Assembly (NCBI GenBank): GCA_965644315.1
Contig: CBFFRQ010000062.1
Location: forward strand, 434,001 to 498,000
DNA: 64,000 nucleotides
Source: Caecitellus pseudoparvulus
Taxonomy: Eukaryota; Protista; Bigyra: Bicosoecida
Reading direction: 5' to 3'
The translations under genes were made by a program, and so were the position numbers. The notes below the pieces were generated by a model. It did no database searches. It was given only the letters and a program-made list of their open reading frames with translations, and had not been told where the DNA came from. Shown here one piece after another: positions 1 through 64,000 of the stretch; position 1 is the stretch's first letter, and each line of letters opens with the position of its first letter.

Positions 1-1612
1 CCGCCCTCCAGCGCCAGCACCGTGTCCCCAGCCAGCCCAGCCCCCGACGGGGCAGACCCCGGCGACGCCAGCTTCAGCCGCATGGCCACCTCCATCTTCA
101 GCTCCGTCTTGCTCAGCACCCATGTCGCGACGCAGCCGTCGGAGGAGATGGAGTAGAAGTGCGCGTCGGAGCCCAGCCCGCCCGTCTGCCACCGCACCTC
201 CCACACGGGGTCCGTGTGCTTGCCGGAGCGGACGTTGGACAGGAACAGGGGGGACGCCTCGGGGCGCCGGATATCGTACACGCGCACCGTGCCGTCGTAG
301 CAGCCCACTGCCAGGAGGGCGGGCTTGGTGGGGTGGAAGTCCAGGCACATGACGCCGCTCTCGACGGGGATGACCTTCTCAGGCCACGAGACGTTCTTCA
401 GGGACCACAGGTACACGAACCCCGCCCCCTGCTTCATGAAGTCGTAGCTGCCGTAGCCCACCGCGAACAGGTCGTTGTAGGCTGAGTTGACGGCGATGCT
501 AGTGACGTGCTTCTTCCGTGTGCGCGTGTCGCGGCCGTCCTTGCCGTCTGGGAACCGCCACAGCGGCAATAGGGTGCCCAGCGACCCCCTGAACTTGTCA
601 GACGCGTCGTGCCAGTAGCGGAAATCGGAGTAGATCTCGTCCTGTGCGTTCTGCGTCACCATGCGCTCCATGACCCGCAGCACCTGCGCACACTCCGCGC
701 CCTGCACCAAGTCCTGCCCCACCAGGCGTGGCTTGGCGGCCGGCAACTTGGCCTGGGCTGCTGCCCGGCCAGCGCTCTCTTGCTCCTCCTCGTACACCAT
801 CTGCTGGAACTTCACCATGTACGTGTCGTACAAGTCCCACTGGCTGAAGGAGCCCGCCAGGGAGCGCGTCTTCGGCGGCTGGGTGCTCACGCCACGAGAC
901 ACCTGCGCAGAGGTGTACGTCTGGGCGGCCCGCTCGGAGTAATTGAACTGGTTGCGGCCGCCGCTGTCCTCCAGCTCCAGCAGCTCGTCCAGGGACTTGC
1001 CCTGCTCACGTGCCTGCCGCTCCAAGTCCCGCCGCCGAGCTTGGATGGCCTCACGGATGGTCTTGTTCGTGTGCATCTGACTGGCAGCTTCGTCTGACTC
1101 CTGCGCAAGGGCGTGGCGGCAGGGCAGCGACGAGTGTAGCGGGTTGCACGACCTCTCATTGGGCCGGCACGCTAGCTACCCACCGTGTGCAGCACGGAGC
1201 CCTGCATGGCAAAGTGAAAGACGACGTGCTCCTCACTGCCACTGGGGATCTTCTTGTAATGGTTGTCCCCAAAAGAGTAGGACACCGTGCTCGTCGCAGC
1301 ATTCGGGTCCTTCGCGTACAGCATGCTGCAAAAGCAGAGCAGCGGCAGTGCCGAGCAAGCTGTGCCGCACCGCGAAGCTGCCCCCCTGCAAGCCCGCCTG
1401 AGGCACGCACCGAGAGATGTCTTCGTCCAGCTCCGCCTCTGTCAGCTCCAGAGCATCGTCTGGCACTGTCACAGTTGGCTCCTGAGCACGGGCGGCGTTT
1501 CGGCAGCGTTGCGGGGCGGCAATGTACGGCGCCCCCGACGCTGCCCACGCACGGGAATGTACATCTCATCCTCCACTGAACGACGCGCACCACGACGCCC
1601 CATGCCTGCCAT
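1..1612 (-). CDS. DNAI1: Axonemal outer-arm dynein intermediate chain (IC78/DNAI1-like), WD40; 3' end runs off the window
   Basis: Manual splicing (introns ~1482-1552, 1326-1410, 1101-1183) gives VPDDALELTEAELDEDISR, RNQFNYSERAAQT, MERMVTQN..DFRYWHDASD, LLPLWRF, DLFAVGYGSYDF and GVMCLDFHP..LLAVGCYDGTV. These are DNAI1/IC78 signature segments. The start codon is uncertain. Confidence 0.85.
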
Positions 1613-1882
1613 GGCTTCCTTTCCAGTCGTGCCAGCTGCACGTTCCGGCCTGCCACTCGGCCTGCACGGTGAGGCTGGCAAGCACTGAAGCTGGCAGCAG
1701 CCTGGACTCCACGCACGCTGCACCAAGTCACCTGGGCAAAAATACAGCGGGCAGAGGAGCTGCTTGAGCGGGGTTTGGACAGAATACGATTTTTGTAGGC
1801 CGTCTGACTTGACCGCGGCCAGCAAGCAAGCAGCCGCAAGGCGTGCGGAAATCGGTCATGCAAACTCTCCCCCACATCTGCC

Positions 1883-3469
1883 ATGGCCGATACCTCGCCA
1901 TGCACGCTCGAGGCCGCCGTGCAAGGGGGCCGTGATGCCACTATCCACGTGCAAGAATTGCCCCGGGGTTCGCTCCCTCGCTTGCTCCCGCACACGCCAC
2001 CCTTTCTTGCCTTGCCAAGCTCTGGCCCTGCCTCTGCCCTCCGTGGCTCAGCCGCTCTGCTCGCCTTGGCGGATGCGCTGGAGGCTGAGACGAGTGCGGA
2101 CGTCGCCGGGTGTTGTTCTCAAGGAGAGGACATGCCTGGCTCGCAGGGCCAGCAGGGCATGGTCCGGGTGCCGCTTGCGCCGTTTGCTGAGGCGCTGCGC
2201 CGAGCTGTCCAAGTTTGCGAGCCAGCTGCTGCTGCCTCACAGGCCCGCGGTGGGGACAAACGACAAAGACACGCGCACGGGAACAGTGCCGCATTCATCG
2301 GAGCTGCTGAAGGGGGCTTCCTGGGCTCGGGGTTGCGGCTGTATGTGGCACAGGCGTGCCTCGTAGCGGGCTCATCGCCGACGGCGCCCAGCGTGGAGCT
2401 GCCCTGCCTGGCCAGGGCCGTGCGAGTGGTGGAGAGCAGTGACTCCCCGAACGTGCAGCGTGACGGCGAAGTCCGCTTGCACAGTGTGAATCTGTGGGTG
2501 TCTCCCCACCCCACGCGCAGCGCGGCACACTACGACGACCACCACAATGTTCTGCAAGTCGTGAGCGGGCGCAAGCGTGTGTGGATGGCCCCGCCACACG
2601 CACTGCTGCATGCTGCACCATCTCCCGGCAAGAATCCAGCAGGTGGGCTGGCCACAGCGAGTCCCAACGTGTGGGGCACAGCTCAGCCACCAGGCTGGGT
2701 GGCGGCTTGGTCGGAGTCTTCGACTGACACAGCTCTGAGCGAAGATGCCAGAGGCACGTGCAGGCCATATGCATGGGAGAGCAACGGGAGGCAACCCGTA
2801 ACCTGTTTTCACGCGACGCTGCAGCCGGGGTCTTCTCTGTTCATCCCCAAAGGCTGGTGGCACTGCGTGCACTCCGATGCCGCAACAGCTGCTGTGAACG
2901 TGTGGTATGACCCCACACCAGCACAGCGCAGGAAAGACGCCCAACCAACCCCTCTGGACTCTGCCTTCACTTGCGTCAGGCATGGCGCTGCTGCGTTGTT
3001 GGAGGAGTGCTTGAAGCTTCAGCGGGCTGAACACCTCGCCAAGTGCACAGCGTTGGTGGCACAGCAACTCCCCGAACAGCAGCTCTGGCCAGCTGTGTGT
3101 GACGGTGGACAGCACACACGCCAGTGCTGCGATGTCGCTGCACTGGTCATGGGCGGGGTAGAGCCGCTGCTTGAAGTGCTGCTTGCACAGCCATCCGCCG
3201 CTGCGTTTCAACTCCTGCAACGTGTGTGCTGTGAAACGGCTGACGCGGTGGAAGCGGCCTTCAATGCGGTTCCTGCGCATGAATCTGACACTGCTGCTCG
3301 CATCCAACGCGCCCTTGTCCATGCAGCCCCAGCCTCGCCCTCGGGCGGTGCTACGAGCCGCTGCGCCGTGACGCTTCTGTGCGACAAGGCACAGCGTCAC
3401 CGGCAAGCAACACTCTCACAGGTTATAGCGGCTACCCTAGGTCTGCATCCTCCATCTGCAATGCATTGA
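1883..3469 (+). CDS. JmjC/cupin-like Fe(II)/2-oxoglutarate oxygenase (JMJD5/FIH/TYW5-type)
   Basis: NLWVS..SAAHYDDHHNVLQVVSGRKRVWMAPP (HxD motif) and LQPGSSLFIPKGWWHCV (distal His). Confidence 0.85.
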   Translation: MADTSPCTLEAAVQGGRDATIHVQELPRGSLPRLLPHTPPFLALPSSGPASALRGSAALLALADALEAETSADVAGCCSQGEDMPGSQGQQGMVRVPLAPFAEALRRAVQVCEPAAAASQARGGDKRQRHAHGNSAAFIGAAEGGFLGSGLRLYVAQACLVAGSSPTAPSVELPCLARAVRVVESSDSPNVQRDGEVRLHSVNLWVSPHPTRSAAHYDDHHNVLQVVSGRKRVWMAPPHALLHAAPSPGKNPAGGLATASPNVWGTAQPPGWVAAWSESSTDTALSEDARGTCRPYAWESNGRQPVTCFHATLQPGSSLFIPKGWWHCVHSDAATAAVNVWYDPTPAQRRKDAQPTPLDSAFTCVRHGAAALLEECLKLQRAEHLAKCTALVAQQLPEQQLWPAVCDGGQHTRQCCDVAALVMGGVEPLLEVLLAQPSAAAFQLLQRVCCETADAVEAAFNAVPAHESDTAARIQRALVHAAPASPSGGATSRCAVTLLCDKAQRHRQATLSQVIAATLGLHPPSAMH

Positions 3470-3508
3470 ACTTGAAATTCATGAGAAGCACACCACTACA
3501 CCTTGACG

Positions 3509-6337
3509 TCAGCGGCCCAGCACGGACATGCCGGCGGAGGCAGCCACACTGCGCCCTGCCCGGCGCCCGAAGCCGGCGGTCGCCGCACCCCCGACATTCA
3601 CAGGGGACACAGGGGGCTTGATCCTTCGCCCTGCACCAGATGTGTCCGTGGCAGCTGCCAAACCACTCCCACTCCGGTGCACTCGCATCCCACTCGTGCG
3701 CACCTTACCCGCAGCAGCGTCAGTAGCCCTGGCACCCGCACTGGGCGCAAGCGCTCTTGAAACTGCCGCTGACGTACTGCGGCTGCGTCCATGCCCACCC
3801 CCACTGCCTGCCCATGGCGCACTCAGCGCCTCAAACGCTGCAGAAGCAGCGGTGGAGGGCGTGGCGTCAGCGCCCTTGCCTGTGGATCCACGTCGCGCAG
3901 AGCGGCGACCAGCGCGCCGTCCACTGCCCACGGTGGACCCCGACCCTGCACTTGCACCCACAGTTGCGAGGATGGACTCGGAGGCTGAGCTGCGCATGCT
4001 CAAGCCCGATGCCGCGCTGAGCTGGGGTTGGATGGGGCTGTGCGCGCGCCGTGCAGCACGCCGCCCGGCCGTGAGGCGCCCCAACCCACTCCGCTGCGAG
4101 GACGAGCTCGTGTGCGCAGAACCAGCCAGAAGAGCTGACAGGGCGTCGTGAGCCGAGTCTACTGCTGCGGCGGCCTGTGGCTCAGGCGCTCCGCCGCTCG
4201 CCACCGCAGGTGCATCACTTGTCTTTGGGCCAGATTGCACCCCTGCTGGGTCATGCGCACCCCAACTCGCCTTGGCGTCGAGAAGTGCCGATGCAGCTGT
4301 GGATGCTCCCTCTTGCGCCGGGGCTCGGTGGAAGGGGGCGCCCGAGATCACAGCGGACGCTGCACACATCGGAGCTGTGCGCCGGGAGGCAGCCTTTCGG
4401 GTGGGGTCGCCGGAAGGTGCGGGTCCAGCGGAGGGGGCGCTGCTTTGCGTCTGGACAATCTGGGGAGCTGGTTGGCTGACTTCTGCTGCTTGTGGTGGGG
4501 CTGAGAGCTTGGTGCTGCTGGCACCCGTTCCGTTCGCACAAGCAGCGATCGCCTCAGCGGACAGCATCGCAGGTGGTCCCTTGCGCAGCCCCTGCGAAAG
4601 GTGCACTCCTGCCAGTAATTTCACGACCACTGACACATTGTCTGCACTACCCTTTCCGAGGGCCGCTGCCGTCAGAGTTTCGGCGGCGTTTTCTGCGGCG
4701 ATTTCGCCGTCGCCGCCGTCGGCCAGATCTTGCACGAGGGACTCACGCACGATGCGCACGGCGTCACTGTTGCTGAGGACATCCCACACTCCATCACACG
4801 CCACGATGACGAACTCGGCTTCCGGGCCCAATGCCACGACACTCAGCTCCGGAGTGGGAGTCACGAGCAGGTCGTCTGAGTCGCTGTGCTTCAGACCAGC
4901 GTCGCCCAAGGCCCGCGTCACAGCCAGACGGCCCTGTACTCTGCCCTGCAACACAACGCCTCCAGAACACATGATGCGAGCTCGCTCATCAGGCCTGGTG
5001 GAGGTCTTGTGGTCTCGCGTCAACTCCACGGCAACCTGCGAACCCAAGCCCCCCTCCTGCCCTGGCACCAGCAAACTCAGCACAGCACGGCTGTCACCGA
5101 CGTGGGCGACAGTGAGCGAACCAGCAGGGCCCCGTGGGGGGGTCCATGCGTCTGGAAAGGCGGGCGGCATGATGACTCGGCCGACTTGCAGGTGACTCCC
5201 GCCGTCCCCGCCAAGCTTTAGACTCCCCACCAGCCCTTCCACATCCGCCACCGCGCCGCCCCCTGGCGTGGGGTCATGCACCACGAGGCAAGCTGTGGCG
5301 CCACTGTTCTCCTTTCGGGCCACGCTCCGTGTCAGGGCGCGGGTGAAGGAGGGCAGCCCAGGAGAGGCGCTGTCCCCAAACCCCCCCCGGGCACTGCCGC
5401 CTCCTGGTGAGCTGGGCGAGGGCGTCGCAGACCCCAGCCCCGCCAGCTGAAACGCAGCAGAACCGACGCCGCCCCCTCCGCTCCCAGCTCCAGCTGGGCG
5501 ACTGGACACGAACGCCATGAAGGCCAGGTCAGTTGCGGGCAGTAGCTCCAGCAGCTTGCTCGGCGTGTGTAGGGTGGTGGGGTCCACGCGGGCCAAGTGT
5601 TCTTCGATGTACGAGGCGCAGAACTCAGCGGCTGTGCGGCCGCCGTGGCCGTCAAAGACGCCGCTGATGGTGGTGGAGGCGGGTGTTCCACCTGGAGTCA
5701 CAGCTCGCGAGGGCCCGCCACTGAACAGCGCGTCCAGGCCAAAGGTGTCCCCAGGCTGGAAGCCGCGGGACAAATGCCCCACCCCCCTCGAGCACAGCAC
5801 TACGTCCTCCATGGACGGCCGCATGCCTTGCTTTTCGCAAGAGCCCGCACAGTGCGCGCCGGCGGGGTTTTGGGCGGCGGACTGAGGGGGGGAGCCTGAC
5901 GCGGCCACCCCTCGCACCTGCAGCACCGTCACAGGACACCCCTCGTCCGCCTCCAGCGCCAGAGCCAGGGCAAAGAGCAGGTCCGTGACGGTGCACAAGC
6001 GAGACCAGCCAAGCCCCCCCCGCCCAGCAGAGAACAGCGGCAGCGTGGGCTGGCCCTTGGTGTTGAAGGGCAGGCCACGCGCGCCAGCTGACGAGGCAAA
6101 CGCCGGTGTCAGGCACGCCACGCCAGGCGGCACGGCGGGGAAGGACATGGAAAAGGTGAGGCGGAACTGTACAGGTGCGTGGGTGGCCACGAGCGAGTGC
6201 CGCCCTGGCACGTGTGCCACCTGCACCACCACGCTTTGCACGGAGAGCAAGTCACTGTCCAGCGCAGGAATGGCGAAGCCAGGCGGCAGGGTGAGGGAGG
6301 AGAGGTCCTGAACCTTTCGACTGGTCCCTCCTGCCAT
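3509..6337 (-). CDS. PP2C (PPM) phosphatase with N-terminal UBC/UEV-like domain and low-complexity tail; possible extra 5' exons in 6340-6960
   Basis: PPM motifs QGMRPSMED, GVFDGHGG, SGATA, VAHVGDSRAVL, LTRDHK, GRLAVTRALGD, ACDGVWDV and GSADNVSV. The N-terminal FRLTFSMSFPAVPP...WSRLCTVTDLL resembles an E2 fold. Confidence 0.85.
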   Translation of the reverse strand: MAGGTSRKVQDLSSLTLPPGFAIPALDSDLLSVQSVVVQVAHVPGRHSLVATHAPVQFRLTFSMSFPAVPPGVACLTPAFASSAGARGLPFNTKGQPTLPLFSAGRGGLGWSRLCTVTDLLFALALALEADEGCPVTVLQVRGVAASGSPPQSAAQNPAGAHCAGSCEKQGMRPSMEDVVLCSRGVGHLSRGFQPGDTFGLDALFSGGPSRAVTPGGTPASTTISGVFDGHGGRTAAEFCASYIEEHLARVDPTTLHTPSKLLELLPATDLAFMAFVSSRPAGAGSGGGGVGSAAFQLAGLGSATPSPSSPGGGSARGGFGDSASPGLPSFTRALTRSVARKENSGATACLVVHDPTPGGGAVADVEGLVGSLKLGGDGGSHLQVGRVIMPPAFPDAWTPPRGPAGSLTVAHVGDSRAVLSLLVPGQEGGLGSQVAVELTRDHKTSTRPDERARIMCSGGVVLQGRVQGRLAVTRALGDAGLKHSDSDDLLVTPTPELSVVALGPEAEFVIVACDGVWDVLSNSDAVRIVRESLVQDLADGGDGEIAAENAAETLTAAALGKGSADNVSVVVKLLAGVHLSQGLRKGPPAMLSAEAIAACANGTGASSTKLSAPPQAAEVSQPAPQIVQTQSSAPSAGPAPSGDPTRKAASRRTAPMCAASAVISGAPFHRAPAQEGASTAASALLDAKASWGAHDPAGVQSGPKTSDAPAVASGGAPEPQAAAAVDSAHDALSALLAGSAHTSSSSQRSGLGRLTAGRRAARRAHSPIQPQLSAASGLSMRSSASESILATVGASAGSGSTVGSGRRAGRRSARRGSTGKGADATPSTAASAAFEALSAPWAGSGGGHGRSRSTSAAVSRALAPSAGARATDAAAGKVRTSGMRVHRSGSGLAAATDTSGAGRRIKPPVSPVNVGGAATAGFGRRAGRSVAASAGMSVLGR

Positions 6338-7085
6338 GCTGAGCGGCCGCCTTGAAAAGGTGGACCTCCAACGTTCGTTTACGTGCTCGCGACAGGCGGT
6401 TTCTTGCCCCTTGCAACCACCCCTCTGATTCCTGGAAGTGCAGCCGCCTAGGAACGTTCAGCAGAAACACCGCCACGCCACCACATGAAACACGCAATGC
6501 ACTGCGGGCTTGCCTTGCTGCTCTCAACTTCCTGCAGCAGGGTCGAGTTCCTGATTGGGGTTGCTGTCGGGCTGCGGAAATTGCCCTGACGACCGCTGCT
6601 CCGTGCACCAAAGCACGTGAAGCGCAGCGCCTGAAGCAGAGAAACATGACCAGGACGATGCCAATCAGTGTTCGTTTTGAAGTGCATATACTTCTGCATT
6701 GCGCAGAGCAGGCAAATGCATGTACGTCCCCGGCAGTCCAGTGGAGCAGTCACACAGCACCAGTGGATACCTGCCATAAAATCCCGACGCAATGCATCGA
6801 TACAAGCCTTGCCCCAATAAGGCACCGGTACCGGAGAAGGCAGACTCTGTGTCCTTGCCCAGTTCCCTTCCTGTGCTCCGAGAGGCACTTCCTCGCCACG
6901 TGCTCTCTGCCGCACTGCAACGCAGTCAAACAGCACAAGCACGTCCACCAACGCCACGAGCCCCGCTCAGCCACAGCCCGTGCGCGAACAACCAGCCCTT
7001 CGTGTCTTCTCTCGCCTACCGGCCAATTGTCTGGGCCAAGGGGGTGCCAAGGCCACCACACCTGTTCGCATGCCCATGCGCTGGT

Positions 7086-7924
7086 TCAAGTGGACAGATC
7101 CGACAGACTCAGCTCAGCCTCAGACGAAGACGAGCCACCTGCCGCAGAAGCAGCCATGCTTGCGCGTCGCGCACTGTGGGCAGCAAACGCAGCCGCCGAG
7201 TCACTCTGCGAAGCACGGGTTTGCAAGAGAGTCTGCCTCAGACCGCTGCGTGGCTTGGAAGCCTGCCGCCGGGGCAGTGGCCCAGCAGTGGTGGCAGCCC
7301 CGTGCAAGTGCTTGTCGGAATCGAAACCGGCGCCAAACTTGCTCTGCACTGCCGGCACACCAGCTCGCCGCAACTCCCTCACACGCTCCATGCGTTGGAA
7401 GGGAGTCACTCCGGGGACGAAGTCAGCGGCATCTGCAAGGGCCTCCCGCACACGGCGTGCCTTGAGCTTCCGCTGGCCACTGCGTGCGATCTCCTTCCAC
7501 GCCTGCACGCAAGCATCTGCCTGGCGCTTTGCTGTTGCTGCTTCGTCACCCGGCATCCGCTTCAAAGCCTTGGCTGCTCCCGACATGGCACGGCCGATGT
7601 GCGTGCTGCTCAGGGTCTCGAGGTGCATCTTCATGGAACACAATCGCGAGATTGCGCTGGCCATCTCCGCCACATCGCCCTGCAAAAGGGACAAACACTG
7701 CCGTCTGGACTGGCGTTTCAGGAGCGTTTCACTGTCCTCACTTGCACAGTCGCGCTCTTCAGCGCATCCCGGAGGCGCACGAAGGATCCCACCTGCACGA
7801 CGCCACACATACTGGATATGCGAGCCTGCGTACTCCTCCTTCGCTTCGTCCCTTTCGACATGCGTGCCGTGGCACTCTGTAGCGCGTCAGAACCTGCAGC
7901 CTGGCCTCCTCCGCCAGCCTCCAT
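7086..7924 (-). CDS. TFIIS N-terminal (Med26/LW) domain protein
   Basis: ATG at 7924 and a short phase-compatible GT-AG intron (~7793-7833) join ORF 7718-7924 to ORF 7086-7808. MHLETLSSTHIGRAM...ADACVQAWKEI fits the TFIIS-N helical bundle pattern. Confidence 0.55.
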
Positions 7925-8152
7925 CGCGAAAGCTACTCAATCCTACCGGACACATCAAGCAGAAAAATACCACAAATACGATTCGTGGTCAAAGCGGCCT
8001 TGCACATCACAATTGCATTTGCTTGAATCGTGCTGCTGTGCCTACGCGCCACAAAGGGCAGCTGCCGGATGACAGCCTCCGGACCCACAAGCAACGACAC
8101 CCCGGCAGGATCGAGTGGAAAGTCACATCACTGCACCGTCGCCATGCGTCCA

Positions 8153-11100
8153 CTACTCAAAAGCCACCACTACAGCCAAGCCATGCTTCTCCTTCCCCTT
8201 GTACGCCCCCCATATGCCATCAAACCACTCACCTTCTCCATAGTCGTACAAACAGACCAGATGCCCAGGAACATGCGTCTTGATGTGCGCATCGATTGCA
8301 GCCCCATCTGCGTCTGCTGCCACGTCAAATGGAACCGCATGCACTGGCACCTCGCCGGTGTACGCCTGCAAGTTGGCGTCGTGCAAGGTTGTGTCGAAGG
8401 GAAAGCCTTCCTCAGTCGGCACCTTGTACACACGCAGAATGGGAACTGCGCTCACGTACACTCTGCAAGTACCACTCCACACGTGGCCCAGGACGGCTGG
8501 CAAGAACGCGTGCTGGTTGCGGGCAGCGATGGGTTCCCAGCCTCCGTTCAAGTCTTCATGGGCGACCACGACGTGCTGCCCCATGCCCAGCCCTCGGACC
8601 ACACGCAACAGCGCAGAACCAGACATCTCGCCAGCCTCGTCACAGACGTCGGCAAAGGGCACCTCCTCCACACGCGCTTCGAAGAGCCCGGGAGTCAACC
8701 ACGGTTGTGGGGTCTCATCTTGCACAAGCTCTGAAACGGTGAAAGTGGGCTGCGGGCAGCACGATGACGTGTCGCGCAAGGCAAGCACCAAGTTCGTCAA
8801 GCCAGCCAACGCGGCTCCGTTGTCGTCAGGCAATACTTGCCATTGGTCGTACCCGTCAGCGCGGAAGACGGCATCAACGAAGGAGTTGCCCTGGATGTCA
8901 GCCAGCGACCATCCGAGACACTCCGCCACCCTCGCCAAAAGCGGTGTTGAATCGCTAGCTGCAATGTCCCAATCGCAACGCTTCACATCATCACCCACCG
9001 GAACAAAGTCTGCGCTGCTGGCTGTGCCACTTTCGACAGACGTGGCATTCGGCTGCAGGTGCTGGACGTGGACTGACAGCGTCACCTTGGCCGGCGGCAG
9101 AGCTGCAGGCGGCTGCAGCAGAAGCTGGTCGCCCCACATCGGACCGTCTGGGTCAGAGCACAGTGCCAAGAACGCCCTGTGTTCAAGGAGCGCCCCATTT
9201 AGCTGCTTCAACTCAGCAATGACATTTTCAACGTCAACTGGCTTGCACAAGGTGTGCATGCTTGTCAATGCATCGCGAGCTTTGGAAGTGACTTTGCCAA
9301 TTCGAGAGGAAAGATTGTCCACAAAACCTTGCAAACCGTCCGAGTCAGGTGCACCGCCCGTTGGTGTGCAAGTTTGAAAGAAGCGGCAAGCATCAGCATC
9401 CAGCACTTTTGCACTCTTCACTGCCTCTCTTCCTTGCGTAACCGCTTCTTCGGCAGGATCAACGGTGCTAGGGACAGGGCCATCGGGGTGAATGGGCAAG
9501 ATCGGTCCGTCATCATCCGAATCAACGATGTCATCCGGAAGGGCTGGGGGATCGGTGATTCGGTTCGATGTTGAAGGGACATCGATGTCGCTTTGCGTGT
9601 CATCATCCGTCTCCAAACCAACAGGAGGCAGATCTTTCGTTTCTGAATCCACACTGCTCAGTTCGTCTTTCTTGAGGAACAGGACTCGGACACGGTACAT
9701 GCCAGCCACATTGGTGTCCTGCTGTGACAGCTGTGCGTTTCGCTTTGCTTGAGCTCGGGAGGCAGTCTGCATCAACTGGAACAGCCTGCCCTCAGCACGC
9801 CTGAGCTCCCGCATCAGCGAGGGCACGTGCAACAGCTGCAGTGGCTGATCGCCCGCGCCAGCATCTGTGCTGAACAACTTCAAGCAGAAGGTCCCTAATG
9901 TGTCGTCTTGCAAATCTCCCAGCCATCCCTTGATACCGTCTTGGGCTTCCAGGAACTCAAGCGGCGAGTTCTTTTGCATGTCCTTGGCCACTCGCTCCAA
10001 TGCTCCCAACAAGGAAGTGAGGCACTGCAATGTGACATTGATAGAGTCCGTGCTGCCATGTGCTGCCTCCACTTCACAGTCCTCCAAGCCTTGGCGGATC
10101 ACTCTTTGCACATTTGCGGGAAGTGGTTCACCGCTTAAGTCTGCTTCCTGCTTCCCTGGGACATCGGTCTTGTCAACAATCACTGGAAGCATCTCGATGC
10201 TGCTTCCCTTCAGATGATCGAAGGCAGGGTTCCACCGCTTCCCCCGTGTCGGACCCTGGCTGTCCATCAGGACTTGCAGCGTTGGCAGCGTGTCTCCACC
10301 CACTTCTGCTCGTGCAAGGTGCAGGAGTTCCTCAAGCTGGGCCACGAACTCCTTCTTTGTGATCCCTTTGCTCTGTCTTGCGATTATCTTCAGCACACGT
10401 CTGCCAAGTGATGGTTCTTCCTGTGTGCCCTGCTCTGCTGCTTGACCCTCTCCTCGAGCACGCTCCCGCCAGGCTTTCACATCCTCCCGCAGCAGCCGCG
10501 CCAGATTCCTGAGCTGTGACGTTCCTGGCTGAGCAGAGAGTGCAGGCACGCTTACGCCAGGGGTTTGAGCAGGGCTTGTACTCTCACGTGCTGCTCCACC
10601 AGTCTCTGGAATGCTGGGCAGCTCGAGTACCGACTCTTGGACTTCCTTGCGAGTCTGCAACGGCTTGTCGTCAGCTGGAAAATTCAGAGTTGCTCGTCCG
10701 GCAAGCGTGAAGGGGAAAAGCAGGTGGGCCAATTGTGTCGGGCGGAGATCGAACTTGCTGCGTGGCATGGGCGGCAACTTCATGTTCTGCCCGCGCTTGT
10801 ATCCCGGCGGCAGAAAGCGCTCCATCGCGAGTTCGCCCACTTTTGGCATTGGCAGCAGGTTTTGGGAAAAACGATACTTCTTACCACAGCCTCCCGTCTT
10901 GCCCCCTGCACGCCGCTGAGCTTCCTGTCGCCTCGCAATGTCGTCACTCGTCTCCTCTGTGTTGCGACCGCAGCGCGCAATGTCACAGCCTCCGCTCTGC
11001 GCCGCGAGTCTCCCGCAGTGAGGGCAAATGCTCGTCTTAATGCTGTACATCAGCATTTGCTGCTGCCACGCGGACGCCTCAACTGCTGCTGCCAGGGAGT

Positions 11101-14100
11101 CCGACAGGGCCGAGCCTGCAGTTTCGACTGCGGCGGCTCCAGCATCTGCTGTCCCGCGATCCACGGAGAAAGAACAGAGCACGGAGGCAAGCAGGCAGGT
11201 GGCTGTCTCTTCAGAACTTAAGCCGTGCATGGGCTTCACGAGTCCGTTAACGCCAGACAGTAGGAACCTCTGGGGTGCAAGGTCTTGCGCAAGAGTGGAT
11301 AGGGGAACGCCTGGTGCCTCACCGAGCATCCAGCATGACGCGTTCACGCCTCCATCTACCGAGGCGCGGACAATGCGTGCAAGTGGCTCCATGCCCAAGA
11401 TCATGTTCTGCGTCAGACAAAGCCGCTCTCGAAGCATGCGCATCGGAGCTGCCCCACTCATCTCACCTGCATGCTGTGGAAGCTTCACCATGTCTCTCAG
11501 ACGCAGCTGTACAGCACCCTCGCGTTGCCTTTCCTCAGATGCACGCAGCACGAAGTCCTGGATCGGTCTCTCAATTGCATCCTGCCTTCCACACACTGCG
11601 GTGAACTCCTGAAACTCCTCACGCAGCTCCTTCCAAGCATCCAAGAATGCCACGACAATGTTCAGACCGCGCTCTCGAACCGCTGCCGGCAGACGTGGGT
11701 CTCTAAGCACTACTTGCATGGTCACATCGTTGGCTTCAGTGTCCGTGAACAACAGGGCGGCTTCTTCCATGCACCAGTTGTACGCCTTCAACATCAAAGG
11801 GATGTGCTTGCTGAACCGCAGCGCCGCCCCACGGTCTGTGCTCGTCACCTCCAATGCAACTTCTGCCACATCTTTGAACTCGGAAGGCCGCTCAGTGTCT
11901 CGGCCTTGCGCAGCAGCCCCCGCACTGCCTGCAGGTTCATCGTGCAGTGCGACCAGGTCCAGATGTCTCAACTGCCCCGCAACTTCCTCCAGCTTCAGGG
12001 ACAGCGCCTGCTGAGCAGCACGAGGATTCTGCTCGTCCAGCATGCACTGCACCTCAAAGCTTGCCTTGCTGACGGCGTTGATCAGCACACTGAAACTCAA
12101 ACCAGCCACCCCATGGAGCTCCCGCACCTTCGCTTGGCGTGTGTCCTCCCCAGCTGCAAGTACAGCGTCACATGCAGCCTGAACCTGGGCTTGGGTGCTT
12201 TGGCTGGCCAGACTCACTGCACTCCATGCACCAAGGCCCAGGCTTGTCATAACACCATTCCGCGCCAGAAGCTTGGTCAGCGTTGCTATGTCTCCACTGT
12301 CGTGAGAAACGATGCGACAGAAGAGGAACGAAGCCCATGCTGGGCTGCTCTGCACAAGCCATTGGGTGCAAGCCTGCACCTCATCCGTGCACCAGTCCGC
12401 CACATTGCCATGCACGATGCACCTTGCCAAATCGTCACAAAATGCAACACACCGCTGCATGAAGCCGACCCTGTCGTACATGCTCCAAGCACGACCAGAC
12501 AAACCTGCCTGGTCTCCACACAAGTTCGTCGCTTGTGCTGAGAGTGCGTTCGTCTCAGCGGATCGTTGGAACGAGAAAAACCCTCCGACGACTCGCAGCA
12601 CCTGTGAGCCTTCATTGCTGTGTGCCATGTACGCGATCGGCGCACCTGCGGCACTCCCATCTGCTGAATCGCCCTGTATGTCAGAAGTGTACGATGTGCT
12701 GACCTCAATTGGCATGGGCCACCGGGAGCCTGGCAAGGCTTCCGCCAACACGGTGTGCAGAGCCTCTCTAGTACTATCGGCTGCATCTTCAGAAATACTG
12801 CACAGCAATTCCAGCAGTGCAACTCGGCCTGTCAGAGACAAGCACTCCGGATCGCCGAAGAGCACTGAGGGCGCCGTGTCCATCTCCCGCACTGTAGCAT
12901 TGGTGTGGCCCACAAGACCGCCAACCAAGGCCTGCAGTGCGCCAGCCGATGCAGGAAGGCTGTTCGCAGTTGAAAGCCACACCAGGACAGCAACGCAAGC
13001 GTCCCTGGCGGGCTCGATGAGCGGACCTTCGCGCAAACTCGCGACCTGCGCCAGAGCAAGCAATGCGAAGTCCAGCGCTGGCATGCTGTCGTATTCATGC
13101 TGGCATTCAACCAGGCACTCCGCAACTGTCTTTCTCAGTCGAGCTGGCACCCTGCAAAGCACCTCGAAGGATACGAGAAGTACTACACAAACCTGCAGAG
13201 TCCCGGGGAAGTACTCTTCAGCAGACTGGCCGCTCCGCAGGGAAAACTCGCGCAATGTTCGAACTTGTTCGACCCACTTGCACCACTCTTCCTCACTCTG
13301 CACAGCATCATCGATATCTTCTGCAAGCTTGCCCACTGCAGATCGTGCGATCTCAGCAGCGGCTGACTCCACCCCGTCACGCATGATTTCAGCCTTGAAA
13401 TCCTCCAGCTGCTCGTCACTCGACACTCCAATGAGTGAGCTGAGCATTGACTGCAGTGATACGCCCAGATTTGCGAGCATTGTCTTGAGAATCACAGGGG
13501 TGAGCACTGAGGCAAGTGGAACCTCTTGCTGACCCCTTAGACGTTCGATTTCAGTCGCACACCGACCTTTCAATGCAAAAGACACAAGCTCAAACTCCTT
13601 TGGAGACAGGCGCCGCTCAGACGTGGTCTGAACCCTCACACTACTCTCAGCGGGGCAAATGAAGCCCAGTGTGATGCGGATAAAATCCTGAAACCAAGCT
13701 TTTCGAGCTGCCTCGTTCTCCGCAAGCAGCTCCAAGGCTGGCTTCAAGAACGAGAAGCTTCCGGGCGCCTGCTGTGGAAGATCCAGTCGTCGAACTGCCT
13801 CACGGAGAGTGGCCGAAGGTTCACCTCCACTTGATATGCGCGAGGCATCAAGCAAATCAGTCATAGCTTCCATGAAGCTTGAGAAGCATGGTGTTGAGGG
13901 GGCCCAGGGCGACTGAGGAACCAAGTTCAGCGGGTAGAAACTGTGCTGCAGAGCTTTCTTGCGAATCACTTGCCTTGCAACCACCGACTTCAGGCACGTC
14001 GATGCAAACTTGGCTCCCCATACTGCAAGAGCGGCACTCTCCCACGCTGCAGAATCCGGCAAAGCGTTAGGGCTCAGGCCTGCGATGGCCTCCAAGCCGT

Positions 14101-17100
14101 AGTCTTGGCACAGGCTTGTGAGGACATCTGGGAGCATTTTGTTGAACAACCAGGTGATGCCATCGCGAATCTGCGACAAGACACTGCCTTTCATGCCATC
14201 CTCCACAACAGCATCAGCTGCATCGCGCAAGGCGGCTTGGGCTGTCTGATGCCAGAAACGCTGCAGCAGCTCACCCAAAGCAGCGATCAAATACGGTCGT
14301 GCCTTCACAATGTCAGCTAGTGTGCCTGGGCCAGCCCTGCCGTTTGAAACGAAAATCGAAGCTGTGTAGAATTCCGGAACGCGTTCAAGTCCTCTACTTC
14401 TAACTTCCTCCACCTTTGCCCGTTGATGCCTGAAGGTCACCCTCCGAGCAGCCTCGAGCACCAGGTCCTCAAGTGATGCTCTGAGCTCCTGGCCCGCATC
14501 ACAGCCGCCATCTGCACTCGGCAGCCCCATCGCAGCAGCAAGCCACTTGTGCGACTGCTCCCCTGGTCTGACCCCCAAGGCATCGCCCCCTTCGCCTTCC
14601 GCCACCACATCAATGCCATCAACAAACACGTTCTCCCAAGCTGATGACAGAGGTACGAAGTTGTACGCGGCTCCCAATGACGCCAGCTGCAAGGGGCTGT
14701 ACAGGATCATCACAACCGCCGGGGTGGGGATGCTCCTCCATGCCCTGCATGCCTCACTCTCACGCAAGCGAGTCTGGAACACGGCTCGACACGAGTCAAT
14801 GGCTTGGCGGACGACATTTACCTGGCTTGCTGTGTGACTGCCCATGTTCGCACACACGACCAAGGATGGCAGCTCTGAGTTGGGCTCGATGCAGCCCTGC
14901 TGGGCAACACGCAACGCAAGCTCGAAGAAGTCGCTGATCCTGTCCACGATGCCAGTGGAGCTGGACGCCTCTGACAGCGAGTACACGAAGGCCGACTGGG
15001 GCGCTACCGCGCCAGCTGCAGCTCCGTCAGCAGCCGCCCCGCCTCTAATGCCACCTTCCAAAGCTGCATGCCTGCTCAAGTCGAGTGACGCAAGAGACTC
15101 CACCCTGCAGCCAAGCAGGGCTGCAGCACTTGCACCGCAGCTCTCCAACTGGGCCACTCCTGAGCTGTGGCGCGCAAACACCATGAACTGACACGCAGAC
15201 GACACAGACTTTGAAGGTTCCCTGGTGGCTGACACTGCACGCTGCCAAGCTGTGCGGACTGAGTCAAGCAGGCCATGCAACAGCCGCTGCCCACTGAAGT
15301 GCTCCTGTCTCGCCACATACTCCGTGACGTACCGAGAAGGGAAGACGCCGTTGCGGTTGCCGGAGGCGAACGCACCAGCACGTGCCATCTGGAGCAGCTG
15401 CGCATTGCATGCATCCACATGCCTCTCCATGGATGCAAGCAAGCGCTTTGTCACAATACACTCAGGGCCTGCTTCTGCCCCTGCATCAGGGGCAGCAGCA
15501 GTGCTGTAGCCCACCACACCTTCCTCGCCTGCTGCTCCTGCCTCCGATGCTGAGGCAGGCTGCCCCTCGTCCCCTGAGCCGTCCATCATGCGGAACGGCG
15601 AGGGGACTTCAAAGTTTGTGTCCATGCTTTGCGTTTGCCGTAGCAGACGCAGAATCAGAGCGGGCACAGTCTCAGCTTCGGTGTACCCTTGGAACATCAA
15701 GGAAGGGTGTCCAGAGGCCACAAAGCCGGCGAACCTCTCAACCTCCTCCTCAAGGTGGTGGAAGAAGGCCTGCAGACCCGGCTTGTATCGGATGCCACTG
15801 AAGCACGGCGGGATGTGCTGGGGCAAGCTTTCAAGCTGGCTCCGCAGAGCGTCACGGGCAGACAGGACGAACTTGGAGAACCGATTCAGCAGCGGACTGG
15901 GCATGTGCCGAAGCTGACTCAAGGGCACATGCACAACAACCTTGAAGGCGGGGTGCACGTGCACTGGGATGGACATGGCGCCAATGGTGATGTCAGCGTA
16001 GTACGTCTTCTTGCCTTTGTACGTCGCAGAGCGGTAGTACCGGTTGAACACATCGTACAGCGCTGTGAACACAGACTGCGGGCAGTTCACGAGCAGAGCA
16101 GTTTCACCACTCCCCGCCGCTTGCTTGACACGGCGCAAGGTCTTCGCGATGTTCGTCGGGTTCTGGTCATCTGGGAAGTCACTCAGCGAGATCACCGTAG
16201 TCGCCCCACGATCCAGGATGCCCAGGTCAAACAGCATGTCCACGCCTGCCTCACAGTTGGACCGGTCCACCACCAGGGCGTGTCGGAAGTGGGCTTTGCT
16301 CGGGTCGCCCTCGTACTCCTGCCCCAACAGGTTGGAAAGAGACTCGAGTGCTGCCGGCTCGTACTGCCTTCCGCCTGCTTGGCCAGCTGCCCCACCGTGT
16401 GCTGCCCCACCACCAAGGCCGCCCAGTTGGCACTCGAGCAGGAAAGCCTCAACAAGGCGGCTGAACTCCTCACGGTCCCCTGCGATGCGGGACACTGTCT
16501 GCATGTTGCATCGGAGTCCTCCCACGAGCACATCGGCAGTCAGCCTGTGCAGCCCCGCATCCTGCAGCCTGTGCCGGATGTGGCGACACAAGTACACGAA
16601 GTCGCGCAGATGGAACCAACTAAAGAACCTGCCACTCAATGCATCACGCTGGGACTCAGCCTGGAAAGCTGCGCAGATGCCACGGACCAGCTCCAGCTGC
16701 CTTGACGTGTCTCCGTACTTCGGATGTGCCGACGTCAGCACTCCATCCACAAGCTCCTTCACCAGCTTGCGCGAGCCGTCCTTCAGCAACAGCTGCATGC
16801 CAAGAGTGACGATGTCCTTCTGCTGCACTTTGCCCTGACTGCAGTGCACGGACCGGTTGGTCTTTGCAGCGTCCAGCGTCGAGTTGGACAGCAAGATTGT
16901 CGGGGGGCCGTCCTTCTCCTCCAGCACATCGTGCAGAGCTTTCAGCGCTTGGCGGCGCTCCTTCGGCAACCCCGCCTCATCGATCACAACACACACACGA
17001 GTGGCGTTCCCAGGAGTTGATGCGATCCGCTGCCGCTGGATCGCACTCTGGTACACCTTCTGCAGCTCCTCAGAGGTGGTCACCTCGGAACACTGGTAGT

Positions 17101-20100
17101 GCTCAATCTGCATGTGTGGGAACCTCCGCAGCACTGCGCTCTGTGAGCTCCGACCAGCGAAGTTGTCGGCCACGATCATCACTGCCATGGTCTTCCCACA
17201 CCCTGGTGGGCCCGTCGTCAAGACGTTGAAGGTGGGCGTCACACACACAGCCAGGCTTGCTGTGAACACTGCTTCCTGCATGGGCGCTGTCTCAGCCAGG
17301 CCATCTGGCCGCTTCTTGATCTCCGAGAACAAGTGCTCCATGGCCCCGTTCAACGTGTTCTGCAGCTCGCCATGCACCAAGTCGGGCTGTCCCACACCGT
17401 CCATGGCGGCCAAGAACGCTAAGCGGTAGGAATCGTGTCCATTCACGCGTTCAGCTTCGACTCGACTTGGCAAGCGCAGCAAGTAGCACACTGCAATTGA
17501 CACTAACAAGGACTGCTTCAACAAGTCACGCAGGAACTGCACACTGCCTTGGTCTGTCCTGAGGCTCGGCTTGGGCAAGAAGGGGTTCACGGAGACTTCT
17601 CGCCCGGCCACCTTCTCACCTGTGCGCACTCCAGCCCGCAAGAGCCATGCCGCGAGGTCCACACACCGCACGAGGTCTCGAAGAGACACGTGAATGCGCC
17701 GCAGTTCGAAGCGCCGGACAGTCTCCTGGGCTGCGAGCACAAGCCTTGCCGCCATCTGTGTGAAGCCTTGCAATGCCCGCGCATGCTGCTCCTTCACTCC
17801 CCGTGTCACTTGCCCAACGTGAGGCAACTGCCAAGCCTTCTGCTCCACGTACATGCGCAGGAACGCCTCTTCATCCTCAGTCTGCAGATCAGGCGCCGCC
17901 TTCTCCATCGTTCGCATGGAGGCTGGGAGGTACTTCACGATGAATGGAGCGTAGGCATCCTCACCATCCTCGCCATCCTTGCTTCCTTGCCGTTCCAATG
18001 GCGCAGGTGGCGGTGCAGCTTGACCTGCGCCAGCTGCCGCTTGTGCGCCCTGCACAGGCGTGTAGTTCACCACTCCTTGTGCCTGTCGCCGAAGCTGCTC
18101 CCTCGTGGCCTTGGGGTTGATGGCGCCCACGAAGTACAGGTTCTTGGGCAGTTCACGCCCGTTCACGGAGTGCTGTGTGAACGCCTCACATACGATGCCG
18201 AGGTCCCCTGCCGTGTTCAGCTCATCCACGAACACACACATGGTCAGCTTGGCAGATGCAGCGTCGCGCTTCCTTGCTCGCGGCACAGACCGCTCAGCGT
18301 CGGCAAGGGTGGCTTCGATTCGCTTCAGCTCTGCTTCCCACTTGGATGCAGTCATGCCAGCGTGCATGAGCACACGGCTGTACAGCGTCGCCGTCTCGCT
18401 CGTGAACACTGACTTGAACACCACCCGGAAGTCCAGCCTCTGTGAGAATGTGTCCGTGCCGGCTGCCGCAGGTTGCGCCGCCCCTGCCTCTCCAGCTGCC
18501 GCTGCCCCTGCTCCAGCCCCGCCAACACCCTGCCCTTGCTTGCTCAGCTCCTCCATTTCCGAGCTGACGGCATCAAAGGTCACCCTCGTCTCCGTCATGT
18601 GCTTGACGAGCTCCGCCACGTCGGCCACACGGCCCTGCGTGTGGAAGTAGTTGAAGTTCTGCTGCAGCCGCTCCCTGTGTGCGGCTGGGATGCCAGCAGC
18701 CTGCCGTGGATACTGCCTCAATGCCAGCTGGATCAAGATGGGCACTTCGTCAAACAGCTTGTTCTGCAGCTCCTCAGATGCATGGGACTCGAACACGTCC
18801 ATGACATGCTCCAGATCCACGACACGTGGGTCATTCGTCAGCTCCACCTTCTCCCATGACGGAGAGACTGGAGGCACATTCGTGACCTCCACCGTGGTCA
18901 AGTCAGGGGACACCTCATACGTCGCACCCTTGATCCGCAGGATGCCGGACAGGGCCGCGATGTCACTGCTGACAGCTTCGATGCTGCGCCCTTCCAACTG
19001 CAGCTGGCGCAGTCGAGCTTGCAGCCGGGGCAAGTTCACACGCGCAAAAGCACGCAACGCAGTGACCAGGAACAAGGACATGTCAAACAGGACATCATCA
19101 CGGGAGTTGCGCAGGAGGCTGTACATGTTCACCAAGAAACTCTTGCACACACCTGTGTCGCCTGCAAGCACCATGGAGTTGCCCGACTTGCACCAGTCGT
19201 GCAGCTCCAACATGCGCAGGGAGTCCCGAAGCGCCAGCACAAAGTTGTTGCGCTCAAGCAGTGGACGCAGCAGTGCAGTGTCCCGCATGCCAAAGGCTGG
19301 CGCGATCCCAGCCCGCAACTCTGCCATGTCGAAGCCATTTTTTCCGTCCTGAGCGTCTGAGCTCAGGTATGTGACCATGTTGTCAGAGCCAGGAGCCAAG
19401 CTCAGGGTCCGCATCAGCGTCTTGGCTTCCTGCAGCGTGCATGACGATGGGTACACAACGAGGACTCTGAAGTCGAAGACGCCTCCGACAGGTTCAGAGG
19501 ACTTCACCTTTGTCGGCCGGATGGTGGCGACACGCAACCCACCATGGAACATCCCACACGTTGTAGCGACCTCGTAAATCATGAACGACAGCATCTCGTA
19601 CCAAAACGAAGCCTTGGCACATTCATGCCTGATTGATGATTGACTCGGATTCTTCTTGGCGGTGTCGCTCATGGTCTGCAAGTACTTCAGTCGGGTTTCC
19701 AGCAGCTTGGCCATCTGCACGACCAAGCGCAGGTTCACATCAGCTGCGCCCCTCAAGAAAGGGTGCTCCGCAAGCGCAACAGCAAGTATGTCTCGCAAGG
19801 CTTCATCGCCCAGGCGATCCGCCAAGCCTTCCATGCTCGGAAGGAACTTCGAGCTCCGGATCTCGGCACAGGCGTCAGCGAGGCAGCGGCAAGCATCGCC
19901 TCCGCAGCCCTGTGCGTGCATGTGCAGGCCAAGCCCCACAGCACACAGTCGGAGTGTCGGGTCCATGTGCAGGTCGCCCATGTTGACGACCCGCATGGAG
20001 TCGCGCCATTTCACAGCCAAGTGCCCGTCCAGCTCGGCCAGAAGTGGATGGGACGCTGCACGAACACCACCGCCCGCGCCTGCACTGGGCCAAGCTTCCC

Positions 20101-23100
20101 GAGCCGGGAACTCCGTCTTGCCCAGTGCTGGCAGCTCCATGGCGACGTGAAGCTGGACTGAACAGTCGAGAACACATGCCTCACCTGACTGCATGTCACG
20201 CAGAAGTCCCAGGCTGAACATGTCAAACAAGCACTGCGACAACTGACCCACGTCAGCCTGCTCAAACACGTCAAAGTGCATCCACACACGGCCGCCGCTT
20301 TCTCCCAGCCCCTGCACTACTTCCTTGTACTGCTGGATCAGATGGGACACGGTGAACCCTTCGTGCACTGGGACACGAATGAGCTTCGCGCCATCAGCTT
20401 CGCAGCTCCTGGAAATGTGGAATGACTTGCCACTTCCAGGCCCGCCAGCCACCAAGTCTGCTCCAGATACGTGGCGAGCTCCCGCAGCCTGGTGCTGTGC
20501 TGCCCAGCTGAGGGATCGCAGCTGGTTGACGCTGGCCGGCACTGGCTCCTTCTTCCACCAAGTATCAGCTGCTGGCGCGACAAACTGACGCATGCCCACC
20601 ACATCGCCAAATAGCAGGTACACTTCCACTGAGAGGTCTGGCGACTGCAAGCACCGGTTCAATGCATCTCGTGCCACCGCGGAGAGACGATCCACCCCCA
20701 GGCAGTAGACAGCAGGAGCAAATGGGGCCTTGCTGCACAGCATGCGCCCCAGCCACTCGATGTCTGCAACAGTCGCGTCAGCATCACAACGATACAGCTG
20801 ACTGGGATGCAGGGGCACGCCCACTGATGCATGGTGCTCCAGCGCCTTGTGGCACATGTGGTGCAAGGACTTGCCTCGCAGCAGCACCACCGACACCGCA
20901 CCTGCATCTTCAGGAACCGCGCCCACATCCATTGCCCGTGCCAGTACACCTGCCGCCCAGGGCAAGCATCGAGCGACCTCGTCAAAGCCACCAGTGGCCT
21001 GTGCCTCCAACTTCTCACACATGGCTTGCTGTGCCAAAGCGTCCGTGGCAGGATAACACAGCATGGCATATGGCAGCAGTGCTTGCACGGCCTTGCGTGG
21101 CTCGTACTGCGTTCCCGCGAAGCCCTGCAGCGCCTGACTGAGGCCAAGCAGCAGCTTCGGCGTCAGAGCACTCAGTGCAGGGCAGTCATACAGTGCCTCC
21201 TCTGTGCCCCCTCGCCACGCATCAAGCTGGGCCTCCAAGAGCTCAAGTCGATTCCTCACCTTGTCCACAATGCTTTCTGTGGAGTCAGTGTCCACTTCGT
21301 TCAAGGGCACTGCAGCGCCACCCGGCTGATACTCGGGGTGGCCAGCGCTGGCCAGCTCAAGGTGCACTTTGTGAGCTTCCTCTGCGAGGTCATATGCAGC
21401 AAGGATGTGCTGCACAGCGTCGCCATCGTCATCACCTGACTCCCCCACGACCTGCGCATTGGTGATGTTCTCCAACAACTGATCGGGTGTCCACGGCACC
21501 CTCGTACCACTCGTTTCGCCTCCAATGGCGTACGAAAGTGAAATGCCACTGCGGTGCCCCGTCTCGTCGAGAATGGACACGAACTGACCTGTCCCACTGA
21601 TCTCACGGTGCAGCAGCAGGAGGTTGGAGTTTGCTGCGTCCCGGTTGGCGCGCTGCAGCGCAGATGCCACACGCTCCCAGTTATCCACCAGCGCCTTGAT
21701 CTCACCAACCAACGCCTCAGCAACGGCGCCTCGAGTGCTCCGTGCTCCACTCCCACTGGCATCCTCCCGCGATGCTCGTGAAGTGATCACCCCATCCACA
21801 GCCCTCACAAGGTCCACAATGGACACTTGAGCGGCCCTTGCTCCCTCCGCTGCCATGCCGCCTCGAGCGAGTGGGGAAGCCTGGCGGGCTGGCAGTACAG
21901 CCTCAGCAAGCTGCCGCAGTGGCGGCAGGTGCCGCAGAAGCCCTTGCAAGTGGGTGTCAGCGGTTGATGCTTGCAAGGCCAGCTCGAACTGACCTGCATA
22001 GTCCTCGCTGTGCTCGTCGAGGTACTGCATGAAGTCTGACATGGACGGCAGTGCCGCGATGACTTGCATGATCGCCAGATCCAGCCCGCCGAGCTCGGCA
22101 CTGATGTTGGCCAGGGCGGCCTTTACCTGACTCACCTTGGCGCTTTGTGCCCTCCGGATCGGAGCACAGGCCACCTCCACATCACGGCACCCCAACACTC
22201 CCAGTGCTTCCCTGAAAGCGCCCAACGTGTCTTGCATGCGCAGCAACTCAGTCGCTTGCCGCACGTTCGCCACCTGCGTCTGGAAGACACTCGGCCGATC
22301 CGACGAAGACCCACCTTGGTCGTCGTTGAAGAAGCTGGAGATGGCGGCGAGCTCGCGCCCAAAGTGAGCACCACGTGGCAAGTCGTCGCCGCCCCCCATT
22401 CCCTGCGTGCCAGACCTGCCCAGCTCAGACACCTTCTGGTCACCCATGTTCAGCAGCTTCTTCAACCCTTCCAGGACTGCCTCGATCGCTGCATCCCAGC
22501 CACGGCCGGTGTGACGTTGGCCTGCCAGTCGCCGCGTGATGGCTTCCCGCACAAGTCGATCGCGGAACAGTACACTCTTGTGGTCCATGAAGTGCTTCAG
22601 CGCCCTGAACGATGTCTCAGACAGCACAACTCCACCTTGCTGCAGCTCAACAAAGTTCAGCCAATCTCTCACGGTGGAACCATCGTCTGGTGGTGGAACA
22701 GCGTCTCGTGCTTGGCCGGCACCAGCTCCGAACAGAGTCAGCTCCGAGTACCACAAAGCCATGGCTCGCAGGGACTGTGCCTTCTCCTTCGAGTTCGCGA
22801 GCGTGGCCATGCACTCACGCACGGCTGCGGGCACTTGATCTTCCTTCGTCAGTGCGATGCCAAGCACTCGCTGCAGCTTGGCATCCTCGGCCAAAGTCTG
22901 CAGGTCGTGCACAGTTACAGAATTATCGGAGAGGGAATCCTCTATCGTATCCATGCACTCTTGCACGTGGTCCCACACAATCCACACGACGTCGGACAGG
23001 CTGCAACTCTCAACATCGCCATCGTCATCGCCATCATCCTGGGTCTGGCAAGCCACCCTCTGAACATTCAAGACAGGCAATGGCTTCCCGCCAAACTCCT

Positions 23101-25714
23101 CGTTTACAGATGCGAAGACTCCGGTCCCTTCCACAACGCTCAGCAGCATGCATAGTTCATCAAACCCAGCCACACGGAGCAGCACCCACGGGTTCGACCG
23201 TGGCAGCTCAAGCAGGGCAGCCACGCCTAGCATCAAGCGTGGCAGACATGCCGTACGCCGCACACGACGTCCACAGCCGTCATGAGTCAGCAAATTCATG
23301 ATGGCGCGACCCTGTGACTTCCCTTCTTGTGCAGCCCACCAATGGCGTGACAGACGACCAGCAACAGCCGCAGCGAAGATGGTGTACGCCCATGGAAGAC
23401 AGCCTGCCTCAGACTGCACCTGGACCTTCTCAGCGGCATGCAGAGACCTCATTGCCTCTCCATCCACTCCAGCATGCTCGTGCGATCCCGCACACTTGCA
23501 GATTGTCTGGCAGCTGGTGTCCAGTACTCGGGCCAGCTCCGTTTCGAAGGTCCCAGACTGTGCTGCGCTTGTGGATGGCGTGAACACCTCCCGTGACAGC
23601 TCCACCACACGCTCGGACAGCAACAGCAAGTGTGTCGCGGTGAGAATGCGGTTGCTGAACCGTGAGCGAGCGGGGGCGCGCCGTGTGTCGGGAGGGAGGT
23701 TGGCCTCAGCACTGGCCAGCCAGGTCTCCAGGCACAGAAGCAAGCACTGCTGCTTGGATGGCGGGTCTTGTCCACGGGAGCACGTGGCCGCAACGACCAG
23801 CCCTGCACCTGCTGCGAAAGCCACCAAGTCCCCGCCAGCACCGGAGCGAGCCTCGTACACACAGCAGTAGCTGTAGAAGTGCCACATCCACTGTCCAACG
23901 AGGGCACAACTTTCCTCCAACGTGGGATACCGACTGGCCACCTGAATGGCCGAAGCAGGCGTCATTCCTACCATGTTACTGGGCTGCGCGGCAGACTCGC
24001 CAACAGCCGTCGCAAGCCTGTCATACCAGGCCTCCTGCTGCCAGGCCTCGGCGCTGCCGCCAGCCCCAAGCCAGGTGTCCATTTCACGAACGAAGTTGGC
24101 CACGTGGTCTTCAGGGACACCGAGGTGTGCCCCCTGCAGCATGTCACGAAAGACTCCGTCATAGGCTTCAACCTGTGGAGCTGCTGACCCTGGACCCACA
24201 TCCACAGCAGCACCTTCAGCTGCAGCATGGCCTCCACCTCGGCTCCGGGCCAGAGATTGCCCTAGCCCTTGCAGAGCCTCGGCCAAACACACCACGTCGT
24301 CGCGTGCAAGGGCACCCAGTCTGAATACGGATGCGACGAGCCTGCGCATGTACTTCACTCGAGACTCGGTGCCCGAGCAGAGCAAGATGCCCACGTAGGC
24401 GGGTTCAGCCAGCAGAGCCTGCAGCTCAGCCCACTGGACCCGCAAAGTCTGTCCAGCACTCCAGGCAGCCTGGAAGCGCTGCGCGACAGCAGCAAACACT
24501 GGACGAAGTAGCTCGCCTTCAGGAAGGGAAAGTCTTTGAACACGTGCAAGGGCAAACAGGCAGTCCAAGAACTGTGCTGGCGCCATACCAGCGTGCAGCG
24601 ACATGAAGTCTGCATGTGGTTGTTGCACCATGTACGTTACTGCTTCTTGGCTTGTGATCTGATCCTCGAGCAAACCACTCTTCTCCATGGAGGCGCGCAC
24701 ACAGAAACAAACTAGGGTCACAGCCAGCAGCTGTCGAGGAGTTCGCGACAGCACATGCAAACAAGCCTTTGCTGTTTGTTGCGGAAACACTACGCTGTAC
24801 AACGAAGCATGAAGAGTGCTCAGAATGGCAGGATCAAGTCCAACTGCTTCTGCGACAAGCCTCAGCGCTGCTTCACAGGCGCTGCCATCTGGACCCAGCA
24901 CTAGGGTCTCCATGTTCTGCAGCCACAGAGTGTGTGCAGTTGCTCCAGCCACAGCTGCACCTCGCAGCGTGGACCCATGCTTCCTGGCCAAATCAGACAT
25001 CTGCACTGCAGCAAGCACTGCCGGCAAGATCCTGATGTGCAGCATGAGGTTTCCACTTGTGCTGGGGCGCTGCAGGATGTCACTCAAGAGCTCACCGAGG
25101 GCGAGTGCACTTGAGGCGGTCTCCTCAGACGAAGGGCTATAGTAGCAAGCGTCAAGAGCCCACTTGCAGCGCTGGGAAATGCCGAGTACGGAACTCTGAA
25201 AAGCAGCATCGGGAGCACATGCGGCCTCAAGCCACTCGCAGAGGTCAAGCACTGAGGCATGGGGCTGCTTGGCCTCAGTGGCTAATCCCAAGGCTTGAAG
25301 GACAGACCTCCATGTGCTTGTGCCACCCGCCGTTGTGCCGACATCTTGCGTTGAAGGTGTACTAGTGCGGCCGCCTTCCTTCCTCGCATGCTTCCATCCT
25401 TTCCCAACGCGAAACGACCACAAACCATCCGCTGTCTGCCACTTGTAATTCTTCAGTGCTAGAGGACCATACACTGACTCTAGCTGCTGAGTCAAGCGCC
25501 CTGTTCGTGGGTCGATGGCGGTGGAGGTCTTGGAGCCGATGTACGCGTTCAGTTCATCGCAGAAGTTGAAGACTTCCTTGCTGCTTCCTGATCTCCATGA
25601 TACTGAGTACAGGACACGTCCATGTGCATTAAGGAACCTTCCTCGAGTCTGGTCGAAGCGCACGCCACGTTGAAATCCGACTGCTTTGCGGCGAGGAGCA
25701 GCGGCCCAGGCCAT
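8153..25714 (-). CDS. Giant RNF213/mysterin-like dynein-type AAA+ ATPase with putative Rcat-like E3 motif (copy A, ~5,853 aa from ATG 25714)
   Basis: A single 17.5-kb ORF carries RNF213-type motifs in order: GGPGSGKS, AGDTGVCKS, FVDELNT, FVGAINP, VSLRDLVRC, GPPGCGKT, YQCSEVTT, VVIDEAGL, LKALHDVLE, SNSTLDAAKTNR, FHLRDF, SDFPDD, LYDVFNRYY, VHPAFKVVV and PLLNRFSK. ATG 25714 follows a CGCAG acceptor conserved in copy B. Confidence 0.88.
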   Translation of the reverse strand: MAWAAAPRRKAVGFQRGVRFDQTRGRFLNAHGRVLYSVSWRSGSSKEVFNFCDELNAYIGSKTSTAIDPRTGRLTQQLESVYGPLALKNYKWQTADGLWSFRVGKGWKHARKEGGRTSTPSTQDVGTTAGGTSTWRSVLQALGLATEAKQPHASVLDLCEWLEAACAPDAAFQSSVLGISQRCKWALDACYYSPSSEETASSALALGELLSDILQRPSTSGNLMLHIRILPAVLAAVQMSDLARKHGSTLRGAAVAGATAHTLWLQNMETLVLGPDGSACEAALRLVAEAVGLDPAILSTLHASLYSVVFPQQTAKACLHVLSRTPRQLLAVTLVCFCVRASMEKSGLLEDQITSQEAVTYMVQQPHADFMSLHAGMAPAQFLDCLFALARVQRLSLPEGELLRPVFAAVAQRFQAAWSAGQTLRVQWAELQALLAEPAYVGILLCSGTESRVKYMRRLVASVFRLGALARDDVVCLAEALQGLGQSLARSRGGGHAAAEGAAVDVGPGSAAPQVEAYDGVFRDMLQGAHLGVPEDHVANFVREMDTWLGAGGSAEAWQQEAWYDRLATAVGESAAQPSNMVGMTPASAIQVASRYPTLEESCALVGQWMWHFYSYCCVYEARSGAGGDLVAFAAGAGLVVAATCSRGQDPPSKQQCLLLCLETWLASAEANLPPDTRRAPARSRFSNRILTATHLLLLSERVVELSREVFTPSTSAAQSGTFETELARVLDTSCQTICKCAGSHEHAGVDGEAMRSLHAAEKVQVQSEAGCLPWAYTIFAAAVAGRLSRHWWAAQEGKSQGRAIMNLLTHDGCGRRVRRTACLPRLMLGVAALLELPRSNPWVLLRVAGFDELCMLLSVVEGTGVFASVNEEFGGKPLPVLNVQRVACQTQDDGDDDGDVESCSLSDVVWIVWDHVQECMDTIEDSLSDNSVTVHDLQTLAEDAKLQRVLGIALTKEDQVPAAVRECMATLANSKEKAQSLRAMALWYSELTLFGAGAGQARDAVPPPDDGSTVRDWLNFVELQQGGVVLSETSFRALKHFMDHKSVLFRDRLVREAITRRLAGQRHTGRGWDAAIEAVLEGLKKLLNMGDQKVSELGRSGTQGMGGGDDLPRGAHFGRELAAISSFFNDDQGGSSSDRPSVFQTQVANVRQATELLRMQDTLGAFREALGVLGCRDVEVACAPIRRAQSAKVSQVKAALANISAELGGLDLAIMQVIAALPSMSDFMQYLDEHSEDYAGQFELALQASTADTHLQGLLRHLPPLRQLAEAVLPARQASPLARGGMAAEGARAAQVSIVDLVRAVDGVITSRASREDASGSGARSTRGAVAEALVGEIKALVDNWERVASALQRANRDAANSNLLLLHREISGTGQFVSILDETGHRSGISLSYAIGGETSGTRVPWTPDQLLENITNAQVVGESGDDDGDAVQHILAAYDLAEEAHKVHLELASAGHPEYQPGGAAVPLNEVDTDSTESIVDKVRNRLELLEAQLDAWRGGTEEALYDCPALSALTPKLLLGLSQALQGFAGTQYEPRKAVQALLPYAMLCYPATDALAQQAMCEKLEAQATGGFDEVARCLPWAAGVLARAMDVGAVPEDAGAVSVVLLRGKSLHHMCHKALEHHASVGVPLHPSQLYRCDADATVADIEWLGRMLCSKAPFAPAVYCLGVDRLSAVARDALNRCLQSPDLSVEVYLLFGDVVGMRQFVAPAADTWWKKEPVPASVNQLRSLSWAAQHQAAGARHVSGADLVAGGPGSGKSFHISRSCEADGAKLIRVPVHEGFTVSHLIQQYKEVVQGLGESGGRVWMHFDVFEQADVGQLSQCLFDMFSLGLLRDMQSGEACVLDCSVQLHVAMELPALGKTEFPAREAWPSAGAGGGVRAASHPLLAELDGHLAVKWRDSMRVVNMGDLHMDPTLRLCAVGLGLHMHAQGCGGDACRCLADACAEIRSSKFLPSMEGLADRLGDEALRDILAVALAEHPFLRGAADVNLRLVVQMAKLLETRLKYLQTMSDTAKKNPSQSSIRHECAKASFWYEMLSFMIYEVATTCGMFHGGLRVATIRPTKVKSSEPVGGVFDFRVLVVYPSSCTLQEAKTLMRTLSLAPGSDNMVTYLSSDAQDGKNGFDMAELRAGIAPAFGMRDTALLRPLLERNNFVLALRDSLRMLELHDWCKSGNSMVLAGDTGVCKSFLVNMYSLLRNSRDDVLFDMSLFLVTALRAFARVNLPRLQARLRQLQLEGRSIEAVSSDIAALSGILRIKGATYEVSPDLTTVEVTNVPPVSPSWEKVELTNDPRVVDLEHVMDVFESHASEELQNKLFDEVPILIQLALRQYPRQAAGIPAAHRERLQQNFNYFHTQGRVADVAELVKHMTETRVTFDAVSSEMEELSKQGQGVGGAGAGAAAAGEAGAAQPAAAGTDTFSQRLDFRVVFKSVFTSETATLYSRVLMHAGMTASKWEAELKRIEATLADAERSVPRARKRDAASAKLTMCVFVDELNTAGDLGIVCEAFTQHSVNGRELPKNLYFVGAINPKATREQLRRQAQGVVNYTPVQGAQAAAGAGQAAPPPAPLERQGSKDGEDGEDAYAPFIVKYLPASMRTMEKAAPDLQTEDEEAFLRMYVEQKAWQLPHVGQVTRGVKEQHARALQGFTQMAARLVLAAQETVRRFELRRIHVSLRDLVRCVDLAAWLLRAGVRTGEKVAGREVSVNPFLPKPSLRTDQGSVQFLRDLLKQSLLVSIAVCYLLRLPSRVEAERVNGHDSYRLAFLAAMDGVGQPDLVHGELQNTLNGAMEHLFSEIKKRPDGLAETAPMQEAVFTASLAVCVTPTFNVLTTGPPGCGKTMAVMIVADNFAGRSSQSAVLRRFPHMQIEHYQCSEVTTSEELQKVYQSAIQRQRIASTPGNATRVCVVIDEAGLPKERRQALKALHDVLEEKDGPPTILLSNSTLDAAKTNRSVHCSQGKVQQKDIVTLGMQLLLKDGSRKLVKELVDGVLTSAHPKYGDTSRQLELVRGICAAFQAESQRDALSGRFFSWFHLRDFVYLCRHIRHRLQDAGLHRLTADVLVGGLRCNMQTVSRIAGDREEFSRLVEAFLLECQLGGLGGGAAHGGAAGQAGGRQYEPAALESLSNLLGQEYEGDPSKAHFRHALVVDRSNCEAGVDMLFDLGILDRGATTVISLSDFPDDQNPTNIAKTLRRVKQAAGSGETALLVNCPQSVFTALYDVFNRYYRSATYKGKKTYYADITIGAMSIPVHVHPAFKVVVHVPLSQLRHMPSPLLNRFSKFVLSARDALRSQLESLPQHIPPCFSGIRYKPGLQAFFHHLEEEVERFAGFVASGHPSLMFQGYTEAETVPALILRLLRQTQSMDTNFEVPSPFRMMDGSGDEGQPASASEAGAAGEEGVVGYSTAAAPDAGAEAGPECIVTKRLLASMERHVDACNAQLLQMARAGAFASGNRNGVFPSRYVTEYVARQEHFSGQRLLHGLLDSVRTAWQRAVSATREPSKSVSSACQFMVFARHSSGVAQLESCGASAAALLGCRVESLASLDLSRHAALEGGIRGGAAADGAAAGAVAPQSAFVYSLSEASSSTGIVDRISDFFELALRVAQQGCIEPNSELPSLVVCANMGSHTASQVNVVRQAIDSCRAVFQTRLRESEACRAWRSIPTPAVVMILYSPLQLASLGAAYNFVPLSSAWENVFVDGIDVVAEGEGGDALGVRPGEQSHKWLAAAMGLPSADGGCDAGQELRASLEDLVLEAARRVTFRHQRAKVEEVRSRGLERVPEFYTASIFVSNGRAGPGTLADIVKARPYLIAALGELLQRFWHQTAQAALRDAADAVVEDGMKGSVLSQIRDGITWLFNKMLPDVLTSLCQDYGLEAIAGLSPNALPDSAAWESAALAVWGAKFASTCLKSVVARQVIRKKALQHSFYPLNLVPQSPWAPSTPCFSSFMEAMTDLLDASRISSGGEPSATLREAVRRLDLPQQAPGSFSFLKPALELLAENEAARKAWFQDFIRITLGFICPAESSVRVQTTSERRLSPKEFELVSFALKGRCATEIERLRGQQEVPLASVLTPVILKTMLANLGVSLQSMLSSLIGVSSDEQLEDFKAEIMRDGVESAAAEIARSAVGKLAEDIDDAVQSEEEWCKWVEQVRTLREFSLRSGQSAEEYFPGTLQVCVVLLVSFEVLCRVPARLRKTVAECLVECQHEYDSMPALDFALLALAQVASLREGPLIEPARDACVAVLVWLSTANSLPASAGALQALVGGLVGHTNATVREMDTAPSVLFGDPECLSLTGRVALLELLCSISEDAADSTREALHTVLAEALPGSRWPMPIEVSTSYTSDIQGDSADGSAAGAPIAYMAHSNEGSQVLRVVGGFFSFQRSAETNALSAQATNLCGDQAGLSGRAWSMYDRVGFMQRCVAFCDDLARCIVHGNVADWCTDEVQACTQWLVQSSPAWASFLFCRIVSHDSGDIATLTKLLARNGVMTSLGLGAWSAVSLASQSTQAQVQAACDAVLAAGEDTRQAKVRELHGVAGLSFSVLINAVSKASFEVQCMLDEQNPRAAQQALSLKLEEVAGQLRHLDLVALHDEPAGSAGAAAQGRDTERPSEFKDVAEVALEVTSTDRGAALRFSKHIPLMLKAYNWCMEEAALLFTDTEANDVTMQVVLRDPRLPAAVRERGLNIVVAFLDAWKELREEFQEFTAVCGRQDAIERPIQDFVLRASEERQREGAVQLRLRDMVKLPQHAGEMSGAAPMRMLRERLCLTQNMILGMEPLARIVRASVDGGVNASCWMLGEAPGVPLSTLAQDLAPQRFLLSGVNGLVKPMHGLSSEETATCLLASVLCSFSVDRGTADAGAAAVETAGSALSDSLAAAVEASAWQQQMLMYSIKTSICPHCGRLAAQSGGCDIARCGRNTEETSDDIARRQEAQRRAGGKTGGCGKKYRFSQNLLPMPKVGELAMERFLPPGYKRGQNMKLPPMPRSKFDLRPTQLAHLLFPFTLAGRATLNFPADDKPLQTRKEVQESVLELPSIPETGGAARESTSPAQTPGVSVPALSAQPGTSQLRNLARLLREDVKAWRERARGEGQAAEQGTQEEPSLGRRVLKIIARQSKGITKKEFVAQLEELLHLARAEVGGDTLPTLQVLMDSQGPTRGKRWNPAFDHLKGSSIEMLPVIVDKTDVPGKQEADLSGEPLPANVQRVIRQGLEDCEVEAAHGSTDSINVTLQCLTSLLGALERVAKDMQKNSPLEFLEAQDGIKGWLGDLQDDTLGTFCLKLFSTDAGAGDQPLQLLHVPSLMRELRRAEGRLFQLMQTASRAQAKRNAQLSQQDTNVAGMYRVRVLFLKKDELSSVDSETKDLPPVGLETDDDTQSDIDVPSTSNRITDPPALPDDIVDSDDDGPILPIHPDGPVPSTVDPAEEAVTQGREAVKSAKVLDADACRFFQTCTPTGGAPDSDGLQGFVDNLSSRIGKVTSKARDALTSMHTLCKPVDVENVIAELKQLNGALLEHRAFLALCSDPDGPMWGDQLLLQPPAALPPAKVTLSVHVQHLQPNATSVESGTASSADFVPVGDDVKRCDWDIAASDSTPLLARVAECLGWSLADIQGNSFVDAVFRADGYDQWQVLPDDNGAALAGLTNLVLALRDTSSCCPQPTFTVSELVQDETPQPWLTPGLFEARVEEVPFADVCDEAGEMSGSALLRVVRGLGMGQHVVVAHEDLNGGWEPIAARNQHAFLPAVLGHVWSGTCRVYVSAVPILRVYKVPTEEGFPFDTTLHDANLQAYTGEVPVHAVPFDVAADADGAAIDAHIKTHVPGHLVCLYDYGEGEWFDGIWGAYKGKEKHGLAVVVAFE

Positions 25715-26206
25715 CCTGCGACGAATGCACAAGGCGAAAAGTGTCTGCAGCTCGCTGCTTGTACACTCTAGACTCTTCATTGTGTCGGTGGACACAAAAC
25801 CACCCTGTGCGATGAGCAGCAATCCGCACCAGCGAATAGCGCCAGTACATGCGATAGCAAAAGCCAGTGCTTGCCACATGCGCAAGATGCACACACTGCC
25901 ACACAAAGCGAGCCGCAGACACGTCCATGTTACACACCTGACTTGGAGCGAGGCAGGTCTACCGAGGGCGCCTCTTCTTGGGCGGCCGGTGGCTGGAGGT
26001 GTTGGTGCGAGTGCAGAGCTTGCACTTCACCTTGCACGCGATGCTGAAGAGCTGCCCTCAAGCCGGACTGATCGTGGTGCCGACCACGAGCAGCACACAA
26101 GTGGGAAAGAAGCCGAGAGCTGTCAGCTTATTCACCCACACTGCTGGTGTGCGGTGAGAGTTTTGAATTGTGGGGACGGAGTGTGGTTTGCGTTCCACCA
26201 CGCCAA
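8153..26206. repeat. Segmental duplication unit A: 8153-8746 and 14474-26206 are homologous to 31903-32496 and 32551-44303
   Basis: Same-orientation sequence match by direct comparison, from the stop codon to ...GCGTTCCACCACGCCAA upstream of the ATG. Confidence 0.95.
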
Positions 26207-26386
26207 CTTCCGACCCCCCCCTTTCTGGGGCGCCACCACCCGTCAAACTGCTGCAAGCAAGAGGGGCCCAACAAATTCCTCAACAGATTGACTGCTATCG
26301 CAACGTCCTCTTCCCTTTCTCCATTGCGCAAGCAGTGCGGTCTGAGTGGAGACGGCCTTGGCGTTTCACACCATCCTCACTTCACC

Positions 26387-28171
26387 ATGACGAAGCCCAG
26401 CGAGGCCCCAAAAGACACAGGCAGTGCTTCGGGCTCAGATCCAGAGTCCACTCAGCCCAAGGCAATTCGCCAGCTTTCCCCTTTGGCAGGTTTGTGGTCT
26501 CCAAGGCCCTCGCTGCGCGTGCGCTGTGTACTGACGTTGCGCGCGTTTCACGCCACAGTCTTGTACCGCAATATTTCGACGCTTGACAAGGCAGCCACCG
26601 CTCGGGATCGCCGCATGGTGTTGCGAGTTCTTCGGCAGACTGCCTATGTGCGGCAGCATGTCTCGATTGGCGAGTTGGTTGAGGCCAGCCGTTGTGTCAC
26701 AGATGCTGTTGTTGCGCCCCTCGTAGCGGCTGTGCTTCAGGCCCTGCCACTCAGCGGGCCTATGTCTGAGACAAAGGTGAGACCTTCTGATGAAGGAAGT
26801 CAACATCATTGCGTTCCATCCAGCACCGCATTTGTGGCTCCCGACGCTCCGTGCCTACAGGTGGATGAAGAAGGTGACGTTTCGCTGTCAGCGGCTGGCG
26901 TTTCAGCTTCCAGTGCGGCTCCTGCAGGTGACAGCGGTGCCCCGTGCGAAACACACGGCCAGCTGGCCAAAGTTGGCAAGCTTCCAGAAGTCAGTCCTGC
27001 TGGCCAGGCGTCTGTGGGGTCCTATTTTCTGTACCTGGGAGTGGCAAGGCTCGTCCATGCTGGCCTGTGGCAGAGTGCCTTTGAGCACGCAGCTGAGGCT
27101 GTGCAGTGGTTGGAGGGGGCGTCAAGTGAGACCTCTGACAACATCAGCGCTCGACTTTACAGTTTGTTGTGCCTTGCGGGAGAGCGGCAGGGCCTGTCCA
27201 GTCAGTTGAGCGGGTTCCTTCTTCGGCAGTACCGCACGGCTTGCCTGCGCCACAACGACATTGTCCAGGCGACCCTATTGAACTTGCTGTTGAGGGGACA
27301 CATGGCCAATGGTGCCTATGATGCTGCTGAAAAGCTTCTGCGGCTGACAGAGTTCCCAGAGTCTGTGTCGAACAATCAGTTCGTGCGGCACTTGTATTAC
27401 TCTGCCCGCATCGCAGCACTGCAAACTGACTATGCGACTGCCCATCAACGAGTGACTCAAGCCCAGCGCAAGGCGCCATCTGGCACAGCAGAAGGATTCC
27501 GCATGGCGGTCGCCAAGCTTGCTGTCGTGGTGCAGCTGTTGCTGGGCGAAGTTCCAGCAAAGTCCACCTTCCACATGCCCCATGCAGGGGGCGTGGGGGA
27601 CGCAGTGACTGTTGCTCTAGCGCCATACTTGGCCATCTCCCAGGCTGTGCGCGTCGGCAACACAGCTGCCTTTGAGCAAGCCGTGTCTGACCACTTGCCT
27701 GCTTTTGTTGCTGACGGCAACTTGAGCCTTGTACGGCGCCTTACACACACCGTGTTGAAGGCTGGCTTGAAGAAGATTTCGCGCTCATATTCGCGCATTG
27801 CCTTCGAAGACATTGCCGCTAAGTTGGGTGTGCCGTCGGCAGTGCACGCTGAGGCTCTGGTCGCCAAGGCGGTGAGGGACGGTGTTATTCAGGGCACGCT
27901 TGATTCTGAGGCCGGCACGTTCACCAGCCAGGACACAGAGGACGTGTACGCGACGACAGCCCCTGCAGAGGCGTTTCACCAGCGCATTCAGTTCCTCTTG
28001 GATGTGAAGACTGACGCGGTGCAGAGCATGCAGTACCCGCCTGACGCGTACCGCAAAGAGGTGGACAAGGCCTCCAAGGCGGCCGCTGAAGCGGAGGCGG
28101 AAGAGGAGGAGATCGCCGATGTTCTGGAGCAAGGGGGTGATTTGGACGACGAAGGGGACGAGTCAGAGTGA
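26387..28171 (+). CDS. PSMD3: 26S proteasome lid subunit Rpn3/PSMD3
   Basis: RQYRTACLRH, ATLLNLLLR, FPESVSNNQFVRHLYY, VVQLLLGEVP, PCI-domain GLKKISRSYSRIAFEDIAAKL and DVYATTAPAEAFHQRIQF. Two likely in-frame introns (26490-26558, 26777-26860). Confidence 0.95.
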   Translation: MTKPSEAPKDTGSASGSDPESTQPKAIRQLSPLAGLWSPRPSLRVRCVLTLRAFHATVLYRNISTLDKAATARDRRMVLRVLRQTAYVRQHVSIGELVEASRCVTDAVVAPLVAAVLQALPLSGPMSETKVRPSDEGSQHHCVPSSTAFVAPDAPCLQVDEEGDVSLSAAGVSASSAAPAGDSGAPCETHGQLAKVGKLPEVSPAGQASVGSYFLYLGVARLVHAGLWQSAFEHAAEAVQWLEGASSETSDNISARLYSLLCLAGERQGLSSQLSGFLLRQYRTACLRHNDIVQATLLNLLLRGHMANGAYDAAEKLLRLTEFPESVSNNQFVRHLYYSARIAALQTDYATAHQRVTQAQRKAPSGTAEGFRMAVAKLAVVVQLLLGEVPAKSTFHMPHAGGVGDAVTVALAPYLAISQAVRVGNTAAFEQAVSDHLPAFVADGNLSLVRRLTHTVLKAGLKKISRSYSRIAFEDIAAKLGVPSAVHAEALVAKAVRDGVIQGTLDSEAGTFTSQDTEDVYATTAPAEAFHQRIQFLLDVKTDAVQSMQYPPDAYRKEVDKASKAAAEAEAEEEEIADVLEQGGDLDDEGDESE

Positions 28172-28233
28172 ATGGTATGTTGTCTGTGTGTCGGACGCGT
28201 TGCGCTCCCGCCCTTTGTCCCGCTTGTGTGATT

Positions 28234-28316
28234 GCACCGTGACGATTCAAACCAGCTACTCTGCATGTGCTGTTTTTGGCAATGCTGACTGAACTTTATT
28301 CATACTGTCTGAGTGC
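28234..28316 (+). ncRNA. Box C/D snoRNA type A, copy 1 (SNORD41/snR51-like D guide plus a second LSU guide)
   Basis: Box C GTGACGA (28239), box D CTGA (28309) and terminal stem GCAC/GTGC. Guide AACCAGCTACT is antisense to LSU AGUAGCUGGUU; guide TATTCATACTG is antisense to the LSU CAGURYGAAUA site. Confidence 0.85.
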
Positions 28317-28338
28317 TCGTGTAATGTGCATGTCTGTC

Positions 28339-28419
28339 TGCAGTGACGATTCAAACCAGCTACTCTGCATGTGCTGTCGCCGGCAATGCTGACTGAACTT
28401 TATTCATACTGTCTGAGCA
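28339..28419 (+). ncRNA. Box C/D snoRNA type A, copy 2
   Basis: Near-identical to copy 1, with the same boxes and guides. It differs only in the D'-C' spacer and has its own TGC/GCA terminal stem. Confidence 0.85.
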
Positions 28420-28438
28420 ACAATGCTGTCCATGTGTT

Positions 28439-28531
28439 GCACCTGTGAAGAGAACTTTATTGGAGCTGTCCGATGTGCGGCCAACGAATGTTGCCGACAC
28501 TGACTGACGATTCTACGCTGTCTTGAGGTGC
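28439..28531 (+). ncRNA. Box C/D snoRNA type B, copy 1
   Basis: Box C GTGAAGA (28445); guide TATTGGAGCTG antisense to SSU CAGCUCCAAUA; D' CCGA; C' TGACTGA; D variant TTGA; terminal stem GCACC/GGTGC. Confidence 0.75.
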
Positions 28532-28545
28532 CCGTGTGCTCGCTC

Positions 28546-28634
28546 GCGCTTGTGAGGAAAATCTTATTGGAGCTGTCTGACTCTTGGTAATCTTATGCCA
28601 AGTTTACCTGACGATTCTACGCTGTCTGAAGCGC
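28546..28634 (+). ncRNA. Box C/D snoRNA type B, copy 2
   Basis: Box C GTGAGGA (28552); same guides as copy 1 (TATTGGAGCTG, GATTCTACGCTG); D' CTGA at 28577; D CTGA at 28626; terminal stem GCGCT/AGCGC. Confidence 0.8.
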
Positions 28635-28862
28635 TTTCGGCGACATGAACTTATCTTTCACCTGTGTCCTTTCGCAGGTTTTCCCCTTTGCAGCCGTGCG
28701 AGAACGCAGGCGCTTCGATGTGAATCCAAGAACACAATCAAATGCAGCATACAACTTACAATTACATGGTCGTCATACTTGGCTCGTCCACCGCACTTCA
28801 GGTGCTGCTGCAGTGTCGGGCAATCCCGAGCCAGCCAGGTGCGGAAATCGACTTGCTCAGCC

Positions 28863-30035
28863 ATGTGGAGAGCTTGGACACGACTGACGCCAACAAAGAC
28901 AGCACGGCCAGCTGCAGCTGTGTGTTTTGCACTTGCCACGGCTCCTGTCGTGGCCTCGGCCACCGTTTGGACTGAGGCAAGTTCGTCGCAGGGCTCTCTG
29001 CCGGACATGGGCAGCGATGGTGGCAAGCAACAGCCCAGCACGGCTGAAGTCGCCCAAGGCCAACTGCAGGATGAGCCAAGTGATTTGGAGTTGCTGAGTC
29101 AAGTACAAGTCAACGCTTTGCAGGCTTACTTGGCTTCGCCCGCTTTTAAGGAGCGAGTGCGCCTCAGCTTTCAGCGGAACGCAGCTGAGGAGTTGGGCGG
29201 AGCGATGCACATAGGGCGTGTGCAGGGTGCGCTGACGCAGCTGCACCATGAGGTATGGGATGAGGTCATGGAGGAAGTCATTGGCCAGCGCTGGTGGGCG
29301 GTGGCCCTGCTTTCGCGCGACGCGTTGACTTGCTGCTTTACGCCAGCAGAGCTTGCTGAGTGGCTTCTCGCTGCTCACTGCCCACCCGCAACGACAAAGT
29401 ATGTCAACCTGAGAGAGTACGATTTCTGTGCTCGTAACATGGTGTTCAGCTTGTGCATCATGTACAGTTTGTTGCAGGTCGCAAAGAAACGCTCAGCAAG
29501 CGCCACCTGGAAAGTGCAGGCAGGTTCTGCTGCATTGCTCCTCATCGTGGCCGGCATTTGGGCTGTCACTTCTCTCAAGGTGCACCGAAGGTGGAAGCCG
29601 ACCATGCCGCCGACCGTTGCTGAGGAAATCGCCACTCGGCAAGCGCTTCTGGCTGCCAGGGCCCGGGGCACGATGCTACCGCCACAACCAGCACCTGGTG
29701 CAACTCTCCCACGAAGCGCTTCTGCGGAGCGCTACATTGCCGACATGTCGCCAGATCAAGAACAAGGCAGTGGGGCTGCAAAGGCAAGCAGTGATGGTGA
29801 AGCAGCGCAGCTGGAAGAGTGGATTCAAGCCTCAGCAGGAGAGGCGGCGAGCAGTCGTGCCGCCGCGGCAGAAGCAGCGCTGCGTCGCGCCGTTGCCGAG
29901 GAAGAACTGCGAGCGTCCCTGGTTGCACCTGACAATGCTGCAATTGACACAGACCCAACTGATCAGCATACTTCAAAAAGCAAACAAGCTCGCAGTCGCG
30001 CCGGAAAAGGCGTCGGAACTGAGAACTGTGACTAG
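28863..30035 (+). CDS. Hypothetical single-pass membrane protein, possibly organelle-targeted
   Basis: Long ORF from ATG 28863 with a basic/Ala-rich N-terminus, a hydrophobic segment (AALLLIVAGIWAV) and an Ala/Glu-rich tail. No family recognised. Confidence 0.55.
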   Translation: MWRAWTRLTPTKTARPAAAVCFALATAPVVASATVWTEASSSQGSLPDMGSDGGKQQPSTAEVAQGQLQDEPSDLELLSQVQVNALQAYLASPAFKERVRLSFQRNAAEELGGAMHIGRVQGALTQLHHEVWDEVMEEVIGQRWWAVALLSRDALTCCFTPAELAEWLLAAHCPPATTKYVNLREYDFCARNMVFSLCIMYSLLQVAKKRSASATWKVQAGSAALLLIVAGIWAVTSLKVHRRWKPTMPPTVAEEIATRQALLAARARGTMLPPQPAPGATLPRSASAERYIADMSPDQEQGSGAAKASSDGEAAQLEEWIQASAGEAASSRAAAAEAALRRAVAEEELRASLVAPDNAAIDTDPTDQHTSKSKQARSRAGKGVGTENCD

Positions 30036-30095
30036 CCACATGGGAGGACCAGGTCTCCAGATTAAGGCGCACCGCACCCGTTCCCAGCAATGCAG

Positions 30096-31338
30096 TCACT
30101 CATCGTCCCCCTCCAGGGCTTGCATAAGCGCCATGGCCATGTCGGCTGCCAAGGCTCGCCGCTGCTCGTCTGTCATGGTTCCGGATGTCGTTGCAGCCCG
30201 AACTTGCGCGACCTTGGCAAGCATGTCTTCGAACTGCCCCAACTGGGCCTCCAAGGCCGCATCTTCATCAGCGTCGTGCCCTGCAGCCCCTGCCTCCGCC
30301 AGAAGCCCCGCGGCAGTGGACAGCACATCTGGGGTGGAGAGCGTATCGTGTAGGGCAGTCGCTATGCGCCCTGCAGCCGCGGCATCGTCCTCCTCACTGG
30401 GTATGCCCTTTGCTGCTTCTGTCTCTGGAGTGCTGGTTGGGGGGGGGCTTGCGGCGCCGCCCCCGCCTGCGATATAGTCAGACTCCGGCTCTGCTACTGC
30501 AACCTTGCTCTCGCTGGCTCCCCCAGTCCCAGCGGATGCTTCATCAGAAAGGGGGGGTGCCGTGTCGGGTGTCTGGCGTGGTTTCATGACCATGCTGCTC
30601 CACATGACACTGTCCATGGCCTCCCAAATGCGCGGCACCCCCTCTTTTTCACGGCTGGCACCCCCCTCATGTGGGTCAGTGCAGCACGCAAGCAAGCCTT
30701 CAGCACCCAGATCCAGCCCCAACGAGACACATGCAACATGGGCTTCATCCTTAGCAGCAGGGGCCAGCATGTCAGGGAAGCTGCCCACCACAACCTTCAG
30801 CGCTGCTGGAGCCTCTTGGATGGCGCCCACCAGGGGAGCCATTGCCGCGCCCCAGTCGCTGCCGCCCGCCCTCGCGTCGAGCACAACAATGATACCTTCA
30901 GCGCTGCTGATGGCTTTCAGACATGCTTCACTTGCTGATGTGAACTCGTCAGATGGAACCGCCTCCAGTTGCACCTGCGAAGGGAAGCGGAAATCGACGC
31001 TGCGACGATCAATTTCCGCAGAGAAGATGCCACGACGAACCTGCGCCGTGAAGTACTTGTTGTCAATCACAAGTCTGAAAAGGAAGAGGGATTAGGAGCT
31101 GTGAGGTGGCTTGCGTGTCACTCGCTGCCGTGCTTGCCAGCATTGCCGCACCCGCTTGTGGATGGTGCTGGGGTGCCGGACAGCTCTCCCAGACCTGGGC
31201 GGGGGAGTGCTTGGCAAGTGAACCTGAAACGTGGAAGAGGGGGCTGCACTCAAACACACTTTCAATCAGGGCAGACTTTCCACTCTTTTCTGGGCCTAGA
31301 ACCACAATCTTCGCGGCAGAGCTCTCCTCTGCAGCCAT
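30096..31338 (-). CDS. AAGAB: Alpha- and gamma-adaptin-binding protein p34
   Basis: P-loop-like KIVVLGPEKSGKS, IDNKYFTAQ, EGVPRIWEAMDSVMWSSMVMK and C-terminal FEDML...TDEQRRALAADMA. At least two introns, one at 30975-31040. Confidence 0.85.
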
Positions 31339-31902
31339 GTTGGAGTGCGCAGGCTGTGTCCTGGCTCAGCTTCAATCTCAAGTCACTGACTGCGAATGCC
31401 ACGCAAGGGCACACCTAGACTTTGCACCACAAGAAGAGGTTGAGCCTGGCTTCCATCCAGCGTGCTGGGTTTCTTAAAAACAGATTTGACAGATTTGTGC
31501 ATTGGGTTTGCTGTTCATCGAGAGTCACAGTCTGTTGAATGATGTTGAAGATGCCAAGCATCGTCACTAGCAGTGCTTATCCCTCCAATGGGGATGGCTC
31601 TTTCAAACAGGGTTTCGCTTATTTGTGAGAAGAGGGCTCGCTTGCTCCACAGCTGCTTCTTTCTGGTTGATCGTGACCATGAACCCACCCAGTCATTTGA
31701 ATTCAAGGAACCGGGAGAGCAAGGCCATCACCGCGTCATGGAAACCTCCACGACTTTCATGCCAGCATTTTTCGCGACCCGGAACGAAGTGGGCGTGGCC
31801 GAACGCGAGCATTAACAGCCCCTAGTTGAATTTGAACTGGGAACAGAGTCGGTATAGTTCGGGAGCGTGGAGCTACGTCACCACATCTTCGTCTTGCAAC
31901 GA

Positions 31903-34900
31903 TTATTCTGAAGTCACCACTACAGCCAAGCCATGCTTCTCCTTCCCTTCGCACGCCTCCCATATGTCATCAAACCAGTCACCTTCTCTGTAGTCGTACA
32001 AACAGACCAGTTGCCCAGGAACATGCGTCATGATGTGCGCATCGATTGCAGCCCCATCTGCGTCTGCTGCCACGTCAAATGGAACCGCATGCACCGACAC
32101 CTCGCCGGAGTACGCCTGCAAGTTGGCGTCGTGCAAGGTTGTGTCGAAGGGAAAGCCTTCCTCATTCAGCACCTTGTACACACGCAGAATGGGAACTGCG
32201 CTCACGTACACTCTGCAAGTGCCACTCCACAGATGACCCGAGACGGCTGGCAAGAGCGCATGCTGGTTGCGGGCAGCGATGGGTTCCCAGCCTCCGTTCA
32301 AGTCTTCATGGGCGACCAGGACGTGCTGCCCCATGCCCAGCCCTCGGACCACACGCAACAGCGCAGAGCCAGACATCTCGCCAGCCTCGTCACAGACGTC
32401 GGCAAAGGGCACCTCCTCGACGCGCGCTTCGAAGAGCCCTGGAGTCAACCACGGTTGTGGGGTCTCATCTTGCACAAGCTCTAAAACGGTGAAAGTAGCC
32501 TTCTGGCAAACAGCACCTCCAATCACACCTTGTCTGCTTGCACCTTTTCGTGATGCTCTGAGCTCCTGGCCCACATCACAGCCGCCATCTGCGCTCGGCG
32601 ACCCCATCGCAGCAGCAAGCCACTTGTGCGACTGCTCCCCTGGCCTGACCCCCGAGGCATCGCCCCTTTCGCCTTCCGCCACCACATCAATGCCATCAAC
32701 AAACACGTTCTCCCAAGCCGATGACAGAGGCACGAAGTTGTATGCGGCTCCCAATGACGCCAGCTGCAAGGGGCTGTACAAGATTATCACAACTGCCGGG
32801 GTGGGGATGCTCCTCCATGCCCTGCATGCCTCACTCTCACGCAAGCGAGTCTGGAACGCGGCTTGACACGAGTCAATGGCTTGGCGGACGACATTCACCT
32901 GGCTTGCTGTGTGGCTGCCCATGTTCGCACAGACAACCAAGGATGGTAGCTCCGAGCTGGGCTCGATGCAGCCCTGCTGGGCAACATGCAACGCAAGCTC
33001 GAAGAAGTCGCTGATTCTGTCCACGATGCCAGTGGAGCTGGGCGCCTCGGACAGCGAGTACACGAAGGCCGACTGGGGCGCTACCGCGCCAACTGCAGCT
33101 CCGTCAGCAGCCGCCCCACCCCCAATGCCACCTTCCACAGCTGCACGCCTGCTCAAGTCGAGTGACGCAAGAGACTCCACCCTGCAGCCAAGCAGGGCTT
33201 CGGCACTTGCACCGCAGCTCTCCAACTGGGCCACTCCTGAGCTGTGGCGCGCAAACACCATGAACTGACACGCAGACGACACAGACTTTGAAGGTTCCCT
33301 GGTGGCTGACACTGCACGCTGCCAAGCTGTGCGGACTGAGCCAAGCAGGCCATGCAGCAGCCGCTGCCCACTGAAGTGCTCCTGTCTCGCCACATACTCC
33401 GTGACGTACCGAGAAGGGAAGACACCGTTGCGGTTGCCGGAGGCGAACGCACCAGCACGTGCCATCTGGAGCAGCTGCGCATTGCATGCATCCACATGCC
33501 TCTCCATGGATGCAAGCAAGCGCTTTGTCACAATACACTCAGGACCTGCTTCTGCCCCTGCATCAGGGGCAGCAGCAGTGCTGTAGCCCACCACACCTTC
33601 CTCGCCTGCTGCTCCTGCCTCCGATGCTGAGGCAGGCTGCCCCTCGTCCCCTGAGCCGTCCATCATGCGGAACGGCGGGGGGACTTCAAAGTGTGTGCCC
33701 ATGCTTTGCGTTTGCCGCAACAGGCGCAGAATCAGAGCGGGCACAGTCTCAGCTTCGGTGTACCCTTGGAACATCAAGGAAGGGTGTCCAGAGGCCACAA
33801 AGCCGGCGAACCTCTCTACCTCCTCCTCAAGGTGGTGGAAGAAGGCCTGCAGACCCGGCTTGTACCGGATGCCACTGAAGCACGGCGGGATGTGCTGGGG
33901 CAAGCTTTCAAGCTGGCTCCGCAGAGCGTCACGGGCAGACAGGACGAACTTGGAGAACCGATTCAGCAGCGGACTGGGCATGTGCCGAAGCTGACTCAAG
34001 GGCACGTGCACAACAACCTTGAAGGCGGGGTGCACGTGCACTGGGATGGACATGGCGCCAATGGTGATGTCAGCGTAGTACGTCTTCTTGCCTTTGTACG
34101 TCGCAGAGCGGTAGTACCGGTTGAACACATCGTACAGCGCTGTGAACACAGACTGCGGGCAGTTCACGAGCAGAGCAGTTTCACCACTCCCCGCCGCTTG
34201 CTTGACACGGCGCAAGGTCTTCGCGATGTTCGTCGGGTTCTGGTCATCTGGGAAGTCACTCAACGAGATCACCGTAGTCGCCCCACGGTCCAGGATGCCC
34301 AGGTCAAACAGCATGTCCACACCTGCCTCACAGTTGGACCGGTCCACCACCAGGGCGTGTCGGAAGTGGGCTTTGCTCGGGTCACCCTCGTACTTCTGCC
34401 CCAACAGGTCTGTGAGTGACTCGAGTGCTGCCGGCTCGTGCTGCCTTCCGCCTGCTTGGCCAGCTGCCCCACCGTGTGCTGCCCCACCATCAAGGCCGCC
34501 CAGCTGGCACTTGAGCAGGAAAGCCTCAACAAGGCGGCTGAACTCCTCGCGGTCCCCTGCGATGCGGGACACTGTCTGCATGTTGCATCGGAGTCCTCCC
34601 ACGAGCACATCGGCAGTCAGCATGTGCAGCCCCGCATCCTGCAGCCTGTGCCGGATGTGGCGACACAAGTACACGAAGTCGCGCAGATGGAACCAACTCA
34701 AGAACCTGCCACTCAATGCATCACGCTGGGACTCAGCCTGGAAAGCTGCGCAGATGCCACGGACCAGCTCCAGCTGCCTTGACGTGTCTCCGTACTTCGG
34801 ATGTGCCGACGTCAGCACTCCATCCACAAGCTCCTTCACCAGCTTGCGCGAGCCGTCCTTCAGCAACAGCTGCATGCCAAGAGTGACGATGTCCTTCTGC

Positions 34901-37900
34901 TGCACTTCCCCCTGACTGCAGTGCACGGACCGGTTGGTCTTCGCAGCGTCCAGCGTCGAGTTGGACAGCAAGATTGTCGGGGGGCCGTCCTTCTCCTCCA
35001 GCACATCGTGTAGAGCTTTCAGCGCTTGACGGCGCTCCTTCGGCAACCCCGCCTCATCGATCACAACACACACACGAGTGGCGTTCCCAGGAGTTGATGC
35101 GATCCGCTGCCGCTGGATCGCACTCTGGTACACCTTCTGCAGCTCCTCAGAGGTGGTCACCTCGGAACACTGGTAGTGCTCAATCTGCATGTGTGGGAAC
35201 CTCCGCAGCACTGCGCTCTGTGAGCTCCGACCAGCGAAGTTGTCGGCCACGATCATCACTGCCATGGTCTTCCCACACCCTGGTGGGCCCGTCGTCAAGA
35301 CGTTGAAGGTGGGCGTCACACACACAGCCAGGCTTGCTGTGAACACTGCTTCCTGCATGGGCGCTGTCTCAGCCAGGCCATCTGGCCGCTTCTTGATCTC
35401 CGAGAACAAGTGCTCCATGGCCCCGTTCAACGTGTTCTGCAGCTCGCCATGCACCAAGTCAGGCTGTCCCACGCCGTCCATGGCGGCCAAGAACGCTAAG
35501 CGGTAGGAATCGTGTCCATTCACGCGTTCAGCTTCGACTCGACTTGGCAAGCGCAGCAAGTAGCACACTGCAATGGACACCAGCAAGGACTGCTTCAACA
35601 AGTCACGCAGGAACTGCACACTGTCTTGGTCTGTCCTGAGGCTCGGCTTGGGCAAGAAGGGGTTCACGGAGACTTCTTGCCCGGCCACCTTCTCACCTGT
35701 GCGCACTCCGGCCTGCAGGAGCCATGCCGCGAGGTCCACACACCGCACGAGGTCTCGGAGGGACACGTGAATGCGCCGCAGTCCAAAGCGCCGGACAGTC
35801 TCCTGGGCTTTGAGCACAAGCCTTGCCGCCATCTGCGCGAAGCCTTCCAATGCCCGCTCATGCTGCTCCTTCACTCCCCGTGTCACTTGCCCAACGTGAG
35901 GCAACTGCCAAGCCTTCTGCTCCACATACATGCGCAAGAACGCCTCTTCATCCTCAGTCTGCAGATCAGGCGCCGCCTTCTCCATCGTGCGCATGGAGGC
36001 TGGGAGGTACTTCACGATGAATGGAGCGTATGCATCCTCACCGTCCTCGCCATCCTTGCTTCCTTGTCGTGTCGATGGCGCATCAGGTGGCGGTGCAGCT
36101 TGACCTGCGCCAGCTGCCGCTTGTGCGCTCTGCACACGCGTGTAGTCCACCACTCCCTGTGCCTGCCGCCGAAGCTGCCCCCTCATGGCCTTGGGGTTGA
36201 TCGTGCCCACGAAGTACAGGTTTTCGGGCAGTTTACGCCCGTTCACGGAGTGCTGTGTGAACGCCTCACATACGATGCCGAGGTCCCCTGCCGTGTCCAG
36301 CTCATCCACGGACACACACATGGTCAGCTGGGCAGATGCAGCAGTGTGTCCTGGTGCTCGCCGCACAGACTCTTCGGCGTCGGCAAGGGTGGCTTCGATT
36401 CGCTTCAGCTCTGCTTCCCACTTGGATGCAGTCATGCCAGCGTGCATGAGCACACGGCTGTACAGCGTCGCCGTCTGGCTGGTGAACACTGACTTGAACA
36501 CCACCCGGAAGTCCAGCCTCTGTGAGAATGTGTCCGTGCCGGCTGCCGCAGGTTGCGCCGCCCCTGGCTCTCCAGCTGCCGCTGCCCCTGCTCCAGCCCC
36601 GCCAACACTCTGCCCTTGCTTGCTCAGCTCCTCCACCACCGAACTGACAGCATCAAAGGTCACCCTCGTCTCCGTCATGTGCTTGACGAGCTCCGCCACG
36701 TCGGCCACACGGCCCTGCGTGTGGAAGTAGTTGAAGTTCTGCTGCAGCCGCTCCCTGTGTGCGGCTGGGATGCCAGCAGCCTGCCGTGGATACTGCACCA
36801 GTGCCAGCTGGATCAAGATGGGCACTTCGTCAAACAGCTTGTTCTGCAGCTCCTCAGATGCGTGGGACTCGAACACGTCCATGACATGCTCCAGATCCAC
36901 GACACGTGGGTCGTTTGTCAGCTCCACTCTCTCCCATGACGGAGACACTGGAGGCACATTCGTGACCTGCACCGTGATCAAGTCAGGGGACACCTCATAC
37001 GTCGCACCCTTGATCCGCAGGATGCCGGACAGGGCCGCGATGTCACTGCTGACAGCTTCGATGCTGCGCCCTTCCAACTGCAGCTGGCGCAGTCGAGCTT
37101 GCAGCCTGGGCAAATTCACACGCGCGAAGGCACGCAACGCAGTGACCAGGAACAAGGACATGTCAAACAGGACATCATCACGGGAGTTGCGCAGGAGGCT
37201 GTACATGTTCACCAAGAAACTCTTGCACACACCTGTGTCGCCTGCAAGCACCATGGAGTTGCCCGACACGCACCAGTCATGCAGCTCCAACATGCGCAGG
37301 GAGTCCCGAAGCGCCAGCACGAAGTTGTTGCGCTCAAGCAGTGGACGCAGCAGTGCAGTGTCTCGCATACCGAAGGCTGGCGCGATCCCAGCTCGCAGCT
37401 GTGCCATGTTGAATCCACCTTGTCCGTCCTGAGCGTCTGAGCTCAGGTATGTGACCATGTTGTCAGAGCCAGGAGCCAAGCTCAGGGTCCGCATCAGCGT
37501 CTTGGCTTCCTGCAGCGTACATGTCGACGGATACACAACGAGGACTCTGAAGTCGAAGACGCCTCCGACAGGTTCAGGGGACTCCACCGGTGTCGGCCGG
37601 ATGGTGGCGACACGCAACCCACCATGGAACATCCCACACGTTGTAGCGACCTCGTAAATCATGAACGACAGCATCTCGTACCAAAACGAAGCCTTGGCAC
37701 ATTCATGCCTGATTGATGATTGACTCGGATTCTTCTTGGCGGTGTCGCTCATGGTCTGCAAGTACTTCAGTCGGGTTTCCAGCAGCTTGGCCATCTGCAC
37801 GACCAAGCGCAGGTTCACATCAGCTGCGCCCCTCAAGAAAGGGTGCTCCGCAAGCGCAACAGCAAGTATGTCTCGCAAGGCTTCATCGCCCAGGCGATCC

Positions 37901-40900
37901 GCCAAGCCTTCCATGCTTGGAAGGAACTTCGAGCTCCGGATCTCGGCACAGGCGTCAGCGAGGCAGCGGCAAGCATCGCCTCCGCAGCCCTGTGCGTGCA
38001 TGTGCAGGCCAAGCCCCACAGCACACAGTCGGAGTGTCGGGTCCATGTGCAGGTCGCCCATGTTGACGACCCGCATGGAGTCGCGCCATTTCACAGCCAA
38101 GTGCCCGTCCAGCTCGGCCAGAAGTGGATGGGACGCTGCACGAACACCACCGCCCGCGCCTGCACTGGGCCAAGCTTCCCGAGCCGGGAACTCCGTCTCG
38201 CCCAGTGCTGGCAGCTCCATGGCGACGTGAAGCTGGACTGAACAGTCGAGAACACATGCCTCACCTGACTGCATGTCACGCAGAAGTCCCAGGCTGAACA
38301 TGTCAAACAAGCACTGCGACAACTGACCCACGTCAGCCTGCTCAAACACGTCAAAGTGCATCCACACACGGCCGCCGCTTTCTCCCAGCCCCTGCACTAC
38401 TTCCTTGTACTGCCAGATCAGATGGGACACGGTGAACCCTTCGTGCACTGGGACACGAATGAGCTTCGCGCCATCAGCTTCGCAGCTCCTGGAAATGTGG
38501 AATGACTTGCCACTTCCAGGCCCGCCGGCCACCAAGTCTGCTCCAGATACGTGGCGAGCTCCCGCAGCCTGGTGCTGTGCTGCCCAGCTGAGGGATCGCA
38601 GCTGGTTGACGCTGGCCGGCACTGGCTCCTTCTTCCACCAAGTATCAGCTGCTGGCGCGACAAACTGACGCATGCCCACCACATCGCCAAATAGCAGGTA
38701 CACTTCCACTGAGAGGTCTGGCGACTGCAAGCACCGGTTCAATGCATCTCGTGCCACCGCGGAGAGACGATCCACCCCCAGGCAGTAGACAGCAGGAGCA
38801 AATGGGGCCTTGCTGCACAGCATGCGCCCCAGCCACTCAATGTCTGCAACAGTCGCGTCAGGGTCACAACGATATAGCTGACTGGGATGCAGGGGCGCGC
38901 CCACTGATGCGTGGTGCTCCAGCGCCTTGTGGCACATGTAGTGCAAGGACTTGCCTCGCAGCAGCACCACCGACACCGCACCTGCATCTTCAGGAACCGC
39001 GCCCACATCCATTGCCCGTGCCAGTACACCTGCCGCCCAGGGCAAGCATCGAGCGACCTCGTCAAAGCCACCAGTGGCCTGTGCCTCCAACTTCTCACAC
39101 ATGGCTTGCTGTGCCAAAGCGTCCATGGCGGGATAACACAGCATGGCATATGGCAGCAGTGCTTGTACGGCCTTGCGTGGCTCATACTGCGTTCCCGCGA
39201 AGCCCTGCAGCGCCTGACTGAGGCCAAGCAGCAGCTTCGGCGTCAGAGCACTCAGTGCAGGGCAGTCATACAGTGCCTCCTCTGTGCCCCCTCGCCACGC
39301 ATCAAGCTGGGCCTCCAAGAGCTCAAGTCGATTCCTCACCTTGTCCACAATGCTTTCTGCTGAGTCAGTGTCCACTTCGTTCAAGGGCACTGCAGCGCCA
39401 CCCGGCTGATACTCGGGGTGACCAGCGCTGGCCAGCTCAAGGTGCACCTTGTGAGCTTCCTCTGCGAGATCATATGCAGCAAGGATGTGCTGCACAGCGT
39501 CGCCATCGTCATCACCTGACTCCCCCACGACCTGCGCATTGGTGATGTTCTCCAACAACTGATCGGGTGTCCACGGCACCCTCGTACCACTCGTTTCGCC
39601 TCCAATGGCGTACGAAAGTGAAATGCCACTGCGGTGCCCCGTCTCGTCGAGAATGGACACGAACTGACCTGTCCCACTGATCTCACGGTGCAGCAGCAGG
39701 AGGTTGGAGTTTGCTGCTTCCCGGTTGGCGCGCTGCAGCGCAGATGCTACACGCTCCCAGTTATCCACCAGCGCCTTGATCTCACCCACCAACGCCTCAG
39801 CAACGGCGCCTCGAGTGCTCCGTGCTCCACTCCCACTGGCATCCTCCCGCGATGCTCGTGAAGTGATCACCCCATCCACAGCCCTCACAAGGTCCACAAT
39901 GGACACTTGAGCGGCCCCTGCTCCCTCCGCTGCCATGCCACCTCGAGCGAGTGGGGAAGCCTGGCGGGCTGGCAGTACAGCCTCAGCAAGCTGCCGCAGT
40001 GGCGGCAGGTGCCGCAGAAGCCCTTGCAAGTGGGTGTCAGCGGTTGATGCTTGCAAGGCCAGCTCGAACTGACCTGCATAGTCCTCGCTGTGCTCGTCGA
40101 GGTACTGCATGAAGTCTGACATGGATGGCAGTGCCGCGATGACCTGCATGATCGCCAGATCCAGCCCGCCGAGCTCGGCACTGATGTTGGCCAGGGCGGC
40201 CTTTACCTGACTCACCTTGGCGCTTTGTGCCCTCCGGATCGGAGCACAGGCCACCTCCACATCACGGCACCCCAACACTCCCAGTGCTTCCCTGAAAGCG
40301 CCCAACGTGTCTTGCATGCGCAGCAACTCAGTCGCTTGCCGCACGTTCGCCACCTGCGTCTGGAAGACACTCGGCCGATCCGACGAAGACCCACCTTGGT
40401 CGTCGTTGAAGAAGCTGGAGATGGCGGCAAGCTCGCGCCCAAAGTGAGCACCACGTGGCAAGTCGTCGCCACCCCCCATTCCCTGCGTGCCAGACCTGCC
40501 CAGCTCAGACACCTTCTGGTCACCCATGTTCAGCAGCTTCTTCAACCCTTCCAGGACTGCCTCGATCGCTGCATCCCAGCCACGGCCGGTGTGACGTTGG
40601 CCTGCCAGTCGCCGCGTAATGGCTTCCCGCACAAGTCGATCGCGGAACAGTACACTCTTGTGGTCCATGAAGTGCTTCAGCGCCCTGAACGATGTCTCAG
40701 ACAGCACCACTCCACCTTGCTGCAGCTCAACAAAGTTCAGCCAATCCCTCACGGTGGAACCATCATCTGGTGGTGGAGCAGCGTCTCGTGCTTGGCCGGC
40801 ACCAGCTCCGAACAGAGTCAGCTCCGAGTACCACAAAGCCATGGCTCGCAGGGACTGTACCTTCGCTTTCGCGTTTGTAAGGGTAGCCAGTCTATCTCGA

Positions 40901-43812
40901 ACAAGTATTGACACTTGATCTTCCTTCGTCAGTGCGATGCCAAGCACTCGCTGCAGCTTGGCATCCTCGGCCAAAGTCTGCAGGTCGTGCACAGTGACAG
41001 AATTATCGGAGAGGGATTCCTCTATCGTATCCATGCACTCTTGCACGTACTCCCACACAAGCGACACGACGTCGGACAGGCTGCAACTCTCATCATCATC
41101 ATCATCGTCATCGCCATCATCCTGGGTCTGGCAAGCCACCCTCTGAACATTCAAGACAGGCAATGGCTTCCCGCCAAACTCCTCGTCCACAGACGCGAAA
41201 AGTCCGGTCCCCTCCATTGTACTCAGATGCATGCACACTTCATCAAACCCAGCCACACGGAGCAGCACCCACGGATTCGACCGTGGCAGCTCAAGCAGGG
41301 CAGCCACGCCCAGCATCAAGCGTGGCAGACATGCCGTACGCCGCTCACTGCCTCCACAGCCATCTTGAGTCAGCAAATTCATGATGGCGCGACCCTGTGA
41401 CTTCCCTTCTTGTGCAGCCCACCAATGGCGTGACAGGCGACCAGCAACAGCCGCAGCGAAAATTATGTACGCCCACGGCAGGCGGCCTGCCTCAGACCTC
41501 ACCTGGACCTGCTCAGCGGCATGCAGAGCCCTCATTGCCTCGCCATCAACACCAGCATGCTCGTGCGATCCCGCACACTTGCAGATTGTCTGGCAGCTGG
41601 TGTCCAGCACTCGGGCCAGCTCCGCTTCGAAGGCTTCAGACTGGGCTGCGCTTGTGGATGGCGTGAACACCTCCCGTGACAGCTCCACCACACGCTCGGA
41701 CAGCAGCAGCAAGTGTGTTGCGGTGAGAATGCGGTTGCTGAACCGTGAGCGAGCGGGGGCGCGCCGTGTGTTGGGAGGGAGGTTGGCCTCAGCACTGGCC
41801 AGCCAGGTCTCCAGGCACAGAAGCAAGCACTGCTGCTTGGATGGCGGGTCTTGTCCACGGGAGCACGTGGCCGCAACGACCAGTCCTGCGCCTGCTGCAA
41901 AAGCCACCAAGTCCCCTCCAGCACCGGAGCGAGCCTCGTACACACAGCAGTAACTGTAGAAGTGCCACATCCACTGTCCAACGAAGGCACACCTTTCCTC
42001 CAACGTGGGACACCGACTAGCCACCTGAATGGCCGAAGCAGGCGTCATTCCTACCATGCTACTGGGCTGCGCGGCAGATTCGCCAACAGCCGTCGCAAGC
42101 CTGTCATACCAGGCTTCCTGCTGCCAGGCCTCGGCGCTGCCGCTGGCCCCAAGCCAGGTCTCCATTTCACGAACGAAGTTGGCCGCGTGGTCTTCAGGAA
42201 CACCAAGGTGTGCCCCACGCAGCATGTCACGGAAGGCTTCACCACAGGCTTCAACCTGTGGAGCTGCTGACCCTGGGCCGACCTCCACAGCAGCACCTTC
42301 AGCTGCAGCATGGCCTCCACCTCGGCTCCGGGCCAGAGATTGCCCTAGCCCTTGCAGAGCCTCGGCCAAACACACCACATCGTCGCGTGCAAGGACACCC
42401 AGTCCAAACACGGTTGCGACAAGCCTGCGCATGTACTCCACGCGTGACTCAGCATCGGTGTTGAGCAAGATGCCTACAAAGGCGGGTTCAGCCAGCAGAG
42501 CCTGCAGCTCAGCCCACTGGACCCGCAAAGTCTGTCCAGCACTGCAAGCAGCCTCGAAGCGCCGCACGACAGCATCGAACATTGGAAGAAGTAGCTCGCC
42601 TTCAGGGAGGGAGAGGTGTTGCACACGCGCAAGAGCAAACAGGCAGCCCAGGAACTGTGCTGGCGCAAAGCCGGCGTGCAGCGACATGAAGTCTACCTGT
42701 GGCTCAAGCATCATAACCGTAACCAAGTCTTGGCTCGCGCTCTGATCCTCGAGCAAACCACACTTCTCCATGGACGCGCGCACACAGAAGAATACCAATG
42801 TCACAGCCAGCAGCTGGCGAGGAGTTCGCGACAGCACACGCTCGCCGGCACCTGTTGCTCGTTGCGGAAACAATATGCTGTACAGCGAAGCATCAAGAAC
42901 CTTCAAGGTATCGAGTTCTCCCAAAACTGCTTCTGCGATAAGCCTCAGCGCTGCTTCACAGGCGCTGCCATCTGGACCCAGCACTAGGGTCTCCATGTTC
43001 TGCAGCCACAGTGTGTGCGCAGTTGCTCCAGCCACAGCCGCACCTCGCAGCTTGGACCCATGCTGCTTGGCCAAGTCGGACATCTGCCCTGCAGCAAGCA
43101 CTGCCGGCAAGATCCTGATGTGCAGCATGAGGTTTCCACTTGTGCTGGGGCGCTGCAGGATGTCACTCAAGAGCTCACCGAGGGCGAGTGCACTTGAGGC
43201 GGTCTCCTCAGACGAAGGGCTATAGTAGCAAGCGTCAAGAGCCCACTTGCAGCGCTGGGAAATGCCGAGTACGGAACTCTGAAAAGCAGCATCGGGAGCA
43301 CATGCAGCCTCGAGCCACTGGCAGAGGTCGAGCACTGAGGTATGTGGCTGCCTGGCCTCAGTTGCCGCTCCCAAGGCGTTCAGAACGGACCCCGGTTGTT
43401 CAGAGGGCGTTGAGTCAGCACCATCTGATGCAGCACCCACTCCCAGTGCGGAGGGAATAGCAGGGCGGCCGCCTTCCTTCCTCGCGTACTTCCACCCCTT
43501 CCCAACGCGAAACGACCACAACCCATCCGCAGTCTCCCATTTCTTGTTGGTGAGAGTAATTGGGCCATACACTGACTCTAGCTGTTGAGTCAAGCGCCCT
43601 GTTCGAGGGTCGACGGCGTTGGAACTCGTGGAGCCGATGTACGCGTTCAGTTCATGGCAGAAGTTGAAGACTTCCTTGGTGCTCCCAGATCCCCATGATA
43701 CTGAGTACAGGACACGTCCATCTGTGTCAAGGAACCTTCCTCGAGTCTGGTCGAAGCGCACGCCGCGATGAAGCCCTCCTTCTTTGCCTTGCCCAGAAAC
43801 GGCCCAGGCCAT
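31903..43812 (-). CDS. RNF213/mysterin-like AAA+ ATPase, copy B (3,969 aa), lacking the putative E3 region
   Basis: Uninterrupted ORF paralogous to 8153-25714. The AAA motifs are present, while copy A 8747-14473 is replaced in frame by 54 nt (32497-32550). Confidence 0.85.
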   Translation of the reverse strand: MAWAVSGQGKEGGLHRGVRFDQTRGRFLDTDGRVLYSVSWGSGSTKEVFNFCHELNAYIGSTSSNAVDPRTGRLTQQLESVYGPITLTNKKWETADGLWSFRVGKGWKYARKEGGRPAIPSALGVGAASDGADSTPSEQPGSVLNALGAATEARQPHTSVLDLCQWLEAACAPDAAFQSSVLGISQRCKWALDACYYSPSSEETASSALALGELLSDILQRPSTSGNLMLHIRILPAVLAAGQMSDLAKQHGSKLRGAAVAGATAHTLWLQNMETLVLGPDGSACEAALRLIAEAVLGELDTLKVLDASLYSILFPQRATGAGERVLSRTPRQLLAVTLVFFCVRASMEKCGLLEDQSASQDLVTVMMLEPQVDFMSLHAGFAPAQFLGCLFALARVQHLSLPEGELLLPMFDAVVRRFEAACSAGQTLRVQWAELQALLAEPAFVGILLNTDAESRVEYMRRLVATVFGLGVLARDDVVCLAEALQGLGQSLARSRGGGHAAAEGAAVEVGPGSAAPQVEACGEAFRDMLRGAHLGVPEDHAANFVREMETWLGASGSAEAWQQEAWYDRLATAVGESAAQPSSMVGMTPASAIQVASRCPTLEERCAFVGQWMWHFYSYCCVYEARSGAGGDLVAFAAGAGLVVAATCSRGQDPPSKQQCLLLCLETWLASAEANLPPNTRRAPARSRFSNRILTATHLLLLSERVVELSREVFTPSTSAAQSEAFEAELARVLDTSCQTICKCAGSHEHAGVDGEAMRALHAAEQVQVRSEAGRLPWAYIIFAAAVAGRLSRHWWAAQEGKSQGRAIMNLLTQDGCGGSERRTACLPRLMLGVAALLELPRSNPWVLLRVAGFDEVCMHLSTMEGTGLFASVDEEFGGKPLPVLNVQRVACQTQDDGDDDDDDDESCSLSDVVSLVWEYVQECMDTIEESLSDNSVTVHDLQTLAEDAKLQRVLGIALTKEDQVSILVRDRLATLTNAKAKVQSLRAMALWYSELTLFGAGAGQARDAAPPPDDGSTVRDWLNFVELQQGGVVLSETSFRALKHFMDHKSVLFRDRLVREAITRRLAGQRHTGRGWDAAIEAVLEGLKKLLNMGDQKVSELGRSGTQGMGGGDDLPRGAHFGRELAAISSFFNDDQGGSSSDRPSVFQTQVANVRQATELLRMQDTLGAFREALGVLGCRDVEVACAPIRRAQSAKVSQVKAALANISAELGGLDLAIMQVIAALPSMSDFMQYLDEHSEDYAGQFELALQASTADTHLQGLLRHLPPLRQLAEAVLPARQASPLARGGMAAEGAGAAQVSIVDLVRAVDGVITSRASREDASGSGARSTRGAVAEALVGEIKALVDNWERVASALQRANREAANSNLLLLHREISGTGQFVSILDETGHRSGISLSYAIGGETSGTRVPWTPDQLLENITNAQVVGESGDDDGDAVQHILAAYDLAEEAHKVHLELASAGHPEYQPGGAAVPLNEVDTDSAESIVDKVRNRLELLEAQLDAWRGGTEEALYDCPALSALTPKLLLGLSQALQGFAGTQYEPRKAVQALLPYAMLCYPAMDALAQQAMCEKLEAQATGGFDEVARCLPWAAGVLARAMDVGAVPEDAGAVSVVLLRGKSLHYMCHKALEHHASVGAPLHPSQLYRCDPDATVADIEWLGRMLCSKAPFAPAVYCLGVDRLSAVARDALNRCLQSPDLSVEVYLLFGDVVGMRQFVAPAADTWWKKEPVPASVNQLRSLSWAAQHQAAGARHVSGADLVAGGPGSGKSFHISRSCEADGAKLIRVPVHEGFTVSHLIWQYKEVVQGLGESGGRVWMHFDVFEQADVGQLSQCLFDMFSLGLLRDMQSGEACVLDCSVQLHVAMELPALGETEFPAREAWPSAGAGGGVRAASHPLLAELDGHLAVKWRDSMRVVNMGDLHMDPTLRLCAVGLGLHMHAQGCGGDACRCLADACAEIRSSKFLPSMEGLADRLGDEALRDILAVALAEHPFLRGAADVNLRLVVQMAKLLETRLKYLQTMSDTAKKNPSQSSIRHECAKASFWYEMLSFMIYEVATTCGMFHGGLRVATIRPTPVESPEPVGGVFDFRVLVVYPSTCTLQEAKTLMRTLSLAPGSDNMVTYLSSDAQDGQGGFNMAQLRAGIAPAFGMRDTALLRPLLERNNFVLALRDSLRMLELHDWCVSGNSMVLAGDTGVCKSFLVNMYSLLRNSRDDVLFDMSLFLVTALRAFARVNLPRLQARLRQLQLEGRSIEAVSSDIAALSGILRIKGATYEVSPDLITVQVTNVPPVSPSWERVELTNDPRVVDLEHVMDVFESHASEELQNKLFDEVPILIQLALVQYPRQAAGIPAAHRERLQQNFNYFHTQGRVADVAELVKHMTETRVTFDAVSSVVEELSKQGQSVGGAGAGAAAAGEPGAAQPAAAGTDTFSQRLDFRVVFKSVFTSQTATLYSRVLMHAGMTASKWEAELKRIEATLADAEESVRRAPGHTAASAQLTMCVSVDELDTAGDLGIVCEAFTQHSVNGRKLPENLYFVGTINPKAMRGQLRRQAQGVVDYTRVQSAQAAAGAGQAAPPPDAPSTRQGSKDGEDGEDAYAPFIVKYLPASMRTMEKAAPDLQTEDEEAFLRMYVEQKAWQLPHVGQVTRGVKEQHERALEGFAQMAARLVLKAQETVRRFGLRRIHVSLRDLVRCVDLAAWLLQAGVRTGEKVAGQEVSVNPFLPKPSLRTDQDSVQFLRDLLKQSLLVSIAVCYLLRLPSRVEAERVNGHDSYRLAFLAAMDGVGQPDLVHGELQNTLNGAMEHLFSEIKKRPDGLAETAPMQEAVFTASLAVCVTPTFNVLTTGPPGCGKTMAVMIVADNFAGRSSQSAVLRRFPHMQIEHYQCSEVTTSEELQKVYQSAIQRQRIASTPGNATRVCVVIDEAGLPKERRQALKALHDVLEEKDGPPTILLSNSTLDAAKTNRSVHCSQGEVQQKDIVTLGMQLLLKDGSRKLVKELVDGVLTSAHPKYGDTSRQLELVRGICAAFQAESQRDALSGRFLSWFHLRDFVYLCRHIRHRLQDAGLHMLTADVLVGGLRCNMQTVSRIAGDREEFSRLVEAFLLKCQLGGLDGGAAHGGAAGQAGGRQHEPAALESLTDLLGQKYEGDPSKAHFRHALVVDRSNCEAGVDMLFDLGILDRGATTVISLSDFPDDQNPTNIAKTLRRVKQAAGSGETALLVNCPQSVFTALYDVFNRYYRSATYKGKKTYYADITIGAMSIPVHVHPAFKVVVHVPLSQLRHMPSPLLNRFSKFVLSARDALRSQLESLPQHIPPCFSGIRYKPGLQAFFHHLEEEVERFAGFVASGHPSLMFQGYTEAETVPALILRLLRQTQSMGTHFEVPPPFRMMDGSGDEGQPASASEAGAAGEEGVVGYSTAAAPDAGAEAGPECIVTKRLLASMERHVDACNAQLLQMARAGAFASGNRNGVFPSRYVTEYVARQEHFSGQRLLHGLLGSVRTAWQRAVSATREPSKSVSSACQFMVFARHSSGVAQLESCGASAEALLGCRVESLASLDLSRRAAVEGGIGGGAAADGAAVGAVAPQSAFVYSLSEAPSSTGIVDRISDFFELALHVAQQGCIEPSSELPSLVVCANMGSHTASQVNVVRQAIDSCQAAFQTRLRESEACRAWRSIPTPAVVIILYSPLQLASLGAAYNFVPLSSAWENVFVDGIDVVAEGERGDASGVRPGEQSHKWLAAAMGSPSADGGCDVGQELRASRKGASRQGVIGGAVCQKATFTVLELVQDETPQPWLTPGLFEARVEEVPFADVCDEAGEMSGSALLRVVRGLGMGQHVLVAHEDLNGGWEPIAARNQHALLPAVSGHLWSGTCRVYVSAVPILRVYKVLNEEGFPFDTTLHDANLQAYSGEVSVHAVPFDVAADADGAAIDAHIMTHVPGQLVCLYDYREGDWFDDIWEACEGKEKHGLAVVVTSE

Positions 43813-44303
43813 CCTGCGAAGAGATTACGAGGCGAAAAATGTCTACAGCTCGCTGCTTGTGCATGCTGTCCTCTTCACTGTGCCAGTGAACACCATACTG
43901 CCCTGTGCGATGAGCAGCAATGCGCACCAGCGAATAGCGCCAGTACATGCGATAATCAGGACCAGTGCTTGCCACATACGCAAGATGCACACACTGCCAC
44001 ACCAAGCACGCCGCAAACACGTCCATGTTACACACCTGACTTGGAGCGAGGTAGATCTACCGAGGGCGCCTCTTCTTGGGCCGCCGGTGGCTGGAGATGT
44101 TGGTGCGAGTGCGGAGCTTGCACTTCACCCTGCACGCGATGCGCAAGAGCTGCCCACAAGCCGGACCGATCGTGGTGCCAACCACGAGCAGCACGCAAGC
44201 GTAAAAGAAATCAAACTTGTCAGCTGATTCACCCACACTGCTGGTGTGCGGTGAGAGTTTTGAATTGTGGGGATGGTGTGAGGTCTGCGTTCCACCACGC
44301 CAA
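31903..44303. repeat. Segmental duplication unit B
   Basis: Homologous to unit A, with an offset of about 18,080 nt across the core. Confidence 0.95.
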
Positions 44304-44705
44304 GTGCAAGTTCCTCCGAGAGCAGTGCATGGTTGAAGGAGTGCACCACTGTGCTGGGAACGCCACCAATTTTGCGTGCGCAGCTTCACCATCGCACACG
44401 GCTTTTCATCACGTTTGATCGAAGTTCGTGCATCTCTGGGTTCCGACTGATCCTGTTGGAAGTGGATGGCTTGCATTCGGCGTGCAAACCACGATGCCAT
44501 GTGCTTGTGTGGTCAGGATTCAAGTGATTTGCCTTGTGCGGCCTACAAGGCCCCACTTCAAGCTGTATAGTAGTTCCCTAGTGCTGCTTTCAGGTGGATT
44601 GGGATTGAGCTTGGTGCCAGTAACACGAGTTCGCGGATTTCACAGCAGGCCGAGTCGCATCTATTCTTGAACTTACAAGCTCAATGTCAACTGGGAAGTT
44701 GCGCT

Positions 44706-47700
44706 TTAAGCACCGGGTGTGGTTGCCTCACCACTTTCCTGGGTTTCAGCGTGGTCAATGTCTCGCACCGCTGCTTCAGCAGCTACAAGGAGCGTGGCGG
44801 GCAGTGGAAGTGGCAAATGCACTGTCGTGCCCGCTCGCTCCCCTTCTCCCCTCGCGCTGTCAGGAACGCTGGTGTCATCTGGCAGGGCAGTGGCAGAAGC
44901 ATGACCACAGGCCACAGCGACGCAGCGCAGGAGGAACTCCACTGAGCGGGCGTGCACAGGGCCTCCGCTGCGCAAGCGAAGACCCAATCGCGCAAGAGTG
45001 CGTGCGAGGCCAGAAGTGGAGAATAAGTGCCCCAAGTCCAGCTCCGGCAGGCCTGATCGCGGCTTTGTGGAGTCTGCAGCACTACCGCCGTTTCTGGCTA
45101 ACGCCAGCTGCACTGCAACTGCCAGGACACCGCTACCGAATGGTTGTGCCGTTGCATCCGCTGCTGCGATCTGGCGGGGGGACACGCCCGGCATGCTGGG
45201 GAGCGGCACACCTGTTGCCGCACCAGCAGCTTGTGTGTGTCTCCTGGCCAGCAATGCTCGCCCAAGGGGCAGCAAAGCACCAGCCAAGCCAGCTGCGAGG
45301 GTTGGCAGGTGGGAGGCAGGGTCGAAGCCGAGTGGCTGTGCGACCTGGTCAAGGAGAGCCGCGAGTGCTCTGTAGGGAACATGCTGCACAACCTCTCCGA
45401 GAATGGCACAGGCACACCCTTGCTCCGAGCCAGTGGAGCTATCTGACCAGGTGGTTTGAGCGGCGAGGGCTGGCGACTCGGCAGGCGGAGGTGCTGCAGG
45501 AGACAAGTGTGCGCATGGGCCCACGAGCGCTTCTGCGACTTCCGCTCGTGCCGCCCACAGACCCAGGCGGCCTCTGAGTTCCTGTTTGACGGGGACACGG
45601 GCCGTACGGAACGCATCCCGCAAGTTTCGCCAATGCACTGTTCCACGGGGAGCTTTGGGGGCAGCGTTGGCGGCAGCCGCCGCGGCCCTGACACCAGCAA
45701 AGGTTGCGCCCCAGCGGGTGAGCAGGGAGGCAGCATCTGCTACAGGGCCTGTGGGTGTCGCACCGTCACTCGCCTCGGCAGCTGCGCTGAAGGCAATGAT
45801 GCGTTTCACGGCGCTTCCGAGCGCAGCTGCTCGCAGCGCAACCAGCGCACCTGCACTTGGAAGCGCCTCGCCATCTGCAGCTGGCAGCGCAGTGGCGCGA
45901 ACGTCCAAACCTTGCGACCAACGTGCCACCTCGTACAGTGCCCAAAAGTGCAGGGGAGGGGTGTCCTCTGCGTCTGAGGTGGGAGCTGGGCCTCGGGGCG
46001 TCACCTGTAAGGGATTCCCGTCCGGTGACACACCCAGCACGGTGCGCAGCTGTGCAATGCAGGTTCCGGCCTGAGCAGGGGACAAGCCGTCGGGAAACGA
46101 CTGCAACTGCAACGTGGGCCCGCCCTCTGCTGCCGGGCCTGTGGCTGCGGCCAGGCTGCTGGGCGTTATGGCACGCAGCTGCTGGCCACCTGCCGCCACC
46201 ACTTCTGAAATTGCTGTGAACAGCTGCAATAGCGGCAGCGGTGAGAGGGGGTGAGCAATGCGGCCTGTGGTGGCTCCAGCAAGTTCCTTGAGGGACTTGC
46301 CAACTGCCCAAATGAGGTCATGAAGGGGGGCAGGGAGGGGCAGCAGCCAGGGGGGGGGTGACTTCCGCCCTCCCTGCTCGCCAGCGGGGCCGAGAGACGT
46401 TTGCACGCCACCCGCTTCCTGATCAGGAGGATGGGCTGCAGTCGTGGGGGTGTCTGCCCCTCTCGCTGCGCCGCTGTGCGCCGCTGCTCTGGCTGCGAAA
46501 GCCGTCTGGTCAGGCGACGCCTCAGTTGGTGCCTCGCCGGGCAGTGCGTCAGGCGCGACAGCCTCAGCCTCTGGCTCGTCATCCGGCTCGTCAAGGTCGC
46601 CCGCCGCGGCATCCAGGGCTGCCGCAAAGACGCCTGCAGCGACGCCCGCAGCGGTGTCTGGGGGTGGCGTGCCGCCTCCACCTGCCCTCTCCTCCGCATG
46701 CACCTCCTCTGCCTCGTCCTCAGGTGCAGGTGCCTGGAACACCATGCCTGCGTCCGGGACAACGACGATGCCCAGGCCCTGCAACACCCCCACGGCGCCT
46801 CGCACGGGGACATACTCGCGAGACAGAGCTCGGAGGACCTCCTCTTCACCCCCTCCTGGTGAGGATAGGCCCCGTCGACGGGCATCCAGCACCGCGTCTG
46901 AGGCGGCGGTGTCGGCCGCGACCTGAAATCGCCGGAGGAGGTCTTTGGCCCAAGCGCCCAGAGAGGCATGCTTTGCGCCCCGAAGTGACAAGGATCGGCG
47001 CAGGAGCGCCTCGCCACCGGCAGCCACGGGCGTGGCGGGGGCCAGGAGCTGTATGAGCTCCTGCGCGCCCAGTGTGCCGGGGGTGGCGTCCGGAACACCG
47101 CCGACCTCGACGTCCTCCCTCCACTCAGAACACGCGACAAAGAGCCCTGCCAGGGTGCGGCGTGTGTCGCCACTGGTCACCTCCTCCGCCCAGGCGGGAG
47201 GGGTGCCTTCGGCTGGCGCCGCCATGCTGCCGATGGGTTCGGTCGCCAAGCCTGCCGGCATGTCGCATTCGCCGAGCAGGACGTCGGCGGCCTCTCCAGC
47301 TGTCAGTGCGCCACCTGGCCGCCCTGCCCGCTCTGCTGCCTGCAGAAGGGCCTCTCTCCAGGGGCGCGTGGGGAGGCCAGGCGTGGTGGATGCGAGAGGC
47401 CCACCCCCCGCCTCCATCAGCGCCACACCTTGTCGCAGAGCGACGACGGCGGTGTACATGGCCGGGTGCGCCGTGAGCAGGCGGGTGAGGGGGCGGAAGG
47501 CCACCCCCGTGATGGGGGCACCCCGCCCAGCCACTTGACGCCACAGGACGCCGACGCCCCGCAGGTGGGTGGAGAAGCGGCCAAAGACGCCGTTGGCCTG
47601 GGCTGCCGTAATTGCGTTGGGAGGGGGGGCCACGGTGAGGGCGTCAGCGGGCGCCGCTTGCCCGGCGGCGCGGAGGTGCCACGCGTTCAGCAGGGCCGGT

Positions 47701-50700
47701 GCGCGGGCATCCCACGCCACCGTCACCTTCACCTGTCCAACCGTCACTCCGCCGGCGCCCGGTGACGTGACATCGAACCACCCCCGCACGGCGCCCCCCT
47801 CTGCAAGCGGCTCCAGCAGCACAGAGGCGGTGCCCAGCAGTCCTGCCTCGGCAGCCGTGAGTGGTTCCTGGTCGGCACTTGCGACCCCTGCTGCCTCGGC
47901 AGGTCGCACAGCGTCGTCCCATAGCAGGAGACGAAGGGGCTGGCTGCGCAGTGCTGTGAGGGTGGCGCCTGACACCGCCAGGGGCAGGGCTGACGTCTCT
48001 GCGAAGACAGGCGCATGGGACGACCGGACGACCCCCGTGAACACGGGCCAGGGGCCTGTGACGGAACACGGCAGGGCGTACTGTACATAGGCGGAGGGGG
48101 GCTGCCCCTGAGGCGTGACCAGGCGCCGCGCCTCTTCCACCGTCACCAGCAAGTACGCCACGCCCTCTGCGCCAGCCAGGGCGGTGGTGAGGGAGGGGGC
48201 ACCCCCCCCCTCACCCCCCTGCCCCCTCGGCACGCCTGAGGCATCCACTTCCCCACCCCCTCCCGCCCCTGCCCTGCTCCAGGCAGCCATGGTGGAGGCG
48301 AGGGCTGCCTCGGCAGTGGGGTCTGACGCCAGCAGCCCCCCCCACGCCTCTCGCAGCGGCAGCGCTAGCCGCACCTCCACCTGCAGTGAGCCGATGACGG
48401 CGCCCGCCGCCGCCCCAGTGCCGTTGGAGCGAACGGGAAGCCCAGCGCTACGCAGGGCGCCGGAGCGGGAGGTGAGCAGGCGGAAGAGGGGCAGGGGCGC
48501 GTGCCCGATCACTGCGAAGTCTGCGCCGGTCGCGACTGCGACCTCCACCCCCACCACGCCGCCGGGGCTGGCCAGGTGGCGCAGGAACCAGTCGTCGGCG
48601 GTGACGCCGAAGGCGGCGGAGAAATTGTAGGCGGGCGTGACGCCGCCACACAGCGGGGACGCCTGCGTCTCGAAGTCCAAGAAGTCCAGCATGACGAGGG
48701 AGGCAATGCTGGAGGGGGGTGGAGGCCCCCCTCCACCCCCCCCTCGCTTGGCGCCAGCCACCAACGCCTCTGCCCGAAGCGACGCGTCGACGATGTACAC
48801 CTCCAGGAGGTTCTCGCCCGGCTCCAGGGAGGGCAGGTCCAAGTCGTCCCAGCCCGCCTCGGCGCCCGGCGTGCTCTCCACGAGGCCGGACGAGTCACTG
48901 GCTGCGGCGGTGGTGGGCGACAGGCGCGTGCCGGTGGCAAGGGCAGCGTCGCCCTCTCCACCCCCCCCTCGCCGGCGGCCAGCTCGCAGCGTGCGCACTT
49001 CAGCCTCCAGAATGGCCACACGGGTGGAAGCCTTGGAGGCGCGGGCGTCGGCTGCGGCGAGGGCTGCGCGGAGTTTCGCCACTTCACTTCCCTTGGCGCT
49101 GCGCAGGTCGTCCACTTCCTCGGACAAATCCCGCGCCAGGGCAGACTGCGCGCCCAGCATGCGCTCAGCACGCTCCAGGTCGCGGTGGGACGACAGCAGC
49201 TGCAGCTGCAGCGTCTGCACTTGCTTGCGCAGGCCGGGAATGTCGTCGTCTGCGGCGGCGGCGAGGGCGCCACCGTCCAGCTTGCGCCGCACTGCCGCAA
49301 GGGCTGCTTCCAACTCGTCGGGAGGAATGACGGCTGCGTCCATGCCGAGCAGGGCACCCTCGCCACTGCCTGGCCCGCCACCATTCTCGCCGTACTTCAA
49401 CACGCCCGCGTACAGCGCCAGCTTGTCTCGCAGCGCCGTGGTGGAGGTGGCAGCAGCACGGGCAGCGGCGCGCAAGGCGGCGTTTTCGCTCTCAAGACGC
49501 TCCACTGTCCCTGCCAGCGTGTCCTTGATGTTGCGCAGCTCAGCCACCTCAGCGCCCTGTGCCGCCACGGTGCTGCGCAGGTATGCCAGCTGCCCCTCCG
49601 CCGCCTCTGCCCCTGCCCGTGCCGTGGCAGCGGCCTTCCGCAACGCAGCAACATCTGCGCCTTGCCTCAGGAACGGCGACTCCAGCAGGGCAACCTTCTC
49701 CTCCTCCAGCGCTGCTACACGTGACTTCAAAGCTGCACACTCGTCGGCTGCTTCCTCGGCCCGGGCCAAGCGAGCGCGCAGTGTCTCCAGGCTGCCGGTG
49801 GCGTTGGCGGCCTGTGCGCGTGCAGCTCGCAGTTCCGCAGATGTCTTCTGCAGCTCCTCCACTGTGCTGTCGTACACGCGGCGCTCTGCGGCTTGGTACG
49901 CTTGCAGGGAATCCAGTCGCCCTTTCAACAGCGACGCCTGTGCCTCTCTGTCTCGCAGCGCCACGCGAAGGCTCTCACCCTCGGCCGCTGCCAGGGCTGA
50001 ACTGCGTGCTGCTTCGCGTGAGTCTGTGGCAGCTGTCGCACCAAGGCGGCGGGTGAGCTCGGCATTCTCCGCTGCCAAACGCTGCACCTGGGCCTCTGCT
50101 TCCTCCACTTTGCTTTCCAGCGCGGCCAGCGCGGCAGTAGGAGGTGGCGGCTGAGGGGCAGTGGCGGGGCGGGGAGCGACCTTCACGCCCCCGCGGCCCC
50201 TGCCACGCCCCCCCCCTCGCTGGGAGGAGGAGGCAGGGCGCTGTCGGGACTCCCACGCCTTGCGGGTCGTTTGCCGTGCAGGCACAGAGGTCCGTGAAGA
50301 GCGCAAGAGTGACTCGGGCGTGACGCCCTTCACCTTCGCCTTGTGCCGGAGCGACTCCTTGGCGCGCCGGAGCTCTTCATACAGGCTCTTGTACTTGCGC
50401 TTGAGGCGACTATTCTCCTCCCGCAGCGCAGCCGCTTGGGTTGCCTCCTCAACCAGCTCCTCAGCTGTGCACGGAGAAGGAGGTGTGCAAGTGTGTAACG
50501 GAAGCGTAACGCCGGCCCGCACGGGCCACGGGCGCTTGGCTGCAGAGCCGCACTCACATGGACCATCCACGCCCTCCTTGCGCATGTGTTTGCGCAGAAC
50601 CTCCAACTTTGCATCACCACTGTGCAGGCGCAGCGTAGGCGTGCCCCTCCTGCGTCGCCGCTTCGCTCAGGCAGGCGAGGGGCCACGGCTCGCCCCTGCA

Positions 50701-50826
50701 GCTCAAGGCCACTCACATCCGCACAACTTCTTGCAGCGCTGACACCTCCTTCTTCAGGGCCAGGTTTTCGTCTTGCATGCGCAGGAGCCTGTCCTCCAGC
50801 GCCTCGGCACGCGCTGCTGCAGCCAT
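44706..50826 (-). CDS. RPGRIP1L: RPGRIP1L/fantom-like ciliary transition-zone protein (coiled coil + C2 domains)
   Basis: First exon MAAARAEALEDRLLRMQDENLALKK, a long coiled coil, the C2 signature GENLLEVYI...DFLDFETQASPL..GVTPAYNF...DDWFLRHL, and a second C2 domain. Intron at 50465-50557. Confidence 0.8.
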
Positions 50827-51211
50827 GATGCTGTGCAGCGTTGGTTTGGGGTCGTTTCTGCCTCAGGAAGCCCCCACAAGCCCGTGCACGTGGAGCCCAA
50901 AGCCAAAGCACAGATTCCCTGTGCTCTGAGCCCTTGATTTGGGGCAGCCGTCCAGGCGGTGAAGGTCGCGCCTGGAGCGCCTGGCAAGGCTGCTGGCCTG
51001 GGGAGGAGCGATTTCCGCAGTGCCCAACGGTCGAACCGAGTGACGCAGGCTGCAGGCAACAGCCCACCAAGCGCGGCGTGTGAAATACTGCACAGCCAGG
51101 ACGCTGCAACAGCGCGCCTTCACTCGAACCGTGGACTGAAAATTTGTGCAAGCCGGGGGGTGCTCAAGGCAGCGCTCTGAAGAGTGCATTGGTGTGTGGG
51201 GGTCAGGGAGC

Positions 51212-52041
51212 TTACATCAGGATGCCGTTGAACTTCTTCTTGAACCACTCCATGCTCTCGTCCTTGGTGACCTTATGGTGCTTGCCGACGCGGCCACGGG
51301 CACGCTTGCGCTTGGAGACGCGGTCGCCAGCGCGCTTGAGCACGACGTAGACGTCCAGGCCGAAGATACCTGGAGAATGTACAGAGACGACGGGCGAGTG
51401 GCGCGTGTGTGGGACCTGGACATGTCGGGGGCAAGCACATACCGGTCTGGGGGTTGTAGGGGATGCCCATGTCGATGTGCTCGTCAATGCCGAAGCCGAA
51501 GTTGCCAGTCTCGGAGAAGTTCTCAGTCTTGAGCTCGTACTCCTTGACCTTCAGGCCACGCTCCAGGATGTCCAGCGCCTTCTGGCCACGCACAGTCACG
51601 TGGGCAGCGATCTTCTCGTTACGGCGGATGCCGAAGCCACGGACGGTGTACCGAGCAGCAGTCATGACTGGCTCCTGCTTGGTCAGGTCCTTCAGCATGC
51701 GGGTGGCGTGCGTCAGGCGATCGCCAGACTCGCCGACACTGCAGTTCAGCACCACCTTCTCGACGCGGATGGCGCGCATGTCCCCAGCGGGCTGCGAGGC
51801 GGGCGGGGCATGTCCGGTGCACGCGTATCGTCTGCGGAAATTGCACTACACCCTCAGCCAGCACAGGGCACCGCCCGGTCCGCTGGACGTCGCAGGGCCG
51901 CAAGCAATCACGCAGGTGGCATGCAGCACAGCGATGCCCAGCCAAAACAGAGCTACATGCGTGACGAGCTCTTGGATCCTGCTACCGGGCCTCAGCAAGG
52001 GCACTGCAGCTCACGGTACTCACGGCAGCAGCAGCAGCCAT
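51212..52041 (-). CDS. RPL11: 60S ribosomal protein L11 (uL5)
   Basis: Exons 52041-52024, 51791-51443 and 51369-51212. Motifs [30 protein letters not shown] and [18 protein letters not shown]. Confidence 0.97.
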
Positions 52042-52494
52042 TCTGAGACTCGCTGTGTGGGTTGAACAGCCAAACAACGAAACGTGCCGCGGTAAAAGCG
52101 TGCACTGTGTGGATGGTGCGGGAGGTATACTCAGAGCTCAAAAAGTGGAGCGTGGCTGGGCAAAGTGTGCACGGGGAGTGTTTCTTACGTTCCGCGAATG
52201 ATACGCTTTTGCGTTGCAGGCTGAACTCGAAAATGCATCATTCGCGTACTGCGAAAGTTATGCCCCAAGTCGGGCCTGCCCCTCCAGCACCTAGGAGGGC
52301 CGCCCTTGCGCACTTTCCACCACAACCAAAGCCGTTCACAGTCACCTTGATTTTGTGTAGTGTACTCACGTTGCACGCACACCTTGCTGCCTTCCAGCAA
52401 GCTCAGCCGTGTCTGCAGGAATCAACTTCCGCAGCACTCCCCTGTGTCAACTGCTTCGTGGTCCGCCACCCAGTAGCCCTCACCACAGTTCATC
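52042..52494. promoter_or_regulatory. Putative bidirectional promoter between RPL11 and RPL32, with a central inverted motif
   Basis: Divergent start codons about 450 nt apart. CGCGAATGAT (52193-52202) is followed by its reverse complement ATCATTCGCG (52237-52246). Confidence 0.55.
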
Positions 52495-53179
52495 ATGGCC
52501 AAGCCCACTGCTCTGACCCTGAAGAAGCGCAGCGTGAAGCGCACCTCCCGCTTCCCTCGCTGGCAGGCGCACCAGTTCAAGCGTGTCAAGGTGGGTTCTA
52601 TTTCCGCTTGGCACCGTCCTTGCTTGGAGCGCCCTGCTGCTGTCAGGCTCGTGTGGCAGTCCGCTATGCGAGGCATGCCGATAGATTCAGCTAGCTCTCC
52701 TGGCACTTGGCCGCTGCGTCGGTGTCTGTGACGCCCTCAGGTCTGCTACGCCTTCTCGCCTGGCCTCGGTGCTGTGCCCAAGCACGCAGTCCGCCGTGCT
52801 GTACTCGAACGCCTACGGCTACCACGCTGTATCGCACAAGCACGCACCCTTGTCACCTGTGCAGGACTCCTGGCGCGCACCCCGCGGTATTGACGGCCGC
52901 TTCCGCCGCAAGTTCAAGGGCACTGGTCCCCACGTGAACATTGGCTACGGTACCGACGCCCGCGTCAAGCACGTGCTGCCCAACGGCTTCAAGAAGTTCC
53001 GCGTCTTCAACGCTGCCGACGTCGACCTCCTCCTCATGCACAACCGCAAGTACGCTGTGGAGATCGCCACCAAGGTGTCCGCCCTGAACCGTGAGGCCAT
53101 CCTGGAGCGTGCCGCCCAGCTGTGCGTGCGCGTCATCAACGGCAACTCCAAGAAGCACGAGAAGCAGGAGTCTGAGTAA
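52495..53179 (+). CDS. RPL32: 60S ribosomal protein L32 (eL32)
   Basis: Exons 52495-52590 and 52865-53179. Motifs SWRAPRGIDGRFRRKFKG, NIGYG, HVLPNGFKKFRVFN and LLMHNRKYAVEIA. Confidence 0.97.
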
Positions 53180-53609
53180 GCCCCGACTTCTCTCGGAGCA
53201 GTTGTTTCGTGCTGGGTGCCACATCGGTGTGCACCCTCGCGTGTTGGTGGGGTGGGTGTTGCAGTGTGTGTTTGGCATGGTGCTGGAGGGTCACGCGCAG
53301 CAGGGTCTGACAGTGCCCATGTTCTTCAAATGCACTCTGTGAACGCTTGGACACGTTTTGCCCAGCACCACAGCTGAGCACTACCCGGCAGGTTTGGCCG
53401 AGGGGCCCCCAGCATTGCACGTGCTGCCCAACACCTTCCCCGATCCAATTTGAACCCACTTGCACCCTTCTTGGGAGTTTCCTTCTTCCTTGTATGGCGC
53501 AGTTCGTGGGCTGCGTTGGCCCCTGAGGGCCAGAGTCACTAGCCGGCGTTTCGGGCGTTTTTGCATCCCGTCACCCAACAAAGGGCCTGCAGCCTGCACG
53601 CAAGCAAGC

Positions 53610-56600
53610 ATGGCATCTGACGCGCCCCATGCGGCTAAGGATGCAGTTTGGTGCATGGGACATCTCTGGGGCCCTTCGCAACCTGACCAATGCACGGCAC
53701 CGCTTGCCGATACGGTGAGAGCTGCGCGGCAAGCCCGCGCCACGCCTTTGCATGTGCCACACCTGCCGTCTCTGCTCGCATGCTGCAGGTCCTCTTTGAC
53801 AGGTCTGGCATGCCGGCTTCTTGGCTGCACACGGGGAAGGAAGGGGGCGTCATGCCTCGCAAGCCTCCCACAGCCAGTGCGGTGATTGAAACGTTCAAGC
53901 GGCAGAGCCTTGCCCACGCCAACAACGTGAACAAATTCTGTGCTGTCGTGTACTACAAAGATGGTAGTCACCGAACGCTGGACGTCGCTGCTTTTGACAC
54001 ATTCATGTCGAACTTCTCTTCCGGAGTTAAGGACTGCCTGGCGCTGCAGGTAAGGCGAGCGCACACGACGCTTGCGCAAGCTATCGTGGCAAAGTGCCTC
54101 AGAAGCTCATACAGGGGGGAGAGGAAATAAACACTTTCCAGACAGTGTGCTTTGCTCAGCGGCATGGTCACCCCGCCCCACCGCTTCCTGCACAGTGCTA
54201 CGTCCATGCCCGAGGCGGGGACGGCTCGATGTATCGCAACGAGTTTGCAGTGCGAGACCCCGCGAACGAGGAGGGGGTCAGTTCAACCTGGCGCTTTGCT
54301 CGTTTCTTCCTTAATGCGCCGCCATCTGAGGTGTCAGACGCTGTGGTGCGATCCCAAAATGACGGCATCAACCGCTTGCTTCAGCGAGCAGCTGATGAGG
54401 TTCGGCGGCACCTGGAGAGCGTGACGAGCGTCCGCATCGTGAGGCTCATGTGCGACTTTGTCCTGGACGAACAAGATCAGCCTCAACTTTTGTGGGTGCA
54501 TGATGCCTTGGTTGTGCCTCGGCAGCCACAGGCAGCCTATGGCAGCAGCACGGCAGGGGCGCACGTGCCGCCCGATGGGCGACAAGAGCGACATGAGGTT
54601 CCTCTCGATCACCCGTCCCTAACCATGGGCGAGACAACATTCGCAGACCGCAGACAGAGGGCACTGGAGGAGCAGAAGCTGGCTGATGACGTCTTTGCAT
54701 CGTTCGACGAGCTGGCGGGTGGCGGCTTGGTGGGGGACGGTTGGAGAGGCAAGGTTTGCATTTGTGACAGCGACGCACAAGCTGCCGTGACCGCCGTGCG
54801 AGCCTTGACAGCGCAGGGCTTTGCCGTGCAGGTCGTGGCCGATGGGCCCAAAGCCCTGAAGGTGACAAGGGATGGCCAGTTCGACGCCATGCTGTTGGCA
54901 CGAGACCTCCCCTCTGTGAGTGGGGTGGAAGTCACCCGAATCTTGCGCCAGCGCGAAGGCGCACTGGCCCACACTGCACCAGGCACGCTGCAGCAGCGGC
55001 TGCCCATCATCGCGTTCACAGAGCACACCACCGCGGAAGACCTGCGGGTGTACATGGAGGTTGGCATGGATGGCTGCATTTGCAAGCCTTTGGAGGTTGG
55101 CTCGTTGCTGAACACGGTTGCCGCGGCAATCCCTATGCCTGCAGGGGGGCCGCCGAGTCACTGGCAGGAGCAGCAGCACGGACCGCACGAAGGGGCGACG
55201 CACGATGAAGGCGGGGCCAGTCAGCAGCTTTCACTGGCCAGTTCGAGCATGGCGGGCGGCCCCTATGCCATGCCGCAGCAGCTGCTAGAGCCGGCCTCCA
55301 CCCCGGGGCCAGGCACAAGCGGCCGCAGGAGATCAAGCAAGGGCAAGCGAGGCACGTCAAGGAAGGCTGCCGTATCTCAAGGACCTCCGCTCATGACATC
55401 AGCGTCGGCTGACGCACCTGTCGCAGAACAGGATGACGTGGTATCAGGGGTGTTCCAGATGGACGCGGAGACTGCGGTGCCGTACACAATCCTGGGGCAG
55501 AGCATGGAAGGGGCACCTCTCTTTCATTTTGTTGTGTGCCAAGACATCTTCGAGACCTGCGAGGTGTGGCAGATCTTCTTCCGCAAAGTTGTGTCGAAGT
55601 ACCCCGGTCTACGGGTGCTGTTGTTCAACTTCCCCGGTCAGGCTTTCACAGAGTGGCGCAGGGATGCGACTCTCAACAATGAGTACCAAGCCGGCGTCCT
55701 GGAAGCCCTGCTGGGGTACCTGTCCAGGCACGGCAATGGTGAGTTTGCACTGGAGGATGGCCAGGCCCCTTTCTATGTGCTGGGCGTCGGGAACGGCGGC
55801 TGCATTGCGTCGTACTTTGCCGCCACATACATGGGCAGGCATCCCAACTTGAGGGGGCTGGTGCTGCTGAATGGGCACTTGCACCTGGACGCTCACCTGG
55901 CCGGCGTGTATCATGACTGCATGAACGTCTTCGCCTGCACGCCAGCATCCCGCCCAGACTTGCCTGTGTACTTCTTCTCGCGGTACCTTTTCTCGCCGAC
56001 GTACCTAAGCAAGGTCGGCGCCCCCCTGGCACTGAACTTGTACACGGCTGTGCACAACCCCATCACGCTGGAGGGTCGCATTCAGCTCTGTCAAGGAGCT
56101 CTGTCCCATGTCGATGTACGGGATTCCCTGGAGCACCTCTCATTGCCTGTCATTGCCGTGGCTTCTTCCAAAGACGGCTTTGTGAAGCCGCTGCACGCAC
56201 AGGCGATGGTCAATTGTCGCGGCGGGGAGGAGCGCTCGATCAAGCGTGTGCTCAGCACTCGCAGGCGTGTCTGCGTCATTTGGTTGCGTGCTGGCCATGA
56301 ACTCCTGCAAGAAGCCCGAAGGCCTCTGTCCAACCTCATGGAGCAGCTTGCAACCGGCTACCACGAACGAAACGACGTTGCGTTCTTGCCCCTGGCGCCT
56401 GATGAACCGACCATCTCTGGAGGCAAGCGTGGGTACGGACCGCCATCACAAGCTGCCAAACAGGCGGCCCGAGCCCGGCAGCGAGCAGCTGGTATGACTG
56501 ATGCGTTGGGCGACCCGCAGCATGCTGACGGCGGCCACTACGCCGTTGGGGGTGCTGGGGCGGGCTTGGCCCCAGGCCAGCCAACGGATCAAGCCCAGCT

Positions 56601-59454
56601 GTACGAAGATAAGTACTTGGGAGACATGGTCACAACCCTACGAGAGGCCCAAGGCAGGGGCGCCTCTGGCTCTGAAGGGAAGAGCAGCGAAGGAAAGGCG
56701 GCTCCTTCCTCCACGTTCACCGGGGCCGGCCAGGGGGCAGCGGGTGAGGCAGGGCTGGTGGAGGCACAGCTGCAGACTACTTCATACCCCGCATCTCTTC
56801 ACGAGGCCCCAGTGGTGCCCCCTGAGCTGCAGCAGTGGCAGGCTGCAGTCGCTCGTGGAGAGAAGCCCACCTTGCCCGTGCCCCGCGAGCCATACACTGG
56901 CCTGGGGTACACGACGGGGGCCGCTGCTGGTAAGGGCCGCCGGAAGCGAGGAGGGCTTCGTCGAGCTGCTGAGAAACGAGAAGAAATGCGTCGCATGAAC
57001 ATTGACATGAACCTCGACCCAGAGGCTGCAATGTTTGAGAGGCGAGAGGCTGAGGACCAGGGCGCCGCCGCGACGGCCGTGCACCCGGAAGTTCGTGAGT
57101 ACATGGCCTGGCGCCTGAAGCGCAACAAGAAGCGCTTTACCCGCATCGTGGAACAAGTGAAGAAGATCCAGCGATGCTGGCGCAGCTACCTCACCCGCAC
57201 CCTGGTGGCACGCATGCGGCAGCAGCGGGCGGCGCTGAACATGCAGCGCTGGTGGCGGGGGTGCATGGGCAGGGCGCTTGTCGCAGTGAAGCGCCGCGAG
57301 CACTGGGCAGCCCACGTCGTGCAGCGGTACTGGCGGGGGTATGCTGGGCGTGGCCTTGCCTGGCGCATGCAGCTGGAGGAGCGCAGCGCGCGCTTGGTGC
57401 AAAAGACGTGGCGGGGCTGGCGTGCGCGGCGCTTTGTGAACCTGCTCAAACATGCCCGCCGGGATGCTGCCGTGAAGATTCAGTCCATGTTCCGGCAGCG
57501 CATGGCCATGCGGCATGCTTGGCGGTTGCGAGATTCCCACAACGCGGCCATGAACATTCAGCGTTGCTGGAGGGGGCGCCTGGGGCGGGCGCGAGCTCGC
57601 CGCGAACGTGAGAAGTACCTTTTCTCCAAGTCACAGAGCCAGAGCATCGAGTTCGGCCGGCAGATGCTCATGGAACACAAGCTCCATGCAACCAAGCTGC
57701 AGTCAGAGGTATCCATCCTGACCAAGGAGAAGATTGAGACGGAGGAGGCGGTGGAGACGCTGCTGACAGAAATTGCCACGTTTGAAGCAGGTGTGCGTGC
57801 ACTGGAGAAGGAAATGATTGACCTGTCGCGGGCAGAGGCGGAAGCAGCTGGCACCCTTGACGACGAAGCCAAGCTGGAGTTGAGAGAGAACAAGATGCGC
57901 CTGGACCGTGAGTTCGGCGCGATGCTTGTCAAGATCGCAGACCGGCGGGAGAAGCTGCAGGGGCTGGAGAAAAAGCTGCAACGCATTGACGCGACGCGGG
58001 AGGCGAAGCGGGAGGAGCTGCAGGACCTTGAACGCAAGCTTGTGGTCTTGCTGGAAGAGCAGCAGCGCGAGCTGAAGGCCATCAAGGTTCGCCAGACGCA
58101 GAAGGGCGAGCGTCTGGTGGAGGATGCCGTGAAAGCAGTCAAAGAGACGCTGGCCAGCGGAGGCAAGACCCCCTTTGCGCTGACCGCCTCGGGGGACAGC
58201 GGGGGGGCGGGGGGCAGCGACGCCACACTGGATCTCTCAGCCCTCGGTGGAGGGGGGCCGACACCTCAGCAGCGTGCGGAAGCAAATGCGCTCATGTCCA
58301 GCACAGAGACCATGATGAAGTTCGGCTTCATGTCCATGAGTCTCACGTACTTTTCCTCCCTGAACATGATCCGGGCGATGAGGCAGGTGGGGACAGCAAA
58401 CACAGTGCTGGCCAACCCCATGCTTGCGGGCGGAAGCATGGACGCCATGAACAAGGCATTGGTGGGCCAAGGTGCCTTGCCGGGCATGCCAGGCGCGGGG
58501 ACGGCGGCGACGTTCCAGCCCGCTTTGAAGCCGGGGCAAGTTGCGGGGCAGGAGGCGGTGGATGTCGCACTGTGGACAGTGGGCGACGTGGCCAACTGGC
58601 TTGACACGCTCACCCTTGGGCAGTACAAGGACGCCTTTGCCGATGCAGCTGTTGATGGCGCGTTCTTGTTCGACTTGACTGATGATGACTTGCGGGCCAC
58701 ACTGGGCATTGAGCACGCACTGCACCGAAAGAAGATCCTCCGGGCCATCGAGCGACTGCGGGCCAAGGAACGGGAGGCCAAAGCTGCGAGCGAGATGGCT
58801 TCCATGTCCTCCCAGTCAGGCACCATGGGCGGCGCGAGCACAGTGCTGGGCGGCGGCGGACTGGGGGCCATGTCCACCCTTGGCCCCTCTGCCTCTGTGG
58901 CCCCTGGCCGCACGGGAGGGGGTGCCTCAACCTACACTGGGGGCGGCCTCCCAGATGGCACAGTCATCTCTGGCATGGCAGGGGATGCATCGACAGTGGC
59001 CGGGGCAGGCACAGGTCTGAGCTTCGAGGACATGATGCAGTGGATATCCTTCGGGAAGGCCAAGAAGGTGGCCAACGCATTAAAAACTCTCCCTGAACAG
59101 CGCTTCGAGGTAGCCACCTTGCAAGCACAATTCGTGGAGGGCTTTGGCACGCAGTACAGCGACCATTTGAGCGGCGTGGACTTTCACATCAACATGGCGG
59201 ACGAGCACGGCAACACGCTACTGCTCAAGGCCGCCCAAAGTGGCCAAGGGCACCTTGCCAAGCTGCTTGTACAACATGGCGCTTACATCAACCACCAGAA
59301 CGCGCGTGGCAACACAGCTCTGCACTTTGCGCTCATGTACAAGGACACCGACCTGGCAGTGTGGCTGGCGGACCCAGCGAAGGGCGGCATTGATGACACG
59401 CTCATGAACTCGGATGGCCTCACTGCATACGATGGGTTGTCAGCAGACGACTAA
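53610..59454 (+). CDS. Large multidomain signalling protein: pseudo-receiver, pseudo-alpha/beta-hydrolase, IQ repeats, coiled coil, SAM, ankyrin
   Basis: ATG 53610 plus two likely 5' introns lead into ORF 54094-59454. REC domain (LPIIAFT..GMDGCICKPL), hydrolase fold (NFPGQ, GVGNGG, AGHE), six IQ-like motifs, SAM (WTVGDVANWL...LGIEHALHRKKIL) and ankyrin (GNTLLLKAA, GNTALHFA). Confidence 0.85.
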
Positions 59455-59510
59455 GGGGCAGGTCAGGTGTCCGTCACTCCGGCGCTTGAATGCATTCAAG
59501 GGTCAGTACG

Positions 59511-60649
59511 CTACTGCAGGTTGCCGCTGTACGCATAGTCCTCAGCCCCGGCGGGGGTCTGGTTGCGCTGGGTGAGGAACCACCAAATGGCCACACCCAG
59601 GCCCCCCAGCGCCAGACCACCGAAAAAGCCGCCAGCAATGCCCCCTGCTGGGCTGGGCACTGTCACTGGCTTGCAGCCGTTGTCGGAGATGTAGCCGTCG
59701 TTGCAGAAGCAGCGTGCCTGGACAGCGTCAGTGTCGTAGCGGCACACACCCCGACCACCGCACACCTTGCCGTCGTACACAGGGCACTGGGTCGGGCAGC
59801 CAGACTGCGAGAAAGAGTAGGCCTCATACACGCAGGGTGAGGTCTCGCGAACGAACTCCTCGTGAGGCAGGGGGCCAGGAGAGGGGAAGGTCATGGTGGG
59901 CTCGCACATGAAGGCAAGCGTGAAGGAGCGGGAGAAAGACTCCCCGTTCTCTGAGCAGAAGTCCTTCTGGCCGCCCCAGTACCTCAAGTTGAAACCGGCT
60001 GCAGGGCGCCTGGGGTCGTGGATGCTCAGGGCCTGCTGACTCACGCGGCCGGACAGGTCGCCTCCCAGTGCGTAGCAGCTGTCCGTGTTGCGGTCATGCT
60101 GCCATGCAGGTGCGTTCAAGTTGGCATTGCATGATTGTGAAGGCTGCGGGGGAGGAGCCGGGCGTGAGACGCTGCGCAGGTCGACATGGGCGGCAGAGCC
60201 CCGCCTCACCTTGGAGAACGTGTTCTGGCAGAGGTTGAACTGGAACGTGAAGTTGCGCGCATCCATGCTGCGCTCGTCGTCCCAGATGAAACTGCACGGG
60301 AGCAGGCGCAGCGAGAGCAGGTGGAGGGCAGTGCACCGTGTTGGCTGCGGAATTTCATCCAGCCAGCCTGCACCAGGAAGCGTTGCACGGCAGCACACAG
60401 CAGCAAAACGCACTCAGCACCACTGTCAGCTGACGGAATCAGGTTCGTGATGTCATAGGAGAGGGATCCATCCGGAAATTCTTGGGGGGAATACTTGCAC
60501 TGGCTGGTGTGAGAGGCTGCCAGTGCGGCACTGCACCAGGAGAGCAAGCACAGCCCATGGATGTGTCAGCGCGAGTCAGGGCGACGGGCATGCACGCAGG
60601 CAACGCACGTCATTGCGCCCAGGGCCAAGGTCGCTGCGAGCGTCCTCAT
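59511..60649 (-). CDS. Type I membrane protein with MRH (mannose-6-phosphate receptor homology) and EGF-like domains
   Basis: Spliced signal peptide MRTLAATLALGAMTAALAA; MRH-like YDITNL, FQFNLCQN, CYALG, FNLRYWGG and CVYE...SGCP; EGF-like CGGRGVC..CFCNDGY; one TM helix and a Tyr-containing tail. Confidence 0.75.
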
Positions 60650-61819
60650 CGTGGTCGGCTGGCGTGGGAGCCTTGCGTGGGTTTGACCTGGCGTGGTGGA
60701 GGGGAGGCCTGAAGCTCACCCCGTCTTTTCGCGGAGCTGCTGCACAGGCAGCGCCGGCCAGTGTCGATAGAAGCACAGGGGCAGGAATGTGAAGACCATA
60801 TGCTTGAAATCACTGAAGTTTGAGTGGCCGCAGCTTCTGCCCAGCCAGGCGCCCGCTCCGCACCCACTTCAGACACAGCTCGATGGCGAAACGCCTCTCT
60901 TGCGAGTCGCCGTGAGCGAAAGACACATGTAACGCAGTATCAGGGTGGCAGCATACGCTGTTTGGTGGTGGATTTGGTGTGCCTCATGTTATCTTATCAC
61001 CCAGAACTGAGTGGCAGTGCTGTGGAGGCCACACGACGCGGCTGCTGACTTGGCCTGCAGCAGCCGCAGAAGTAGCTGAGGCGCACTTGGAAAAGACTGC
61101 TCTTGGAGTCGCGATTCAAGCCTCAGAAGCTTGTTCAAGTTCGCTCGTGGGCGTTTTGCGAGAGCTCAGTCTGGCTGCCCGAGAAAGTGCAGGTCACTGA
61201 CCTCACCGACCTTGCATGTTTGCCAGACCCGTCCAGCGCGAGGATGCATGCCCTTCGCTCCATCTCAGGTTTTAGGAAAGGGGCGATTCAACGATTCACC
61301 ACATTCCCCACAGCGTCCTCTGCGCCCAGCCCAGTGCGTGGCCAGCGATGAGGCTCCAGCCAGAGGAGGCAACTCGTTCAAAGTTGGACATGCAGTTGGA
61401 CACCACGCAGCCAGCTCACGAGCAGGAACAACTTAGCTGTTCACAGATCTGTCTATTATAGCTGTGAACGCAGGGGGCGGGCTGGCAGCCCTCGAAGCAC
61501 GCGCAGCGTCTGACAGCAGCCAGACGGAACGAAGCCGCTCCTTTCCGAGGGTTGCCAGGCAGACCCCGCAAACACTTGCGGTGGGAAAAAATAACCCAAC
61601 GTAGGACTCTTTTCGTGTGCAGAACACTCAAATTACCACAGCAATGCACCCTGCGCTGCTTGCTGCCCACAGAAGCACGTGTTCGGGCGGACGCACGGCT
61701 CGAAAGCTTCGACGAGCCGCCTGCCTCGGCGGAAGCTGGGCGTGACCCTTGGGGCACACACTCTTCATGCGAGCACTCCAGCAGCCAAGGTGGTTCGAAC
61801 CAAGCGCAAAGTGCTTGTC

Positions 61820-64000
61820 ATGAGCACCCTCTCAAGCCTTCACTCCCTTGCGGCTCCGTGGAAGCTTGCGCTGCTCGTTCTCCGTCTGCCGCCAGTGCCT
61901 CGGGGCACACAATCGGTTGCTCTCGGTGTCAGAGCGCTGCAGGTGGCCTCTGCCGCAGCATACTGCGCGGGGCTTGCGTCGGCTGGAAACAGCAGGGGTT
62001 TAGCCATCCTTGCCCGCATCACCCTCCCGATCGTCTCGGGGCGCCTAGACGTCGACGCCTCCCCGCTGACTTTCTACTTGGCGTGGCTGTCATCGGTCGC
62101 TGGGACGCTGCTAGGCGCTGTGTGCTTGCTTTGGGCTGTGTGCTCCGACGCAAGCTTCCAGAGTCAGTGAGTGGCAAGCGACGATGCATTTCACGTGCAC
62201 GATGCCTGGCGTGCCGATGGCACTTCTCCAAAGTTGTTCCCATACACGACCGCGCCCACCACTTTGCAGGGGCCGGTTTCATTCTCACAGCACTCTAGCA
62301 ACGGCGCGACGTGGCCGCGCTTCGACTCAGCGGCAATCAAGAACCAAGGAAAAACTTTCGATTGCTCTGTTTGTGTTCCTGTGGGTCTTCTCTATCCCCA
62401 TGCTCGTCACGCTGAGCCGCATGCTGGCTTGCTTCCCCGCCCTGGACCCAGCGGTCCGGGCTCCTCACCTCATCCAGCGATGGGGCACCGCCACCAACGC
62501 CATCTGGGGCAAGCCGGGAGCGCTGCTGCGGAGCACGGTGTTGCCACTGAGCACGCCCCTTGAGCACGGCGTGAGCATGGTGCCGGCGATGTTCGGGGGC
62601 GTGGAGGCGTGCTACACGGGCTGGCACCTGGTGCATGCAGGGGTGTCAATGGCATGCCTTGGCCTGGTGAATGGCCTCTGCGTGCTTGGTCGTCTCATGA
62701 TGGCTTTCCCTGACCCGACACTGCTGGGCAGCCGGTCTTTTGCGGAGGAAAACTTGACGGCCTCCCTCGGCGTACGGTGGGCTGTGCTTCTGGACATCGG
62801 CCTTGTCTTCAACACAGCACTGGCGCTAACTGTCATTGCGGAATTCTTCCCATCATGGGCTCTAGGGTCCCTCCTCCCTTTGATTGGCGTGCTGTACCCT
62901 GCGTGGACGCTCCACAGGCAGGTGCATGTGAACCCTCGACAGTTCAGAATCTGGTCTGCCGTTTGCTCAGCCATGGTGACGACTGGCCTCTGCAGCATGT
63001 TCATCGCAGGGGGCAGCACGGTGGACTACTTTGCCTTCGTGTCAGTTCTAGGGCTGGCCACCATCATCGTCGGTGCGGCGTCTGTTGACAGCTTCAGGCA
63101 GCGGGTGCTGGCCAAATCCCACGTGCAACTGTCAGTGCACGCACAGCTGTTCGTAGCAACTCTGCACGAGTCCAGGCGCTTCAGTAAGCGCCTTGCACGA
63201 GACCTCTTTGGGCGAGACACTGCGACAGTGGAAGTGTCCCGTGCACTGGCCCTGGCAGCTGGATGTGGCCCACAAGTGTGGAGTTCCGCTGACATGGCCC
63301 AGCTTCGATCTGCAGCCCACATTGCCCGCCTGCGGACTGCCCTCGCCGACAACCCCGCTCACGCCATCATCGCCCGCATGCGCCGCCTGCACCCCGACTC
63401 TGCCACCGCCGCCATGTACGAAGCCATGTGGCGCGGCAGTCCCTGGAGCGGGCACGGCGTGGGCGGCGAGGTGGCGGCCCTGCGACGCCTGTGGGCGCTC
63501 ACGCCTGCCCCCGACTTCCGCGTGTACATCTTGCACCGCCTGCAGTGTCTGTGGCGCCTGGAGAGCGCCGCCATGCTGGGGCTGGTGCGCCGGGCTGAGG
63601 TGCAGGGGCGCATGACGCTGGGTGGCTTAGTTGCGGCGGCTGGGCGACTGCGTGTGGCTGTGCAGGATGCGCAGGGAGGGGCGGGAGCAGGCAAGGGCCG
63701 GCGCGTGAGCGGCAGCGAGGCGTGGGAGCACAGCGCCGCATCGGCACACTGGGTGATGCGCGAGGTGCGCAGTGTGGTGGCAGCAGCTGGTGCTCGGTAC
63801 GAGTACTTGCGCAGCGTGGGGGGCATGCCTGGGCAGACGCGCCGGCAGTTCGAAGTGGCAGCGGTGGAAGGCGCGGTGGCTGGGCGCGAGGTGGGTGCTG
63901 GCGAGGCAGGGGGTATGGGCGCTGTGGTGAAGGGTGGTGGTGGGTCGGGTGTCGTGCGGGGTGCGTCCGGTGCGCTGGGTGGGTGGGTGCAGTTTGTGGG
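61820..64000 (+). CDS. Hypothetical polytopic membrane protein, spliced, runs off the window
   Basis: Several hydrophobic segments (e.g. FYLAWLSSVAGTLLGAVCLLWAV, LLIGVLYPAWT) and a long open frame toward the window end. Exon structure unresolved. Confidence 0.5.

What the first reader, a model, noticed from the sequence alone, without database searches (positions are those of the whole stretch)
8153..44303. Paired giant RNF213/mysterin-like genes: candidate protist cell-autonomous immunity system (E3-armed copy plus E3-less copy)
Seen: two same-strand paralogous ORFs of ~17.5 kb and ~11.9 kb, each with a dynein-like AAA+ core and more than a dozen RNF213-type motifs in order, separated by PSMD3, a snoRNA cluster, a hypothetical gene and AAGAB. 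Established: animal RNF213 is an ATP-regulated giant E3 ligase that ubiquitylates bacterial LPS and pathogen-containing compartments. Inference: a flagellate keeps a full-length ligase and an intact but ligase-less partner. This could be a sensor/effector or decoy/regulator pair, comparable to paired immune receptors.
Basis: partly seen in the sequence, partly recalled or inferred. Interest (0 to 1): 0.88.

Follow-up and report, generated by a model that had tools for sequence, protein, structure and literature searches.

The report
Giant RNF213-like gene pair, one truncated
A flagellated protist carries two recently duplicated giant ATPase genes related to the human immune ubiquitin ligase RNF213. 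One copy has lost the 1,900-residue block that holds the only candidate ligase finger, which makes it a natural ligase-less variant in an undescribed protist branch of the family, but nothing here shows that the two work as an immune pair.

Summary
Two same-strand giant ORFs are paralogues, 93.7% identical over about 3,750 residues: A at 8153-25714 (5,853 codons) and B at 31903-43812 (3,969 codons).

- **B's structure:** B is A minus an in-frame internal block of 1,905 codons, replaced by about 14 codons of unrelated filler.
- **RNF213 likeness:** Among solved structures the AAA core matches only RNF213 (profile E 7e-40; no dynein or midasin at E<=0.1). A's residues 4609-5019 fold like the RNF213 C-terminal domain (Z 8.6, next 5.0).
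- **Ligase module:** A has no RING and no RZ finger. Its single CxxC lies in an IBR/Rcat-like finger (C4897-C4943). The finger is conserved in the paralogues and in most homologues aligned across it, including a 5,680-aa Mallomonas protein. B lacks it.
- **Selection on B:** B is not evolving neutrally (dN/dS 0.33, CI 0.28-0.39). It changes about 2.7 times faster than A at conserved sites and shares gene-conversion-like tracts with A.
- **Family:** The genome holds six members, and others also differ by a large internal block.

The paired immune receptor reading has no direct support. The scan has first-reader notes on RNF213-like paralogues elsewhere in this genome.

The parts
8153..25714 (-). 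Gene A: full-length RNF213-like giant AAA+ protein, 5,853 codons plus stop (A numbering: first base of residue r = 25714-3(r-1))
   Evidence: ORF. The start Met aligns with B's Met1. RNF213-only PDB hits.
31903..43812 (-). Gene B: paralogue of A, 3,969 codons plus stop, lacking A residues 3748-5652
   Evidence: dN/dS 0.33 against A.
14473..26206 (-). Duplicated block 1 in A: about 490 nt upstream plus codons 1-3747. Its counterpart in B is 32550-44303, 94.8% identical
   Evidence: blastn. Mosaic divergence of 0.4-22.6% per 500 nt, with identical tracts up to 431 nt.
32550..44303 (-). Duplicated block 1 in B
8125..8758 (-). Duplicated block 2 in A: the last 201 codons plus 28 nt beyond the stop. 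Its counterpart in B is 31875-32508, 92.4% identical
   Evidence: dN/dS 0.49.
8759..14472 (-). A-only segment (residues 3748-5652), absent from B. It holds the CTD-like domain and the Rcat-like finger
   Evidence: The other four paralogues and P0001 have this region through about residue 5028, so B lost it.
32509..32549 (-). Deletion junction in B: about 41 nt of filler with no match elsewhere in the window, keeping the reading frame
20423..20446 (-). P-loop GGPGSGKS (A 1757-1764), by position the AAA2 site. The same motif is in B at 38503-38526
19139..19162 (-). AAA3 P-loop GDTGVCKS (A 2185-2192). A and B have Cys where every other family member has the Gly before the Lys
   Evidence: Aligned to the RNF213 GETGCGKT loop (weak stretch).
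18215..18238 (-). AAA3 Walker B CVFVDELN (A 2493-2500). B carries F2495S and N2500D at columns invariant in the family
17189..17212 (-). AAA4 P-loop GPPGCGKT (A 2835-2842), identical in B (35266-35289)
16970..16990 (-). AAA4 Walker B VVIDEAG (A 2909-2915), identical in B
15878..15892 (-). LLNRF motif (A 3275-3279), aligned to LINRL of RNF213 in the AAA5 stretch
   Evidence: stretch 4, i-E 6e-11.
10658..11890 (-). Helical domain (A 4609-5019) whose predicted structure resembles the human RNF213 C-terminal domain, residues 4758-4979
   Evidence: AF2 model, mean pLDDT 77.8. VIA-align Z 8.6, rmsd 4.2 A, 218 residues aligned, next hit Z 5.0. Foldseek alone is not significant.
10859..11041 (-). IBR/Rcat-like zinc finger (A 4892-4952): C4897, C4900, C4910 (at the Rcat catalytic-Cys position), C4915 and C4943, preceded by a long helix
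   Evidence: Conserved in the paralogues and in most homologues aligned across it. Weak but consistent RBR Rcat hits. Pfam IBR_1 in 9 of 24 homologues, best E 2.2e-5. Fold matches to parkin, HOIL-1 and HOIP, rmsd 1.2-2.7 A.
26147..28171 (+). PSMD3/Rpn3 gene between A and B, not part of the duplication
30096..31070 (-). AAGAB-like (Adaptin_binding) gene between A and B, not part of the duplication

Best explanation
Shown:
- A and B are young local duplicates within a six-member family of giant single-chain AAA+ proteins that are distant relatives of animal RNF213.
- The duplicated unit was the gene plus about 490 nt upstream and 28 nt downstream. Synonymous divergence is about 0.10.
- A is the full-length form: a long N-terminal arm, an RNF213-type AAA ring, then a C-terminal module. 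That module includes a helical domain resembling the RNF213 CTD, into which an IBR/Rcat-like zinc finger is inserted.
- B arose from an A-like copy by one in-frame 5.7-kb internal deletion with filler. It keeps the N-arm, the AAA ring and the last 201 residues, and loses the whole C-terminal module.
- Since then B has stayed open and under purifying, somewhat relaxed, selection. It shows an uneven, patchwork similarity to A.

Inferred:
- The full-length proteins are ATP-regulated transthiolating ubiquitin ligases that use the finger's conserved Cys (C4910 in A) in place of the RING plus RZ arrangement of animal RNF213.
- The patchwork similarity reflects sequence exchange between A and B by gene conversion.
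- B is a ligase-less ATPase/scaffold version. It may either modulate or co-assemble with full-length members, or be on a slow path to loss.
- An immune role is possible by analogy only.
For: - RNF213 likeness: only RNF213 is significant in PDB sequence searches. The match is collinear over AAA3-AAA5.
- CTD-like fold: Z 8.6, well above the next hit.
- No RING or RZ: one CxxC in A, none in B, no zinc-finger Pfam family, and no conserved Cys/His cluster at 4100-4580.
- Rcat-like finger: conserved in the paralogues and in most homologues aligned across it. In the PDB profile searches 23 of 26 and 3 of 5 weak hits are parkin, HHARI, HOIL-1 or fly-parkin RING2/IBR chains, with the GC aligned to the catalytic GGC where alignments were printed. 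Pfam IBR_1, IBR_2 and IBR match 9, 9 and 6 of 24 homologues. In a second look restricted to Foldseek's own 109 best chains, every chain listed at Z>=2 is an RBR chain.
- Conserved architecture: giant proteins from Mallomonas (P0004), Chromera (P0044) and metagenomes (P0009, P0013) are collinear with A through the AAA ring and the CTD-like domain. The finger itself is seen in P0004 and P0009, is partial in P0013, and was not detected in P0044.
- Deletion in B: the other paralogues and P0001 have the region, and the junction filler is unique.
- Selection: dN/dS is 0.33 (bootstrap CI 0.28-0.39). Among aligned codons, 534 nt differences are in block 1, and 3.4% of random substitutions in B would make a stop, yet none is present. 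All indels are in frame.
- B-lineage acceleration: 16 B-derived against 6 A-derived changes (p = 0.052), including two in the AAA3 Walker B strand.
- Patchwork similarity: dS is 0.011-0.32 per 250 codons. Identical tracts reach 431 nt, against a 99.9th percentile of 235 nt in simulations.
- Family size and length variation.
Against: - No biochemical or expression evidence is available.
- A's own finger falls below every Pfam IBR threshold, and it lacks the two His residues present in the paralogues. Two paralogues (C197, C184) have Ser at the putative catalytic position.
- All Rcat matches are individually non-significant (E 0.06-0.2; Z <= 3.4). The list is a second look at Foldseek's own matches, not an independent search.
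- Z 8.6 for a helical domain is below the tool's caution line of about 13 for helical folds.
- The AAA3 P-loop of A and B has Cys in place of the conserved Gly, so the ATPase cycle may differ from RNF213.
- Gene conversion can lower apparent dN/dS and keep a dead copy open.
- A 3400-4600 and the N-arm were not modelled.
Confidence: 0.6

Rival explanations
1. B is a non-functional young duplicate, a pseudogene in the making. A random deletion happened to be in frame, and the ORF is kept open mainly by repeated gene conversion from A.
For: - B changes faster at conserved columns (16 against 6), including two invariant positions of the AAA3 Walker B strand.
- Conversion-like identical tracts are present.
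- The 3' flank is not duplicated beyond 28 nt.
- No expression evidence is available.
Against: - Pairwise dN/dS is 0.33 with an upper bootstrap bound of 0.42. That is below the 0.5 expected if one lineage were neutral and the other perfectly constrained.
- The most diverged part (first 500 codons, dS about 0.3, so little conversion) still has dN/dS 0.35-0.43 and no stop.
- All indels are in frame, and the 41-nt filler keeps the frame.
- The upstream 490 nt were duplicated along with the gene.
Confidence: 0.22
2. One reading: A and B form a dedicated sensor/effector or decoy/regulator pair in cell-autonomous immunity, comparable to paired immune receptors.
For: - The proteins are homologous to RNF213, an animal immune E3 whose coats grow by cooperative incorporation of monomers. 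Its AAA activity is always required, while its RZ ligase activity is needed only on bacteria (PMC11549300, read). A ligase-less copy could in principle join such coats.
- The family has expanded recently, with six members that differ by large blocks and show patchwork similarity.
- B retains the N-arm, the AAA ring and the last 201 residues under constraint.
Against: - There is no evidence of interaction, co-regulation or response to infection.
- The genes are not head-to-head and do not share a promoter. Three unrelated genes lie between them.
- No window has dN/dS above 1.
- Homologues occur in photosynthetic algae as single uncharacterised proteins.
- The same genome has another full-length and shortened set on other contigs. 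This fits general family turnover better than a designed pair.
Confidence: 0.12
3. The family is an RNF213-like AAA+ machine but not a ubiquitin ligase. The finger is a structural IBR-type zinc module, and B differs from A only by loss of a regulatory or targeting module.
For: - There is no RING1 or other E2-binding RING.
- IBR domains share the Rcat fold without catalysis, and the fold hits include the parkin IBR (residues 328-369) as well as the Rcat.
- Two paralogues have Ser at the 'catalytic' position.
- A itself gives no IBR hit.
Against: - Where sequence alignments were printed, they are to RING2/Rcat domains, and the family's near-invariant Cys falls on the catalytic Cys.
- That Cys is conserved in 90% or more of 24 sequences.
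- RNF213 itself works without its RING (PMC8567218, read).
Confidence: 0.25
4. B is an assembly artefact: a collapsed or chimeric join of reads from a single gene.
For: Reads could not be examined. Several paralogues lie on short contigs, which shows that the family is hard to assemble.
Against: - A and B lie 6 kb apart on one contig (G000:C62) with unique genes between them.
- They differ at 611 aligned positions of block 1, spread over 11.7 kb, with in-frame indels.
- The C-terminal block has its own 7.6% divergence.
- The junction carries unique filler rather than a clean join.
Confidence: 0.03

Closest known systems
Animal RNF213 (mysterin)
   Same: - Giant single polypeptide of similar length, with collinear landmarks: AAA4 P-loop Lys at 2841 in A against 2775 in human, the latter recalled from memory.
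- RNF213-specific sequence similarity over AAA3 Walker B, AAA4 and AAA5 (E 7e-40).
- P-loops at the AAA2, AAA3 and AAA4 positions.
- A C-terminal helical domain resembling RNF213 residues 4758-4979 (Z 8.6).
- A candidate Cys-based transfer element near the C-terminus.
   Different: - No RING, no RZ finger and no CBM20 detectable by sequence.
- An IBR/Rcat-like finger sits inside the CTD-like domain, where the human protein has no counterpart. 218 of 411 model residues align to 222 RNF213 residues.
- About 250-300 extra residues lie between the AAA3 Walker A and Walker B.
- No sequence similarity outside the AAA ring.
RBR E3 ligases (parkin, HHARI/ARIH1, HOIL-1, HOIP): the Rcat/RING2 domain
   Same: - Motif CPxC, then 8-9 residues, then (G)C, then 4 residues, then C, preceded by a helix.
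- HMMER aligns the family's conserved Cys to the catalytic Cys of parkin and HHARI.
- Pfam IBR-type hits in a third of the homologues.
- Local fold agreement at rmsd 1.2-2.7 A.
   Different: - No RING1 and no separate IBR.
- The second zinc site of the Rcat is missing. A variable 15-30-residue loop, helical in A, separates the fourth and fifth Cys.
- The finger is embedded in a 5,000-6,000-residue AAA+ protein.
RZ finger of RNF213 and ZNFX1
   Same: Same logic: one zinc knuckle pair with the nucleophilic Cys between the knuckles, preceded by a short helix, and transthiolation from an E2 (PMC11549300 and bioRxiv 10.1101/2025.10.14.682297, read).
   Different: - The RZ ligands are C-x3-H ... C-x2-C, with a His as general base. 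The finger here has C-x2(-4)-C ... C ... C.
- Its matches are to IBR/Rcat, and no RZ-containing chain appears in any search.
Paired (sensor/helper) NLR immune receptors of plants
   Same: Two paralogous STAND/AAA-type ATPases lie close together, one of them lacking a module that the other has.
   Different: - The genes are on the same strand, not head-to-head.
- Three unrelated genes lie between them.
- No integrated decoy domain is present.
- No evidence of joint function.
Dynein heavy chain and midasin (other single-chain six-AAA rings)
   Same: Pfam AAA_5 and AAA_7 (dynein-related) hits at the AAA4 P-loop.
   Different: No dynein or midasin chain reaches E 0.1 in PDB searches in which RNF213 scores 7e-40.

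Membership tests
RNF213 (mysterin) family | Giant single chain with an AAA ring whose sequence is specifically RNF213-like | tested here: met
   phmmer E 1.5e-26. Family profile E 7e-40 in four collinear stretches; the next family (p97) scores 0.004 on the P-loop only; no dynein or midasin hit.
RNF213 (mysterin) family | Intact Walker A and B in AAA3 and AAA4 | tested here: inconclusive
   AAA4 is canonical and identical in A and B. The AAA3 Walker A reads GDTGVCKS in both (Cys for the conserved Gly). The AAA3 Walker B is intact in A and altered next to the DE in B.
RNF213 (mysterin) family | RING (C3HC4) domain in the E3 module | tested here: not met
   No RING family in Pfam at E<=0.01. There is one CxxC in all of A and no C3HC4 pattern.
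RNF213 (mysterin) family | RZ finger (C-x3-H ... C-x2-C zinc site with catalytic Cys and His) | tested here: not met
   No zinc-finger Pfam hit. No conserved Cys/His cluster in the collinear region 4100-4580. The only finger matches IBR/Rcat, not RZ. RZ ligands are taken from PMC11549300.
RNF213 (mysterin) family | C-terminal domain / E3-module fold | tested here: inconclusive
   A 4609-5019 against human RNF213 4758-4979: Z 8.6, rmsd 4.2 A, 218 residues, next hit Z 5.0. Foldseek gives E 6.3, and the fold is helical. A 3400-4600 was not modelled.
RNF213 (mysterin) family | N-terminal arm with a CBM20 carbohydrate-binding module | tested here: inconclusive
   No Pfam family in A residues 1-2936 other than AAA. 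The fold was not modelled.
RNF213 (mysterin) family | ATP-dependent E3 activity on LPS or pathogen compartments | not testable with these tools
   Needs biochemistry and infection assays.
RBR E3 ligases | RING1-IBR-Rcat tripartite module | tested here: not met
   A has only one CxxC and one finger. No RING family in Pfam.
RBR E3 ligases | Rcat-type zinc finger with a Cys at the catalytic position | tested here: inconclusive
   - Motif conserved in the paralogues and in most homologues aligned across it.
- PDB profile hits are mostly Rcat/RING2, at E 0.06-0.2.
- Pfam IBR_1 in 9 of 24 homologues (best E 2.2e-5), but none for A itself.
- VIA Z <= 3.4 at rmsd 1.2-2.7 A.
Paired sensor/helper immune receptors | Adjacent, usually head-to-head, co-regulated genes, one carrying an integrated decoy, acting as a hetero-complex | tested here: not met
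   Same strand, with three unrelated genes between them. B differs by a loss, not by an integrated domain. Interaction is not testable here.

The most novel reading that the evidence does not exclude
An old RNF213-like lineage, seen here in a stramenopile, an alveolate and several metagenomic eukaryotes, uses an Rcat-type catalytic finger embedded in an RNF213 CTD-like domain as its ubiquitin-transfer element. On that view the RING plus RZ finger of animal RNF213 would be a later replacement or derivative. In this flagellate the lineage has become a fast-turning multigene set, in which a maintained ligase-less copy (B) co-assembles with and tunes the ligase-bearing copy (A) on intracellular targets, as a protist cell-autonomous defence.
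Probability: 0.12. Interest if true: 0.8.

Novelty: new variant of a known kind. Interest (0 to 1): 0.55.

Why it matters
RNF213 is studied almost only in vertebrates, and how it transfers ubiquitin is still being worked out.

- **A different transfer element on the same core:** This protist branch keeps the RNF213-type AAA ring and a CTD-like domain, but carries an Rcat-like finger instead of RING plus RZ. It would show which parts of the machine are ancestral and how the catalytic element was exchanged.
- **Smaller comparators:** The intronless genes would be useful comparators for structural work.
- **A natural ligase-less allele:** B, still under selection beside its full-length parent, offers a test of what the ATPase and arm do without the ligase. 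In animals that question has been approached only with engineered mutants.

In six of the ten allowed full-text searches I found no paper describing non-animal RNF213-like proteins. The named database homologues are 'uncharacterized' or 'hypothetical'.

Tried and rejected
- **Dynein or midasin as closer relatives:** rejected.
- **RING or RZ in A:** sought by Pfam, by regex, by Cys/His density and in the family alignment of 4100-4580. None was found.
- **C-terminal 2,107 residues of A against PDB by sequence:** nothing.
- **Word-based homologue search with the AAA region:** found only one relative, P0001. The exhaustive profile search was needed.
- **Fold searches:** Foldseek and the wide VIA search of the 512-residue model gave only generic helical bundles. 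The RNF213 CTD match appeared only in the VIA second look. The wide VIA search of the 169-residue model was dominated by its long helix.
- **ESM Atlas:** no usable hit by features, and only weak rows by shape, including two IBR clusters at TM about 0.2.
- **A's last 750 residues:** no detectable relative among the paralogues or the retrieved homologues, so the proposed beta-grasp repeats were not assessed.
- **Rfam and a canonical C-box scan for the snoRNA cluster:** negative.
- **The look-up of encoding contigs:** no record for B, and P0001 is too long for the tool.
- **Telomere at the end of contig C173, where a paralogue is cut:** no repeats there.
Full report
**The observation**

The window holds two very long minus-strand ORFs, 8153..25906 and 31903..43812. 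The Met at ORF residue 65 of the first (nt 25714) aligns with Met1 of the second. I therefore call gene A 8153-25714 (5,853 codons) and gene B 31903-43812 (3,969 codons).

- blastp gives A1-3747 ~ B1-3754 at 93.7% identity and A5653-5853 ~ B3769-3969 at 89%.
- At the DNA level the shared blocks are 14473-26206 ~ 32550-44303 (94.8%) and 8125-8758 ~ 31875-32508 (92.4%).
- The duplicated unit was therefore the gene with about 490 nt of upstream sequence and only 28 nt beyond the stop.
- The finding's coordinates, 8153-44303, are exactly this span.
- Pfam confirms PSMD3/Rpn3 (26147-28171, +) and an AAGAB-like Adaptin_binding protein (30096-31070, -) between the copies.
- The proposed snoRNA cluster has no Rfam match and no canonical C box. 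The stretch does contain two pairs of repeated units with variant C-box-like and CUGA elements (read by eye from the sequence printed).

**What B is relative to A**

- B lacks A residues 3748-5652 (window 8759-14472).
- At the junction B has about 41 nt (32509-32549) that match nothing else in the window and keep the frame.
- The four other paralogues in the genome and the outside relative P0001 all align with A through about residue 5028. The block was therefore lost in B, not gained in A.
- A collapsed or chimeric assembly is unlikely. The copies lie on one contig with unique genes between them. They differ at 611 aligned positions of block 1, with in-frame indels. The short C-terminal block has its own divergence. 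The join carries filler.

**Is it RNF213-like?**

- Pfam sees only generic, dynein-type AAA families at the GPPGCGKT loop.
- Against all PDB chain sequences, A hits only RNF213 (E 1.5e-26).
- A profile of A, four paralogues and P0001 hits RNF213 at 7e-40 in four collinear stretches:
  - the AAA3 P-loop (weak);
  - the AAA3 Walker B (family ...DELNT against human ...DEANT);
  - the whole AAA4 module (i-E 2e-19);
  - an AAA5 stretch ending in LLNRF against LINRL (i-E 6e-11).
- The next family is p97, at 0.004 on the P-loop alone. No dynein or midasin chain appears at E<=0.1.
- Outside the ring there is no sequence similarity to RNF213.
- An AlphaFold model of A 4579-5090, built on a 30-sequence alignment (mean pLDDT 77.8), gave no significant Foldseek hit.
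- In the VIA-align second look, the human RNF213 E3-module map (9jwg_A, residues 4758-4979) came first with Z 8.6, rmsd 4.2 A and 218 aligned residues, well above the next hit at 5.0. This is suggestive rather than conclusive for a helical domain. It is collinear with the AAA match, so I read it as a CTD-like domain.

**Is A 'E3-armed'?**

Not in the RNF213 sense.

- A has 127 cysteines but a single CxxC and no C3HC4 pattern.
- No RING or other zinc-finger Pfam family matches.
- The region collinear with the animal RZ finger (about 4100-4580) has no conserved Cys/His cluster in the family alignment.
- The one CxxC opens a finger at 4897-4943, with the pattern CPxC, 8-9 residues, (G)C, 4 residues, CG, a variable loop, then GCG. 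A long helix precedes it and a conserved NRVPxP follows.
- This motif is conserved in all full-length paralogues and in most of the roughly 20 homologues aligned across it.
- PDB profile searches at permissive thresholds return mostly RBR RING2/Rcat chains (parkin, HHARI/ARIH1, HOIL-1, fly parkin): 23 of 26 hits and 3 of 5, at E 0.06-0.2 for the best. Where alignments were printed, the family's conserved Cys aligns with the catalytic Cys.
- Pfam IBR_1, IBR_2 and IBR match 9, 9 and 6 of 24 homologue segments (best E 2.2e-5), though not A's own more diverged copy.
- A model of A 4850-5018 (mean pLDDT 80.9) places RBR chains through the Foldseek list.
- In the second look, which is restricted to Foldseek's own 109 best chains, every chain listed at Z>=2 is an RBR chain (parkin IBR and Rcat, HOIL-1, RNF216, ARIH2, HOIP). 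Rmsd is 1.2-2.7 A over 32-53 residues for the compact alignments, but Z is only up to 3.4.

I conclude that the finger is an IBR/Rcat-type module and that ligase activity through C4910 is a reasonable inference, not a result.

Caveats:
- Two paralogues have Ser at that position.
- A lacks the two His residues present in the paralogues.
- There is no RING1 to recruit an E2. RNF213 itself does not need its RING (PMC8567218).

**The family**

- The genome (30.6 Mb, 215 contigs) has six members: A and B, and a second subfamily about 27-28% identical to A over the whole aligned region and about 40% in the AAA4 segment.
- The second subfamily has four members: C57 (6,300 aa), C197 (4,496 aa), C184 (4,689 aa) and C173 (at least 4,045 aa, cut by a contig end). 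They are 88-92% identical to each other.
- C197 and C184 keep a counterpart of C57's first about 100 residues, then resume at C57 residue 1849. They differ from C57 by an internal block of about 1,740 residues in the N-arm.
- Large internal length differences that spare the termini are thus recurrent in this family, which weakens the idea that A and B are a purpose-built pair.
- Outside this genome, an exhaustive profile search found 50 relatives of the C-terminal region.
- Four of these are giants: Mallomonas annulata (5,680 aa), Chromera velia (5,753 aa, named 'Uncharacterized protein') and two metagenomic proteins. They are collinear with A from the AAA2 P-loop through the CTD-like domain.
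- The finger itself is seen in the Mallomonas protein and in one metagenomic giant, is partial in the other, and was not detected in the Chromera protein.
- The shorter hits are C-terminal fragments of the same architecture.

**Selection and exchange between A and B**

- Over 3,948 aligned codons dN/dS is 0.33 (bootstrap 95% CI 0.28-0.39, maximum 0.42).
- If B had been neutral since the split, the pairwise value could not fall below 0.5.
- 3.4% of random substitutions in B would create a stop, yet none of the 534 differences in block 1 did, and all indels are in frame.
- Using P0001 as outgroup, at sites where it matches one copy, B carries the derived residue 16 times and A 6 times (p = 0.052).
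- Two of B's changes, F2495S and N2500D, lie in the AAA3 Walker B strand at columns invariant in the family. The AAA4 motifs are identical in A and B.
- Both A and B have Cys for the conserved Gly in the AAA3 P-loop, unlike every other member.
- Divergence is strongly mosaic. dS ranges from 0.011 to 0.32 per 250 codons. Divergence per 500 nt ranges from 0.4% to 22.6%, with identical tracts up to 431 nt against a simulated 99.9th percentile of 235. This fits gene conversion, which also means the dN/dS argument is not airtight.
- No block has dN/dS above 0.5.

**Interpretation**

Shown:
- A and B are a young local duplicate pair of a protist RNF213-type AAA+ giant.
- One in-frame 5.7-kb deletion removed the whole post-ring module of B.
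- That module contains a CTD-like domain and the family's only zinc finger, of IBR/Rcat type.
- B is still constrained.

Inferred:
- The full-length proteins are transthiolating E3s.
- B is a ligase-less ATPase/scaffold form.

The immune, sensor/effector reading rests only on analogy with animal RNF213. There, coats grow by cooperative incorporation of monomers, and ligase activity is dispensable on some targets (PMC11549300). The recent turnover of the family adds a little to that analogy. I give it about 0.12.

**Literature and earlier notes**

- Six of the ten allowed full-text searches found no description of non-animal RNF213-like proteins or of an Rcat-type finger in them.
- Earlier first-reader notes of this scan on the same window proposed the Rcat-like motif, the in-frame replacement and the mosaic divergence. 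I tested each here. Further notes flag RNF213-like paralogues on other pieces of this genome.

Noticed in passing
G000 contigs C57:438613-457515, C197:28844-42334, C184:17764-31833, C173:17150-29287 (loci L007-L023): A second subfamily of four RNF213-like paralogues, 88-92% identical to each other. C197 and C184 keep a counterpart of C57's first ~100 residues, then resume at C57 residue 1849, so they differ from C57 by an internal block of about 1,740 N-arm residues. Three of the four lie on short contigs (29-53 kb) and could be haplotigs or hard-to-assemble recent duplicates.
   Followed up: partly
window 19139-19162 (A) and the same motif in B: The AAA3 P-loop reads GDTGVCKS in both A and B. 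All other family members and P0001 have GDTGVGK, so the A/B ancestor replaced the conserved Gly before the Lys with Cys.
   Followed up: partly
window 28170-28690, + strand: Directly after the PSMD3 stop, a GT..AG-bounded stretch holds two pairs of ~95-nt direct repeats with GUGACGA/GUGAAGA and CUGA elements. They could be divergent C/D snoRNAs, but there is no Rfam match and no canonical C box.
   Followed up: partly
window 26147-28171, + strand: The PSMD3 ORF matches the TPR_PSMD3_N profile only from position 105, so the N-terminal part of the gene is probably in an upstream exon. This genome has introns, although the giant genes have none.
   Followed up: no
window 54094-59454, + strand: A 1,786-aa ORF combines a response-regulator receiver domain, IQ motifs, a SAM domain and ankyrin repeats, an unusual eukaryotic architecture.
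   Followed up: no
window 44706-50606, - strand: A 1,966-aa ORF in a 70% GC stretch has an RPGRIP1-type C2 domain (a ciliary transition-zone protein family), which fits a flagellated organism.
   Followed up: no
window 8156-10414 (A residues 5101-5853): A's last 750 residues have no detectable relative among the paralogues or the 50 retrieved homologues.
   Followed up: partly

Follow-up and report, generated by a model that had tools for sequence, protein, structure and literature searches.

An RNF213-like giant protein of a flagellate with an Rcat-like zinc finger inserted ahead of its predicted E2-docking domain

Introduction

The described systems that come closest to the locus presented here are RNF213 (mysterin) and the ligases of the RBR type. 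In human RNF213, the ligands of the RZ finger and the catalytic pair are located at residues 4505–4537 (PMC11549300), with the RING upstream of the RZ, while the C-terminal domain (CTD) on which the E2 docks starts at ~4986 and has been produced as a construct of residues 4986–5207 (PMC12075652). Among the RBR ligases, HOIL-1 displays Trp at position +2 of the catalytic cysteine and is yet active, the distant His510 being needed only for the second step; in both HOIL-1 and RNF216, the helix preceding the finger binds the Ile44 patch of the donor ubiquitin (PMC9834252).

A giant open reading frame, hereafter copy A, is located in the window, which is the whole stretch of 64,000 nucleotides of Caecitellus pseudoparvulus DNA that was analysed. 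Judging by its sequence, copy A is RNF213-like but not a canonical RNF213, having neither RING nor RZ. It is not an RBR ligase either, as RING1, IBR and zinc site 2 are all missing. By analogy, it probably works like both, combining the dock of RNF213 with an acceptor of the RBR type. In the open-access literature, neither an Rcat-type domain in an RNF213-like protein nor an Rcat working outside an RBR was found, subscription papers being outside the scope of the search.

Results

An RNF213-Like Scaffold in Copy A

The features of the window are given in Table 1. Two numberings are in use for copy A: the earlier note on this DNA counts from Met65 (position 25714), so that its residue numbers equal the ORF numbers minus 64. 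The numbers Cys4910 and Cys4708 used below follow this count. The host genome is eukaryotic with a size of 30.6 Mb, and the locus of copy A is present in seawater samples. Together with the ciliary RPGRIP1-type gene in the window, this makes a marine flagellate the likely host.

Table 1. Features of copy A and its neighbours in the window
Feature	Position	Strand	Details
Cupin/JmjC protein	1883-3469	+	Neighbour
PP2C phosphatase	3509-6337	-	Neighbour
Copy A, RNF213/mysterin-like, intronless ORF	8153..25906	-	5,917 codons from TTG; stop-free; 5,853 aa from Met at 25714
CTD-like helical region, probable	9752..10519	-	In RNF213 the E2 docks here; placed solely by position, following the part aligned to human residue 4979
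Helical end of the E3 core, hosting the insert	10649..11869	-	Human RNF213 4764-4979; AlphaFold pLDDT 85
Pro-rich return linker	10757..10867	-	Closes the insert
One-zinc Rcat-like finger	10868..11026	-	CPHC-x9-C-x4-CG + 25-residue insert + GGCGKKYRF; ORF 4961-5013 (4897-4949 from Met65); insert between ligands 3 and 4 variable, its helix at 10910-10948
Predicted zinc ligands of the finger	11024-11026, 11015-11017, 10970-10972, 10886-10888	-	
Candidate catalytic Cys	10985..10987	-	TGT; ORF 4974, Cys4910 from Met65; aligns with the spare Cys of Rcat domains
Helix leading into the finger	11042..11137	-	Equivalent to IBR-RING2 helix; aligned to HOIL-1 424-477; putative function
Second Cys, in AVCG	11591..11593	-	ORF 4772, 4708 from Met65; rival or relay site
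Two anchors, 138 residues apart	11807..12346	-	Block of ~350 residues between them missing
Dynein-like AAA core of copy A	15812..20455	-	Homology to RNF213
P-loops of copy A	20423-20446, 19139-19162, 17189-17212	-	
Walker B motifs of copy A	18218-18238, 16976-16993	-	
Proteasome subunit RPN3	26147-28171	+	Neighbour, between copies A and B
Copy B, tandem	31903..43812	-	94% identical to copy A; in-frame loss of copy A residues ~3812-5716
RPGRIP1-type C2 protein (ciliary)	44706-50606	-	Neighbour
Response regulator-IQ-SAM-ankyrin protein	54094-59454	+	Neighbour

The mysterin scaffold that had been proposed for copy A was confirmed: a phmmer search with the middle part of the protein matched the RNF213 chains of the PDB at E 3e-28, the next family following at E 0.13. 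Pfam returned faint AAA matches only. The AAA4-like Walker motifs are canonical. The AAA3-like P-loop at 19139-19162 reads GDTGVCKS in copies A and B, with Cys for the usual Gly, and its Walker B is intact; the paralogue on contig C57 displays the canonical GDTGVGKT.

The earlier note had reported neither RING nor RZ in the protein, and no Pfam match to RING, RZ or IBR was obtained anywhere in copy A at E values up to 0.5. A RING of the C3HC4 or C4HC3 type was found there neither by Pfam nor by pattern, and 26 relatives gave no Pfam match to RING or RZ. The RZ family PF20173 is absent from copy A; the search of the whole genome for it was also blank, but its control gave no match either. A profile of the C-terminal region of copy A did not reach RNF213 in the PDB.

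In copy B, the E3 region is missing completely and the finger module with it, with a junction near 32508-32553; its AAA core and final 200 residues are retained. Copy B is possibly a dominant-negative or adaptor form.

A Finger With the First Half of an Rcat

The cysteine motif of copy A is real, its candidate codon being TGT with Ile two residues on, as had been read. The spacing C-x2-C-x9-C-x4-C occurred in 0.2% of 5,000 shuffles of the copy A protein and the tighter pattern CPxC-x8-GC-x4-C in none (0/5,000), by which a chance match was rejected. Other strains carry the finger region as well; these matches are all contigs, and the one RNA run on record does not cover codon 10985-10987. No frameshift is listed in the motif and its sole listed change (10889 G>A) is synonymous.

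When 1.84 billion proteins were searched with a profile, 39 matches were obtained, and the same module was recognised in 19 distinct proteins outside this genome, at 20–30% identity. One of these is a protein of Mallomonas annulata (5,680 aa), while most others are metagenomic genes; on the contigs of three relatives, RNF213-type AAA exons lie upstream of the module. The consensus among the relatives reads helix-CPxC-x8-GC-x4-CG-(variable)-GCG-x7-NRVPxP. In the genome itself, the module was identified at five other sites (contigs C57, C197, C173, C129 and C184), four of which also match the AAA core, the frame on C129 running off the contig. These paralogues are ~29% identical and share the four predicted zinc ligands without exception. 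On contig C57, residues ~180-670 of the paralogue (L014-L015) consist of long near-identical Gly/Ala/Pro-rich N-terminal repeats interspersed with small aromatic-rich units, unlike copy A.

Searches of viral contigs gave no match, and word-index protein searches were blank or uninformative. The Atlas matches include small giant-virus proteins of ~105 aa (Nucleocytoviricota) whose features are similar to those of the module (0.91), with a weak similarity in shape (TM 0.43). One relative (P0003, NCBI RYH29186.1) carries the label 'archaeon' from its source, but on the tree it falls within the eukaryote-type relatives and is probably a mis-binned protist contig.

The four cysteines of zinc site 1 are conserved among the module members, and no Cys or His ligand for a zinc site 2 follows the fourth Cys in any of them. 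Of the Rcat claimed in the earlier note, the helix and the first zinc site have stood, and the module is half an Rcat with the second site absent. The finger does stand alone as described, with no second Cys cluster upstream of it that would make an IBR and no RING1 in copy A. Conservation of the candidate Cys4910 in homologs, which the same reading implied, is complete outside the genome (Cys in 19/19 relatives) and partial within it, where three of the five paralogues have Cys and two have Ser. Both Ser-bearing paralogues (L003, G000:C197; L006, G000:C184) display long open frames with the four zinc ligands intact. Gly is found at -1 in 19 of the 22 aligned members, and the GG ahead of the candidate Cys reads MY in the paralogues of this genome. 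The replacement of the His at +2 was also correctly seen: His occupies this position in 7/22 aligned members, and copy A has Ile without any nearby His.

Kinship With Rcat or IBR Domains

The kinship with Rcat, for which an HMM comparison had been suggested, was recovered. Against profiles built from the genome's own RBR ligases, the module family matched Rcat with a probability of 94.5% (E 8e-8) and IBR with 1.3%, and 20/22 members scored clearly higher on the Rcat than on the IBR profile. Within the genome, the next match of the family profile was a true Rcat (E 0.0015). In the PDB, the same profile retrieved RBR chains only (parkin, HOIL-1, HHARI), aligned on the Rcat, with E values of 0.07–9 that are each below significance. 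A language-model search with the module pointed to IBR/Rcat clusters at 0.93, flagged as weak. Searches of Pfam and the PDB with the motif as a single sequence were uninformative, and a match to the Fpg zinc finger (E 0.06) was taken as chance.

The AlphaFold model of the module is confident (pLDDT 88). Its top Foldseek match is the RING2 of HOIL-1 (9egv; probability 0.66, E 0.6), with 53 residues superimposed at an rmsd of 2.5. After re-alignment, 24/24 of the structural matches among those listed were RBR domains, at Z scores of 2–3.4 and with the parkin IBR included; the rmsd on Rcat and IBR domains was 1.3–3 over 32–61 residues. Over the fold comparisons as a whole, the Z scores are weak (2–3.6), with the parkin IBR fitting equally well as the Rcat. 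The modelled fold agrees with RBR domains without discriminating Rcat from IBR; it is the sequence that discriminates, and the IBR reading was rejected by profile (94.5% versus 1.3%), not by fold. An Rcat ancestry of the module is considered highly probable.

Canonical Rcat domains were also observed in very long frames elsewhere in the genome: L021 (contig C92; 4,327 aa), L022 (C30; 3,128 aa) and L024 (C31; 2,639 aa). L021 and L024 show no clear IBR just upstream of the Rcat, and L024 is also without the His at +2.

Location of the Insert

The model of ORF residues 4680–5090 was aligned with human RNF213 residues 4764–4979 (9jwg_A) over 212 residues, with a Z score of 9.0 and an rmsd of 4.1, the best background score among 48,161 chains being 5.2. 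The helical scaffold of the RNF213 E3 core was hence recognised in copy A (Z 9.0 versus 5.2). Since the host region maps to 4764–4979, while the human RZ lies at 4505–4537 and the CTD starts at ~4986, the module is a separate insert just ahead of the predicted CTD. It has a size of ~130 residues and lies several hundred residues downstream of the RZ and RING sites of RNF213. In ~10 relatives the insert is missing and the flanks are joined directly, which sets its limits to approximately 10757-11155 of the window. A location at the RZ or RING site was rejected by the structural mapping and the anchor spacing described below. The claim that the finger stands in place of the RING/RZ was therefore wrong as to position, the insert lying downstream and next to the predicted CTD.

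A Missing Block at the RZ Position

The anchors listed in Table 1 are separated by 138 residues in copy A, by 63–133 in other insert-bearing relatives and by 445–516 in insert-free relatives. The extra block of the latter contains an invariant GLG-x7-KDCG motif and no zinc ligands. It was observed in P0017 (130-520), P0026, P0035, P0036, P0037 and P0002, and in L038 (168-407). The Cys of KDCG lies 241–281 residues ahead of the second anchor, and human Cys4516 ~269 residues ahead of the equivalent point, suggesting by position only that the KDCG block corresponds to the RZ-bearing segment. The block gave no match in Pfam, the PDB or the Atlas (the PDB profile search did not reach RNF213), and it was not found in this genome. 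Its motif lies near the RZ catalytic position, and the block may represent a third type of catalytic Cys module.

Of the sequences covering both sites, the insert alone is present in 16, the block alone in 5 and both in one (P0002), while none is without either. One of the five block-only sequences starts inside the block, and one further locus is also block-only. Fisher's test gave p 2e-4 for this exclusion, on sequences that are related by descent; the tree of the relatives shows three changes of insert/block state, and a single origin behind the pattern is not excluded. The pattern is as would be expected if one catalytic Cys module had been swapped for another.

Discussion

A Candidate Transthiolation Mechanism

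We lean slightly towards the reading of copy A as an RNF213-like transthiolating E3 with a swapped mobile catalytic unit. By analogy, it is a little better than an even bet that Cys4910 is the working ubiquitin acceptor of this enzyme. Binding of nucleotide by the AAA core would switch the enzyme on, as in the ATP gating of RNF213. The E2~Ub would dock on the CTD, again as in RNF213, where it faces a flexible finger, and the CTD would take the role that RING1 plays in an RBR. The leading helix of the insert would grip the donor ubiquitin and Cys4910 (10985-10987) would accept it as a thioester, both by analogy with RBRs. Ubiquitin would be passed on to the substrate, a general base, if any, being supplied, as in HOIL-1, by a residue other than that at the Cys-x-His position. 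A role in defence is a guess, by analogy with RNF213, for a bacterivorous flagellate.

The Rcat profile match (94.5%), the non-ligand Cys conserved in 19/19 relatives, the reciprocity of insert and block (16/5/1/0) and the location of the insert next to the predicted CTD, the E2 dock of RNF213, all speak for Cys4910. Against it stand the Ser in 2/5 paralogues, the absence of a local His, fold matches that are weak and also fit the parkin IBR, reciprocal counts that are not independent, reflecting three changes on the tree, and the assignment of KDCG to the RZ segment by position only. The missing His at +2 does not exclude thioester formation, because HOIL-1 with its Trp at +2 makes use of the distant His510.

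A second cysteine, Cys4708, has to be weighed in this context. It is present in 37/37 sequences regardless of whether they carry the insert, and was also kept in both paralogues with Ser at the candidate position. A structural role, the actual active site or an acceptor in a relay are all conceivable for it. Cys4708 comes to lie in a part of human RNF213 where a de novo disease variant, Cys4856Arg, is located (PMC8360119). Its identity with human Cys4856 was not accepted; gapless arithmetic gives 4856, but from the alignment ends alone.

The invariance of Cys4708, its retention in both Ser-bearing paralogues and the lack of a conserved His after the spare Cys would be explained if the insert were a non-catalytic finger binding ubiquitin or a partner, with the fixed Cys4708 of the E3 core as active cysteine. 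Such a finger leaves unexplained, however, why a spare Cys is present in 19/19 relatives and why the insert and the KDCG block are mutually exclusive, and the tested nucleophile of RNF213 is on a mobile appendage; we regard it as rather unlikely. In a second alternative both cysteines would act in turn, the mobile Cys4910 taking ubiquitin from the E2 and handing it to the fixed Cys4708, from which it would reach the substrate; in other lineages the KDCG or RZ cysteines would fill the first role. Every relative covering both sites does combine one variable 'mobile' Cys module with the invariant core Cys, and the Rcat here comes without the usual discharge His. A tandem-cysteine relay operates in MYCBP2, which lends support to this scheme, but no relay of RNF213 was found in the literature, and two acting cysteines, like the first role of KDCG or RZ cysteines elsewhere, appear improbable.

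A structural zinc ribbon, IBR-like finger or decayed Rcat in a copy A that is an ATPase or scaffold and not a transthiolating ligase, which would suit the missing Pfam match of the module, the parkin IBR among its structural matches, the open frame kept by copy B without the E3 region and the Cys for Gly in the AAA3-like P-loop, is also improbable, as the profiles favour Rcat over IBR, the family as a whole has conserved the spare Cys and other strains keep the region with no frameshift listed in the motif and one synonymous change.

An Exchangeable Acceptor Unit

Cys4910 as acceptor would also fit a wider reading, which we put somewhat below even probability: RNF213-like giants may be a modular E3 chassis, in which the AAA core, the CTD dock and the invariant core Cys are constant and the ubiquitin-accepting unit is exchanged among at least three kinds. 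Just as tentatively, these units would be the RZ finger of animals, a KDCG loop that has no zinc and occupies the RZ position and, at another site, a one-zinc half-Rcat derived from RBRs. The last would, with the same reserve, work without RING1 and IBR, possibly relaying to the core Cys.

If active, the finger defines a minimal Rcat made of a helix and one zinc, and the CTD dock of RNF213 would be shown to be able to serve unrelated catalytic fingers. The module would also be a small, well-predicted acceptor domain for a scaffold whose own RZ active site has been seen only at poor resolution in cryo-EM maps. Point mutants in the invariant core Cys and in the KDCG variant offer handles on ubiquitin discharge by RNF213-type enzymes. 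With these relatives, the occurrence of the RNF213-like ligase family extends to free-living protists, among them the stramenopile Mallomonas.

Comparison With Known Systems

ZNFX1 with its RZ/Miz arrangement is alike in being an immune ATPase with a split design of E2 binding and Cys acceptor (bioRxiv 10.1101/2025.10.14.682297); unlike copy A, it is built on a helicase scaffold with an RZ fold, and no sequence relation was found. The helix-RING2 of HOIL-1 (RBCK1) shares with the module a GCD motif, the missing His at +2 and canonical features in the first half only (PMC9834252). HOIL-1 alone has a Zn2/Cys6 cluster and the base His510 inside a full RBR, neither of which occurs in copy A.

With the Rcat/RING2 of RBR ligases in general (Parkin, HHARI/ARIH1, HOIP, RNF216), the module has in common the leading helix, the pattern CPxC-x9-C-x4-C, the ligands of zinc site 1 and the register of the spare Cys. 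It differs from them by the lack of zinc site 2, an insert of 15–35 residues between ligands 3 and 4, a His at +2 in 7/22 members only, and the absence of RING1 and IBR.

RNF213/mysterin of human and mouse is alike in its giant size, in the AAA core (E 3e-28) and in the end of the E3 core (4764–4979, Z 9.0). A further likeness would lie in a zinc finger that is tethered, bears a spare Cys and works beside a CTD-docked E2 (PMC12075652; bioRxiv 10.1101/2021.05.10.443411). Compared with RNF213, copy A has no RING, no RZ and ~350 residues less at the RZ position; instead, it carries the Rcat-like insert just before the predicted CTD and ~500 additional residues at its C-terminus.
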